From Ginglymostoma cirratum (lineage: Eukaryota), in NCBI GenBank assembly GCA_024137785.1, contig JAHRHZ010000074.1, forward strand, positions 9,154,004 to 9,218,003: a stretch of 64,000 nucleotides of DNA, written 5' to 3'. The notes beneath the pieces are model-generated. The model worked only from the letters and a program-made list of their open reading frames with translations. It did not search any database and had not been told where the DNA came from. How positions within the stretch are numbered: the stretch's first letter is position 1; each line of letters begins with the position of its first letter. Below are positions 1 through 64,000 of this stretch, one piece after another. The translations under genes were made by a program, and so were the position numbers.

Positions 1-200
1 GGGAGAGTTTTCCTAGTGTACTGGCTCATACACCTCTCCAAATCAACACTGCTAAAATATATTATATTATCTTCTTGCTGTTTCTGGGACTTTGCTGCTG
101 GCCAATACGTTACCACGTTTCACTTATTTTAAACTGTCAACAAATCAAAAGTACGTACTGTAAAGCTATTTTAGACATTCCAAAATCATGATTAGCTGTA
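1..200 (+). mobile_element. Deu-domain (SacSINE1-like) SINE, 3' part
   Basis: Recognisable decayed GGGAG..TTCC..GTGT.CTGGC...TTGCTGTTT.TGGGAC.TTGCTG...CTGTAAAGC motif order; similar to 59270-59590. Confidence 0.5.
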
Positions 201-1039
201 TTCCTGACTCCTGGTTGATAGTAGTGCTCGAAGAGTGCGCTAGGTGTTGGACATGAATGAGACCTCCTGAGTGGCTGAATTGTGTTTGTGCTATTTTAGC
301 ATTTGGTGCCTTTATTTATATATGAAATAAGTATAAATATAATAAAAGGGGTTCTAGAGGCGCTGAATTTTGCCCGTCTATCTAGGTATATATGGCAAAG
401 CAGATGAAGTGGTGGGAACAGTAAGATGTTATAGCAGCTTCAGTTGCTGGTCCATTTTTTGTTTCGATGCTCTTGGAAGGAGGTGTAAGCAGACTACTGG
501 AAAGGAGAACACGGTAGACAGTTTGATACTCAACCTTGTGTGAAAAATACAATGTTAAAGGAAAAACTTCTATAAGGAAGTTATACATGTCAAAATGTCT
601 TTCTCCCCCACTCTTCATCTGTCTCTCTTTCCTGAGCTGCTGTTGCTGTAGCTGTAACAGCAGAAGAAGCTGCTAATAGCATGCTTACGGCATTGTAATT
701 TAATTGGGCTGTGTGTGATACTTGATGTCTTGTATTCAACTGATGTATTTAATAAGTCTTGCAATTGGAAACGATCTGTTCAATACTGGGTATGTGATAT
801 GGGTCACCAATGAAAAGAATCGATAGAGGAGCAAGTTTGGAAGAGAATTAGAGATGTAAACAATTTGGAGTGCAAATGGTGGTTTGCTAATACAGGATTT
901 GGCCATTCCAAACAGAGATATTTCAAAGCTTTTTGCGTTGCATTCATCAGGGCAGATGGAAGAAAACTAATTTTCTCAGGGAACAACAATTTGTACTGTA
1001 TGAGAAACAATGCTAATTGATCACCAAGTGGGATTCTGG

Positions 1040-2330
1040 CCCAAGCTGCTTCAATAAGCAGTTACCCCAAAATGTTTTCTTTAAATTCAGAAAAGGAAGG
1101 TTGATTTTTTTGTTGATGTATGCCATGAGGAATGCATCAGAGACGTGTCCCTGAAGTATTCATCAGGAGTCATACAGGATCCTGAACTTTGTATAGAGAG
1201 ATAGAGTCCAAAAGCAAGAAAGCTATGATGAATCTTTATAAAACTTCAGTTCGTCAACTGCACTATTGCGCTCAGTTCCAGTTACTTTAGAAATTGATAT
1301 GAAAGCATTGGGAATGGTGTAGAAAACATGTATGAGAATGGTTGTAAGGACGACTGATTTCAGCAACAAGGCTAGATTGGTGAAACTCGATTCTTCAGCA
1401 GAAGAGAAGGTTAGAAGAGTTTTCGCAGGTGCTCCAAATCTGAGGGGATTGAACAAAGCTGAAAGGGGTAACTGTTTTCTTTGACAGATGGGTTGAGAAC
1501 CAAAGGATACTGATTTAAAGTGATTGCTTTTGTTTCTTTTGTCAATGTCAGGAAACCTTTTGGGACCTGAAATACACTGCATGAGAGGGTGGTACAGACA
1601 GATTTAATCATAGTTTCCAAAACACAGTTGGATAATTGGTGCAAAGGCAAGGGAGTGGGTCTCGCTGAGCTGTTCTAGCAGAGAGGTAGCACATACACCA
1701 TGGGTGGAATGGCTTCCTTTTGTGCTGTAAACATGCTTGTGTTTCTACTAGGAATATAGGAGCAGGCTCTCCAGCCTTTGAGCCTGCTCTGCTGATCCAG
1801 ATCATGTCTGATCCTATACCTCAATGCTGTATTTCTGTACTATGCCCATGTTCCTTGGTGTCATTAGTAACTACAAGATGGAGATTGAGATCCTATATAG
1901 TAGAGAATTCCAAGGATTAACCAAGCTCTTTGTGAAGAAGTTAATCCTTATTTCAGTCCTTTTATTCTGAGATTATTTCTCCTGGTTACAGATCCCACAG
2001 TCAGGGTAAATACCCTGTTCTAACTCTTGAAGAATTCTGGATGTTTCTGAGGTGAGCCCTCATTGTTCCAAACTCTAGAGAATATAGACCCAGTCTCCTC
2101 ATATTCTTACCATTAGGCAGTCCCATCATCTCAGGAATCAGTCTGGTGAACTCCACTGCATTCCTTTTACAGCAAGTATATCCCTGCTTAAGCAAGGGGA
2201 CCAGAACTCCACTCAGTACACCAGGTGTGGTCTCATCCATGTTCTATACATATGAAATGAGATTTATATGCACTTGTACTCAAGTACGCTTGTGATAAAG
2301 GCTAACGTACAGTTTGCTTTCTGAATTGCT
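1040..2330. mobile_element. Two tail-to-tail CR1 LINE 3' fragments (+ about 1040-1725; - about 1730-2330)
   Basis: Decayed CR1 RT C-terminus (LYKTSVRQLHYCAQF; FTRLIPEMMGL..RRLGLYSLEF) and ATGGG..GAATGGC.TCCT tails. Confidence 0.7.
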
Positions 2331-2649
2331 TGCAGCAGGGAATTTAAATTTGCAGGGAGTTTTGGTGAAATTGTTTTGAAACGCTAGGATTAGAGATGTT
2401 GAACCTGGTGAATCAAGACCATTGAAAAACCTGTACTACTGTGCAATAGCAAAAGAAATGAGAAAGTTGTCCCATCCCCTGGACTGGTGTGATCTATGGG
2501 TCAGATCTTGCAAAATGAGTACGTTAGCTAAGCTTGTTGTCTCGCCACATGACATAAAAATTATAATATCTGAATTTAATCATATACAACACTGCAAAGT
2601 TGGTTCACTTAAAATGTGTTCTTGATGTGCTGTGCATCTTTATTTTCAG

Positions 2650-2787
2650 TCGGAACAACCCTCCCTCAATATCAAGAAGTGCAGATAAAGATGAGGACCC
2701 TGCTGCTTTAGCAGAGAGTTGTTTTCGAGAACTACTGGGACGTGCAGCCTATGGTAACATGAACAACGCCATCAGACCTGTTCTCAT
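2650..2787 (+). CDS. EFR3A: EFR3A internal exon 1 in window (138 nt): RNNPPSISRSADKDEDPAALAESCFRELLGRAAYGNMNNAIRPVL
   Basis: ttttcAG acceptor and GTAAGT donor. The peptide matches the vertebrate EFR3 motif LAE.CFRELLGRA..GNMNNA.RPV. The phase-2 end joins the next exon. Confidence 0.95.
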
Positions 2788-4049
2788 GTAAGTCAAAAAT
2801 AACAGATACATATTGAATTTTTTTCCTCAAGAAAAATTTAGAATCAAAATAGTAGCATTGCAAATCACTTTGTTTTTAAAAACACTGCAATGGTTTTTAA
2901 AACTGCTCCACTCATCTTCCCTAATTCTACCCTCTCTTGCTGTCCTTTGCATCTTTATTCATTTCTCCCCTGCGAAAGCAGAAAGCCGCTTTCTGGTGGA
3001 GCGTGTAGCTGCAGTCTTACAGAAGGTGATGAGCAGAAAAGTGGCAAAATAATTGAAAACTTGTGTTGTAATAACATATTGTGAGGTTCCAGTCTTCTTC
3101 AGCTCATATGATTATAGACTTTAGGTCATATGTTGTGGCATAGAAATAAACAATATATCTGCTGTAAAGCTACTTGATCGTGTTATAACATTTCATTAAA
3201 ATAATTTATATTATAGTTTAAATTGTGCACATCTCATTGCCATTTCATCATTCTACTTTTGATTTCTGAACTGTTAATGTCATTCCTACCTAATCTAGCT
3301 TGTCTATTTTTTGTTTGAAACCATGATATTTAATGCAAAGTAATTACGATTTATTTTGTAACGCTACAATGATCTCTACCTATTAAAAATACGTGACAGC
3401 ACTGTTGCAACTGGTTTGAGATCTGTGTAAGTATGAACTTGACAATTCAAACAGTAATACCCTGTTCCCAAAGTTGACTACTATTCTGAAATGAGGCACC
3501 AGACCAGGGGTACGCGACCAGTCAGAGGGCTGTACCTGCCTTTAAGAAAATATAAAGTCCTGGGTTGTCGGGGAGTGGCCGTAAGATCTCAAAGTGAATT
3601 ACTACAATAAATACAACAATTGCTGATAATGAACATATAACTTTTATGATAATTACATTATGATAATGCTGCATTACATACAATAACAACTAAATGTGCC
3701 CACTCTTTCAGGCCATCCTGTCTTATTGTGAAAGATGCAGTTGGTTGTCTGACTTTGACAAGGGCATCAAATTCCATTCTCAGATTTTCTTTGTAGGGGT
3801 GCTGCAGATGCTTGACCAGCTGAGTACTTGCAACATTTTCTGGGTTTTTCTTCCAGATTTTCAACAATTGCAGTTAACTTTTATCTTGCCAGTACAAGTG
3901 CTTTACTGTGATCCACATTATGGTGCTGCATGGTCCACCGAGAGAAATACAGTAAAGAATATGTAGGGAGATCAGTAGATAATCTGAAGCAATCAACAGA
4001 TTTTGTGGGGAGTAAAGTGTTCTTGTATATCTGAATTGATGGATTAAAA

Positions 4050-6560
4050 GCACATGTAGGCCATTCAGCCTTCACCCATGCTCTATTATTTGATAACATG
4101 ATGGCAGATCTGATTGTGATCTCAATTCTACTTTCCTTCTCTATTGTTGATAACCTTTTGACTCTCTCCTGAATCAGGAATCTATTTAACGCAACCTTTG
4201 CAAATATTCAATAACCCAGCCCTCGTTGCTGTCTGGGGAAGAGAATTTCACAGGTTACCCACTCTGGGGAGGGGCAGGGTGGGGAAGCTTGCCCTTATCT
4301 TCATTTTAAATTAAAGACCCCTAAATTTTAAGCTGAGACTTGCATTCTCACCTATCCTAAAAGGAAAAACTTTCAGCATCTATCAAGCTACACACCCTCT
4401 TTCCACACCACCACCCCCCCCCCACTCCCCCACCCCGAGTATCAGTATGCATCAACAAGATCAACAAATAGGGGCAAGAGTAAGTCACTTAACCTATCGA
4501 GTCTGCTTTGCAATTCAGTACAATCATATCCTTTATCTCAATGCCATAATCCCACTTTCTCCCTACGTTCCATGACGTCTTTCATGTTAATAAGCCAACT
4601 TTTTTCTTAAATATTTTCAGTGGCTTGGCCTCTGCTTCCTTTATGTGGTACAGAACTTCACAGGGCCACCACCCCCTAATGGAAGAAATTTCTTGTCTCA
4701 GTCCTAAATAGCCAGTCCTGTTTCTGAAATTTTGACCCTTTATCCTAGACCATCCCCTTCTCTACTAAGAAAAAAGCTGGGAACATTGTCCCTGTATGTA
4801 GTCTGTCCAGCCCTGTCAGAATTGTATATGTTTCAATAAGAGAGCCTCTCATTCTTGTAATCGGCAGTGGATGCAGGTATAATTGACCTAATCTTTTATG
4901 AAAAACTTGTCTTTCCCCTGAAAAGTGTCTGGTGAACCTTCGCTGCTCTTCTTATATGGAAAATATATCTTTCCTTGGGTAAGGAGATTTGTCTAAGCTG
5001 CCTTGAAGCCTCTTTACTTCCTCCTCACCACTCACATATCCTCCTAGCTTTGTCATCAGCAAATTTGGAAAGGTTATAGTTAATCATCCTTATTCAAATT
5101 ATTGGTACATAATGTGAATAGCTGGCCACCCTAGCGCCGATCTTGTTGTACCCTACTCGTCCACACTGAAAAGGACACATTTATTCCAACTGTTTGTGCC
5201 TACTAATCAATTCTCAATACATGCCAGTATATTCCACAAATCTTATGTGCTTTAATGTTGCACATAACCTCTTGTGTGAAATTTTATCAAAAGCTTTCTG
5301 GAAATCCAAATGCGCCACATCCACTGACTTTGCTATCTATTCTACGCATTACATTCTCAAACCAAAATTTGTCAAATATGATATCCTTTTGTAAATTGAT
5401 GTCAACTTTGACTAAGCCTGTTGGTTTTTTGTTCTGTGTCCTGTTATTGCATCCTTTATATTAGACTCTAGTAATTTATTTATTACTGATGTTAGACTAT
5501 CTGATCTCTAATTCTCCATTTTCTCCCTCTGTTGTTTACAAAACAAAAATTGCAGAGTTACGTTTGCTGCCTTCCAGTCTGCTGTAACTGCTCCAAAATT
5601 CTATAGATTCTGGAATGTTTGACCCAAGGACCCATTATTTCCACAGCCATCTCCTTTAGTACTCTGACATGTGGATAATCAAGCCCCAGAGATTTATCAG
5701 CTTTCAGTCCTATTTAATTTCTCCAACACTTCTTTCCCCCACTAGGCTTCTTTAGTTGCTTCTTCCCAATAGACCCTTGTTTCTGTAGCATTTCTGAGAA
5801 GTTGTATGTGTCATCTTCTGTGAACGCAGAACAGAGTAGTTATTTAATAAATAAACTTGTCATTTCTTTTTCTCCATTATCAATTCTCCAGTTCTAGACT
5901 GAAAGGGACTGACATTTGTCTTCACTAATCATTTTCTTTTACATATTTACGTTTATAGTCTGCTTTTAATTGTACCAGTTCTTTAACTTTTCCCTCTTTA
6001 ATCTACTAGTCCTCTTTTGTTGAATCCTACACTGTTCTAAAGTTGCAGCCTTGCTATTTTTCTCGCAACTTTATATGACTCCTCTTTGGGTCTAATACTA
6101 ACCTTGATTTCCTTTGCTATCCTTGGTAGGACCACTTCTTCTGTTGTGCTTTGCATTAGAAAGAAATTTATAACATTGGAATTCATGTATTTATTGCTTA
6201 AAAGTTAGCCATTATTCCTTTGTCACAGCTTTCAGTGAAGTTACCCAATCTATCACAGCCAATGTATCTCTCATACCTTTGTTTCCTTTGTTTAGGACCA
6301 TAGTGTCAGTTTGGTCCGCTTCACTTTCTATCTCAAAGAAGAAGAATGCTATCATGTTACGGCCACCCTTCCTGTAAAGGGCCTCACAAGACAAGATTAT
6401 TACCAAACCCAGAACAGCCTGTTCCCTAGTTGGTTCCCTTGCTGGTCTAAAAACCCATCTTGTACACAATCCAAGAGTTTATCCACCACCACACTATTGA
6501 AGATGTTCTTTGCCTCGACTATTTGTAGATTATAATCGCCCTTGTTACATGCATAACATC
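4050..6560 (-). mobile_element. CR1 LINE fragments (ORF2, heavily decayed)
   Basis: Antisense DFQKAFDK (TTATCAAAAGCTTTCTGGAAATC, about 5284-5306), KFADD and CR1 tail sequences. Confidence 0.75.
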
Positions 6561-6912
6561 CAGTTTATTACTGTCCCTACCTTGCCAACACTGTCTAGAG
6601 GTTGAATAATAATGTTGTAGATTGAGTTTTGCCTTGAGTTTACACATCTTCAATCCCCAGCATCTTTTGCAGTTACCTTAAATATGTGTCACTAGTTACT
6701 GACACTGGTGCCTTGAGTCAATAACCTTTTGTGATTTTGAACACCTCTTCTCAATCTGCCCTTAATTTTCTCTGCTCTAATGGGAACAATCCAACCTTCT
6801 CTCATCTTTGCACTTTACCAGATGTGTGGAATGTCAGTATCAATATAATTGTGGCTGACTGTATAATGTGGCATGTTGACAGGATGTATGCGCAAGAAAT
6901 TTCAATATTTTA

Positions 6913-7302
6913 GAGATAAAAGGTACTGCAGATGCTGGAGAATCCGAGATAACAAGCATGGGGCTGGATGAACACAGCAGGTCAAGCAGCATCATAGGAG
7001 CAGGAAAACTTGACTTTTTTTTTATACCGTCCTCCCTGGACTGACCTATCTCCTCCCTACCCCCCTACCTACACTCACCTTTACTGGCTCCATCCCCGCC
7101 TCTTCGACTTGTCTGCCTCCTCTCCACCTATCCTCTCCTCTATCCATCTTCTATCCGCCTCCCCCTCTCTCCCTATTTATTTCAGAACCCACTTCCCCTC
7201 CCCCATTTCTGATGAAGGGTTTAGGCCCGAAACGTCAAGTTTTCCTGCTCCTATGATGCTGCTTGACCTGCTGTGTTCATCCAGCCCCATGCTTGTTATC
7301 TC
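6913..7302. mobile_element. PLE 3'-end insertion with inverted terminal duplication (family 1)
   Basis: 7024-7302 is homologous to the PLE 3' end at 13261-13480. Perfect 69-nt inverted repeat at 6946-7014 / 7234-7302. Flanking direct repeat TCAATATTTTAGAGAT at 6902-6917 and 7301-7316. Confidence 0.88.
7206..7239 (+). ncRNA. Minimal type-I hammerhead ribozyme motif (intact core)
   Basis: ttt-CTGATGA-A-GGGT TTAG GCCC-GAAA-CG-TC-aag: conserved core boxes, stem II, palindromic ACGU in place of helix III, GUC cleavage triplet (7234-7236), short stem I (uuu/aag). Activity not shown. Confidence 0.75.
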
Positions 7303-8679
7303 AATATTTTAGAGATTCTCTAAAAGGTAAGTATTCTTTGTACTCTTCAGTGTATTACGATGCCGTTGCAGACTCGGGTTCAAATCTTGAACTGTCAGCA
7401 TTCTTGATACCAACAATAACAGCAATCAGCCCCTCAGCCCCTTAATTGAGAGAAAAATTGAAAAGCTACACAAGGATTGACTTTCCATGAAGACAATTAA
7501 AACTTAAGTGTGAAATAAATTAAGTTTTGAAATTAGGGTGTAAAACCAAAGAGCAGATAAAAACTGAAGCAATCTTATAAATAATCTTAAATGTACACTG
7601 ATCTTGTGCTATTCTCCCTGCTACTCCACTTGTGCTTGTCCCTTTAAAATGATAGCAGGTCTGAGCAGAACCTGCCTGCTGCATCCAAACATTGGCTAAA
7701 ACATCTTCCCTGGAAGTACTGCACTTAGCTTCAAAGTGCTTCCATTGAAGCTCTCACGATCTGCGTTCTACTTTCACAACTCCCAATGCAGATCAACCAG
7801 ATGCCAGAACACTTGTTTATGCCCATTCAGCACATTTTACATGCACCATTTCATCTTGCATGCTTTCCTTGCGCTAAGTATAGGCCAGTTTTAGAAGCTT
7901 CCAAGGGCTGTTTGTGGCCTTCCTGGATGTAAATTGCCCAACTTTGTACTGAATGGTAATGCAGCAGAGTTTTGCTTTTTCTTGAATGTGGTTATCACCT
8001 GAAACCTTACTAATTAATTAATTGAGATAGTGTTTAGCATGTGAAGAATTATGAATGTAATTTTTTTCTTACTCTAATTTCCTGTTCGATGACAGTGAAT
8101 CACTAAGGACTTTGGGAAGGGTGGAGTTATGGTTAGTGATGGGGCTTGTGGTGAGATGAACCTGCCCGAGGTCTCTACTGTTGATTGTGCCACAGTCTGT
8201 GGAATAAGAGAAGTCTGACTGAGCTCCTCACAAAGCAGAAAATGTAGATAGATTTCACCCTCCGGGTCCTGACCAGGTTAGCGGTTTGTGATATGTAGTG
8301 GATTTTGGACCAACAGTTATCAGGATGGTTTGCATGCCTCAAGTCAATACTCTGAGGCTTCAGAACATTCAAAATTCCCAATGTAAGGAGTTCTTGCTGT
8401 CTATCCCAGATAACAATGATGTTGTTTTGTGGTGGCTATTGCTTCCATCTGGGTTATTTTAATTCAAACTTGGGTTTAAGTATTGCGTTGGTCTCAGGCT
8501 AGCTTGTGATATCTCACTGACCCCCAATCAAGCAGTGATAGAAATATTCAAGAAAAGAAATATTTTTTGGTGGCCTTAAAGTGTTTTTTAAAAAACACTG
8601 TTCGTAGTTGGAATTCATTTAGCTAACTGGTGACATAATCTGCATAAGCACATTGAGTTTTCAGTGTGCTTGTTTAATA

Positions 8680-8990
8680 GCATCATAGCATCATACAGGC
8701 CCTTCAGCCCAACTCATCCATGCCAATCAGGTTTCCTAAACTGACAAATCCTATTTGACTGCATTTGGCCCATACCCCTCTAAACCTTCCTATTCACGTA
8801 CCTGTCCAAATGTCTTTTAAATGTTGTAACTGGACCCACCTCTACCACTTTCTTTTGCAACTTATTCCATATATGCACTCTGTGTGAAAAAGTTGCCCCT
8901 CAGATTCCTTTTAAGTCTTTCCTCTCTCACCTTTAAACTTATTCCCTCTAGCTTTGGACTCCCTTACCCTGATCTATCTATTTAACTATG
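8680..8990 (-). mobile_element. HER1/CR1 LINE 3' tail
   Basis: ACAGGCCCTTCAGCCCAAC..GCATTTGGCCCATA.CCCTCTAAACC; same family as about 30195-30340 and 36240-36625. Confidence 0.7.
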
Positions 8991-9619
8991 AACATCTCAA
9001 ATTTTCTTTAAACTTAATTTTATTAGCTTATTATTCAATTTTAATTGGTTATTATTTTTCAGTGAGTGAACTTCTGGCATTTAAGTTGTTAAAAATCTGA
9101 CCAAATTATTCAAGCTGCAAGATAAGATTGATTGGAATTCTGCTTTAATCTGCAAAATGTTTGTTCGTGTCACAACAAAGATAAAGCTAGATGAAAGTGT
9201 TGTCTTAGTATGTTCTGCACATCCTAATATAGTGCTAGCACTGCTATGAAGTGCTAATTTCTCTATTCAAAATCTGCAATCAGTGTAGTGGTACCCAGTG
9301 TAATGCCGTTTATGAATCAAACCTTTTCATAGTTAAATTTGTGAAAATATATGTGCCATGTTTTATTCAGCTTCTAGCTAATCTTACTTGAATTGTAAAA
9401 TTACTTAATGTATATGTTTTTTGCGCATTTTATTGATGCTGACTACATGGAAGCATGGCAGCTATGGAAACATACCGGTTCTGAAATATTTGTTCTGCAT
9501 TATTTCTGGTGCTGGCTGTGCATATGCCATTTCTGTAAATGTCAGAATGTGCATGGGGAGAAATTTGCTGAATTAAACAAATTAGACAGGTTGAGCAGTC
9601 ATTCTGAAATAATAACTAA

Positions 9620-9800
9620 GTGCTGGAGAAATTCAACAGATTTGACAACATCTGTGTCTAGAGAAACTGATTACTATTTTGAGTTCAAAAAAGAATCAAA
9701 TTGGACCCAGAACCTTAACTCTGTTTCTCTGTCCTCTGATGTTGTTAGACCTGCTGGGTTTCTCCAGTCCTACCTGTTTTTATTTCAGATTTCCAGAACC
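9620..9800. mobile_element. Old, diverged fold-back PLE-terminal element (family 2)
   Basis: Arms GCTGGAGAAATTCAACAGATTTGACAACATC... and ...GATGTTGTTAGACCTGCTGGGTTTCTCCAG are imperfect reverse complements; resembles 25516-25735. Confidence 0.6.
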
Positions 9801-9974
9801 CATTGTGCATTGTTGCACAAGGGAAGTCACAAACTGTGTATTCCAAAACAGCTGAGTACATTTCATTTTCTCTTGGCAGAGAGAGTGAAGTAGAACGTAA
9901 ACATGGTTCATAGGATTGCTGTCTTCCATTCTCTGCACAAATGGCAGATTGCAGGTGTAGCATATCAACTAAGA

Positions 9975-10890
9975 TGTACTGCAAAAGAAAGGGGTCCAGC
10001 TGCTATGTGACCATACACTTTGTATCATGTAGGTCCAGTCTCAATATCATGGCAATTACTGTTTTGCCTTTTATCTGTAATAGTCTGGCATGCCAGCTGC
10101 ATTTGTATTTCCGAAACAAACCGGAGAATAAACACTGGTTGCCGAGGGCTGATGGTGTGGATCTAGACTGTCATGCAGAATCCACCCTACGATGGGCAGC
10201 ATGACGTATGCCCTGTTGCCATACAAGATGCGACCAGGTACACCATTTGGTGCTTAAACCACTGTTTTGTCAGCTAAACTGCCTTGGGTGAGCTGTATGC
10301 TGTATGTTGGAGGACAAGCTATTGGGCTACTCCTAACACCCTGCATGCCTCTTTGAACACTGATAGCACACTGCCATCATGGCTATGGGTGAGCTTGCGT
10401 AACTAAAATCTGAGCTTTACAGTGCATTGTTCAGATGTTGGCTGATTTCTGTTGGTGTTACAGTGGAAAATGAGACATTGGATACTGCATTTTGGCTAGA
10501 TGCAAAATGTTCTCAGAAAGTTGACCAATACTTGCACGCTGACAGTGATGAGGTTGACATGCTCCAAAGTCCTGTGCCAAGCTGTTGCTGAACACTGCTG
10601 TACTGCTTGATCTTGATCATCGACCTGCCAGTACACCAAGTGTTTCAGTGGATGAACATTAGCCTCCTGAGGGTTTACCTTTTGGTAAGCTTATGTCTGT
10701 ACTGATGTGCTGCCCTGCAGGCGCCTTATGATGTCTCACCACATGCAAATCTCACTTGTAAGCTATCTTCCCAAAATAGTGCCAGCTTTTGAGTTGATGG
10801 GTGAATGTGTGAGCAAAAGATGGTATTGTTTCTCCATTGTCTTCATGTGTCTTCTACAACTGGCTAAGTTTCAGCTTTGGGTGAAAGGAT
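9975..10890 (-). mobile_element. Possible RTE-clade LINE relic
   Basis: The minus strand gives decayed coding-like fragments (KIKQY..; NFLRTFCI; WQQGIRHAAHRR) reminiscent of the RTE RT C-terminus; heavily degenerate. Confidence 0.3.
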
Positions 10891-11323
10891 GAGTCTGAAA
10901 AGGAAATTTAAAAGGAATACACACCTAATCAAATTGTAGATTTAACTACAACCAAGAAACCGGAAATAAAAACTGCTATGAATGCATGGGAGGTGAATGA
11001 GTTAGATGAGAGATATTTATCGAAAAATAAAGTAATTGATTTTTCACCAAATGATAGAGCTAAACCCATAAATATATTAAGAGGCACAGAAGCTATTCAA
11101 ACTTTTGCTGGAGAAGGATCTGGTTTTCCTGCTTCCCAACAGAATAAAATGAAAGCAGAAGTGTTATTAAGCAGGATAAGTGAAGAGTATATCCTAGTAC
11201 CATTATTAATAGTGAAGTTAGAGTGTGACTTGTTATCCGGAGCTGTGAAAAGTAGAAGTAGTAAGCAGTTACGTATGCTCCAGGAAATGATTTGGCTGGA
11301 ATAAAAGTTAAAACTTCATCTTA

Positions 11324-13480
11324 CTTCGCGCTTACTTCTTTAACCGTGAGCCTAACCCTCCCTCTACTGACTTCTTCTCCCGCCTCCAACACACTCCCTC
11401 CCCCCGGACACCACCCCGAGGCCTCCTACCCTCCCTCAACCTCTTCATCACCAACTGTCATTGTGACATCAATCGCCTCAACCTCTCCACCACTCTCACC
11501 CACTCCAACCTCTCCCCCACAGAACGTGCAGCCCTCCACTCCAATCCAAACCTCACCATGAAACCTGCGGACAAGGGAGGCGCAGTTGTAGTATGGCGCA
11601 CTGACCTCTACATCGCCGAGGCCAGGCGCCAACTCTCCGACACCACCTCCTACCGCCCCCTTGATCATGACCCCACCCTCGACCCCGAAACCACCATCTC
11701 TCAGACCATCTACAACCTCATCACCTCAGGTGACCTCCCACCCACAGCCTCCAACCTCATCGTTCCCCAACCCCGCACCGCCCACTTCTATCTCCTTCCC
11801 AAAATCCACAAACCTGACTGCCCTGGTCAACCCATTGTCTCTGCCTGCTCCTACCCCCACCGAACTTATCTCCATTTATCTCGACTCCATTTTCTCCGCC
11901 TTGGTCCAGGAACTCCCTCCCTACGTCCGCGACACCACCCACACCCTCCACCTCCTCCTTCAAAACTTCCAAGTCCCCGGTCCCCAACACACCATCTTTA
12001 CCATGGACGTCCAGTCACTATACACCTGCATTCCCCATCCAAATGGCCTAAAGGGCCTCCGCCTCTTCCTGTCCAGCAGGCCCGACCAGTCCCCCTCCAC
12101 TGACACCCTCATCCGCTTAGCCAAACTCGTCCTCACCCTCAACCACTTCCCTTTCAATTCCTCTCACTTCCTACAGACAAAGGGGGTGGCCATGGGTACC
12201 TGCCTGGGCCCAAGCTATGCCTCCCTCTTTATAGGTTATGTGGAACAATCCCTCTTCCGTAGCTACACTGGCCCTAAACCCCACCTCTTCCTCTGTTACA
12301 TTGACTGTATCGGCCCCGCCTCATGCTCCCATGAGGAGCTCGAACAGTTCATCCACTTCACCAACACCTTCCACCCCAACCTTAAGTTCACCTGGACCAT
12401 CTCTGTTACCTCTCTCTCCTTCCTGGATCCCTCTATTTCCATCTCCGGCAATCACCTGGAAAGCGACATCCATTTCTCCCACAGCTACCTAGAATACACC
12501 TCCTCCCACCCAACTTCCAGCAAAAATGCCATCCCCTATTCCCAATTCCTTCGCCTCCGCTGCATCTGCTCCCAGAATGAGGCATTCCACTCCCATTCAT
12601 CTCAGGCGTCCTCGTTTTTCAAGGACCACAACTTCTCCCCTTCAGTGGTCAAGAATGCCCTCGATCGTGTCTCCCGCGTTTCCCGCAACTCATCCTTCAC
12701 ACCCTCTCCCCGCAATAACAACCAAAACAGAATCCCCCTCGTCCTCACGTTCCACCCCACCAACCTCCGGATCGAACGCATCGTCCTCTGACACTTCCGC
12801 CATCTGCAATCCGACCCCACCACCAAAGACATTTTTCCCTCCCCACCCTTATCTGCTTTCCGGAGGGACCACTCTCTCTGGGACTCCCTTGTCCGCGGAG
12901 GCTTGGGGACCGCTTTGCAGAACACCTACGCTCAGTTCGCACTAAACAACTACACCTCCCAGTTGCGAACCATTTCAACTCCCCCTCCCATTCCTCAGAC
13001 GACATGTCCATCCTGGGCCTCCTGCAGTGCCACAACGATGCCACCTGAAGGTTGCAGGGACAGCAACTTATATTCATTCCACTTGGGAACCCTGCAGCCC
13101 AATGGTATCAATGTGGACTTCACAAGCTTCAAAATCTCCCCTCCCCCAACCGCATCCCAAAACCAGCCCAACTTGTCCCTGCATCCCTAACCTGTCCTTC
13201 CTCCCACCTATCCCCTCCTCCCACCTCAAGCCCCACCCCCATCTCCTACCTACCAACCTCATACCGCCCCCTGGACTGACCTATCTCCTCCCTAACTCCC
13301 CACCTACACTCCCCTTTACTGCCTCCATCCCCACCTCTTTGACCTGTCTGTCTCCTCTCCTTCTATCTGCCTCCCCCTCCCCCATTTATGATGAAGGGTC
13401 TAGGCCCAAAATGTCAGCCTTCCTGCTCCTATGATGCTGCTTGGCCTGCTGTGTTCATCCAGCTCTACGCCTTGTTATCT
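11324..13480 (+). mobile_element. Penelope-like retroelement, 5'-truncated and inactive (RT + C-terminal half of GIY-YIG + 3' terminal repeat unit)
   Basis: PLE RT motifs KPADKGGAVVVW, FYLLPKIHKP...PIVS, MDVQSLYTCIP, KGVAMGT, YID-CIG, SQFLRLRCICS. Endonuclease tail RRLGDRFAEHLRS...PVANHFN...GTLQPNGIN. Frameshift near 11850, in-frame TGA stops, very C-rich strand. Confidence 0.93.
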
Positions 13481-13879
13481 AAGAATTAGTAGTTACTATT
13501 CTAAGCACACTGACACTCACAGCACAACTGAACCTGAAAGAAAAACCTTTCAATAGACAATCGCTAGGCAAAAGTTAACTTAGCACACCCACGGAACTCT
13601 ATCTGCAAATTTTCAATTGAAAGGAGATAGTGAAAGGCGTAAATTCTCAACCGGCGCATGAAAGACACCATCAGTATGTAAACAACATTGTCTTATCAGC
13701 AAAGAACTGAAGGAGACTTAACAGGGTGGATGCTGAGAGGATGCTCTTGTGGCTGCCTAGAACCATGGGCACAATTTTAAAAAATTGTCTCTCCCATTTG
13801 AGATAGAGATTTGTTTGTCTCCTCTGAAGGTTACAAACAAGAGTAGGCCATTTGAACCTTCTAGCCTGGTCTGCCAATC

Positions 13880-16160
13880 AGTAAGGAGACATTGAAAGGA
13901 AAATAAACTGGTCTAGTTCTGTTAATACAGGATGGATAAGTACAACAGTGAGTAATGACCTAGGTTTGGAAGAATCCAAAATTTAGATCAGTTGAGTTGG
14001 AGATTTACAAAAGAAAAAGAAAATTAGTAACTAGTGGATGTAGTTTTCAGACTTTGTAACAGTAGCTACACTTTAGAACAGAGTATAAATCAAATAATAG
14101 TGGGAAGTTGTAGGAAAGCTACTGCAGTAATTGACTAATCTTCACATCGATTAGGCAAATTAAATTGCCAAAGGTAGTCTGGAGAATGAGTCATCATGTG
14201 TTTGGAACAGTTTCTCAGGAAGATGTATGCTGAAACCTACCAGGGAGCAAGCTACGCTAGACATGTCAATGTGTAATGAAACAGGAATAATTAAAGATCT
14301 CATTGTAAACATATTAAAGGATCCTTAGGCAAAAGTGATCATAGCATGATAGAATGTCATTCATGCATGAACAATGTGGGTCAGTAAATTGTTTCTTAAA
14401 CTTAAATTATTTGTAAGGCGAAAGAAGACTGGTTGAGGATTGGGTAAATTGGCTACAAGGAAAGATAGAGAATCAGTGGCAGATATTTTAAGGAAATATT
14501 TCATAAATCTCAAAAATTATGCAGCAATCAAGGTTAACGAAGGAAATTAAGTGGTATCAAATGAAAGAAGAAGCTTAAAATATTGTGAAGATTTGCGGTA
14601 GGCTAAAAGATTAGGCAAGTTGCAGAAACTAGAAAAGGATTGCATTAAATAAGAGTGAAATGAAAGTCTGAGAGAAAACTTGGAAGAAATAAACAGCAAG
14701 CAATGAATGCTTTTAAAAGTATTTCAAAAGGAAAAGAGCTAAAGTAAGCATTGGCATCTGATGTGAAACAAGGAAATGGTAGAGACTTTGAACCAGCACT
14801 TTCAGTCCATCTTCACAGTTGAAAAAAATCCTAAAACTAGTAGAAAATCTAGAAGCACAAAGGAGGGAAGAAGCCGTGGGAAACTAATGGAACCTAAGGC
14901 TAACAGGTTTGCTCGATCTTGATGGCCTGTATCCTTAGTCTTTAAAATAACTGACAGCAGAGATAGGTGAGTGGGTTGGTTACAATCTTCCAAAATTCAC
15001 TAGATTCTGGATGGGTCCCAGCAGATTGCAAAACTGCAAGTGTAACACCTCTGTTTAAAAAAAAATGGAAGGTGGAAACTTGTAGACAACTTGGGCTAAT
15101 GTCTGTTATTGGAAAATGCTACAGTTAATTTTAAAGTGCTGGGAACAGGACATTTCAGGCAAAGTTGGTATGATTCTGTGAAAGGCGAGTTATTTTCAGC
15201 ACATTATTTATTTGAGGATGTAACAAGCAGGTGGATAAAGGAGAGGCAGTTTATATAGTGTGTGTGGATTTACAAAAGCTGTTTGATAAAGTGCCACATG
15301 TGAGGTACCTACACAAGAAAAGGATGATGTTAGGGGTGTTAATGTTAGTGTAGATAAAGAACTGATCAACAGGAAGGAGAGTCTGAATAAATGGGCTAGT
15401 TTTGGGTCGGAAAACTGAAATTAATGCAATAACGCACACATTTATGAACCTCAGCCTATCATAATGTATATACTAATGAGTTGAATGAAGTACTGACCCC
15501 TCTGAGATTGAAGGCTTGGTTTCAAGTTCTATGTGTTCCAGCCATTATTTAATAGTGTCTCCGAACACATTGAAAGGGAAAATGTGTACAGATATATGCA
15601 GTAGGGCAAGTTGAGATTGATGCAAAGTCTGCCAAGAAATCTAGGTAAGTTGTGTAAAGGCAAAAAACTTGTAGGTGCAGTAAAATATAGGAAAATGTGA
15701 TGTTGTACACTTAGGAAGAATAAAAAGGTGGGAATTTTTTTAAATAGTGAGAAACTGCAGAATGCTGCAGTATTGAAGGATTTTAGGTAACCATGATTCT
15801 CAAAACTTCAGCGTGCAGCTACAGCAAGTTAGTTTGGATGTTGGCCTTTATTGCAAAGGGAAACGGTATAAAAGTAAGGAAGTCTTCGTACAAAAGTACG
15901 TCGCATTAGCCGGGTAACACCTGTAGTACCGTGTACAATTTTGGTCACGCTTAAGGAAGGGACATACTTTCATTGGAAACGTTCAGAGAAAGCTCATGAG
16001 GCTAATCCCTTTGTCTTTTGAGGAAAAGTTGAGCAGGTTGGGCCTTTACTCATTTAGAGGTGATCTTATTAGAATACCGGATTTGGGGGGCTTGACAGTA
16101 GATGCTGAGAGGATGCCTGTTCTTGTGGATAAATCTAGAACTAGGGGCATATTTTAAAAA
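13880..16160 (+). mobile_element. CR1 LINE ORF2 relic
   Basis: LGKSDHSMIE (endonuclease end), ASVTPLFKK, DLQKLFDKVPH, and tail RLGLYSF motifs in order, with many indels. Confidence 0.8.
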
Positions 16161-16739
16161 ATTGCCAATTATTTTGAATCTGCCTTCTCTTTCCACCAAT
16201 AGGAACAGTCTCTCCTCAGTTCAGATCCCTTGTAATTTTTGAACGCTTGAATCAAGGTTCCTAAATATCTCTCTGCTGTAAGGAGATTTTTTTTTTCCCC
16301 TTTGGTGTATCCATGTAACTGGAGTCGTTCATCCTTTAAACCTTTCTGGGATCTCTTCAGTGCTTTCACACCCTTCTAAAGTTGACCTGGAAATTGAGGA
16401 TCAACCAATTTACTACAACTTCTTTGCTTTTGTACTCAGTTTAGAAAAAAACACAAGATCCTGTATACTTTTAAAGTTAAGATAGTATATGAAGTACTTC
16501 TTTCATTAAGGTACAGATTGTAAAAACATTATGTAATAATGGTTAGGCCACAACTGAAGTACTGACTATGATTTCAGCATTGCAAGAAACATGATCAAAC
16601 TAGGCAGGGTGCCAAGGAGAATTCACAGCAATGTTGCTAGAAATTAATTTTTTAATAATGAGGTAGAAGATTGAATAAGTTGACTTTTTCAAAATCTTTT
16701 TGAAACAAAGGAGATTGAGCAAAAATTTAGTTAACGTGT

Positions 16740-17842
16740 TGTGATGCGAGCTGTGGGATTATATGTATAACTTTTAATGTTATTTGTTTGTGGTTTTTGA
16801 GTTAGTAAGCAGCATGTCTGAAGTTAAGTATTTCAGTATCCAAGGTGATATCTTTTATAATAAGTTTTCGAGGCATGGTTTCAGAACAACTAAACTTGTA
16901 TGCACTTCTGATAGACTTGTTTATTTTAGATTGTTAGAACCTGTTATTGTAAAGAAGACCTTAAAGAGTGTTAGAGAGTTCTGGAACTTTAAGTTTAAGG
17001 GAAAAACACAATCGGAGTGAGAGAGAGATTCCTACTTTATTTTTTGACTTTGGTTGGGACAATCCTGTAAAGTCCTTAGAATAGGATGGCTGTGTAGAAA
17101 AGTGCCCCCGAGAAGAGAAAGGCATGTAGGAGCTAGGTTATCTTAGAGTGAAGACTTGGTGTTCGTGTCAGACCAGATGAGTTGGGATAAAATCCTGAAG
17201 AGATTACTTAAAGCTAAGTATGTTTGAGCAGGTGTATTATAACTCCGGGAAGAATTTATCTAAAGTTCCAATCTAAACATTGACGTCCCACGCGACTTAA
17301 ACTCACTGAGGTGTTTGATACCTAGAGATACTGATGTTTGTATTGTACAGGTGTTTTTTGCGTACCAGTGGTGTGCTTTGTACACTATACAAAAGCCAGT
17401 TTTTGTTTATTTTCAATTTATAAATAAATGTTTTGGGATTAATAATGTTATAGTTTTACAGCACGTTTAAAATAAATCTGAATTTGTATTAGGTAAAGTC
17501 ACCGTAGTCTTGCCAGACCATAGAGCTGCTCTCATTAGAGAGAGATGGGTGTCGGTGATTTAACCTGAGGGTCGTCACATCTCAGGCGAGGGGAGAGGTT
17601 GAGAAGGAGAGTCCTGATGGTTACCTCAGCCAGTGTGGGATTTGCACCCAGATTGTTGACGTTATTCTGCATTTTAAACCAACTGTCCTGCCAAATGAGC
17701 TAATCAACTCTCTTTTCCCTATTACATGCTTGTATTTCACTGAGAGACCACTTTGTTAAAAGCAAAAATAAAAGGTCCGTAAGACCATTTTCCTATCTGA
17801 AACCTGTCTTGTTCAGTAGCAACATTGGCTGTGATCGTAACA
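16740..17842 (+). mobile_element. Solo-LTR-like repeat, copy 1
   Basis: TGTGATG...CGTAACA termini, 4-bp flanks GTGT/GTAT and AATAAA at about 17423. It interrupts a CR1 3' segment that resumes after it and is homologous to two other copies. Confidence 0.6.
17487..17710 (-). mobile_element. tRNA-derived SINE (family shared with 23230-23432), nested in an LTR-like repeat
   Basis: The minus strand has a TAGCTCA.TTGG A box, a GGGTGCAAATCCC B box and the body CCTGAG..GTGACGACCCTCAGGTTAAA..CTAATGAGAGCAG. Confidence 0.65.
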
Positions 17843-19400
17843 GTATTCCAAATAATAGGGGCGTGGATAGAATGACTAGTATTGACTTGTTTTCCTTAGA
17901 AAAGAGGTCTTTAAACAGGTGCTATATCTAAAGTAATTGGCAGAAGGATTGAGAGGACATTTGTTTTCTTCAAGAGCATCAAGGTTTGCAACTCCCTAGC
18001 TGAAAGACTAATGAAGATTTGAAAAAAAGTGCAAAAGATAATAAGTACAAATGAAGTGTCATAGGCTAAAGGTCTGCAGATCAAAAGGTAGAAAATTTAA
18101 TTGCACTGGTTAGCTTCTTTTAAGCTGGCAAAGACATGATGGGCCAACTGGTCTCCAGCTGAGCCTTCAGTTTTCTGTGTTTGATCAGCAGGTATAAGGT
18201 GTGTGTGTGGGCGGAGAGGGGTAGCCTGTACTCTGCCTACCGCTGAGATCCCTGCCATCATACATACTAACACTAAGCCAAGTTTGTTCATTTCACATCC
18301 CCTGAAGTGAACAATTAGACATACCAGATCCAGCAAAGACTATGAGTTCGAAGTATTAAAGATCTGTATACCCGACCTAGCATCTCTGGTCCAGCTATTC
18401 CAGTTCCAACAGTGTCATTTATCATGCGGAAGTTTGCCGAGGTGTATTTGATACGAATAAGAGAGTGAATTTAAGCTGATTGTTGAAAACAAGATAATAG
18501 GCTACAGTCAGTAATTTAATGTTGTTCTGGTTTTTGTTTATTATTGTGAATTGACTTTGTTAATTTTATTACCAAGTGGGAGTCATCTAAAGTGTTATCA
18601 GTAAATTCAATGATGAGGTTATCACAATATTCTAAAAAATTGAGCGACTAGAAGTTAAAAAGCAAAAGGAGAGCAGTGGGTTGATTAAACATTACTGTTG
18701 CATCTTGAGAAATTATGCACCACACAGAGAGGAATCTGTTGAACTGCTGCAGTTTCCTAATGTCAGAACCCCATCCCAGTTGCATTTTTGCAAGAATATG
18801 TGTGTATTACTCTGTAATGAAGTAATCAGTCTGTCTTCTATTTCAAACAAAAATATTTTTGGGTGTATTAAGTAAACACAGTTTTTTCTTACAATGGAAA
18901 AAGGATGTTTTATTTAAAAAGCCTTTGAAAGGTAATTGGATTTGTGACTGCAAAGCTGCATAATTTACTGGTTTCTGTATTCTTTCAACAGCATTGACAT
19001 AAGTCCACACCCAAAAATGGTGTTTACTTAATTATTGTCTTAATGAAACTGTGGTTAATTCAGGGTACCAACAGACTCATTGTAGAACTGTTTCTAATCT
19101 AAAAGAATTGTTAAAATATACTTTCCTTTATTTATTGCATTGTGGTCTTTGATTTGCATTCAGTATGCTTTCCTCTTCTTCCTTTTAATAAGTAAACATG
19201 GAATTATTAAAGGATATGGTGCAAGTAGTACAAATACTCTGGTAAGTTATCTAAATTAAATGTTGATCTTCTAATTTGTTCTTATTTGTTCTAAATGTAC
19301 TGTGTTCATGTTATTACCCAGTACATTATTGGTTTTTTGCTAGAGTCTGCAATGCATCTCAACTGACTGCTAATTGAGTTTTTTGTTATTACATTTGTAG

Positions 19401-19479
19401 TCATTTAGACAACCATCAGCTCTGGGACCCAAATGCATTTGCTGTTTCCTGTTTCAAAATTACAATGTATTCTATACAG
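19401..19479 (+). CDS. EFR3A: EFR3A exon 2 in window (79 nt): (I)HLDNHQLWDPNAFAVSCFKITMYSIQ
   Basis: tttgtAG / GTGAGT; frame continuous with the flanking exons; matches EFR3 HLD.H.LWDPN.FAV.CFKI.MYSIQ. Confidence 0.95.
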
Positions 19480-20905
19480 GTGAGTATATAAGCTTCTTCA
19501 TTTTGCAAGAAAGAAAATGCTTAGAGCCGTATAATAATGCATTGTCTTCCTCTCCACTCAACCAAAGTTTTTTTTTATATAATGATCAACTCTAATGATA
19601 CAAAAGCTTGATTGAATTTTGATTTTATTTCCACGTTCTATTTTGTGACCAAACTACACATGGCTGAAGAGGTTTCAAATTTACATTAGAAAATTTTTTG
19701 AATGCAAGCGTGAGATTTATACTTCAGAGATGGTATTTTAACTTTTTACTAACGTCTAATGTATTGCTGCATTCTCAAAGAGATGGATCTGGCATTTATC
19801 CATTAGGATGTTACTTGATTGCATTTCTGAAGGGAAGATTTTCCCTGCCAGGAGCTTAAATCAAGGGTGAAGACATATATGTATCCAAATTGCTAATGGG
19901 CCCTAATAGTTGGTAAAGCTCCCTGTAGGACGTAATTTCATAAAAATTATTCCCCTTTGAAGTAAGATATTCATCCCGTCATCATGTTTGAAGGTCGCAA
20001 AGGTTGAATTCTAATTCGGGTTTTAGTCAATCGTAACCCCCAGGATCTTGATAGCGGGGGATTCTGTAATGTTAATGCCATTGAATATGAAAGGGAGATG
20101 GTTCAATTCTTTTTCACGGAAGATGCCATTGCTGGCACTTGTAAGTATGAATATTACTTGCCACTTATTAGCCAAAGCCTCAATGTTGAACAGGTCTTTC
20201 TGGATGTGGACACAGACTGCTTCATATCTGAGTAGTAAAAAGTGGTATTGAACACTTCACTTACCGATAAACTTCTCCACTTCTGATCTGATGATGGAAA
20301 GAACCTTATTGATCAAGCAGTTGTAGATGGTTGTATCCTGAGGGACTCCTGCAGTGATGTCCTGAGGCTAAGATGATTGACCTTTGACAACGAAAACCAT
20401 TTTCCTTTTGAACTTGGTATAATTTCCAATGAGTAAAGCGCTTTCCCCAATTCTAGTTGACTTCAGTTTTGCTGGGGCTGCTTGATCCTGCACTTTGCCT
20501 AAGTGATCTTTGATGTCAAGGACGGTTACTCTTGCCTGACTTCTTGAAATTAGCTGTTTTATTTGTGTTTGCGCCAAGGCTGTCATGAAATCAGGAGCCA
20601 AGTGGGTTTAGCAGAGCTCAAACTGAGTGACAGTGAGCAGCTTATTGACGAAGTGCTGCTTGATAGAATGGTTGATAATTCCCTCCATCACTTTGAGAGA
20701 GTTTTTGGTTTCTTCAAAGTGCTTTGTTCAATGAACTTTATATCGTGTACTGTAGCTTGCATTTTAAACCGGATTGTTGCTTTCATTTTAGGTACTTTTC
20801 TAATCAACCTGTTCATTTGCTTGCATAAAAATGCTTTCACTTCTGCTTCTATTTCAGATAAAAAATGTTTGTCTAAATTTTATTTCAATAATTCCAACAT
20901 TGCAG

Positions 20906-21041
20906 GCTCAGCATTCTCATCACGTCATTCAGCAGATTCTTCGACATCTGGACACTCACAACAAGGATTCTCCAAGGGTCCGAGCAGGCATTGTACAGGT
21001 CCTTTTAGAGACTGTAGTTATAGCAGCGAAAGGTTCTATTG
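20906..21041 (+). CDS. EFR3A: EFR3A exon 3 in window (136 nt): AQHSHHVIQQILRHLDTHNKDSPRVRAGIVQVLLETVVIAAKGSI(G)
   Basis: ttgcAG / GTAAGC; EFR3A-like PRVRAGI.QVLLE.V.IAAKGSIG. Confidence 0.96.
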
Positions 21042-22458
21042 GTAAGCAAAACTGACATTTAGGAAAAAATTCATAGACTTGGACTGCTTCCATTTGATGC
21101 AGAGGATTAATTTTCTCTGTTTATTTCTTCGCCATACATGCACTGGTCACATTTATGTTTTTAATTGCCCTACTATTTTTCTGAACATAACACTTCCAGA
21201 TTTCAGTTGTAGTCTTGTGTAGAGTGTAGGCTACCTGAAACAAATGAATGGAAAGTTGAACAAATCACCAAGCAATTCAGGAACTTCCTTTTAGATGTGT
21301 CCTACAGAACATTTAAAAACAAATTGTACTACCTGCGTTGATTCCAATACAATTTTGTCAGCTTTTCTAAGTGCGTACCATTGCCTGTGTCTGCTGGTGA
21401 TCGGAAATGTTCCGAATCTTCCGAGCAGTGGCAATGATGAGTGGTTTACCACTGCACTCCAAGATTCCTCCAACCTGATGTTGCTGCATATTTCTGGTCT
21501 TCTGGTCCTGGCTGTTAAAGAAAAACAGCACAGCATCCTCAGGGAATTCTGTCAGAGCAGAGTTGAGTTGGAACAAGATAGCAAAAGCCCTTCTTTTTTC
21601 ACGAGTCTGGGTACCTGTGATAAGTTTAAAAGTGCAGTCTTTGAATATTAGTTAATAGATGGTTGAATGCATAGGTGGGTAGGTCAATGGGTGAGGGTCA
21701 GATTTTCAAGAAGGCATCAGCAGGGTTAGTGTGGGGAAGGCAGGACGCGGTGAAGAGATTAGGAAAGAGGATTGTGGTATCATTTTGTGCAGTTGTTCAG
21801 GTGTTAGACCCATTTTTAATGTATCTGATTTTGTGGGTAACAGTCCATCTAAGTACCATGGAACTGTCCAAACTTTATGGCTCTAGCACAAAGTCAAAGA
21901 CATTTGCACAGGATCCAGGGAGCAAGAACTTGCCCATGAGAAGTTTAAAATTCCTGGGCATTTGCCCATTGATCATTCCACAGAGTCCCAACACACAACT
22001 TCATTTGTAGATCCAGTGTCTGAAGTATTGGCCCAAGAGTTAGAATTCACCTTCTCTCCCCATTTTTCTGAAACTGAAAGAAATCAGAGAATTGCCTACT
22101 CCAAAGCTAAATGAAGTGAGCAAAATAGCACAGCCAATTTTCTTCTTAAGTAAATTCCCTTGGATTTTTCCCAAGCAAAGGAAGCAGAAGTTGTTGTACA
22201 AGCCTTGTGAACTACTTTTCAGTCTGTTGGCTCCATTTCCTTTTTTGGTAATGCTTATTGAAATATAATTTTATTGTTTTTGATATTGCAAGTGTTTTTA
22301 GTCAAACTGTGAGGAAGACAGATTTCTGGCTTTGCATGTGATCAGGATTGAATAATTTTGAATATTTTTATTTCTGTGTTTCTTCTTTCCCTAAAAAAAG
22401 TTACCCAGTCGATACCAATGTTTAAATGAATACTAATTTGATCTTTTTATTGAAATAG

Positions 22459-22608
22459 GTCCAACTGTTTTGGAGGTGTTTAACACATTATTGAAACACT
22501 TGCGCCTCAGTGTTGATTTTGAGTTATCCGGCGAATGTAGTTCTCCAGGTGGTTTTTCAACAAGCAATGATGAGAAATTAGTTCAGGATACAATTATCCA
22601 GACCATTG
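22459..22608 (+). CDS. EFR3A: EFR3A exon 4 in window (150 nt): (G)PTVLEVFNTLLKHLRLSVDFELSGECSSPGGFSTSNDEKLVQDTIIQTI(G)
   Basis: aaatAG / GTGAGT; PTVLEVFNTLLKHLRLSV is the EFR3A sequence; phase 1-1. Confidence 0.96.
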
Positions 22609-23229
22609 GTGAGTACAGGAATCAGCAATGTGAAATTTCCATGTCATTTCTGATTACATTAAATTGAGCCATGATTCTCATTGTGCATACTATTTATATA
22701 AATCTTGGTGGAATAGAGCACTAAACTTCAAATCCCTCTCTGTCATGACTTTATACTAAAACTGTCTTGATAGTTTATGTAGATTGTGAATTTGCAGTTA
22801 TATTTAACAACCAGCAATCCCTTAAATTTCAAATTAAATCGCCTTAATTTAAGTACAACTACATTTGCAAATATTCTAATAAGCAGTCAGGAAGATGTTT
22901 TTCTGTTTTGTAGAAATGAGATTCTTTTTAGATACTGAATATTTACACTTAAGCTACAGCTTCAAAAATAATTTGACAGGCCTATCAGCTAATTTCATTT
23001 CAACACAATTTGTTTCCTAATTATATCCACAATGGCAGTGTTTCTAACTGATGCCCACATTTCATTGTCTTTTGCTAGGACTGATGCCTATGTGAGGTCG
23101 CTCAACAAATGTTCAACCTGCTGACTTGTACTGTCAGCTAGCTGATGATTGAATATTTTAGTACTTGTGAATTAAATTATAAGTATAGAGGGCAGCACAA
23201 TTGTTATGACGCGTTGATGGGATCAGCAA

Positions 23230-23432
23230 ACCCAGTTGGCTAGACAGCTGGTTGCAACACAGAGTAATACCAAGAGCACAGGATTACTTCCCTTATTAGC
23301 TGAGGCCACCAGGAGGGCTCTTTGTTTTCAATCTCACCCCTTGCCTGAGGCATGATGACCCTCAGACTAAACTCACCCCTCTAATGAGGGAGCAGTCTCT
23401 GATCCTCCAGGACCATGGCAACATTCACTTTC
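23230..23432 (+). mobile_element. tRNA-derived SINE, second copy
   Basis: GCTGAGG..CCTGAGGCATGATGACCCTCAG..CTCTAATGAG..GAGCAG matches the reverse complement of 17487-17710. Confidence 0.65.
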
Positions 23433-25515
23433 ATGATTCCGAGGAATGCTAATATTATGAAGTTAATTCCCATTGGATTCAAATGTATTTTCGCCAACCA
23501 ACATTGGAGTAATTACGCAATCTTAACGTATTATGATATTAATGGTAGAGTGCAATAGGAAATAAAATGCATGAAATGAAATGAAATATATTTCAGCACT
23601 GTCCCAAACCTGTCACTTGCAGTGTGGCAATAGTGACAGTAGCTTCTTACCTGATGCTTTTATTTCTTCATCTTAAACTATTTGCACCACTACGGTAAAT
23701 AGTTCTCGTGATGGATTTACAACCACTTTTGATTTATGCTAGCATCGTATATCTAGAATTAACAAGATGCTCAAAATCATATGAGGGTATATTCTATTCC
23801 TAATGTGTTAGTAAACTAGATATTAGATGTCCCTGCTGGTTGTGTTTCAACAGCTGTTGGCCATGTAATGTTCACCAAACTTAATAGCCTGCCTTCTGTA
23901 TATAAAAAAAATCAAATAACCTTGTTAAAAGCTCACTAAACCCCAATATTATACTATCCACACCATAATACAGTTTAATTGGACAGATAGGTAAGAATAG
24001 GCAGACGTGTTATATTTCCAAAGTGATTAAAACTGGAATATACTGAAATGCTATAATTGGCGAATACCCTTGCCCACTGTTGTGATCCTGCTGCAGACCA
24101 TTTATCATCAAACATGATTTCCCATTTGCAAATCCATGCTGACTATGCCAGTCAGATGACTATCAACCACTCGTTTCTTTATCCTATCAGTTATAATAGA
24201 TTCTAGTATATTCCTACTACTGATGGAAGACTTAACAGGTCTGCAGTTCCCTGTTTCCTTTCCCATTCTCTTCTTAAATAGTGGGGTGACATTTTCTACC
24301 TTCAGATCCATAGGAATTATTCTATAGAATTTTGGAAGATAATAACCAGTATAATGATCTCTTGCTTCAATGCTGTGAGATTTATCAACTTTCACCCCAA
24401 TAATATGTCCAGTGCAATCTTCTTAGTAATGCTAATTTTGTTCAGCTCATCATTCTCTGTAGACATTTGGATCTCTACTTCTGAGAAATTTCTGAATTCT
24501 TCCTCCGTGAAAACTGCTGCAAAGTAATCATTTAGCTTCACTGTCATTTCTCTCTTCCCCGTTATAATTTCTGCTGACTCTACTTTGAATAGACTCACTT
24601 TTGTTTTTAGTTCAATGTTTTCTCTTTACGTACCTCTCGAAGCTTTTGCATTCCAGTTTTGATTTTTGCTCGGTTGCATATTCTATTCCTCTTTTTGTTA
24701 TCAGTAGCTTGGTACTTCCTTGTTGTATTCTATAAACCTCCCAATCCTCAGAATTAGAGTTATTTCTTGCAACTTTATCAACACGTTTTAAAAAAAAAAC
24801 TTATGCACTGAAAAAACTTCCTTTGATAGCCACGATTGACTGTCATTTTGAGATTTTGCATCTTGAAGAACATGTACTTTCTGGTAACAGCACAGGATGT
24901 GAAATAGTTCTTCAAAGACTGCACATTACCTATATACAGTTATGCCTTTTGATGTATTTTCCCTATCCACCTCAGCCAAATTGTGCTTCATTCTTTCATT
25001 ATTTTCCATATTCAAACTTAATACTGTTGCTGCAAAACCTCACTTTCAAGCATAACAGAAAATTCTATCAAATTATGGTCGCTCATCTCTAAAGGTTCTT
25101 TTACAACGAGATTGCTAATTAGCCCTTTTTATTATTACCTTAGTACTAGATCTAGAAAGCCATATGCTGCTCTGGAAAACCATTTCTAATATAACAGAAA
25201 TTCATCCTCCCCAGCGTCAGTGCGAAATTGGTTGACCCAATGTCTATATGCAGGTTAAAGTCACCCATGAAAACTGTGTTGCCTATCCTTTATGCTTGTC
25301 TCATTTCCTGATTAATGCCACACTCCACACTACCACGACTATTTTGTGACCTATAATTAACTCTAACCAATAAAGGCTGTCCCTTGCTGTTTCTTAGCTC
25401 CAAACAAATGGCATATAGTTGTTGTTCTGATCTGACGTCCTCTGCTGTTGTCAGCGCAACTCCATTAATTTTTCTTTCTCCTCTGTCGTTCCTAAACATT
25501 TTAATATCCTTGAAT

Positions 25516-25735
25516 AAAAACAGAAAGAACTGCGGATGCTGTAAATCAGGAACAAAAACAGAAACTGCTGGAAAAACTCAGTAGGTCTGGCAGCATCTGT
25601 GAAGAAAAAAATCAGTTAACGTTTTGGGTCCTTCTGAGGAAGGATCACCGGACCCGAAACATTAACTTTGATTTTTTTTCTTCACAGATGCTGCCAGACC
25701 TGCTGAGCTTTTCCAGCAACTTCTGGTTTTGTCCC
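25516..25735. mobile_element. Fold-back PLE-terminal element (family 2) with hammerhead motif, inserted in a CR1 endonuclease region
   Basis: About 80-nt inverted arms at 25552-25631 / 25650-25732. CTGAGGA-A-GGATC ACCG GACCC-GAAA-CA-TT at 25634-25663. 14-bp direct repeat TAATATCCTTGAAT at 25502-25515 and 25736-25749. Confidence 0.88.
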
Positions 25736-25896
25736 TAATATCCTTGAATGTTCAGTTCCCAGTCCTGGTCACCACACAGCCATGTTTCTATAATGACAAT
25801 TAGATCATACCCATGTATTTCCATTTGCGCCATCAGATCATCTACCTCATTGCAAATACTGTGTGCCATCTGATGGAGTGCTCTTAACTTTGTTTC

Positions 25897-26082
25897 ATAA
25901 AATCCGTACAGTGTGGAAACAGGCCTTTCAGCCCAACAAGTCTGCACTGACCCTCTGAGCATCCCACACAGACCTATCTCCCTGTAACCCACCTAATCTA
26001 CACATCCCCGAACACTTTGGACAATTTAGCATGGCCAATCCACCTAGCCTGCCTATCTTTGGACTGTGGGAGGAAACTGGAG
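25897..26082 (-). mobile_element. HE1-type V-SINE, 5'-truncated
   Basis: Reverse complement of the 3' half of 32379-32721. Confidence 0.8.
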
Positions 26083-28069
26083 TTTTTCTGACATATTTCT
26101 GCTTTTGAAGCATACCCAATGCTCATTTGTTTCTCTTACCTTTTAGTCCTCCTGCCATTTTTTTCAACTTCCTATTGCTAACCTTACTTTCTTGCACTGT
26201 GGGTTACTCCTCAGGTCCCCACTGTCCAGACAGGCTGGTTTAAATCCACCCCAGCAGCACTCTCAAATCTCTCTGGGAGGATATCGGTCCCAGTCCTGTT
26301 AAGGTGTGACCTGCCCAGTTTGAACAGGACCTACCCGCCCCAGAACCATCTGAGTCCCTTAAATTCCTGATGCCTTCCTTCCAACACCAATTCTCCAGCT
26401 ACATGTTTCAATGATCACTCTTCTCGTTCTTACACTCTATAGCTTGTCGCACCTGGAGTAATCCTGGGACTACTGCCAAGGTTTTGCTTTTTCATTTCCT
26501 TCCTAATTCCCTGAAATCTTCCTTCTGGACTTCATCCCTCTTCTTACTTATGTTGTTGGTACCAATGTGGACCATAACTTAATGCTGATCACTTCTCCCT
26601 GAAGGATATCCTGTAACCACTCCCTGACATCCTTGACCCATTGGAGAGACAGCACAACATCCTGGTGTCATATTAACTAGCACAGAAGTGCTTATCAGAT
26701 CTCTCATGATTACTACTTTGTTTCTTCTTCCTCTTCCCACATACAGCTGATTCACTTATATTGCAACAAGCTTGGCTCTGACTGCATTCTTAAAAATCAT
26801 TACCTTCACGAGTTTCCAAAATGAAATCCAAAATGGATCAGCAAACATGAGAGACAGGACTTATGTTTACCTGTGGTCTAGTCATCATTTTCCCTCTGTG
26901 TGCGTCTAATCTGAGGTGTTTACATACTACCTTTTGTGGATGCACAACAGTGACTCTGGACACTGCTCAAGTTCTGAGATTCAAACCTCAAGCTTGTGCA
27001 GTTGGAGATACCTCCTGCAGATATGTTTGTCGAGGACATGTGGCATGTCCATAATATCTCACATTCCACATGGTATGCACTCCATTTGGCCTTTCTGATC
27101 TGCCATTCCATAACACTCTAATGTCTGTTTGTAACGCTTAAAATAAATGTGGGTATACTATGAAAACTTAAGCTGACAGAAAAAGAAAGAAAGAAATGTA
27201 GAGATTTAAACAAACTCTAAATATCCAACTTTCACTTTAAAGGTTGGTTAGTAGGTTCAGTAAGTATTTCTAATCAACTGTTTTCCCGCACTCATGACGT
27301 CACGTAGCTATTGATTTCAATGCAGATAGGCCTCTCAATCCACACCTTGTTTTCTTTCCCACTCATCTCTTGCTCTAGAGACTTTATTTCTTGCATTAAA
27401 TCTTAATTAAAGCACCTCTTTTTCTCCCTCTATCCCAAAGTCTTGCTTTGATCCATATTTTCAGTTACTCAATGTGTCTCTGTCTCGGTCTCACGCTGAC
27501 AAACATCCCCCTCGTTCTGACCATGTGACCTACACTCGTATTGATAATGTTTGCCTTGTAAGTTGTTGAAACTGCAAGGTGGAAAGGATGTAGCCAAGTA
27601 AATTGGGTTCTGGGATCTGAGCCAATAGGTCAGGTAATTCCGACAATCGGGTTACAGCATTATGAAATTAGCAGTACAAATATTAAGAACAAATTATACT
27701 AAGGATGTTGAATTCACAGGGTCACTTTTAAACTTGCTGCTTCTCTTTAAAACAGAGGAGGAAAAACTTTTCTCAAAGGGTACTAAATCTTTTAAAATCT
27801 TCAATATCTACTGAAACCTGAAAAAATGTGACTTCAAATGTGTAATAGTTAATCTTAGTGCTGGAGAGTTTGACTGCCAGTGCAGGAAGTTCACATGGCT
27901 TGAAGTCTCTGAATAGAGAGCCAGGCAGTGAGATGTCACTTTGCTTCTTGAAGCTGTTGTGGCATTTATGCAATGTGTTATTTTAACACCAAATTTTGAC
28001 CCCGTGTGGTATTTAGATTTAAACAGTACCAGTTTGATAGTTTGGTAAAGGCCTTTTGATCCTCAGAAC

Positions 28070-29780
28070 ACTTACTTGATTACGACGCAGGAGGAGGCTG
28101 TTTGGCCAATTTTGCCTGCAAAGGCCCATCAAATGAGCATTATTACCTAGTGCCAATCTCCTACATTTTCCCTATACCTTTGCACATTATTTTTATCCAA
28201 ATAATCATCGAATGCCCTTTTGACTGCCTAAAGTGAGTCTGCCTGCGCCACTTCCAGGCATTTGCCTTCCGTATCCTAAACACCTCGCCTCACCCTTGCT
28301 TCTTTTGCAGGTTACTTTAAACGTACTTGTTCATTTTATGAGTAGGAACAGTTTCTTCTTGGCCACTGTATCCTGCCCTCTCGTGATTTTGAAAACCTCT
28401 ATCAGATTTCCTCTTAGTTGTCTTCTCTCCAAGAAGAATAGTCCCAAGTTCTCCTATCTGTCCTCATAACTGAAATTCCTCATCCCTGGAACCATTCTTG
28501 GAAACAGTTTTTGAGCTTTCTCCAATACTTCCATATTCTTCCTAAAGTGTGGCACGCAAAACTATACAGAGCACCCCAGCTGAGGTCTAGCAAGTGCCTT
28601 ATACAAGTTGACATCACCTCCTTGTTCATGTACTCTATGCCCTTTATTAATAAGGCTAAGGTTACTGTTTGCTTACTGCTCTCTCGACCTGTCCTGCCAA
28701 TATCAATGATCTGCGTACCCATGCACCCGGGTCCCTTTGCTCCTGCACCGCATTAGAATTGTACTCCCTGTTTTATATTGTTTTTCAATATTCTTCCTAC
28801 TAAAAGTGCCTCTGCGTTGAATCTCATCTGTCACTTAACTGACTACACCACCAGCTTGCCTACGCTCATCTGGAGTTTTATACTGTCTTCCACCATTTAC
28901 AGCTTTTTCAAGTCTTGGGTCATCTGCAAACTTTGAAATTGTCACCTGCACCCAAAATCTAGATGTTTAGTATATGTCAGGAAATACGATCCATTGCTGG
29001 GTAACCCTATTACAAACATCCCTGCAGCCTGAAAAAATCCATTAGCCACTACTGGTAACACAGTATGGAGTTGGAGGAACACAGCGGGCCGGGCAGCATC
29101 AGAAGAGCAGGAAAGTTGATGTTTTTGGTCAGCACCCTTATGAAGCTGTTCCTCCAGCTCCATACTATGTTATCTCTGCCTGCAGCATCTGCTGTTCTTG
29201 TTAGCTCTCATTAACCATCACTGTACTCTCCTTTTTTTCTCCCCCTATCACCTCAGCCAATTTTGTATCCATGTTTTGGTCCGTTTCATTCCATCACTTA
29301 AAACTTTCCTCACAAGTCTGTTGTATGGCACAGTAGCAAAGGTTTTCTAGAAGTTCATGTTATACCACATCAACAGCATTACCCTCCAAGCCTTTCTGTT
29401 ACATCTTTAAATAAAATTCTAGCAAGTTCTGTATTCCCCTTTAAAAATCTGTGCTGGTTTTCCTTAATCACCCATCTTTTTTCATATGACTGCTAACGCT
29501 ATCCAGATAATTGTGTTTAGAAGCTCAAAGTTAAACTGACTGGTCTGTAATTGCTAGGGTTATCCTTGCAATCTTTCTTGAACAAAACAATTTTCCAGTT
29601 TTCTGGCACCTCCCCCAAGTCAAGGGAAGACTGAAAGATTATGGCCAGTGCTCTGCAATTTTCACTTGCGCCTCCTTCAGTATCCTTGGATATATCTCTT
29701 CCAATGTCAGTGCCTTGTCAACCTCCAGTACCAATAGTCTATCCAGTACTTCTTTGTTATCAATTTTGAATCTTTCCACT
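28070..29780 (-). mobile_element. CR1 LINE 3' half
   Basis: KGIEYMNKEVM, KFADDPRL, NYRPVSL motifs on the minus strand; CR1 tail at about 28085. Confidence 0.75.
29056..29209. mobile_element. Fold-back PLE-terminal element (family 1-like, diverged, internally deleted)
   Basis: TAACACAGTATGGAGTTGGAGGAACA vs TGTTCCTCCAGCTCCATACTATGTTA. Degenerate 15-bp flanking repeat CATTAGCCACTACTG / CATTAACCATCACTG. Confidence 0.72.
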
Positions 29781-30757
29781 CCTTCTTACCCCTGAAGTTG
29801 TTCTCTTTTGATCTATAAGAGATAGAACCTGAGAAATGTCTTTTTTAATAAACAGAAAACTTCGTTGTCTTAGCAGCATAAATTATCTTTTCAAAAGATT
29901 CTCTGTTCAACCTTCCCTCTACCATTAGAAACGCAAAGTGGCATTTGTAAGTGTGCATTTTTTTAAACATGATCCTGCTGGTTATAAATTTCATAAATAA
30001 TATGTTTCAGTCTTTTGTCCCTGAACCTATAGAATCAAAGGCATGTATGTTGCTTAAAATGCTGAGATGACAGCATTAACTATTCTTAGGCCAGCAATTA
30101 AATATTGATGTGAAATTTCCAAAAGTAACATATGCACACACATTGAGCTAGTTTTAAGGTCAGTAATTACTGTGAAGCTAGCAGTAGTCTACAGTCATAG
30201 AACAGTATAGTACAGGAACAGGTCCTTTGGCCTACCATGTCTGTGCTGACCATGAAACCATTTGAAACTAATCCCATGTACCTGCACACAGTCCATATCC
30301 ATCTATTTCCTGCCTGTTTGCGTGGGTGTCTAAATGCCTCCTGCCAGAAAATGCTGTTAAAATATTCTCAACGATCCAGTTGTTTCCATAGTGATACCAA
30401 GTATTAACACTTGTGAAGTTGTTATTTCACCACATTAATTGAGTTTAATTTGCATGTATTTGGGTGCACGTAGAGGGAAGAAAATCCCTGCATGAAACAA
30501 CACCTGTTAAAGAGTTCTCAGTCAGGACTTGCAGTGAAAATAGTTAATTGCTAGCCTTTAATTTAATTGATGAAAAGATTTAATTGCTAACTAATGATAA
30601 TCTCAGACAAGTATTGCTATGTGATACTGACCTTGCAGCCAAGTGGTTATTCTGTCAATTGTAGTGGGCTGCATGGCAAAGAACATTGTACATTGGATAT
30701 TTGTACGTCACCTAAATGGTGGACAGTTTATGTTTAATGCTATCAAATTGAAACTAA

Positions 30758-31308
30758 GAGATAACAAGGTGTAGAGCTGGATGAACACAGCAGGCCAGGC
30801 AGCATCAGAGGAGCAGNNNNNNNNNNNNNNNNNNNNNNNNNNNNNNNNNNNNNNNNNNNNNNNNNNNNNNNNNNNNNNNNNNNNNNNNNNNNNNNNNNNN
30901 NNNNNNNNNNNNNNNNNNNNNNNNNNNNNNNNNNNNNNNNNNNNNNNNNNNNNNNNNNNNNNNNNNNNNNNNNNNNNNNNNNNNNNNNNNNNNNNNNNNN
31001 NNNNNNNNNNNNNNNNNNNNNNNNNNNNNNNNNNNNNNNNNNNNNNNNNNNNNNNNNNNNNNNNNNNNNNNNNNNNNNNNNNNNNNNNNNNNNNNNNNNN
31101 NNNNNNNNNNNNNNNNNNNNNNNNNNNNNNNNNNNNNNNNNNNNNNNNNNNNNNNNNNNNNNNNNNNNNNNNNNNNNNNNNNNNNNNNNNNNNNNNNNNN
31201 NNNNNNNNNNNNNNNNCTGCTCCTCTGATGCTGCCTGGCCTGCTGTGTTCATCCAGCTCTACACCTTGTTATCTCAGATTCTCCAGCATCGGCAGTTCCT
31301 ACTATCTC
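30758..31308. mobile_element. Fold-back PLE-terminal element (family 1) whose centre is an assembly gap
   Basis: 30758-30816 is the exact reverse complement of 31217-31275; the right arm continues into the terminal tail ...GCAGTTCCTACTATCTC. Confidence 0.8.
30817..31216. other. Assembly gap (400 N)
   Basis: Run of N. Confidence 1.
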
Positions 31309-31592
31309 GCAACTAAAAGGGATTAGTTATTCTGTCCATAAGTCTACTTCTGATGGTTTTTAAAGATCCTGGGAGGTCCAGATGGTGTGAGAGTAATTAG
31401 AAAATCTCATTTTAGTACATTTAAGTCTGATTACTGACCCCACTCTCTATATGTCCATTACTGTATTAATGCTGAATCGGTAGAAGGTGATTATCTTTGG
31501 TATAAATGGTTGATGTGTTGCCGGTTCCATTTTCCTAAGCTGCTTTGTCAAAATCAAATTGACAGGCTGGTGGTGCAGAATGTATTCCTTGT

Positions 31593-32812
31593 AGTTATGA
31601 CCCTAACAGATTTTTACTGGACAACTCCGATCCCAAACAGGTTGATCATAGTTTTACGTATTTGATTTGGTTTTGACAAATCAGTCTGACACTCAACCAT
31701 AAGCACACAATGCTACTAGTTTTGTTTTAACAACAAAAAAAATTTCAGCTATCTACTTCTAATACATATTCAAATAGTTTAAACACATTAAGAGTATAAT
31801 CCCATTAATCCCAAAGCACTGCTTTATAAATTGAAAAGCAGCCACACACGTTTGGTATGATATCTAAAACACTCTGGTACAGTTCGCATAGCACCGTCAC
31901 TAGAACTGCGATAGCTTGTTCCTGGAGCTATCATACACTTGAGCTTCACTTGTACAGTTTAAATAGCCACTTATGGGGTTTTATTTGATTTGGAAATAAC
32001 ATTAGCACTTTACTATGTAGATACAACGAACTATATCTGTCTCGTCTCAGGAGCACTGCTGTAAATAGCCATCTTGTTCCAAGGTTTTTACAGGACTAGC
32101 ACTACCCAATGTTAAAAGTGAAACTAAAAGTCTCTGTCTCAGCCAAAAGTGCCGTCCCCAAACCTAGAGGGGAAAAAAACAGGAATTTCTAACAAATCTT
32201 TGAGACCCCATTATTTGCCCTGCTGAGTCACAAGCCAGCTAAAATGAACAGAAGTTGATTAATGCACCAAAACCCACTCACTGTTTAGCCAGATTTCAGA
32301 AACTATTTGTGAAAACAATCGCCCTGGCTAAAGAAATACTTGTAAGTTAATTACTAGCTACAGACACACTGCAGTTATGGCGACAAGGTGGCACAGTGGT
32401 TAGCACTGCTGCCGCACAGTGCCAGGGACCTGGGTTTGATTCCAACATTAACGACTGTGGAGTTTGCACATTCTCCCCCTGTCTGCGTTGGTTTCCTCCA
32501 GGTGCTCTGGTTTTCTACCACAGTCCAAAGATGTGCAGGTTAGGTGCATTGGCCATGCTAAATTGCCCATAGTGTCTAGGGATGTATAGGTTAGGTGAGT
32601 TAGCCATGGGAAATGTAGGGTTATAGGGTAGGAAGGTGAGTCTGGGTCTGATGCTCTTTGGTAAGAGGAGTGGACTTGTTGGGCTGAATAACCTGTTTCC
32701 ACACTGTAGGGATTATATTCTTCTACTCTAATTGTGAGTTCAAACCCTGAAATCCAAGGCTGTAGCAACTAAAATAAAAATTATAAAAATAAATCCCATA
32801 GTTTACATCACA
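31593..32812 (-). mobile_element. Solo-LTR-like repeat, copy 2 (contains the nested HE1 SINE)
   Basis: Ends ...TACATCACA; flanks TTGT/CTGT. Shares TAATCCCATTAATCCC, GAGCTATC.TACA, AATTTCTAACA and TGGCTA.AGAAATAC with 39550-40405. Confidence 0.6.
32379..32721 (+). mobile_element. HE1-type V-SINE, near full length
   Basis: tRNA-like head with A box TGGCACAGTGG and B box GGTTTGATTCC. V-domain TGTGGAGTTTGCACATTCTCCCC..GTCTGCGT.GGTTTCCTCC.GGTGCTC.GGTTT. LINE-like tail GGGCTGAA..CCTGTTTCCACACTGTAGGGATT. Confidence 0.85.
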
Positions 32813-34661
32813 CTGTTGAAAAGTCCATTTAAAGAGAGGGCAGGAAATTAAGAGGGGAGGATGCAAAACTGATGAGAACTTCCAGAATATGCACCTTCAG
32901 TCATACTTGCTCTTCAACCAGCAGCCATCAGCACCTTGCATGCAAAGATTGAGAGTTTAAAGAAGTGTACACTGGCTGATTTATCAATCATTAAAAAAAG
33001 TATAATTTGTCCAGAAAGTGCACAGACATAGTCCACATCCTAGCTCTGTCAAGAAGAGAAGCAGACTTTAGGGCTGAACCTTTAAACGAATCATGTTTTC
33101 TTTCCACTAACATACGCTGATGTGTTCAATTCAACATAAGACATAATAGACAACAAATGACCAGGAACGATTTAGTTCACTTCGTCTGCTGATAGTTATG
33201 ATAAGACAATACTGGATTAACTGACTAATTATTGCAATTAATTAGGTCTACAAAAGCCTGCCACATTTTCAAGGGCAACTAGGCAACTGGTCAACCATTG
33301 ATGCCCACATCCCACGGGTAAATTTTTTTTTAATTTCAACATAAAACAAGGAAAAATTTGGTGGAGAGCTTTCCTTTCGCTTGTCCTGTGATGTTGAGAT
33401 AATTGGAAGGCCAACATTTGTAACCTATCCTTTACTGTCTTTGAACCAAGTGGCTTGCTAGGCCATTTCAGAGAGCAGTTAAGAATCAACCACATTTCTG
33501 TGTGTTGAGTGTCACATAAACCAGCCAAGGTAAGAATGGCCAAATTCCTTGCCTTGACATTAGTGAACCTGTTTCACATTTCTCTAAAGCTGCAGCTCTA
33601 TTTGTAAGTGTAAACTAAAATATTGGCAAGCTCTTTTAAACCATGTGTTGTCCCTTCCATTATAGATTCTCAGTTTTGTAGAATGAGCATCTTGCCAGGG
33701 CTAAAGTGATGTGTTTCTCTCCATGACATAGCTCTTGAATATATGTAGCCTTAAGCTAGAGATTCCACGTTCAAGAAATTATTTATCTCAGTGCTTTTTT
33801 TGTCCCTGTCTGATAGTTAACAGCGCATTCTTTGTTGGCAGGTTTAAAATTGCTATCTTTTCTTTGCAGCCTCCCTCTGCTGGAAGAAAGCTAGTCTGAG
33901 ATCGGAGGAACAACTCCTCGGAGATTCTACCCATTCCACTAGTGGGGCATTCTTTCCTTAAGTCATCCCCATTATTGAATTTTCCCAGCTATTTTGGGGA
34001 TTTGCCACTTTACCCACCACATTATTGCTGCATTTCACCCACGTTTCTTGCATTACTCCAGAAGTTTAGAAACTGAATAGAGTTCAGCAAAGATCAACCC
34101 ACTTATCAACAGATTTCTGATATAACAATCCTCACCTGCCTCCTGGAGTAATTTGTTTTAGGCTTTTTTGGATAGTGGATGATATTTAAAAAGCCATATG
34201 CTGATAGTGCTCCAGCAGTGGTATTAGATAGGATTATCCAGAATTTTGACTCCTCAAAAGCAAAGGAATGCTAACCTATATGTTAGTCAGAATATGTGCC
34301 TTTGATTGAATGTTGGAGGTGATGGCATTCCCCTGACATTATGACCTTCACTGATCAGACAAAGAGAAACAGAGGAGAAAGGTGCTGTCAAAAACGCTGC
34401 AATAAATGTCATCTATTAACCTCCTGAAATAACTTTATCCTAATCGTAGTTAACTACATCTTTCAGTTGCTTTTTTGTCAGCTGCAGATTAGGTATTAGA
34501 CTTTATACTCAAGTCCCAAAAAGTTTATATTTTGTTTTTAATTGACTAAACTTTAATTTGAGGTATTGTTCTGTAATGGTACAAGTTTTACTGTACAACC
34601 TGATAACTGCATTATTGAAAATCAAAGTAGCTCAATGTTGTGTTCATTTTTTTTATTTTAG

Positions 34662-34776
34662 GCTTTTTTGGGAGTAGTCTTCCAGATTATCAAAGATCAG
34701 AAATCATTATGTTTATTATGGGGAAGGTACCCATTTTTGATGCTGGATCACATTCACTGGATGCCAGCCACTGTGG
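34662..34776 (+). CDS. EFR3A: EFR3A exon 5 in window (115 nt): (G)FFGSSLPDYQRSEIIMFIMGKVPIFDAGSHSLDASHC(G)
   Basis: Polypyrimidine tract + AG / GTAAGT; LPDYQRSEI.MFIMGKVP motif. Confidence 0.95.
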
Positions 34777-35169
34777 GTAAGTGTTCACTAAGATAGCAGA
34801 AGGCCTTTCATTAATAGAAGGGAAAAAAATGTTTTACATATACTGCTGTACATTTGTGTCACTATTTTGACATTGGGCACTTTTTTTCAGCCATAATTGA
34901 TCATGCCTTGTAATCTTGCTGAGAGAAACTACAAATTTGGCAGAGTACGGAAATATGGAAACTTATGGTGTAGGAGGGCTCGGCTTAAGTTGAAGCTAGA
35001 CTAATTAGAATAGTTTTAGGAACCTCTCCATTCTGTCTGGGGTCTGAAATGCATGACCTGATGGTGCTTGGTGCTAATGGTGAAACCCACCCTGACACTC
35101 ACCCCACAGTGGAAGAGTGATCCATCTCTAACACAGATGTTATCTCCTTAAGAGCTTCAGTACAAGGCT

Positions 35170-36640
35170 GAGAGTGCTCCATGAGTAACTACTTTTACCT
35201 AAATATTAAAGAACAAAAGCTATTTTAGGGTAAAGAAAGTGAGCATACATCATGCATGCGGATGCAATAATAAAGTTTGACAAGTGAGAGTATGAAGAGA
35301 CTAGGAATGAAGTGAAAAAAAAAATAGGCAGTTAGAGGAGCATGAAATTATATTAAGGAGATTAATGCAAAATGGTAAAACATCCTACAGTTGCACGAAT
35401 ATAAAAACATTTCAGGATGAGAATAGGGACGGACGGGGATAAAATCCTAAATGATGAAATATCAGAAATATTTAGTTTTTTTTTGTAGTATTTGCCAGGG
35501 ATACAGATTGGGTGGATGTGGCATTGTGAAATAAGATTAGAAATAATATAACCACATTTGAGATAGAAGAGAGGTCTTAAATAAGCCAATTAAACTCTCG
35601 AGAGAACTCTTCAAGTCCAGATTAATTCAATTTTTGAAATTTATAAGAATCTAGAGAAGAGATGATAGAGGCATTCCGATTCATAGTTAATAATTAGTTA
35701 GAGAAAGGTGCACAGGAAAATAACCAAAGATAACATTATTCCTGTATTTCAGGAAATTGAACATGTGTGGGGGAGTTGTAGACTTGTCTGCTTCAGGTGG
35801 TAAGAAATATAATGGGGGGAGAAAACAGATGAATGTCTAGATGTCAACAACATTATATTGATTAGTCAACATAGAACTCAAAAAGGAAAGTCTTGCTTGC
35901 CAACCCTCATTCAGTTTTTGAAGACACAATAGAATAAGTGATGGATTAAAATAAATGTTAAAATACCACATTTCCGAAAGCCTTTTTATCAGGTTCCACA
36001 TGATACACTAAAATTAACATGTGCCATAGTCAGATAATAACTGTCAGAATGGATGGCAAATTGCACGATAATGTCCAGCTTTGGATATAAGGTAGTTATT
36101 CAAAGAGGAAGAAGATGAAAAGTGAGGCCTCACCTCAAGTGAGATATTGGGACTACTATTGACAACTTGTATAAATGGTCTAACCGTTGAAATCAAAAAC
36201 CACAGCATGGAATTCACCATTTTCAAAGGGATCAGAGAGTCATAGATTTCTTCAGCATGGAAATAGACCCTTCGTTCCAACTTGTCCGTGCCGACTAGAT
36301 ATCCTAAATTAATCTAGTCCCATTTGCCAGCATTTGGCTCATATCCCTGTAAACCCTTCTTATTCATGTACCCATCCAGATGCCTTTTTAAATGTTGTAA
36401 TTTTACCATCCTGTACTTCCTCTGGTAGTTGATTCCATGCAAATACCACCCACTTTGTTAAAATGTTGTCCCTTAGGTTCCTTTTATATCTTTTCCCCTC
36501 TCCCCTTAAACCTAAGCCCTCTTTTGGGCTCCCCTACCCTAGGGAAAAGACCTTGGCTATTCACCATATCCATGCCCCTTCTGATTTTGTAAACCTCTAT
36601 AAGGTCACCCCTCAGCCTTCAATGCTTCAAAGTGTATGGC
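35170..36640. mobile_element. Decayed CR1 (+) with nested HER1 3' tail (-, about 36240-36625)
   Basis: KGKSCLPTLIQF and FRKPFYQVPH on +; HER1 tail on -. Confidence 0.6.
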
Positions 36641-38012
36641 ACAAAACCAGTATCAAATTAGAGTGCTGTGGAAACATTAGTTGGTAGGTGGGTCAATTTT
36701 TCTCCAATGAAACAAAGGGAGAGATTGAGTGTGGAAGTGGATGGAAGAGCATTTGGTATGGATGCAGGAGCAGAAAAGATGATCAGGTGCCTCCAATGAG
36801 TGAGTGGGGAATACAGAGGTCAGGAGGGGTTATTAGTTTGGGAAGATGTTGCTGGGAGCTGTTGAGTGGACATGGTGCATGCATCAATGAGAGTTTCAAC
36901 ACATGAGTCTTCATTAGAGGTGCTTGCATTGGCAGTGTTAGTGAGTAATTGATCTGCGAGAGTGAAGTGACAGACGTTACACTTGCCCTCGCAAAGCACA
37001 GAGAATAATTGAGCTTGTGAATGTTGCATTTCACTCTGTGCACTACACTGACCCAGACCTGCTATCTCAGACCAGTGTTAAGGGCAGTTCCTGGTTTGCA
37101 GCACCGGAAGTACTGTAGAGTCGATGTTTAAATATGGCACCAGTTGCATGAGCATCGCAAAGTCCTGGCAGCGTGAGCACTTCTTCCTCCTCTCTGCTTT
37201 GTGATTCAATGAAATGAGCTTTAGTAGACGCTGATTGGTAGAATAGTGAGATGAAGAGTAGAAGATTACGTGAGAAAAGTACCCTTCAAGCATGATGGGC
37301 TGGGCACCTAAATCTCACTTGACAAAGCTCTGCCCATAAATAGGAAAACTCAGCCCACAGTTTTTAAATTCATAAAACTGTCAACATTTCTGCAGTTGTA
37401 TCTTTTTATACAATACCACCTCTTCCTGTCTATTTAATGCATTAAGGTTGAAATGTGGAACCCTGCTGAACACATGGATTTAATTTACAGCTGGATTATC
37501 AGGCAACTTGTCAGGTGCTAAAAGCTTTCCTGCTCCAAATTGTGCCACAAAACAAAGTATGAAAAATCGTTTCCATTTTCTTAACTTTGACTGCAATTTT
37601 GATTGCAATTTTGTTGTTAAGATTTCTGGAAAATATATCTTTGCCACTTCAGTCAGTATTTATAATTGACTCATCCTGCCAATTTAAAGAATGTTTTACA
37701 AATGTTATCTGATCTTCAGTATATGAATAATGATGACTATGTTGTATTTATTGGCCTGACAAGGTGGTGATTGACTTCCTTTATGAATCATCAAGGCTGT
37801 TCTAGTGATAATATTAGGAGTTTAAACCAGAAGCTTAATGACATGAATTTTTTTAATTTAAAATTAATTAGCTGGCCTATTTATCTATGATCCTTTTGAA
37901 TAAATTTCAGGATATTGAATAGACTTGTGTCGTCTGTAAGTATAAAATGCAAGCCTTCAAACAAGATTGAAAAAAACTTTAAAATGCATTGTCTTTCAGG
38001 GAGTGTATAACC

Positions 38013-38575
38013 TGATTTGATTTGATTTATTGTCATGTATCCCTAAGTGCAGTAAAAAGCTTTGTTTGCGAGCAGTACAGGCAGATCATAGTAAGCAAGG
38101 AAATACAGATTATAGGGTGATAAAACTTGGACAGAATAAGGCATATAGATTACATGCACAGAACGTGCGCAAGGCAAGATCAACATTATTTGAAGTTAGA
38201 GAGTCCATTCATCAATCTAATAATGACAGGGAAGAAGCTGTTCTTGAACCGGCTGGTGCATGTGTTCAATCTTCTGTATCCTCTGCCTGACAGAGGAGCT
38301 ATAGGAGAACAGTTTTTGGGTGAGATGGGTCTTTGATGATGTTGGCAGCCTTCCACGACAAAGAGAGATGTAAATGGAGTCCATGAATAGAAAGTTGGCT
38401 TCTGTGGTTGTCTGGTCTGTGCACACAATCTTCTGCAGTTTATGGTCCTGGGCAAAGCCCTACCAGGCTGTTATGCACCCGGACAGTATGCTTTCTTTGG
38501 TGCTTCTGTAAAAGTTGGTGAGGGTCCTTTATTCACGTACCGTATTTCCTTAGCCGCCTGAGGAAGAAGGTGTTG
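38013..38575 (-). mobile_element. Rex1/Babar-like LINE 3' end (another fragment on + at about 43185-43356)
   Basis: LSGRGYRRLNTCTSRFKNSFFPVIIRLMN C-terminus; AATAAATCAAATCAAATC tail. Confidence 0.65.
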
Positions 38576-38965
38576 TTGGTAGGTTGAGAGAGTAATGTTG
38601 GAATCATACAACTATAACATTAGGGAAAATTAGGACTCAAGTTGTGGAACATATGGATTAAAATGCAATGCAACTAAATAGTTATTGTCTGAATGAGATG
38701 TGATTATAGATCCACTGCCTATTGCCATGTGCTTCTGTGAACATGTTTTAAATTTTTGGTTAGAAAGGTAACCATATTCTAAACTGGACATTTCTTGTCA
38801 CTTAAATTTCCTCTTTAAATTCAATTTCTGAGCTTTGACTAGTCCTAGCTATGTATATTCAGTGCATTCTGGGATCTTTCCTGGTCTCTCAAAAAACGGA
38901 ACTGTATTTTAACAAGCAAAACAAGTTGCTGTGTATAAATGTTTACATCCTTTTATCCTTCTCAG

Positions 38966-39017
38966 AGATCGGGGAACAAGAGCCATTCAAGTCATGCTTC
39001 TCAGATCTCTACTTATG
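38966..39017 (+). CDS. EFR3A: EFR3A exon 6 in window (52 nt): (G)DRGTRAIQVMLLRSLLM
   Basis: ccttctcAG / GTAAGT; GTR.IQ.MLLRSLLM motif; phases fit the neighbours. Confidence 0.94.
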
Positions 39018-39549
39018 GTAAGTGTTAAATATTGAACTCTAAACAAAAAAAATGAAAAATCACTTTCAGGATGACTGTTAATTTAATCTGAACTTGAATT
39101 GTTAGGATAATAATTCTAAACAGTAACGCAAATAGATCCCAGTTTTGTTTCTGTGCTTAATGCCATTTCAATTCCTGATTGTGGAACAGGTTGACCTAGA
39201 CACTACTGATAGATAACAACTTCACCTTTTCGAGAAATAATAACATTTTTGAAGATCTTTTTCATTATTTTTTGTTCCCATATTTAATTCTGCATCATAT
39301 GTAGAACTTTACAGGTAATTTCTATATGTGTCTGTCTGTACAGTAGGAATAGTTTCTATTTTCTTTAAAGTTTATTTCAGTCAAAAGGAGTCATGCAAAA
39401 TATATTTTAGAATGCAGTTGTAGTGAGCACTTTATAGCATATATCCAACTATCTGCTTAATGCCATGGAAAGATTTCAAAATGTTAGGCACAATGGTATG
39501 AATTTCTAGGTGATGTAACATAAGTGTTTATGCGTTTGTGTTAGCAATG

Positions 39550-40405
39550 TGGCATGATCCCAGCTGATGTTCTTACAAAACTGCTAAGATCCCAGACTGA
39601 ATTCTTAATCGGGTAGACCATAGCTTGTTTAATTGAGGTGGTTTCTCACTGAGTTACAATATTGGAGATGTTGTTTCAACAATAAAAAAAAGTTAATAAG
39701 CAAAGAAAATGAAATAGAACAAACCAATCCTTTTTACTTATAACAAAAACAAATAGTTTTGGATTCACACTTGATGTATAATCCCATTAATCCCGAAACT
39801 GCCCTCTGCCAGTTTAAAAAAAGGTCCTTTGTACGATACTCACGCCAGGATCCCTTTCTCTTACACCTCAGTAGATTTTAGGTAGCTGTGACTAACTGTT
39901 GGCTGGAAATGCTGTTTGCTTATTCTTTGAGCTATCGTACATCTGAGTTTAAACAAATGCAATTCCAAGTTATTTTCAGTTTTTTATCCTAATGTCTCCA
40001 GTCTAGGGCCACCACTAACTCCTTACTTTAAGGAGAGCTAATTTGCTATGGTCTCTTCTTGGGTGCACTGCACTATAGATTCATCTCCACAAAAGAACTT
40101 CACAGATTCTCCAAAACAAAGTAAAACTAAAGTGAAAGTCTCAAAGTCTGAGTGTTTTCCTTGTGCTTTAAAAAAGACTTCTGAAACCTAGAAATTTCTA
40201 ACAGACCTTAATAAAAAGAGTTCGCTGTGCAAATGTTCATCCTCGACAAACTTTTAAAAGAAATCACTATGGCTACAGAAATACAAGTTAGGTATTAATT
40301 TCAGACACACAAAACCCATTTATAAAAAATAGGATCTTCATGGTCTAGTAAGAACATCGTCATCCATAACTGACACAAAAACACAAACGCTTATCTTGCA
40401 TCACC
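39550..40405 (-). mobile_element. Solo-LTR-like repeat, copy 3
   Basis: Collinear motif matches to 31593-32812; ends TGCATCACC. Confidence 0.55.
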
Positions 40406-40604
40406 TAGGAATTCTTTCCATTGTGCCTACATTGTGCTGTAAGATGGTCACTACAACTGCATTTGAAAATACATTTTATAACTCAAAATTCAAGAGAACA
40501 AACTTAAATAATATTTTTTAAGAATGTACAAATCAGATAGTTTATAGGGTCTATTTATTTTCTTCAAAATCTTGTGTATAGCATGTGCCTTCTATCCGTA
40601 GTCT

Positions 40605-40688
40605 TTTCTGAGGAAGGGTCATTTGACCTGAAGCGTTGACTCTGATTTCTCTCTGCAGATGCTGCCAGACCTGCTGAGCTTTTCCAGC
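40605..40688 (+). mobile_element. Solo PLE-terminal unit (family 2) with decayed hammerhead motif
   Basis: ttt-CTGAGGA-A-GGGTC ATTT GACCT-GAAG-CG-TT followed by CAGATGCTGCCAGACCTGCTGAGCTTTTCCAGC, as in 25685-25717. Confidence 0.75.
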
Positions 40689-40702
40689 GAGTGCACACTA
40701 TT

Positions 40703-41355
40703 TATTTATGGAATATGGATGCTGATAACTGGGCCAGCATATGTTTCCTGTCCCTAATTGTGCTTGAGAAAGTGTAGTGAGCTGCCATCTTGAACTGCTT
40801 CAGTTCACGGTGTGTAGGTATGCCAATAGCATTGTTAAAGTGTTCCAGAGTGTTAACCCAGTGACAGTGAGGGAATGATAACTGAGTTTCAAGTCTAGAT
40901 GATGTGTGGCTTGGAAGCAAACTTGTGTTGCTCCCATGTATTTGCTGTCTTTGACCTTAGTTTGAAAGATTCAGTTGATTGCAAGACATTCTGTACAGGC
41001 TACACACTACTGCCATTAAGTGTTGATGCTGGCGAAGCAAATGTTTAAAGGTGGTGGATGGATGTCGATCAAATGTGCTTTGTGCTAGATTCTGGCAAGT
41101 TTCTCCACTGTCGCTGGAGATACACTCACACTCACCCCAAAAGTAGACCATATTCTATTTTACTTCTAACTTGACGCTAGTATATAGTGGACAGGCTACA
41201 GAGAGTCAGCATGACAGTTACTCATCTCAGAACTCCTAGATCTGACCTGCTCTTGTAATCATGTTATTTTTATGACTGGTCCAGTTCAGTTCCTGTGGTA
41301 GCAGAATGTTGATGTTTGGGGGAATTCAGTGATAATGCTTCCATTGAAAGTCAAA
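40703..41355 (-). mobile_element. LINE 3' fragment sharing its tail with the 55.2 kb SINE family (related pieces at about 20010-20700 and 56730-56905)
   Basis: Minus strand LKQFKMAAHYTFSSTIRD; tail GGCCAGCAT..TCCCTAATTG.GCTTGA shared with the SINE copies. Confidence 0.55.
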
Positions 41356-41935
41356 GGAAAAAGTAAAAGTTTGATCTGACTTGGTTGAACTTCTGTTTGT
41401 CATACACTGGCTTCGTTCAAACTGAAACCTCTTTTGAATGACATTTTAAAGCATAAATTTATATGCAATGTTAATGCTCAAGCTCAGAGGACACATTTGA
41501 CTATTTCCAGATATCTGTAAAAACAATCAAAGTGGTTTTAAAATAAAATTATATAAGGAAAAGAGAAATCAAAGGAAATTGGCAACAGATCCAAATGTAG
41601 AAGATCTGTAACACTCTACAGACTAATGGATTGACCAAATGTAATTTTAATGCAGTTTCTTAAGAGATGATTTTTATTTCCAACATGTGAACTTCTCATA
41701 GCAGTATAAATCAAACAGGAGATGCAGGTTTCTTCGTGCCTGAATGTTTCAGTCATTTTGACCAAAATGTTGATTTCAATTCACATTGGTTTGTTTATTG
41801 ATGGCTTTATGAAATGTGGAGATAAACTGGGAGACTAGTGGCTGATTCTACCTGTTTTATTTTGAAAGACAGTAGCAATTAAAAGATGATATTAGGTAGT
41901 TAATTATATCTTTTTTCTCTCTCTATTACTACTAG

Positions 41936-42108
41936 GTGACTTCAGGATATAAGGCCAAAAGTGTAGCAGCTGCCCTTCCATCTCCATTTTTAGATCCAAT
42001 ACTATCTGTTTCACTAATGGAAGATAGTGAGCTAAGGCAACTTGTATTGCAAATTCTACATAGTCTCATTGATCGTCATGAGAACAAGGCAAAAATCAGA
42101 GGAATGAG
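41936..42108 (+). CDS. EFR3A: EFR3A exon 7 in window (173 nt): VTSGYKAKSVAAALPSPFLDPILSVSLMEDSELRQLVLQILHSLIDRHENKAKIRGM(R)
   Basis: actAG / GTAAAT; VTSGYKAK and LMED.ELRQLVL motifs. Confidence 0.95.
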
Positions 42109-43965
42109 GTAAATGCTTTTTCATTGGAATATCTTACTATGCATGGATGCTTATTACTTTTGTTCAGGCATGTATGCTCCACTTGAATGAGAAATACAGA
42201 CACTAATGTTAATTGTTTCCTAGCAAGGATCTCTTAAATGCGACTCCATTCGTTTTAAAAATACACTAAGAAAGGGATGTAGCAGTACAATTCTAGTTGG
42301 ATCCTTATATGGAGATACAAATAGCAAACTAAACTCTCTAACAGCACCTTCTAATCCGAATAGGCATGTGCATGCAAAGTCACTTCTGCAGATTGAATTA
42401 CTATGGAATTAAATCTATCCTAGCACTTATGGATGCTATAAAATCAATAGTTTGTTCTTGTATCATAGATTTCCCTAAAAATGATGTATAATTTCCTCAT
42501 ATACATTGTATATTATGCTGGCCATATAAGGTGAAGTAAATATGTAGTGTGTGGTAGTGCATTTTTCAGAAAAATTCTTGCAGTATAGATGGGTTTATTG
42601 GAGCTAGAGTTATAAGTAACACTAAAGCCTAATTGTATGGAATGCCAGTGTAAAATGTCAAATTTAATACCCAGCAAAGGTATTTTCATTGGAAGCACTG
42701 CTGTATTTTCAAAGTTATGCAGTTGAAATGTAATTGGTGCATTCTTGTGGATGTACGTTTCTGTTTCCATTTTGGCAATGCATGCAAGCATACGACCATA
42801 TTAAAAGGGAGCAGAAGTAAACCATTCAACCCCTCGAGTAACTTCGCCATTCACTAAGATCATGGCTGATCTATTTGTGTTTCGAATTTCCATATTTACA
42901 CCTGCTATCCCTCAGCCCCGATAACCTTTGATTTCCTTGCCTAACAAGACTGTATCTACCTCTGTCTTTAAAAATATTTAATGACCCAGCCTCCAATACT
43001 TTGTGGCAGAGTTCCTACGCCTCTTAACTCCAAGTGAGAAAAGGTCTGCTCGTCTCCTCCGAAAAAGTGATCCCTAATTTTAAAATAGTCATGTAGTTCT
43101 GGGCTGACCCATGAGAGGAAATATACTTTCCACCATCGCCTTGTCAAGACCATTCAGGATCTTAGATGCTTCACTGAAGTCACCCTCACTATAGTTATCA
43201 GACTGTTGAATGGATTGTAGTCTCAAATAATGTAACCTGTATGCCTCTAAGTCTTTTTGACCTGTACATCCTTTGCTTGTTGTGATCTGCCTGTACCACT
43301 CGTAGACAAAGCATTTCACTGTATTTTGATACACATGACGATATCAAAATCAAAAGTGGAAACAATCCCAGCTTGTGCCAACTGTCCTGAAAAGACTTTA
43401 TGGCCAATGAGGGAGTGCGACAAAGGTTCACACGACTCGTCCTGGGGTGACAGGATGGCCCAATGAAACAAAATTGGGAAAATTGGGCCATGTTCACTAA
43501 ATTTCAAAGAATGAGAAGTGATCTTATTGAAAAAAGCAATTAATGCTGGTAAGAAGTTTCCCGTAGTTGAGGAATCTGGACTCGGAGTACAATTTAAAAA
43601 TAAGAGGGATGCTACTTAGATCTGAGATGAAACAGTATTTTAATTAGTGGGTGAACAGTGGTATTTTCATCCACAGAGGTCTGTGGAAGATCTGTCTTTG
43701 AACATGTATAAGGTAAAGATTTGATTTCTGATTACCCTGTATGCCACTGGTAATGGGGATGGGGTGTTTAAAGGGCATTGAAGTATTCAGTCAGCTATGA
43801 TTGTATTAAATGATGGCAAAGGTTCACTGGGCTGAAAGACTTTCTCATGCTCTTTGTATTCCTAACCTGCTTGTTCCAGGTGTCAATCCAGTAAATTTAC
43901 TCTGAAATGCCTCTAATGTACTTACATCTTTTCTTAAATAAGGAGATTAAAACTACACAGTATTT

Positions 43966-44048
43966 GAGATAACAAGGTGTAGAGCTGGATGAACACAGCA
44001 GGCCGAGCAGGAAAGCTGACGTTTTGGGCCTAGACCCTTCATCAGAAA
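43966..44048 (-). mobile_element. Solo PLE-terminal unit (family 1) with hammerhead motif (GAAA mutated to AAAA)
   Basis: GAGATAACAAGG...GGGCCTAGACCCTTCATCAGAAA. 15-bp flanking repeat TACACAGTATTTGAG (43954-43968) / TACACCGTATTTGAG (44049-44063). Confidence 0.85.
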
Positions 44049-45165
44049 TACACCGTATTTGAGGTGTTTTCACCAAAAACTGAATTACAACATCCTTGCG
44101 TTTATGTTAAATTTCTCCTTGAGAAAGGATAGCATCCTATTACCTTTTCTTGATTACACGCTGTACTTGCATACTAGCCTTGTGCTCCTCATGTACTAGA
44201 ACACCTAAATTCCACTCCACCTTGAGATTCTGCAGTTGTTTAAGTAATACTCTGCTTTTTAATTTTTCCTATCAAAGTGAACAACTTCACGTTTTCCTAC
44301 ATTATACTCCATGTGCCAGGTTCTTGCTCACTCACTTGGCCTATCTCTCCGTCTGGATCCACTTTGTCTTGCTCGCAGTGTACTTTTCTACCTATCTTGA
44401 CATCATCTACGAATTTAGCAGGCCTTTGTTCCTTTAATTTAAGTCATTTCCATAATTGTAAGAAGCTGAGGCCTCAATGCAAAGTCTTGCAGGATTCTGG
44501 TCATCACATCCTACCAATCAGAAATGGCCCATTTATACATCCTATAAAGTTCATACCTTTTTATTTCCTCATTTTTGACTGTGAACTAAAAGAAGATACT
44601 GCTGTGAACTGAGGACGCTATGCAAAGAATGGCTGCAATTTTTAAAAAAAATTACTCAAGCTCATTGTGAGTTATGTTCAATGTTGCAATACGTTAGTTA
44701 CATGTGGTGTTTCCTTTGAAAGCATCATTCTGATTCTCTCTAGTTACCATGAGTTTTTCTTAGTGCATAGTTATAATCTCCTAAATTGATTCCAACGCCT
44801 TCCCGACAACAGTCCTATAGTTTCCTGTTTTACATCCTCGCCCCCTCTTCAAATAATGGAGTATTATTTGCTACTTGCCACTCTGATGGAACCTTTCCTG
44901 AATCAAGGGCATTTTGGGAAATGAAGATCAATGCATGAAATCCATGTGGACCAGAGACTTGAGGCTTTATTGCTTCCCTCATCATTGCAATTTCACGAAG
45001 TTCCTCTCTCTTTTCCACCTGCTGATTTACAGCTGTTACTGGAATGTTTTTGTTTCCTCTAAAGCGAAGAAATAAGCGAAGTATTTGTTCTGCCATACCT
45101 TATTATCTAATTTTGAACTCCCCATTCTCCCACTGCCAGTCTGGCAATCACTTTACCATTTTTGT

Positions 45166-45382
45166 CTGCAGATGCTGGAAACTGAAAAATCAGAAACTTT
45201 TGCCAAACCGGCTGGGTTTTTTCAGCATCTGTGGAGAAGAAAGCACAGTTAACGTTTCACGTCCAGTGACCCTCCTTTGGATCAGTTCTGAAGGAGGGTC
45301 ACTGGAGTCAACATTAACCCTACTTTCCCTTCATAGATGCTGCCAGACCTGCTGAGTTTCTCTAGCAATTTGTTTTTTGTTT
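45166..45382. mobile_element. Fold-back PLE-terminal element (family 2) with two decayed back-to-back hammerhead motifs
   Basis: AACGTTTC..TCCAGTGACCCTCCTT / AAGGAGGGTCACTGGA inner arms; outer arms CAGCATCTGTGGAG / TTCATAGATGCTG. Confidence 0.75.
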
Positions 45383-45613
45383 CCTTTTTAAATACGTCTA
45401 GAAATTCTTGCAGTGTCATTTCACATTGCTAAATAGCTTTCTCTCATGCTCTGATTTCTTTCTCTTGATTAACTGTTTGCCATTCTCTCCATTTCTTTAT
45501 ATTCTTGCCAATCACATGACTTGTCATTCATCATCATGCAGTTATATGCTTTTTCCTTGAGTTTGACGCTTTCCCTAACATTTTGAGGATGGCAAGTCCT
45601 CCCTTCAGAATGT

Positions 45614-46050
45614 AAACAAAAAAAAAACGCTTGAGAAATACAGCAGGTCTGGCAGCATCTATGGAGAGAGAAAATGAGTTAAGGTTTTGAGTTCAATGGC
45701 TCTTCTCTGGAACTGAAGATGTCTTCATGCTGTTGACAAAGATGGAGGGGGAGCAGGTGGAACAAAGCGCAAAACAAATGGAGGTGCTTTTGGAAGTAAA
45801 GGAGAAATTAGACGTCAAATAATTAAGGATAGATGTAAATAGTCGAAAATACATGATCTATGCTGACACTAAACCAGTCATAGCAAGACATTTAGAGAGT
45901 GGGTTGTAATTGAAATGGAGAGCCATGTTCATCCTCTGAAGTTGTTGAGTTCTGAAGGCTATAAAGTACATGAGTGGAAAATGGGGGGGCTGTTCCTTTA
46001 GCTTGAATTGGGCTTCGTAGGAACACTGAAGCAGGCCTAGGATGGAAATG
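45614..46050 (-). mobile_element. 3' fragment of a second PLE lineage (GIY-YIG C-terminus + family-2 terminal unit)
   Basis: The minus strand of about 45925-46050 reads ISILGLLQCSYEAQFKLKEQP-/-IFHSCTL*PSELNNF, homologous to MSILGLLQCHNDAT*RLQGQQLIF..GTLQPNGIN of the 11.3 kb PLE. It ends in the family-2 arm at 45614-45718. Confidence 0.7.
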
Positions 46051-46437
46051 TTTCACAGTAAGGACTGTATGATTCTGTGATCTTATGTGGACATACACAC
46101 CAAGGTCCCCCTGATCTCCAGTACTTTCCAGAGTTCTACCTTTCACAGTGTGATCTCTTGTGTTGTTGGCTGTCCAACTGCATTACTTTAACTTTTCTGG
46201 TTTGAATTCCATTTGCCACTGCTCTATACAGCTGGTTAGTTTTACCAAATCTTATATAACCTTCTGACTGGTTGTTTCCAAAATGTACCCTTAGAATCTA
46301 CTTCAAAAGTATTCGATGAACTTCTCCGTCAGGCTATTCCTGCCAATTTTCCAATTTACACGTCGATTAAAATCATATTGCAAGCTCTTTATTACAATTG
46401 TCATGACCATGGATCATTACCTCAGATCAACTATAGA

Positions 46438-46918
46438 GTCTTCCTTTTGTCCTGTTTCTTTGACTGGCATGCTGGTTTGTACCACTCATAGCAAGAGAGT
46501 TCTTTACCTGTGTCTGAGGGGTGATTAATGCATGAACTCTAAATTCCATCATGTGTTTTTAAAAGAGGACTGCTCCAGCTAAACAAATGACTGTCGATAT
46601 GAGTTCGTTGGTTGTTGACAGAGGAACCCTGTAATATCATATCTGTTGAGACATCAAGGATGCCTGGAAGAGATGGACTTAAAAGGGGGAAAATGCAGTA
46701 TGAACTGAACTGTAATCTCCTGGAGTTATCTCGGACTGAATGTGATGGGAGAAGAGTCTGAAGCCTGTGTCCTGGCCTTTTTTTTTAGCATAAGTATGCT
46801 GTGAAAATCACAGTAAAAGAACCACGCATTAATCACCCCTCAGTCATAGGTAAAGAACTCTCTTGCTATGAGTGCTCAAACCAGCATGCCAGTCAAAGAA
46901 ACAGGACAAAAGGAAGAC
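46438..46918. repeat. About 93-bp inverted repeat (46438-46531 / 46826-46918) with a 294-bp spacer
   Basis: GTCTTCCTTTTGTCCTGTTTCTTTGACTGGCATGCTGGTTTG...GGTGATTAATGC is the near-perfect reverse complement of the second arm (about 4 differences). Confidence 0.9.
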
Positions 46919-48381
46919 CCTTTCTCTGGTGGCTGGCTGGCAGCCACCATCCAAAAGGATTTCAACTGAACCGAAATCAGAAAGCAAAATCAATTCAAAC
47001 GGTCCATAAAAACTGATTTCTACGTTTTCATCTCTTCTGGGACTCACTTCTCATTTTTAGTCTCATTTTTAGTGTGTGTGTGTGTTGCGTGATTTAGTTA
47101 TTTGCCTTCTTAGTAATGAATAAACTCTTTTGTTAATCCATGGAAGCCGAGATAAATCAGCTACTTTTAAAACACAAATTCATTTGGTCTGGGAGAAATG
47201 TGCTCGAGAGGGGATCCTTGGTAAGTTAACTTTGAAACCAGTGGAGGGAGTAGGTGATAAAAGAAGGACAGTTTGTTCCTACTCATCTAGGAGTTTGACA
47301 GTTTGGGTTAGAACCTCTGAAATGTAATAACTTGTGTAACTTCATTTGGTCCTGGCACCCAATGTTTCCTCTTATACATTTAGTCCCATGCCAAAAGGAA
47401 CAATAAAGAAAGGGTGCAGATATAAAGGAATATGCAAAAGAAGCAAAGGGTAATGTGAGGAAAAACATCTATTCTACTCAGCTATGGGTATGGAATGTAG
47501 TGCCTGGAAATATAGTAGAAGTGGTTTCAGTTCAGGCTTTCAAAAGGACATTGCATGATTATTTGGATAGAAATAGTGTGCAAGGCAGGAGGTTGGCATG
47601 AGGTAATGCTGCTTTTTTGAAGAACTGATGCAGGCACAATGGGCTGAATGGCCTCCTTCTGCACCATAGTTACATATTTCTGTGATATTAAGTTTGTCAT
47701 TAGAGGGGCTGTAGACTACTTCCAGAAGTGACGTTTCCACCGTGTTCCTTATGTCTACCCAAAGCAGTTCTATGTCCTGACATCCTGAGGCAATGTCATC
47801 TCTAACTATTGTTCAAATGCAATCCTTAATTAGCAGTGCTATTTTCAGTCTTTACATAGCTTCCTCATATGCCCTGACCCAATCTTTGCCATGCTGCAGC
47901 CACGTTTCTGTAGCAGCTTATTTACTTCAAAGTAAACAAACTGTTATGAATACTACATGCATTCAGATGCAGAGCCTTTAAGTTTTGTCTTTTTGTTGTC
48001 CTTGTAATATGTAGTCCTGGTTGTTGTTGTAATCCTAGATTTCTCTAACCCTTATTTCCTATATTACTATTTTCACCTCCCACCTTGTCTCCGCTCTTCC
48101 CTATACCACTGCTGCCTACCTTTTATCCCTTTACTCCACTTTTGTTTGTTTATGATGTTATGGTTGTATTGGAATGACCTAGCAACAAATTAAATTTTGT
48201 TTTCTTTAATTTCATATAAAGCATGTGTACTTACAAGCATTACATCACTAACTTGTGTCCCTCCTTAAGTCCAATACTGTAAAATTATTTCAAACACATG
48301 TTTTGAGGTCTAGCATGTTGTTTCTGGTGTTGCTTTTCCTTGCAGTAGTATACACTAGTCTTACCATTCTTTTCTTCTCAG

Positions 48382-48457
48382 AATCATCCCAGATGTTTCA
48401 GCATTGAAAATAAAAAGAGACAAGAGCTCAAAGCAAGACATTAGTTTCATGAAAAAG
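48382..48457 (+). CDS. EFR3A: EFR3A exon 8 in window (76 nt): (R)IIPDVSALKIKRDKSSKQDISFMKK
   Basis: ttttcttctcAG / GTAATT; IIPDV..LKIKR.K...QD.SFMKK motif. Confidence 0.94.
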
Positions 48458-51400
48458 GTAATTAAAGATGCATTTGAGTAATCTCATTAAGATTAACTGA
48501 ACAGCTAATTTAAAATATTGAAGGAATGGTTGGTGTTTTCATTAGTTTTTCAATCCAAAAAACTGATGGGTTCTTCTGGTTCTTTAATTCGTTAAAGCCT
48601 AGACACTTATTACAGTTTCTCAGGTTAGTACTCAAATTCATTTGAGTTCTTAAAGTATTTTTTTTGCAAAACATTTTTTCTGCTCTTTTCTCCTATTAAC
48701 CATGTCTTATGGATTGAGTGTAGTTACACGAACGTTTCACAGTGCTGACAATTGGATAGAAATCAATGAATTATTACATTATTTTTAATTTTACAACATT
48801 GACTATTTTGTCAACAGATGTTTGAGCTGGTGTTTATACTGTACGGGAGCCTTGTTACATCTTACTACATCCCATCCTATTATCCACTTATTCCTATCTT
48901 ACACATGTACTTATCTTGTATATGATCTGCTCTCAATTGCTCTGTAATAGCAAATTTTGCATCCTAATCACTGAGGGAAACAATATATCCTGAATTGATG
49001 ATTATATTTGTTAATAACTACCTCTTTTACTTAAGGGCACGCAAAAGGGAGCATCTTTGCTGCATCTACTTTGTCAATGCTCTTCATAGTATTAAAGATC
49101 TCTTAGCGGGTTATTTCTCAGTTTGTTTACTTTTTGTTATAAAATCTCAGACAGCTGTCTAGTCTCTTGGTTGGCCTTTGAATCGTTCTGTTGCTTTCAT
49201 TGTCTTGATTTTCAGAAATGGCTTAATTTTTCAGAGTCCTTGCACAAGGTTCAAGCTAGCTGGTTCTATTATCTACCTTGTTACCAAACGGTATGCCAAT
49301 TCCAGTGATCAAAATTGACTGTCCTTTCCAAGAACAAATTGCTACAGGCAGTTCTATGGACCTCCGTGACAGACAGACAGACAGTCGGTTATATTTATTA
49401 GTGAGGGATCTGACAACAATTTTGCCAGGAGTCAGTATTGGCAGGCTCCCCTTTGCTTTATGTTTGAAAAATTATTTTCAGATATGCAATTAGGCTCTGG
49501 CTTTGTAACAGTTTATAAGTATAATGTGCTAAACTGGTAGTAAATACAGCTTTTGGCTGTCTGGCTGGCAAAGGGAAAAATCTATATCCCAGCTTCCTGA
49601 CCTCACTAACGCAGATGAATTGACTGTTTACGTTGTGGGGAGATATTATCAGATTCTCAATCATCTAAGGTTGAAGTTAATGGCCCGCAAATGAATCTTT
49701 GTTTCCAGGGAAATAAAATTCTGACATGGACAAAGGTGCATGCTGTTTTCCTGTCCAGTGAAATACTACCTATGGTCTCGAAGTTTGGTTGTAACATTGT
49801 TGAAATTTGAATTATTCATTACCACCCCAGTACTGTTTAGCCAGATCTTTTGTATTGCTGGCTGTAATGGAAATTCTGTTTTGGTTACTTTTACCTCTGA
49901 CACTACCTAACTGACTTAAAAAAAGCTTAGAATATTTCTGTTTCCCACTGATGCATTTATAGGTCGAATTTTACAAGTCCATGCAATTCCCAGGGTGACC
50001 TCAGTCCAGCTGTGGTCCATAAATGGCTTCCACTGTGTCTTTTTACGCCACTGTAGTCTATCCAGATCTCCCCTCATCGCCATGGGAAAACCCTGCTGTG
50101 TCCTGGAGTCCAGGACTTTGGGATCACTTCCCTTGGAGCTTTGAGGATCTATGAGGGTGCAGTGATCGCCAAGGATGCGTTCCTTTCCACCCCTCAAAGT
50201 GGCAAGGCTGGACACCCTGGCATGCAAGAAATCTTGTCCGTGGGAAATGAATCTTTCTTCTTGTATTGACTGTGATTTAAATATTGAGAAAGTATAATAA
50301 AAGGAAAAGCTCTACTTTTTTTTCAAACGAGATGCTGAACTGAGAATATTTCTGGGGACTCATTTTGAGTGGACATCTATGGTAGGCTTCTTCATCATTA
50401 ATTATGATCAGCTGAATATTTGTTAGACTTTTGATTATATACTTACAAAGCTGAATCTTGAGTAGCTAATAAAGATTAGTATATGTTTAACAAAGCAGGA
50501 ATTGGTAGGAATTTAGTAGTAATGGTAAGAAATGTTCATCTATCACGCTTAGAAGTTTTCCTGTTAAGAAGTTGACATTATAAGTTCCAAGTGTTTAAAA
50601 GCTCTGTTTTAACAGCACTGGATACATTTTATTTTGAAAAATGAAATTCAGGGAAACCTTTTTCCCATGGATATGGGTGTCACTGGCAAGGTCAGCTTTT
50701 GTTGCCCATCTCGATTTGCTCTTGAACTGAGTGGCTTTTCTTCGCTGTTTGGGAGAACAATTAAGGATCAGTCTCATTATCATAAGACTGGAATCACATG
50801 AAGGTCAGAATGAGTAAAGATGGTAGATTTCTTGCCCTAAGGGGCAGTTGTGAATCAGATGGATTTTTCCAGCAATCGATACTAGTTTCATGGTCACGGT
50901 TCCTGAGACTAGCTTTCAATTCCACTTATTTTTTTTCAAAAAGTTAAGACATTTATATATTCTGCACTTTGGTAATAATTCTCTGAAAAGTGCTTCACAT
51001 TTAATTCTGCGGTAAAACCTAATTTCCTCAGATTTCATGTTTTTTCATCTGCAGGCCTCCTTTTTATCATTTGCAGTGATTTAAACAAAACTCAAAGAAG
51101 ATAATTTGCTTGTGGCTTCAATTGTGTAAAAGGTCAAGGCATAATTGCTAGGTTGCTCAGCATAATGAGAAAAAAAATTAATTCAGATTTCTAACAAAAA
51201 TAGAATCTCATTTTGAAAATAATTAGAAGGCAACTGTCCAAAGTGATGAACAGTACAGGCTGTGAGAAGTGCAAATAATTTTCATCACCCTGTTTGGTCT
51301 TCCCCCTCCGTATTCTCAAATAAGCTTTACCTATTATTCCTTATTAACTGAGAGCTAATTAAGACATTTATTTATCTTGACATTAAAGCTTGTTCTGAAA

Positions 51401-51792
51401 AAGAGAAAAAGTACTGGTAGCCACAGCTGTCATGAGCTGCATCCATGAATGTTCTCAAGAAGTACAAACACAAATAACTAAGGTTTTATTTATTCTTATT
51501 ACCACGTTGAAACTTGTTGACTCATCATACCTCAAGAGTCTTCAGAGGATCAAATGCTCCAATCAAACAATGCAGAGCTGTACCAGTTAATTGTTGGTGG
51601 AAGAAATTATTTAGCAGTTGAAGTTTGGATTTAGTGTACTTTTCAGGATAGAGAAACTTTTGAATGATCAGAAATACAGGTGTGTCTCTTCTTGGATGAC
51701 TGTATTAATTGTTGTCAAGCACATATGATTAAAGCCTGTTTAATTTTTTTCTAATCAAACTGACCTTGAACTTTATTCTTATCTGTTTTCAG

Positions 51793-51954
51793 CAAGGACA
51801 GCAGTTGTACAGACACATTTATATGGGTTGTAAAGAAGATGATAATGAACAGAAAAACTTTGAATCTCTTTTTGTTGCTCTTCTGCTCATCACCATTGAA
51901 TTGGCAAATGATGAGGTCATCATAGACTTGATTCGGCTTGCTCTTGGTATACAG
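51793..51954 (+). CDS. EFR3A: EFR3A exon 9 in window (162 nt): QGQQLYRHIYMGCKEDDNEQKNFESLFVALLLITIELANDEVIIDLIRLALGIQ
   Basis: ttttcAG / GTACTG; GQQLYRHIY.GCKE and ITIELAN.EV.IDLIRLA motifs. Confidence 0.96.
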
Positions 51955-53348
51955 GTACTGTAAACTGGAAAAATGCCTCATTTTAATGTCCAGAAATAGT
52001 CACTTAGTAATTCATGATCTTTTAATATGTTGATGTTTACACAGACTAGCTTATCGGGCATAACTACACTGTAAGTTGAAACGAGGCAATGCCCATGCTA
52101 CACAATCCTGTAAACCATTCGAAACCTGATTGTCAGCTATGAATTAACCTCTAAACAGAGGTGTACTCCCATTTTAAAATCTGAATTATAAGCTTCCATT
52201 ACGTAGCTATTATATTAGGAATACAGGCCAAGATTATCATCCAAAGACACAATTGGCGATCCCATTATAAATTGCATTCACAGTAAGCTTTGCAAAGTCG
52301 AGCTTTTCTTCAATTTCCATTCAAACCCAGTTGCACATTGTTAAACATGAAATCTTCCTGGACCATCCCAATGCAGCAGATGTTTTTAGAAAACTGTTGT
52401 TTTTAAATTTGTGTTTAAATAAATTGTTTTTCCCTGTCTGAGTGGTAATCTAGTTTTATCTTTACAAGGTAGTTTTATCATTACAAAAAAGTGGGTTTAT
52501 CATAAAAGATGAACATTTTTCAACAATGTCCGCATCTATGGATAAGCTGATTTTTAAATAACAAAAAAGGATTTTTTAAAATTAGGCAAACCCATCCCAA
52601 TTTTCAGATTCCAAGTAAAATCAAATTTCTAACTTTAGGTGCATTTACCACTTAAGGAGCTTAATTATAAAAGTCTTTTTGAAAGCCTGCAAATAGATGC
52701 AGTTGGCAGAAATGTCTAATAATAATTAATTCAATTTGGGCAGTGGACACAGGCAGCTTCCATCATGATATCACTTCAAACTGGAACAAAAATTACAAAA
52801 TATTAATTCGCATTGGATATAATTTGCACATGGAATTCCTCAAAGTTTTGCATTGGTTTGGCTGATTTTGGTAAATCAATGCAACCTACAGGTCCCAAAG
52901 GTACAGTTCCTCTGAATTTTGAAAAGGCAATTTCATTGGTCTTCAATATTATTTGAAGGTATGTGTTTAGGTTAAAGTGTTTGCAATAACTTTTGATGAA
53001 TGCTTTATTAATTTGTTTGAAAATACCCTCATGAGGAAATTATGAAGATAACTGTTTCTAGCTATCCTTTTCATTGTTTGCTAATGTACATAACAGGAGC
53101 CACTCCAGCAACAGCAATACATCACTGAGTTAATTTTATTCATAAGGACCTTCATAACTCACGTGTACCTGTCATCGTAAGGCATGCTTTTCACATTAAA
53201 ATTCAGCAGGGCATTACCATACATCAGAAGTAAAACGTTTTAACTTGCTGTATCCTTCTGATTTGCTAAAGGTCAAAACTTGTAGAAGCACGTTCTAAAA
53301 AGATGTAGTAATTGCTTTACTTCTAATGTCATCTTTGTTTCACTATAG

Positions 53349-53480
53349 GACTTAGCTGTTAGTAATGAAGATAACTTACCCGTGTACAATCGTTGTGCCG
53401 TACTGGCTCTGGTGGCTGCATACTTGAACTTTCTGAGTCAGATGATTGCAGTACCAGCTTTCTGTCAACATGTTAACAAG
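53349..53480 (+). CDS. EFR3A: EFR3A exon 10 in window (132 nt): DLAVSNEDNLPVYNRCAVLALVAAYLNFLSQMIAVPAFCQHVNK
   Basis: cactatAG / GTTGGT; ALVAAYLNF.SQMIAVPAFCQHV.K motif. Confidence 0.95.
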
Positions 53481-54316
53481 GTTGGTAGCTTAATTTTAAT
53501 AGTTTCATTCTAGGCTGACATAAAGCGGTCATTTTGTTACAATATCAGGTAATTGCTGGTTCCCATGGTACAGTAGTTCAAATTAATATTAGGAGAGTGT
53601 TTTATAATTGACAAGATTGTATTTCATATTTTATAGCTGATTTTTCTTTACTAATATATTGATTTTTTTTTTAATGTAGACAAAGCTGCTATATAGGCAT
53701 TTTGTTGTTAAAGAGGACTTGCTGTGTAACATATGCGGGTGAGGGAGAAATTGCCATTGTATCCTCAAAACCACATCCTTGATGGGAATGGAACAGCAGT
53801 GGCTGCCAAATTCCTGCAGAACTTGGGTGGGAATTTGCTTTACCTTATGGAAATTTAGACACATTAACTGGACCTTGGGTATCCTTAACCAGAATACTAA
53901 ATACTGCAGCACCTAGTGTTAACCCATTTACTTAAGCAGACTGCGTATGCCGGAAGACACGTAGGAGACTGTGAATATTGAGCCAGATAACTGGGCAGTC
54001 TTCATCACTTTGTTGTAATCTACAGTTTTGATTTCCATGTTAAACTTTATATTTCACAGCACATCAAAACCTCATTACAGCATTAGGTAAAAGATTAATC
54101 CTACTTGGTAAACACAATCTATAGAGCTGGAACAGTACCTTCATAGCTTGGGAATTATTTACGTATTTGCAGATGAAAACTAAACCATCACATGAGTATC
54201 TTTTTACTTGGATTCAAGTTTCATTTGATAATATTAGGGATTTAGTTTTGAAGTTTTTGGGTGATGTTCAGAATTATCCCACTTTAATTAACCACAACCC
54301 CTCTTGCTTTTCCAAG

Positions 54317-54384
54317 GTGATTGAAGTGAGAAGCAAAGAAGCATCCTATCTTTTGCCTGAATACATCTGCAGAGAAAAGTATGG
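54317..54384 (+). CDS. EFR3A: EFR3A exon 11 in window (68 nt): VIEVRSKEASYLLPEYICREKY(G)
   Basis: cttttccaAG / GTAAAT; VIE.R..EA.Y.LPE.I.R.K motif. Confidence 0.93.
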
Positions 54385-55224
54385 GTAAATATGTTACTTT
54401 ATAAATTAGTCTTTTGTCCATTTTGATCAATGAAAGTTGTGTTTTGTGGGGCCTCGTTAATCTATCCAAATCTTGATTTTAATACTCAATTCAAATGTAA
54501 AATCGATAATGGTAGAACTGTGTTCAATGTTCAGGGAATTAACTGTGCAGTGTCGTGAAAATAAGGCAAGAAATTGTGCTTGCCTGTAGGCTTTGAGCAA
54601 ATAAGGTAATATTGTATGAAATTATTCATGTACTTCAATAATAGAATTAATCCTGAAGTTCAGAATTTCATTGAAATAGCTATATTTGGATTAATTTCAT
54701 ATATGTATGCATGTTTTGTTTAATTGACCTAATGACCAAATGTATTAGTCAAAGATTACAAACATAGAAAACTACTGGGCTTGGTAGAATGATCAGCTTG
54801 TCTTTTGCTGTACCATGCTGTTGCATTATAATTCAGCACCCTGATGCTTCCACCTATCAGAAAGAGAATTCTTTCATGGAGGAGTTTTTAATACAAAAAA
54901 ATTCCTGAGCCACTTCAAGAAAAAGAATTTTGAGAAATTCTAATTTCACTGTGAAAGGTGATCAGAAAAAGTTCCAAGTGAGCATAATGACCAAGATAAA
55001 TCATCCATTGATCCATCTATTTTTTATTTGGAGTGTCCCTGGTCCTTATGAAAGATTTTCCATCTATGAGTTTGCAGAAAATTTGCAGTTGTGGCAAGGC
55101 CGAGCATTTTGCAGAAGATAAATTGATCTGATGAACAGCAAAAAAGACCGTCTCACGTCTAACTTAATTCTGTGTTTGTGTATCTTGTATGCCACGTCAC
55201 ATCAATTCTCTGGCTTTTTTTCTT

Positions 55225-55590
55225 TATTCTTTCATGGCAAACGGCTGCTAGCAAAGTCAGCATTTGTTGCCTGCCCCCCATTGCTCTTGCACTAACTAAC
55301 TAGCTAGGGCAGTTGAGGGTGGTTAAGAGCCAACCACATTGGTATAGGTCTGGTGTTGCATGGAGGCCAGATCAGGTAAAGACAGCCGGTTCCCTCCCAC
55401 AAAGAACATTAGTCACCAAGAAATAACTGTTAATTATTCACTGCCACAAAGACTAGCTGTCAATTACGCATTTATTCAATAAATTCAAATTCCACCATTT
55501 TACCATGGTGGGATTTGAGCCAGTATCTTCGGAACATTAGCCTGGGCCTCTGACCTAGTAGACATATGACGTTATCAGTTTGCCACTGTC
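55225..55590 (-). mobile_element. SINE of a multi-copy family (other copies at about 33385-33570, 50665-50925, 58105-58430)
   Basis: Shared block CAGCATTTGTTGCC..TTGC.CTTG..GGCAGTT.AG..TCAACCACATT..GGAGTCACAT..CAGA.CAGGTAA; tRNA-like box GGTGGGATTTGA.CC near 55507. Confidence 0.65.
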
Positions 55591-57681
55591 TTTCCAAACC
55601 GTAACAGGGTGGTGCACATGGTTAAAGCCATTTAAGATAAGTGACGAGGTTTTAAATTGACTGGATTGCCCTCAAATTTGGACCTGGAAAAGGGATGGAA
55701 AGTGCTTGAGAATGCATTTTGTGTCTGGACCTGAAGACAGTGGCTTTGATCTTCTCGGTACTTAGTTGGGTAAAATTTCTGTTGGTCCATTACTGGATAT
55801 TGAATAATCAGCATGACAAATAAAGCAGAAGAGGGATTAAGCGGGCAGCTATCTTATTGCAGGTTACTGTTGATGTCAGAAGAATATAGGACATTAATAA
55901 GTATTACAAATCATCAAAGATTCTTCTACACTTTATTTTCCTGAAGCAACAACAGAGAACCTGCAATATCCTTATGCCTCTAAGGAGGAGGTATAATCTA
56001 TCTAGTCAGTTCCATGAATACTTTATAATTTGAAAGGAGTGACATTGGTGCTAATAATGAAATGTTGCTTCTTGGATATTTAGTTGCAGAAAACAAAAAA
56101 GTTTTCCGTGTTTTAGATTTCATTGTATGCCTTTGCGTTAGTGTTCTAGATGTAGATCTCAATTATAATTGATGCATCTGATTTTTGCTTTCGGACATTT
56201 TACTCACAAGAAAAACATTGATCATTCTTAATTGCCTGTATAGATTCATGCAAAATTAAAATTTAATTTAGTGTCAGTGCCAGGATTTGCATATCATCAC
56301 TCAAACAACACATGATCTTTTGATTATCATAGTTCATCATTGTTGGCAGTAATGAGATTGCCACTTCTCAATTTACCGTGTTGGAATCTAGCCTGATCAA
56401 TTTGATTGTGTTCATGAATTATTTTGGGAATATATTTCATTTAAATGTTGCTGACGGCACTTTTTCCCGTATTACTTTGTCCCAAACTTTGCCACTTCTT
56501 AGGCTTTCTGAAATTTGTTTTTGTAACCATGATTTTGATGGAAAATAACATCATCATTAATGATTCTGATAGCTTTGTTTTGTTATTATCAGTTCAGCTG
56601 GTGAATCACAGTATTAACGCTGAAGATTACTGATCATACACAGGAACAGGAGTAAACCATTTTGGCTCTTCAAACCTGCATCACCATTTAATAAGATCAG
56701 GGCTGATCTTGTATCTTAAAATATATCAATGTTCCTTCACTGCTGTTGGGTTAAAAATCCTGGAACTCCCTCCCTTAACAGCATTGTGTGTGTACTGACA
56801 GCAAATGGACCTCAAGAATGTAGCTCATCACGACCACCTTCTAAAAGGGCCACTTGGGATGGGCAATAGATGCTGGCTCAGCCAGTGATAGCCAATATCA
56901 ATGAATTAATTTTTTAAAATCTAGCTGTGGTCTCTACTTTCCTGTCAGCATCCCATGACCCTTGACTTACTAGTCTTTGAATAATCTATCTATATCAGCC
57001 TTGGATACAAGTAAAAACCCAGGTTCCACTATCCTCTGGTGAAGAAAATTTTTCCTCATTTGCCCTAAAGGGAGACCTCGTATTCTTAAACTCTGTTCCA
57101 TAGTTTTCATCTCCTCCATTGGAGGGAATGTCCTCTTGGTATCCATCCTCTCCAGTCTCCTCAAGAGCTCAGCTTCCGACAAGACCACCCTTTGTCTTTA
57201 GCTGAAATGCCAATGCAGGCCATTTACAAGATTCTGGAAATATGACAATATAATCAACCTCAGTTTTTTTTTTGAGTCCAGCCAGGATGTCCATTTTTAA
57301 AAGAAATAAATTAAGCACAAAATTATATAAGTGAATACGGTTTCTGAGATTTCTCTCCATTCCCTCTGGCCATGACAATGTGTTAGCACTACAGTAATAC
57401 AGTACTTTGAGTACTCTCATCCTCTATAGAAACTTTATTTTTATGCCCTGTTTTTGATGCTTAATAAGTTATGAATTTTGCAGTGGCATACTTATGCAGT
57501 TGTGTGGGTTTAAACTGTCATTCAATTAATAAAAAGTTAGATCATATTCATATTTACAAATTTTGAGGATTTTATGACTTTATCACTTAGTAAACAGTGT
57601 AAATTTACTTTGAAAAATGTTAAGTTACAGGAGTTTTTATCAGTTCTGCAATATATGTAGTATTAAAATTTCTATTAATAG

Positions 57682-57809
57682 ATTACCCAAAACCCTGGAG
57701 ATACAAGACAAAAGCTGTCTTTTCTTGCAAAACAAGATTGCAGATGCGCTGGCTGGCAGTGGCTACAGTGTGGATAGACTGTCGGTGCCTTATGTACCCC
57801 AGCCTACAG
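57682..57809 (+). CDS. EFR3A: EFR3A exon 12 in window (128 nt): (G)LPKTLEIQDKSCLFLQNKIADALAGSGYSVDRLSVPYVPQPT
   Basis: taatAG / GTAAGA; GSGYSV.RLSVPYVPQ.T motif. The next exon was not seen before 64000. Confidence 0.95.
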
Positions 57810-58863
57810 GTAAGAGTGCAATTGCTTCAAACTGTAGAAAATGCAAACGTAAGTGGTAGTGATAAAAGCATTATGACAATATCATGAAGCTTGCTTCTAC
57901 AATGAATCATTCATTTACAGCTACTTTTACTTGAGCTTCTGATATAAAGGCAATAAAACATCTTTTCTATTTTTTTGCAACAGATGAAACAAATTCCAGA
58001 TGTTGTTTTTCAAGTCATAAGCTCCCAATAATGAATCATATTTTCAAGCAGGTTGCACAAAGTAGTTGGAAAAGCCACATTTTTTCCCACAAGGGTTTAT
58101 TTTGTTTATGTGATGTGAGCAGTGCTAACAAGACCAACATTTGTTTCCCACATGTAATTGCCCTTGAATCGAGTGGCTCGCTCTGGCCATTTCAGAACAC
58201 AGTTAACATTCAGCCACATTGCTTTGGACCTGGAATCACATGTAAGCAAATTTCCTTCCCCATGGAAATTAGTGACAATCAATCATGGTTTCACATTCAC
58301 CATAACTGAGACTAAATCTAGAACTGAAAATTAGTCAATTGAATTTAAATCCCACCAGCTACCTTAATGGGATGTGAACCAATGACCCCACTTCATTTGC
58401 TTGTGCCTCTACCACTGTAGCACCATCTCCACTTAGTGAGTGACTGGTAGAAATGCAGAATTCTAATGCTAAGTCAGTAAATTTATTTTATTTAGCAATT
58501 TGTGCCATGATGATGTGAAAAGGTGCTCACTATGTTGCAGATTGACACTTAATGGACATACAATCTAATTCAGAATTAGAATTAGTTTCATTGTCACAAA
58601 GAACCTGAGTACAAATCTTAGGTACAAAAATAGAGAAATAAAGAGAAAAGCTAAAAGTTCTACATTACATTTCTTCATAGTGTAAATTAGGAAGATAAAA
58701 TTTTTTTAAAAATGTTAGTCTTTCTGTAGCCTGCAGTCTCTTCATGCTGTGGACTTTGCACATGTGGTCTCATTTTCCCTGCACTACCAGGCTTGAGATC
58801 TCAACAGGCTGACCGCACCGGGCCCCAGTGAACCAGCCAACCCCTATGGGTTTCAACAAGCAG

Positions 58864-59070
58864 GAGATAGTAAGGACTGCAGATGCTGGAAGTCAGAGTC
58901 AATAAAATGTGGAGCTGGAGGAGCACAACAGGTCAGACGACATCTAACAAACAGGAAAGTCGACATTTTGGATCTGGACCCTTCATCAGGTTCAGACCTG
59001 AAACGTCGATTTTTGCTGTTACTGAGATGCTGTCTGACCTGCTGCACTCCTCCAGCTCCACATTTTATTG
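58864..59070. mobile_element. Fold-back PLE-terminal element (divergent family 1 variant)
   Basis: Starts GAGATAGTAAGGACTGCAGATGCTGGA. Arms CAATAAAATGTGGAGCTGGAGGAG / CTCCTCCAGCTCCACATTTTATTG. Minus-strand CTGATGAAGGGTCCAGATCC-AAAA-TG-TC at 58962-58989. Confidence 0.82.
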
Positions 59071-59269
59071 TCCCCGGCCGGCCGTCCCCGCTCCACGCTG
59101 GGCCCTCGGCTGCTGCAGTGCCTCTGATCTCTTGAGAAGCCAAAGTAGATTGAAAAAAACACTAAAAAATTTTAAAAATGACAATATGAACCAAACGGAA
59201 AGGATGAGACTGGAATATTGCCTACTCTGCCACTGACAGATTACCCACAAAATGTTGCCCTCAATTAGA

Positions 59270-59590
59270 AGTATAATACCAAGAAATGCTACACTGTCAG
59301 AGGCACTGTCTCTTGGACAAGACTTTCTCTGCTTGTAAAGTGACCTATGGCACTATTTAAAGAAGGGAAGGGGTGTTAATTTGACTGCAAGAATAATATT
59401 TCTCATGCCAGCACCACTAATTCAGGTCATCTGATTATTTATCTTGAAGCTAATTGTGGAACATTTTCATAAATTGACTCTCTTAGTTGCACTACATTGC
59501 AATGGTAAGTTCACTTCGAATGTATGACACTAACTGAAATAATTTGGCATGGCCTTACGCTTGGCAGAGGGCTATATAACTGCAAACATA
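59270..59590 (+). mobile_element. Deu-domain (SacSINE1-like) SINE, decayed
   Basis: TGCTACACTGTCAGAGG..CC.ATGGCACTATTT.AAGAAG..CTACATT.CAA..GCTATATAA.TGCAA motif order. Confidence 0.5.
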
Positions 59591-59709
59591 CTCTGACTTC
59601 TCCTTCCCATTTCTCTTTCTTTTCCCTCTCCACTCTAGTTAACTGATTTGTCTTTTTGGTGTAGATCTGCTCAGGTCCCGGAACAGAGACCATAAGCCCT
59701 TGTGTGTTA

Positions 59710-59807
59710 GAGATAACAAGGTGTGGAGCTGGATGAACACAGCAGGCCAAGCAGCATCACAGGAGCAGGAAAGCTTGACGTTTCGGGCCTAGACCCTTCA
59801 TCAGAAA
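59710..59807 (-). mobile_element. Solo PLE-terminal unit (family 1)
   Basis: GAGATAACAAGG...TTCATCAGAAA; same end points as 43966-44048. Confidence 0.85.
59774..59807 (-). ncRNA. Minimal type-I hammerhead ribozyme motif (intact core, antisense to the host gene)
   Basis: The reverse complement reads ttt-CTGATGA-A-GGGT CTAG GCCC-GAAA-CG-TC-aag. Confidence 0.75.
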
Positions 59808-60299
59808 CCTGTTTCTGGGCCTCACTTCCCCAGCCCCTTTAATCCTCCTCTCGCATCTCAGATCTACGGCCTATAATGATACTTGAGTCGAAGTGTCTAT
59901 GTAGGTTTAGCAAAACCTATTGGTTTTTGTTCTCTATTCCCCTCTCTATAAAGCCCATCAAAAGCTCAGGTTTCATTGTGATACACTTTACAACCACAAC
60001 ATTGTCAGACATTTGCACACAATTTGATCATTAATATTATGGAACCAGCTCCATTTCTTAGAACCTGGACCTGTGCAATATCCAAAGAGTAGCATTCACT
60101 GTGGTTTTGTTAACAGATAATTTACTCTTTGTATTGACCAATAAATGTTTTCTTCAAGCAAAACTAAAACACATGTTTGGTCATCACCCCATCAAGAAAG
60201 AGGTCAGGCCGCTGACAGGGCACCATCGGCAGGCACCCACATGACATTTTGTAGATGGGAGAGTGTGAAGGGTCTTGTCAGAAAGTGGATTTGGGGATA

Positions 60300-62375
60300 G
60301 AGCCTTTCAGTTAGACCATGGCTGATCATCTGTGTTGATACAGGTATAGCATGTGACGGTTGCATCTCTGGATGTCATTTGTATTTGGAAGTCTTTCAAT
60401 TTTTGTCTTCATACTGAATTATTGAGCTTCCACATCCCTCTGGGATAGAAAATCCTGAGATTTATTAGCTTCTAAATGAAGAAATTCCTCATCATCTCAG
60501 TCTTAAATGGGCTACCTCTTTTCTGACGCTAAGTCCCGTGGTTCCCCAGTCAGGGAAACATCCTGTCTACATCCACTTGGTAAGAATTTATAAATTTCAG
60601 TGCAGTCACTTTTCATTCTTCAAAACCCTGGAGGGTGCAGCCCCAATTTCTTCCATCCCTCTTCGTAAAATTATTCTGCCATCCCAGGGATTAATTGAGT
60701 GAACCTTCCCTGCTCTCACTATTGTTAAGTATATCATCCTTGGATAAGGAGACTAAAACTGTACGCAGTGCTTGAAGTGCAAGTTCACCGAGGCTCGATA
60801 CGATCTTAGCAAGACAACTTTACTCCTGTACTCGAGTCCTGTTGCAGTGAAGATCAGCACACCATTTGCTGCCTTACTTGTTTTCTGCATTAGTATGCTA
60901 GCTTTTCGTAATTCATGAGGAAGGGCACCTGGGTCTGTTTAGACATCAACACTCTTGAACCTTGAGATTTAAAAAAAATCTTGTCTCTTTCTGTTTTTCC
61001 ATGGATAACTTTATACTTGCATTTACTATCATTTTCCATGTCCTTAACGATTCAGTTAGCCTGGCCAAGCCCCCATGAACCTCCCCCTTGCATCCTTCTC
61101 ACAACTTAGATTTCTATATAGTTTTATGTAACAGCAAGTTTAGAAATATTATATGTGCTCCCCATATCCAAATCATTTATGTAGATTGTGAATAGCCTTG
61201 GCCCCAGCATTGATCCTTTTGATGCACGCTAGTAATATTATGTCATTTATTCTTATTCTGTCTATTGTTAGTTAAACAATGCTCTGTCCATACTAATTAT
61301 TGCTCCTAATTCCATATGTTTCACATACAAGGAGCTATCAGCATGGCTTACCATTGAGAGAGCAAGTCAAGTCAAGGAAAAGGGCCTGGAGGTGGGAGAG
61401 TGGGTGGTGTGATGAAAGAGCAATCGGCCAACATGGGACATTGAGGGAGAATATGAGGACCAACTCTGAGCCTAAGGAAGGCTAGAAAATCGTAACCAGT
61501 GCCTCTGCAGTTTTATTTCCCGTCCTCCTCATTACCCTCGAATGCCACTCATCCGGTCCTGGTACCGTATCAACTTTAAGGTGCGACGGTCTATTCAATA
61601 CCTCCATTTATCAATTTTAAAACTTCACGTGTCTGAATTACTTCCTTTTTCACCGTGCGCTGGCAGCACCTTTCTTGGTAAAGACAGATGCAAAGGGCTG
61701 AATCTTGCATTTTTTTTCTGGTTAAGTCACGTTCTGTTGAGGTGTTATCATTGATGCATGTGAATTCTTATGTCCTATCTTACCAAACTCTCCTCATTAA
61801 TTACCTACCATGCACGTGGCATCTCTCGTCCAATTTCCATCCCATCTTTTTGAGCACCATACTAACAACAACTCATCTACCCAATGAACATCCCGGAATT
61901 CATAAGCCCATAAGAAACTGAAGCACACCATTCAGCCCATCAAGTCTGCTGTGCCATTCGATGAGATCATGGCTGATGTTCACTTTCAGGTTCCCAATAA
62001 TAATCCATTCCTTTACTGATGAAAAATCTGTTTATCTCTGCCTTGTCTATACTTAACCCAGTATGTTTAGACTTCTGTAGTAAAGAATTGTACAAATTGA
62101 TTACCCTTTAAGAGAAGAAATTCCCCCACATCTGTCTTAAATGTGCAGCTTCTTATTCTGAGATTACGTCTGCTGGTCCTGGACTCTCCTATGAGGGGAA
62201 ACAATTTTGCCACATCTAACCTATCAAGCCCCCTAAGAATCTTGTACATTTCAATAAGATTGCCGCTCATTCTTTTAAACTGCAATGAGTACAGGCCCAA
62301 CCTATTCAACCTCTCATCATAAGATAGCCCTCCATACCTAGATCAGCCTAGTAAATGTTCTCTGGACTGTCCCAA
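60300..62375 (-). mobile_element. CR1 LINE fragments
   Basis: LNRLGLYSLQFKRMSGNLIEMYKILRGLDRLD (62067-62309) and further RT remnants. Confidence 0.75.
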
Positions 62376-63390
62376 GGTGTGAGGTGAGAGTAAATTGATA
62401 AAATGGCATTCTATTTATTAATGAAGTATGTTGTGGTGTTAATGATGTGTTTAACAAGCAATAATGACCATCCAATGGCATCTTGCTATTGCCTAGCACA
62501 AAGATCGCCACGCTTATTGTGAAAAGTATCAAAGATATGGAGCAAGGTCATCTTGACGTAGAGATGAGCTTCACTGCACTTGTCGCCCAAATCTGCCACA
62601 CGTCCACCTGAGCCTACGTATGAATCCACCCAAAGTGTTTACGTAATATCTCCGCTTTGCCTCCATGTACATGTCCTCTTTGGTTCCTCATCAGCCCCAT
62701 TCCTCCTCCTGCCATCATTTTACTATATGAAATCACACAATTTGAAGCAGTCTTTTCTCTATGGAATAACACAGCAGCCTGTTCATTAAAGATGTCATTG
62801 GTGATTTAGACAATAGACATTGGGGTACAGGAGTAGGCCATTCGGCCCTTCAAGCTAGCACCACCATTCATTATGATCATGGCTGATCATCTAGTATTGC
62901 TTACTTAAAAGGGTAGCTGATCAGTTTGGTAATTTCAAAAGCTTCAAGCTTCCATTTGGTTTGAAGTATTCTATCTGAGAAAAGATACTTGCTTGGTCAT
63001 ATTGATTAACTATAATGCATTAACATAACCATAATGAGTATCTTTTCCTATATACAGTACTTACAAAGTGCATACAAATGTGTCCTTCCTATTCATTGTT
63101 CCTTTCTATTTTTTTTAACACTTATTATGACTCTTCTCTGACTTATCTCTTGCATTTAGTCCACAACCAGCTTTTTCCTTCACGATAACCCAAGCATAAG
63201 TGCAGGCGGAAATCAAGAGGTAAACGTTGGCTTAGATAGAGCTGCATCATGTAAAAAGACATGGATGCACCTGAGTGATAAATATTAGCTCACTTGGTTG
63301 CTGCTTTTACAGTAGTTAATAGACTTTCACAAAACAAAATCCCCAAAAGCTACAGATGTTAGCTCAAAAGCCAAAGGCATAGTTGTGCCA

Positions 63391-63604
63391 GAGATAGTAG
63401 GAACTGCAGATGCTGGAGAATCTGAGATAACAGGGTGTAGACCTAGATGAACACAGCAGGCCAAGCAGTATCAGGGGAGCAGGGAGGCTGATGTTTCAGG
63501 CCTAGACCCTCCTTCAGAAATTTCTGAAGAAGCTTCTAGGCCTGAAACGTCAGCCTCCCTGCTCCTCTGACGCTGCTTGGCCTGCTGTGTTCGTCCAGCT
63601 CTAC
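63391..63604. mobile_element. Spacer-less palindromic PLE-terminal element (family 1) with two back-to-back hammerhead motifs
   Basis: Symmetry axis CTTCAGAAA|TTTCTGAAG at 63520/63521, arms about 84 nt. Perfect 15-bp direct repeat GGCATAGTTGTGCCA at 63376-63390 and 63605-63619. Confidence 0.9.
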
Positions 63605-63976
63605 GGCATAGTTGTGCCAATTGATATTGCATATTTAATTTCACAAATTTCATGGCCTTAATGATTACTTCTTTTGAAGTTCAGAGATAAAAATAGGGTT
63701 TTAAGCCTAAAAAGGCTTTTAGCTGATCGATGTATTTTTCATGAAATGTAAGATAACATGTAAAATCATATCAGTAAAAACATATCAAATTAGCAGTGTT
63801 CCCCCGTGATTGTACTAGTCTGGCAATTGTGCCAGTGCGTCACTGCATTTTGCTAAATTTTCAAAGAGAAAATCTGCAGTCCCCAGAATGACTTGGTGTA
63901 TTGTATGGCAATTAGTATCATCTGTCTTTACGTTCCCTGTGGTAGATGAAAGGGGGAAATGCTACCTGAAAAGGAG

Positions 63977-64000
63977 TTCCTGCTCCTATGATGCTGCTTG
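63977..64000 (+). repeat. Start of another family-1 PLE-terminal fragment (cut by the window edge)
   Basis: TTCCTGCTCCTATGATGCTGCTTG is identical to 7242-7265. Confidence 0.7.

Follow-up and report, generated by a model that had tools for sequence, protein, structure and literature searches.

Penelope-like element (PLE) insertions of the EN+ type, as described in PMC3846280, PMC8557442 and PMC2377424, combine a head-to-head inverted copy, a tail at one end, a target-site duplication (TSD), 5' truncation and partial tandems with an ORF for a reverse transcriptase (RT) plus GIY-YIG endonuclease (EN) and a pLTR that holds the first codons. The insertions analyzed here share all of these features and differ in that the ORF-free minimal form dominates, that the pairing of a tail-bearing (T) with a tail-less (N) end is near-obligate at all sizes, and that the 5' ends have one edge. 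The origin of the inverted repeats and tails of PLEs has been described as an open question (PMC8557442). The anole Poseidon element PAc cuts and extends both target strands in vitro, starts reverse transcription at two internal sites that bound the tail, and does so without the need for hammerhead cleavage (PMC11167929). Like PAc, the shark elements have both RT start sites, presumably cut and extended strands on both sides of the target, a minimal hammerhead at the pLTR-ORF junction (dispensable for insertion in PAc) and AT-leaning targets. Unlike PAc, for which neither a strand difference in start site nor priming homology was reported (PMC11167929), the junctions here pair T with N and often have a 2-6 nt overlap; family 1 here also has a Cys-rich RT-EN linker.

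The minimal type-I hammerheads of PLE pLTRs (PMC4209133) have the same CUGANGA box, an additional base preceding a 4-bp helix II with a G-C base, GAAA box, a palindromic ACGU that replaces helix III, and short helix I as the motif described below, which is known here from sequence and which differs in being predicted to be sequestered in the fold-backs. Metazoan non-LTR retrozymes (PMC7229834; bioRxiv 10.64898/2026.07.22.740005) are likewise non-coding, hammerhead-bearing, related to PLE pLTRs and dispersed as monomers. Whereas retrozymes consist of direct tandem repeats and are expressed as circles, the units studied here are inverted or single, and no direct tandem arrays of this type were found in the window. 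In L1 twin priming, the second target strand primes on the RNA, which results in an inversion. The insertions described here would resemble that process in both respects, but the inverted piece of L1 is a non-overlapping upstream part, while here both arms copy one segment.

Published examples already exist of inverted pLTRs that carry a tail on one side, and no new class of elements is involved. A search of the openly accessible literature returned no paper that states the T+N pairing rule or the 5' edge near position -4, and none on these repeats in sharks.

Terminal units in the window and in the genome sample

The window is a 64-kb stretch of DNA from Ginglymostoma cirratum. An EFR3_ARM match 27 kb upstream on the + strand identifies the host as an EFR3 gene (EFR3A in the earlier note), and a short reading frame inside the window is presumably one of its exons; its 44-aa piece had no Pfam or PDB match. 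A dozen insertions had been listed as copies of the 3'-terminal unit of PLEs, and all 12 coordinates were confirmed as such, from two PLE families. Most had been called inverted duplications, and eight are indeed head-to-head (6913, 9620, 25516, 29056, 30758, 45166, 58864, 63391), the other four being single arms (40605, 43966, 59710, 63977). Positions within the unit are counted with C3 of CUGANGA as +1.

2657..2791, + strand: probable EFR3 exon (host gene), from the reading frame
6913..7302, unstranded: family-1 head-to-head insertion with TSD; tail-bearing arm 6913-7018 (-), tail-less arm 7027-7302 (+) reaching -182; intact minimal hammerhead core, C3 at 7209 and cleavage predicted after 7236
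9594..9808, unstranded: family-2 fold-back, old, core decayed (listed previously as 9620)
11312..13481, + strand: family-1 PLE, 5'-truncated and frameshifted, with RT region and internally deleted endonuclease part; its 3' end is a tail-less family-1 terminal unit with mutated core
25516..25730, unstranded: family-2 fold-back; left arm tail-bearing, from +17; right arm from -2; TSD at least 12 bp long
29056..29206, unstranded: family-1 fold-back, older; tail-less left arm, short right arm with tail; TSD degenerate, scoring below the cut-off
30758..31308, unstranded: family-1 head-to-head insertion; left end tail-less, right end tail-bearing; centre masked by 400 N (30817-31216)
40605..40689, + strand: family-2 single arm from -2
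43966..44049, - strand: family-1 single arm, tail-less, from -3/-4; TSD of about 12 bp as read by eye
45166..45383, unstranded: family-2 fold-back
45614..45953, - strand: family-2 3' end, old, with upstream pLTR; absent from the earlier list
58864..59074, unstranded: family-1 fold-back, older, left arm tail-bearing
59710..59807, - strand: family-1 single arm, -3 to +94; core intact, C3 at 59804 and cleavage predicted after 59777
63391..63604, unstranded: family-1 fold-back; both arms from -3 (centre 63520/63521), left tail, exact 15-bp TSD
63977..64000, + strand: family-1 single arm without core, extending about 40 bp beyond the window end

Copies were counted in a non-random genome sample with 1.27 Mb of readable sequence, about one quarter of the requested bases being N. 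In total, 317 terminal-unit insertions were identified, or one per 4.0 kb for all forms, which make up about 4% of the sampled DNA. Short fold-backs accounted for 75 of these, or about one per 17 kb, which corrects the previous estimate of one copy per 5 kb; the figure of one per 4 kb is for all forms together. If the sample is typical, the genome would hold about 1.1 million units, and its fold-backs would number 0.26 million. The matches are not due to chance, since reversed sequences gave none for family 1 and a single weak one for family 2, as compared to 359 and 386 raw matches in the real search, which covered 29 extra loci. Neighbouring arms at short range were oriented head-to-head in 75 cases, tail-to-tail in 2 and on the same strand in 10, and none of the 10 same-strand neighbours (among 392 arms) formed an array. 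TSDs were scored in 36 of the 75 fold-backs (8-16 bp, mostly 11-15 bp) and none was scorable in the other 39; their GC content was 0.37, as compared to 0.415.

Unit arms are contiguous with ORFs that encode an RT and, C-terminally, a GIY-YIG domain; in the L132 ORF, RVT_1 (E=5e-6) and GIY-YIG (E=0.002) were both under the Pfam cut-offs. Only the 3' end of the family-2 parent was seen, and it resembles an endonuclease C-terminus. The EN+ PLE hallmark, consisting of an inverted 5'-truncated copy, a one-sided tail (30-40 bp in the published range) and a TSD, is present, and a partial tandem in which the tail is the start of the body was found in L129 and most of L204-L223, with a unit length of 3455 bp. 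The attribution of the fold-backs to PLEs and to retro-mobilisation was right. The L132 ORF contains the motif C-x3-K-C-x2-C between RT and EN, and a Zn-finger-like linker at this position marks the Neptune clade and is common to Nematis (PMC8557442). The Cys-rich linker suggests that family 1 is Neptune/Nematis-like, and an assignment of these PLEs to the Poseidon clade was dropped given this linker.

End points and pairing of the arms

The terminal unit begins at about -4, spans the hammerhead and what are presumed to be the first ORF codons, and finishes in either an N end at +93/94 or a T end at +128/129. The T end equals the N end plus a 34-nt tail (34-35 nt as judged from loose ends), and the tail runs on into the element body in a natural tandem copy. 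One T arm was paired with one N arm in 57 of the 65 short pairs that could be classified (p=1.6e-10 relative to 0.5; 10 of the 75 were unclassifiable), in 14/14 long pairs (5/19 unclassifiable) and in 7/7 micro-armed insertions (8 matches among 105 unpaired arms; control rate 0.6%). By eye, three of the eight exceptions are alignment overruns and three have mirrored flanks or duplicated pieces that resemble assembly artefacts; of the remaining two, one consists of a family-1 and a family-2 neighbour and lacks a TSD, and the other is unexplained. The kilobase-long PLE insertions have a layout identical to that of the short fold-backs. Loose ends peaked at +128/129 and +93/94 in each of four public contig sets; three of the sets, among the matches listed, also had a peak at -3. 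The loose ends at +29 are due to a 1-nt subfamily indel. The ends are strongly non-random, contrary to what random PLE truncations would give. The arm that reaches further upstream was the T arm in 21, the N arm in 29 and neither in 7 of the 57 short T+N pairs, and the T arm in 6 and the N arm in 9 of 15 long pairs.

At the 5' side, 112 of 361 arm starts fall at -7..-1, which corresponds to 16 per nt as compared to 0.13 per nt in the region -250..-16. This pile-up coincides with the 5' edge of the hammerhead and with what we take, from a short consensus, to be an initiator-like motif at about -4. Another 110 arms start at +1..+27, which requires trimming or later deletion, and both arms reach +1 or further in only 7 of the 57 T+N pairs. 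Among 20 copies with a 5' ORF body, 3 start at -4/-3 (p=5e-5) and 3 at +4..+9 (p=4e-6); 8 of the 20 ORF-bearing full-length copies extend upstream of -90, and read-through or tandem RNAs must therefore also be used. No clear peak of 5' ends was seen at the hammerhead cut site (family 1 had one start at +29 and family 2 had none at +31). The ribozyme cut was also considered as the source of 5' ends given 10 family-1 starts at +28..+33, but these are scattered and open to CpG-driven alignment trimming. No cap-derived extra G was seen at -5 in the arms.

The hammerhead motif

Core boxes, helices and covariation agree with the previously proposed minimal type-I hammerhead with a palindromic helix III. 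Helix II pairs are kept at 85-97%, a G-C pair has become A-U in 27 copies of family 2, helix I is 2 bp in family 1 and 4 bp in family 2, and the core boxes differ between subfamilies at N7 only. The substitution rate of the core boxes was lower in two of six comparisons (p=0.006, 0.009) and not in the other four, and is biased by the requirement that the alignment runs through the core. An Rfam search gave no match to a hammerhead family, and miRNA matches were sub-threshold only. A loose scan of the window for CTGANGA...GAAA matched at 7209, 25634, 63524 and 59804, of which only 7209 and 59804 have the full motif of the earlier note with helix II intact; CATT replaces CGTT at 25634 and helix II is decayed at 63524.

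The motif had been described as the centre of the fold-backs. It does lie at the inner ends, but it is not single and central: each arm has its own core there, usually with one of them cut short, so that one intact core was found in 18 of the 75 fold-backs and two in none. For a fold-back transcript, the prediction places the ribozyme inside a long hairpin, with a helix II pair probability of 0.00-0.01 in the three fold-backs scored. The palindromes could pair between molecules according to a cofold prediction; since its two cores are on opposite strands, one fold-back transcript cannot form the dimer. The hammerhead in the stubs is probably a passenger, conserved between source subfamilies, decaying in the copies and buried in the hairpin.

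Proposed assembly of the fold-backs

Probably, the fold-backs are the shortest size class of ordinary EN+ PLE insertions, each likely assembled anew from two separately primed cDNAs. The mRNA would start at the initiator-like motif at about -4, and the RT-endonuclease, probably as a dimer, would nick both target strands 11-15 nt apart. Each 3'-OH would then prime reverse transcription internally, one per start site and often with a 2-6 nt primer-template match. Priming just downstream of the mRNA 5' end would let both cDNAs run off within 100-130 nt, and the 3' ends of the two cDNAs would be linked by end-joining, with a few bases lost or gained, to yield a fold-back. Failure of the second arm would leave a solo, and priming at a downstream tandem copy would give the long forms. 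That start sites did not differ between strands in PAc (PMC11167929) counts against a strict T+N assignment in the reaction itself.

The junctions differ between insertions, with 73 types among the 75 fold-backs and extra bases between the arms in 50. Primer-template overlaps of at least 2 nt were seen in 21 of 35 non-negative junctions as compared to an expected 18% (21 more were negative and 12/68 unscored), a count that is overstated because mismatches were allowed in the scoring. Both arms of an insertion belong to the same subfamily in 26/28 (null mean 12) and 16/20 cases (null mean 8.4), and 12 long pairs have 12 pair-private variants against 0.6 expected, of which 6 are from one pair; both observations fit the scheme above. 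Post-insertion deletion or conversion in the palindromes could be a partial source of both the varied junctions and the shared variants.

The common subfamily and private variants of the arms would also follow directly from self-priming, in which antisense RNA or the first cDNA folds at the palindrome and is copied, with the endonuclease trimming one end to leave the one-sided tail. An antisense-RNA version is already a published proposal (PMC3846280), and two fold-back centres are perfect palindromes, joined -3/-3 with no gap. Such copying predicts a fixed relation between the tail and the longer arm, however, and the near-equal asymmetry in both directions (21:29 short, 6:9 long) cannot be produced by simple fold-back copying of one cDNA; the extra bases in most junctions and the joining of long pairs at unrelated positions kilobases apart also argue against it, and we consider it rather unlikely. 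As for the 5' edge, it might mark RNA processing or an RT stop (a splice acceptor, another cut, or an RT block by a protein-bound hammerhead) instead of a transcription start. In both families, the edge and helix I coincide, family 2 reads CAG at -5..-3, and in D. virilis Penelope the 5' end of helix I is where an intron ends (PMC4209133). Yet family 1 has no AG at the edge, G at -3 is kept in most family-2 short arms (47/70) without a common upstream exon, a structural block should appear at the 3' side of a helix, and the cut site lacks a clear peak, all of which makes this reading unlikely.

The earlier note had proposed that a palindromic non-autonomous element of about 200 nt propagates as a unit. 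Copying by the PLE protein of such a palindrome, or of a short SINE-like solo master, would account for the high copy number and the fixed ends; one family-2 subfamily consists of about 90% short copies (54/60), non-autonomous PLEs are known (PMC8557442), and later deletion could scramble the centres. But there is no common master junction among the 73 types, T and N arms differ at 0 of 96 diagnostic columns at p<0.01 in each family, no private mutations mark a master, all six subfamilies with at least 10 members contain fold-backs, solos and longer copies, and the long insertions are built alike. Moreover, both outer ends lie at RT start sites, an outcome that a single priming event would not produce, and a stub lacks the sequence 3' of the tail that the anole protein requires (PMC11167929). 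Propagation of the palindrome as a unit is therefore not supported, and we regard unit copying in general as improbable, with a solo master harder to exclude than a palindromic one. A MITE (non-autonomous DNA transposon) was also rejected, given the asymmetric T+N ends, variable centres and TSDs of 8-16 bp.

Returning to two separately primed cDNAs, we tentatively suggest that, on one mRNA, a PLE dimer gives each target strand its own RT start site and that both cDNAs run off a transcript that starts exactly at the first helix of the hammerhead, with the million or so stubs as a fossil read-out. With one start site per strand, the "optional" tail would be an obligate half of every insertion. 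Since the stubs are likely built anew at each landing, they would represent a record of PLE insertion and not a new mobile element. Repeat pipelines could mislabel them as MITEs or, given the sub-threshold Rfam matches, as miRNA hairpins, and the terminal units place hairpins of 70-100 bp in introns. The T+N rule and the -4 edge provide sharp predictions for the existing in vitro PLE system (PMC11167929). If this suggestion on start sites and run-off is true, a full-length copy would require RNA that is tandem or circularised by the ribozyme, and the hammerhead would thereby have a job.

Terminal units in the window and in the genome sample

The host of the window (G000:C74:9154004-9218003, part of a 4.36-Gb genome) is an EFR3 gene; the + strand gives an EFR3_ARM match some 27 kb upstream, and a second paralogue is present on another contig. 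All 12 sites listed in the earlier note as terminal units of Penelope-like elements (PLEs) were borne out by self-comparison and motif scans of the window, and comprise eight head-to-head pairs of arms (one with its centre inside a 400-N gap) and four single arms, all assigned to one or other of two related families. The family-1 sequence forms the 3' end of the PLE at 11312-13481; a better-preserved relative encodes a protein with RT (E=5e-6) and GIY-YIG (E=0.002) matches, both under Pfam's cut-offs, and a Cys-rich linker. Family 2 was also seen with several hundred bases of common upstream sequence, which resembles an endonuclease C-terminus at its end. A protein search of the genome gave 96,719 first-look candidates, a figure that is not a copy number. 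At one locus, L129, a naturally occurring partial tandem has a unit of 3455 bp, and in it the tail continues directly into the element body and a frame is opened by an ATG at +47, counting C3 of the hammerhead box CUGANGA as +1, with no zero. Other features recorded were:

Window 10912-11304: 130-codon open frame immediately upstream of the truncated PLE, without a Pfam match
Window 46435-46921: separate inverted repeat with no relation to the PLE unit; its two 100-bp arms share 94% identity and are spaced by about 290 bp
G000:C50:1620085-1621233 (another contig): RT match in a 3798-codon open frame that far exceeds the unit length of 3.45 kb and may be an array of tandem copies in frame, or else an artefact

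Profile searches of a non-random sample of 19 blocks (1,269,872 readable bases; about one quarter of the requested bases were N) identified 392 arms in 317 insertions, or one insertion per 4.0 kb overall and one per 3.9 kb off the home contig. Short head-to-head pairs accounted for 75 of the 317 insertions (median length 202 bp); other neighbour orientations were tail-to-tail (2) and same-strand (10). Direct repeats scoring at least 8, mostly of 11-15 bp, were found around 36 of the 75 pairs, with 0.3% in the control, and around 22 of 173 short singles, for which the control gave 0.2%.

Ends of the arms

The 3' ends of the arms cluster at about +93/94 (N ends) or at +128/129 (T ends, which include a 34-nt tail). 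Of the short pairs, 65 could be classified: 57 as T+N, five as T+T and three as N+N (p=1.6e-10). When the eight exceptions were inspected, seven appeared to be mis-called, artefactual or made up of two independent insertions. Likewise, all 14 classifiable long pairs were T+N (19 in total, from the sample and RT-selected loci), and in 7 of 7 classifiable micro-arms of 9-28 nt the end class was the reverse of that in the partner arm. Either the T arm or the N arm may reach further upstream. Loose ends in contigs of four public runs correspond in L129 to 3960/3961 (+129/128) and 3994-3996 (+95 to +93); for three of the runs, ends at 4091 (-3) are listed as well. Several public contigs link a T end to an N end on opposite strands, tail-to-tail (L129:3960-3995), a joint that is absent among the true pairs of the 1.27-Mb sample.

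At the 5' side, 361 arms were counted, leaving out those adjoining N. Of these, 39 start upstream of -250, 31 at -250 to -16, 11 at -15 to -8, 112 at -7 to -1, 110 at +1 to +27, 15 at +28 to +33 and 35 at +34 to +60; no peak comparable to the -7 to -1 edge was seen at the predicted ribozyme cut site. Singles with target-site duplications (TSDs) start at -9 to -1 in 15 of 22 cases, and raw junctions place the edge at -5 to -2 in both families, which is the 5' strand of hammerhead helix I. Long copies have an A at -4, set in CCATTTC in family 1 and in TCAGTTC in family 2, and both contexts match the initiator consensus, YYANWYY. In 20 copies picked for 5' body from 40 matches listed, three start at -4/-3, three at +4 to +9, four at +48 to about +107 and two in the body, while eight begin upstream of -90.

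Hammerhead motif, splice-like signals and assembly gaps

Helix II, in which wobble and compensatory changes occur, is retained in 85-97% of copies, and N7 is the only core position that varies between subfamilies, which argues for selection on the source elements. In the copies the core decays; one intact core was found in 57 of 317 insertions and two in none. The motif is predicted to be buried in fold-back transcripts, within a hairpin of -95 to -168 kcal/mol, with a helix II probability of 0.00-0.01 in the three scored. Probabilities for four isolated arms were 0.7, 0.14, 0.03 and 0.0, so that even single arms fold unreliably in the model.

Family-2 arms (window 25655-25700, 40630-40660, 45300-45335) contain TTAAC, which resembles a branch point, together with a pyrimidine tract and YAG immediately 5' of ATG, and CAGATG is present in 71 of 165 arms. 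The candidate branch point lies across helix I and the predicted hammerhead cut site, so that any sense-oriented solo in a host intron could act as a cryptic splice acceptor. In family 1 (window 7170-7185 and long copies), a long stretch of pyrimidines closes with TTTCAG roughly 30 nt 5' of the hammerhead. This may be the 3' splice site of an intron in the pseudo-LTR (pLTR); copy ends do not pile up there.

A 400-N gap at window 30817-31216 is flanked by two inverted arms. Of 242 single arms in the sample, 31 are adjacent to N or to the end of a block, and mirrored or duplicated flanks are seen in three pairs close to gaps. These observations suggest that the palindromes disrupt assemblies.

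Origin of the head-to-head pairs

The earlier note had proposed that the short palindrome propagates as a non-autonomous, retro-mobilised unit, which we regard as very unlikely. The 75 junctions represent 73 types; of the two types seen more than once, the symmetric -3/-3 form is one, and the second is probably an assembly duplicate. In neither family do T and N arms differ in any of 96 columns; short and long family-1 arms differ in 11 of 97, a reflection of the subfamily mix, RT-selected loci being over-represented in the long set. Every subfamily with at least 10 members includes both short and longer copies. Arms within one insertion are more similar than random arms (0.84 vs 0.78), share rare variants at five times the null and agree in subfamily in 26 of 28 and 16 of 20 cases, and in long pairs 12 pair-only variants occur in both arms vs 0.6 expected. 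The best-matching arm of all is rarely the partner (6 and 3 of 69), and one pair, without a TSD, combines arms of both families. That the fold-back arises by self-priming is also unlikely, and an origin of the 5' edge other than the mRNA 5' end is rather improbable.

The geometry, ends and TSDs of the insertions and their continuity with long PLE insertions are directly observed. In vitro, according to PMC11167929, both target strands are cut and extended, reverse transcription begins at two internal sites flanking the tail, and hammerhead cleavage is dispensable for insertion. We consider it fairly probable that each target strand would use one RT start site, that the cDNAs would run off at the mRNA 5' end at -4, and that the two would be united by end-joining.

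Identity with retrozymes was rejected, as no direct arrays were found in the window or the sample, and so was identity with MITEs, to which the element had been likened. Published accounts cover inverted pLTRs that carry a TSD and a tail on one side (PMC3846280, PMC8557442, PMC2377424), minimal PLE hammerheads (PMC4209133) and, in Chlamydomonas, very short PLE insertions with a median of 128 bp (PMC9977147). The stub insertions are genuine, occur in large numbers and belong to a known kind; their worth lies in two quantitative rules, for the T+N ends and for the 5' edge, that bear on how PLEs integrate.
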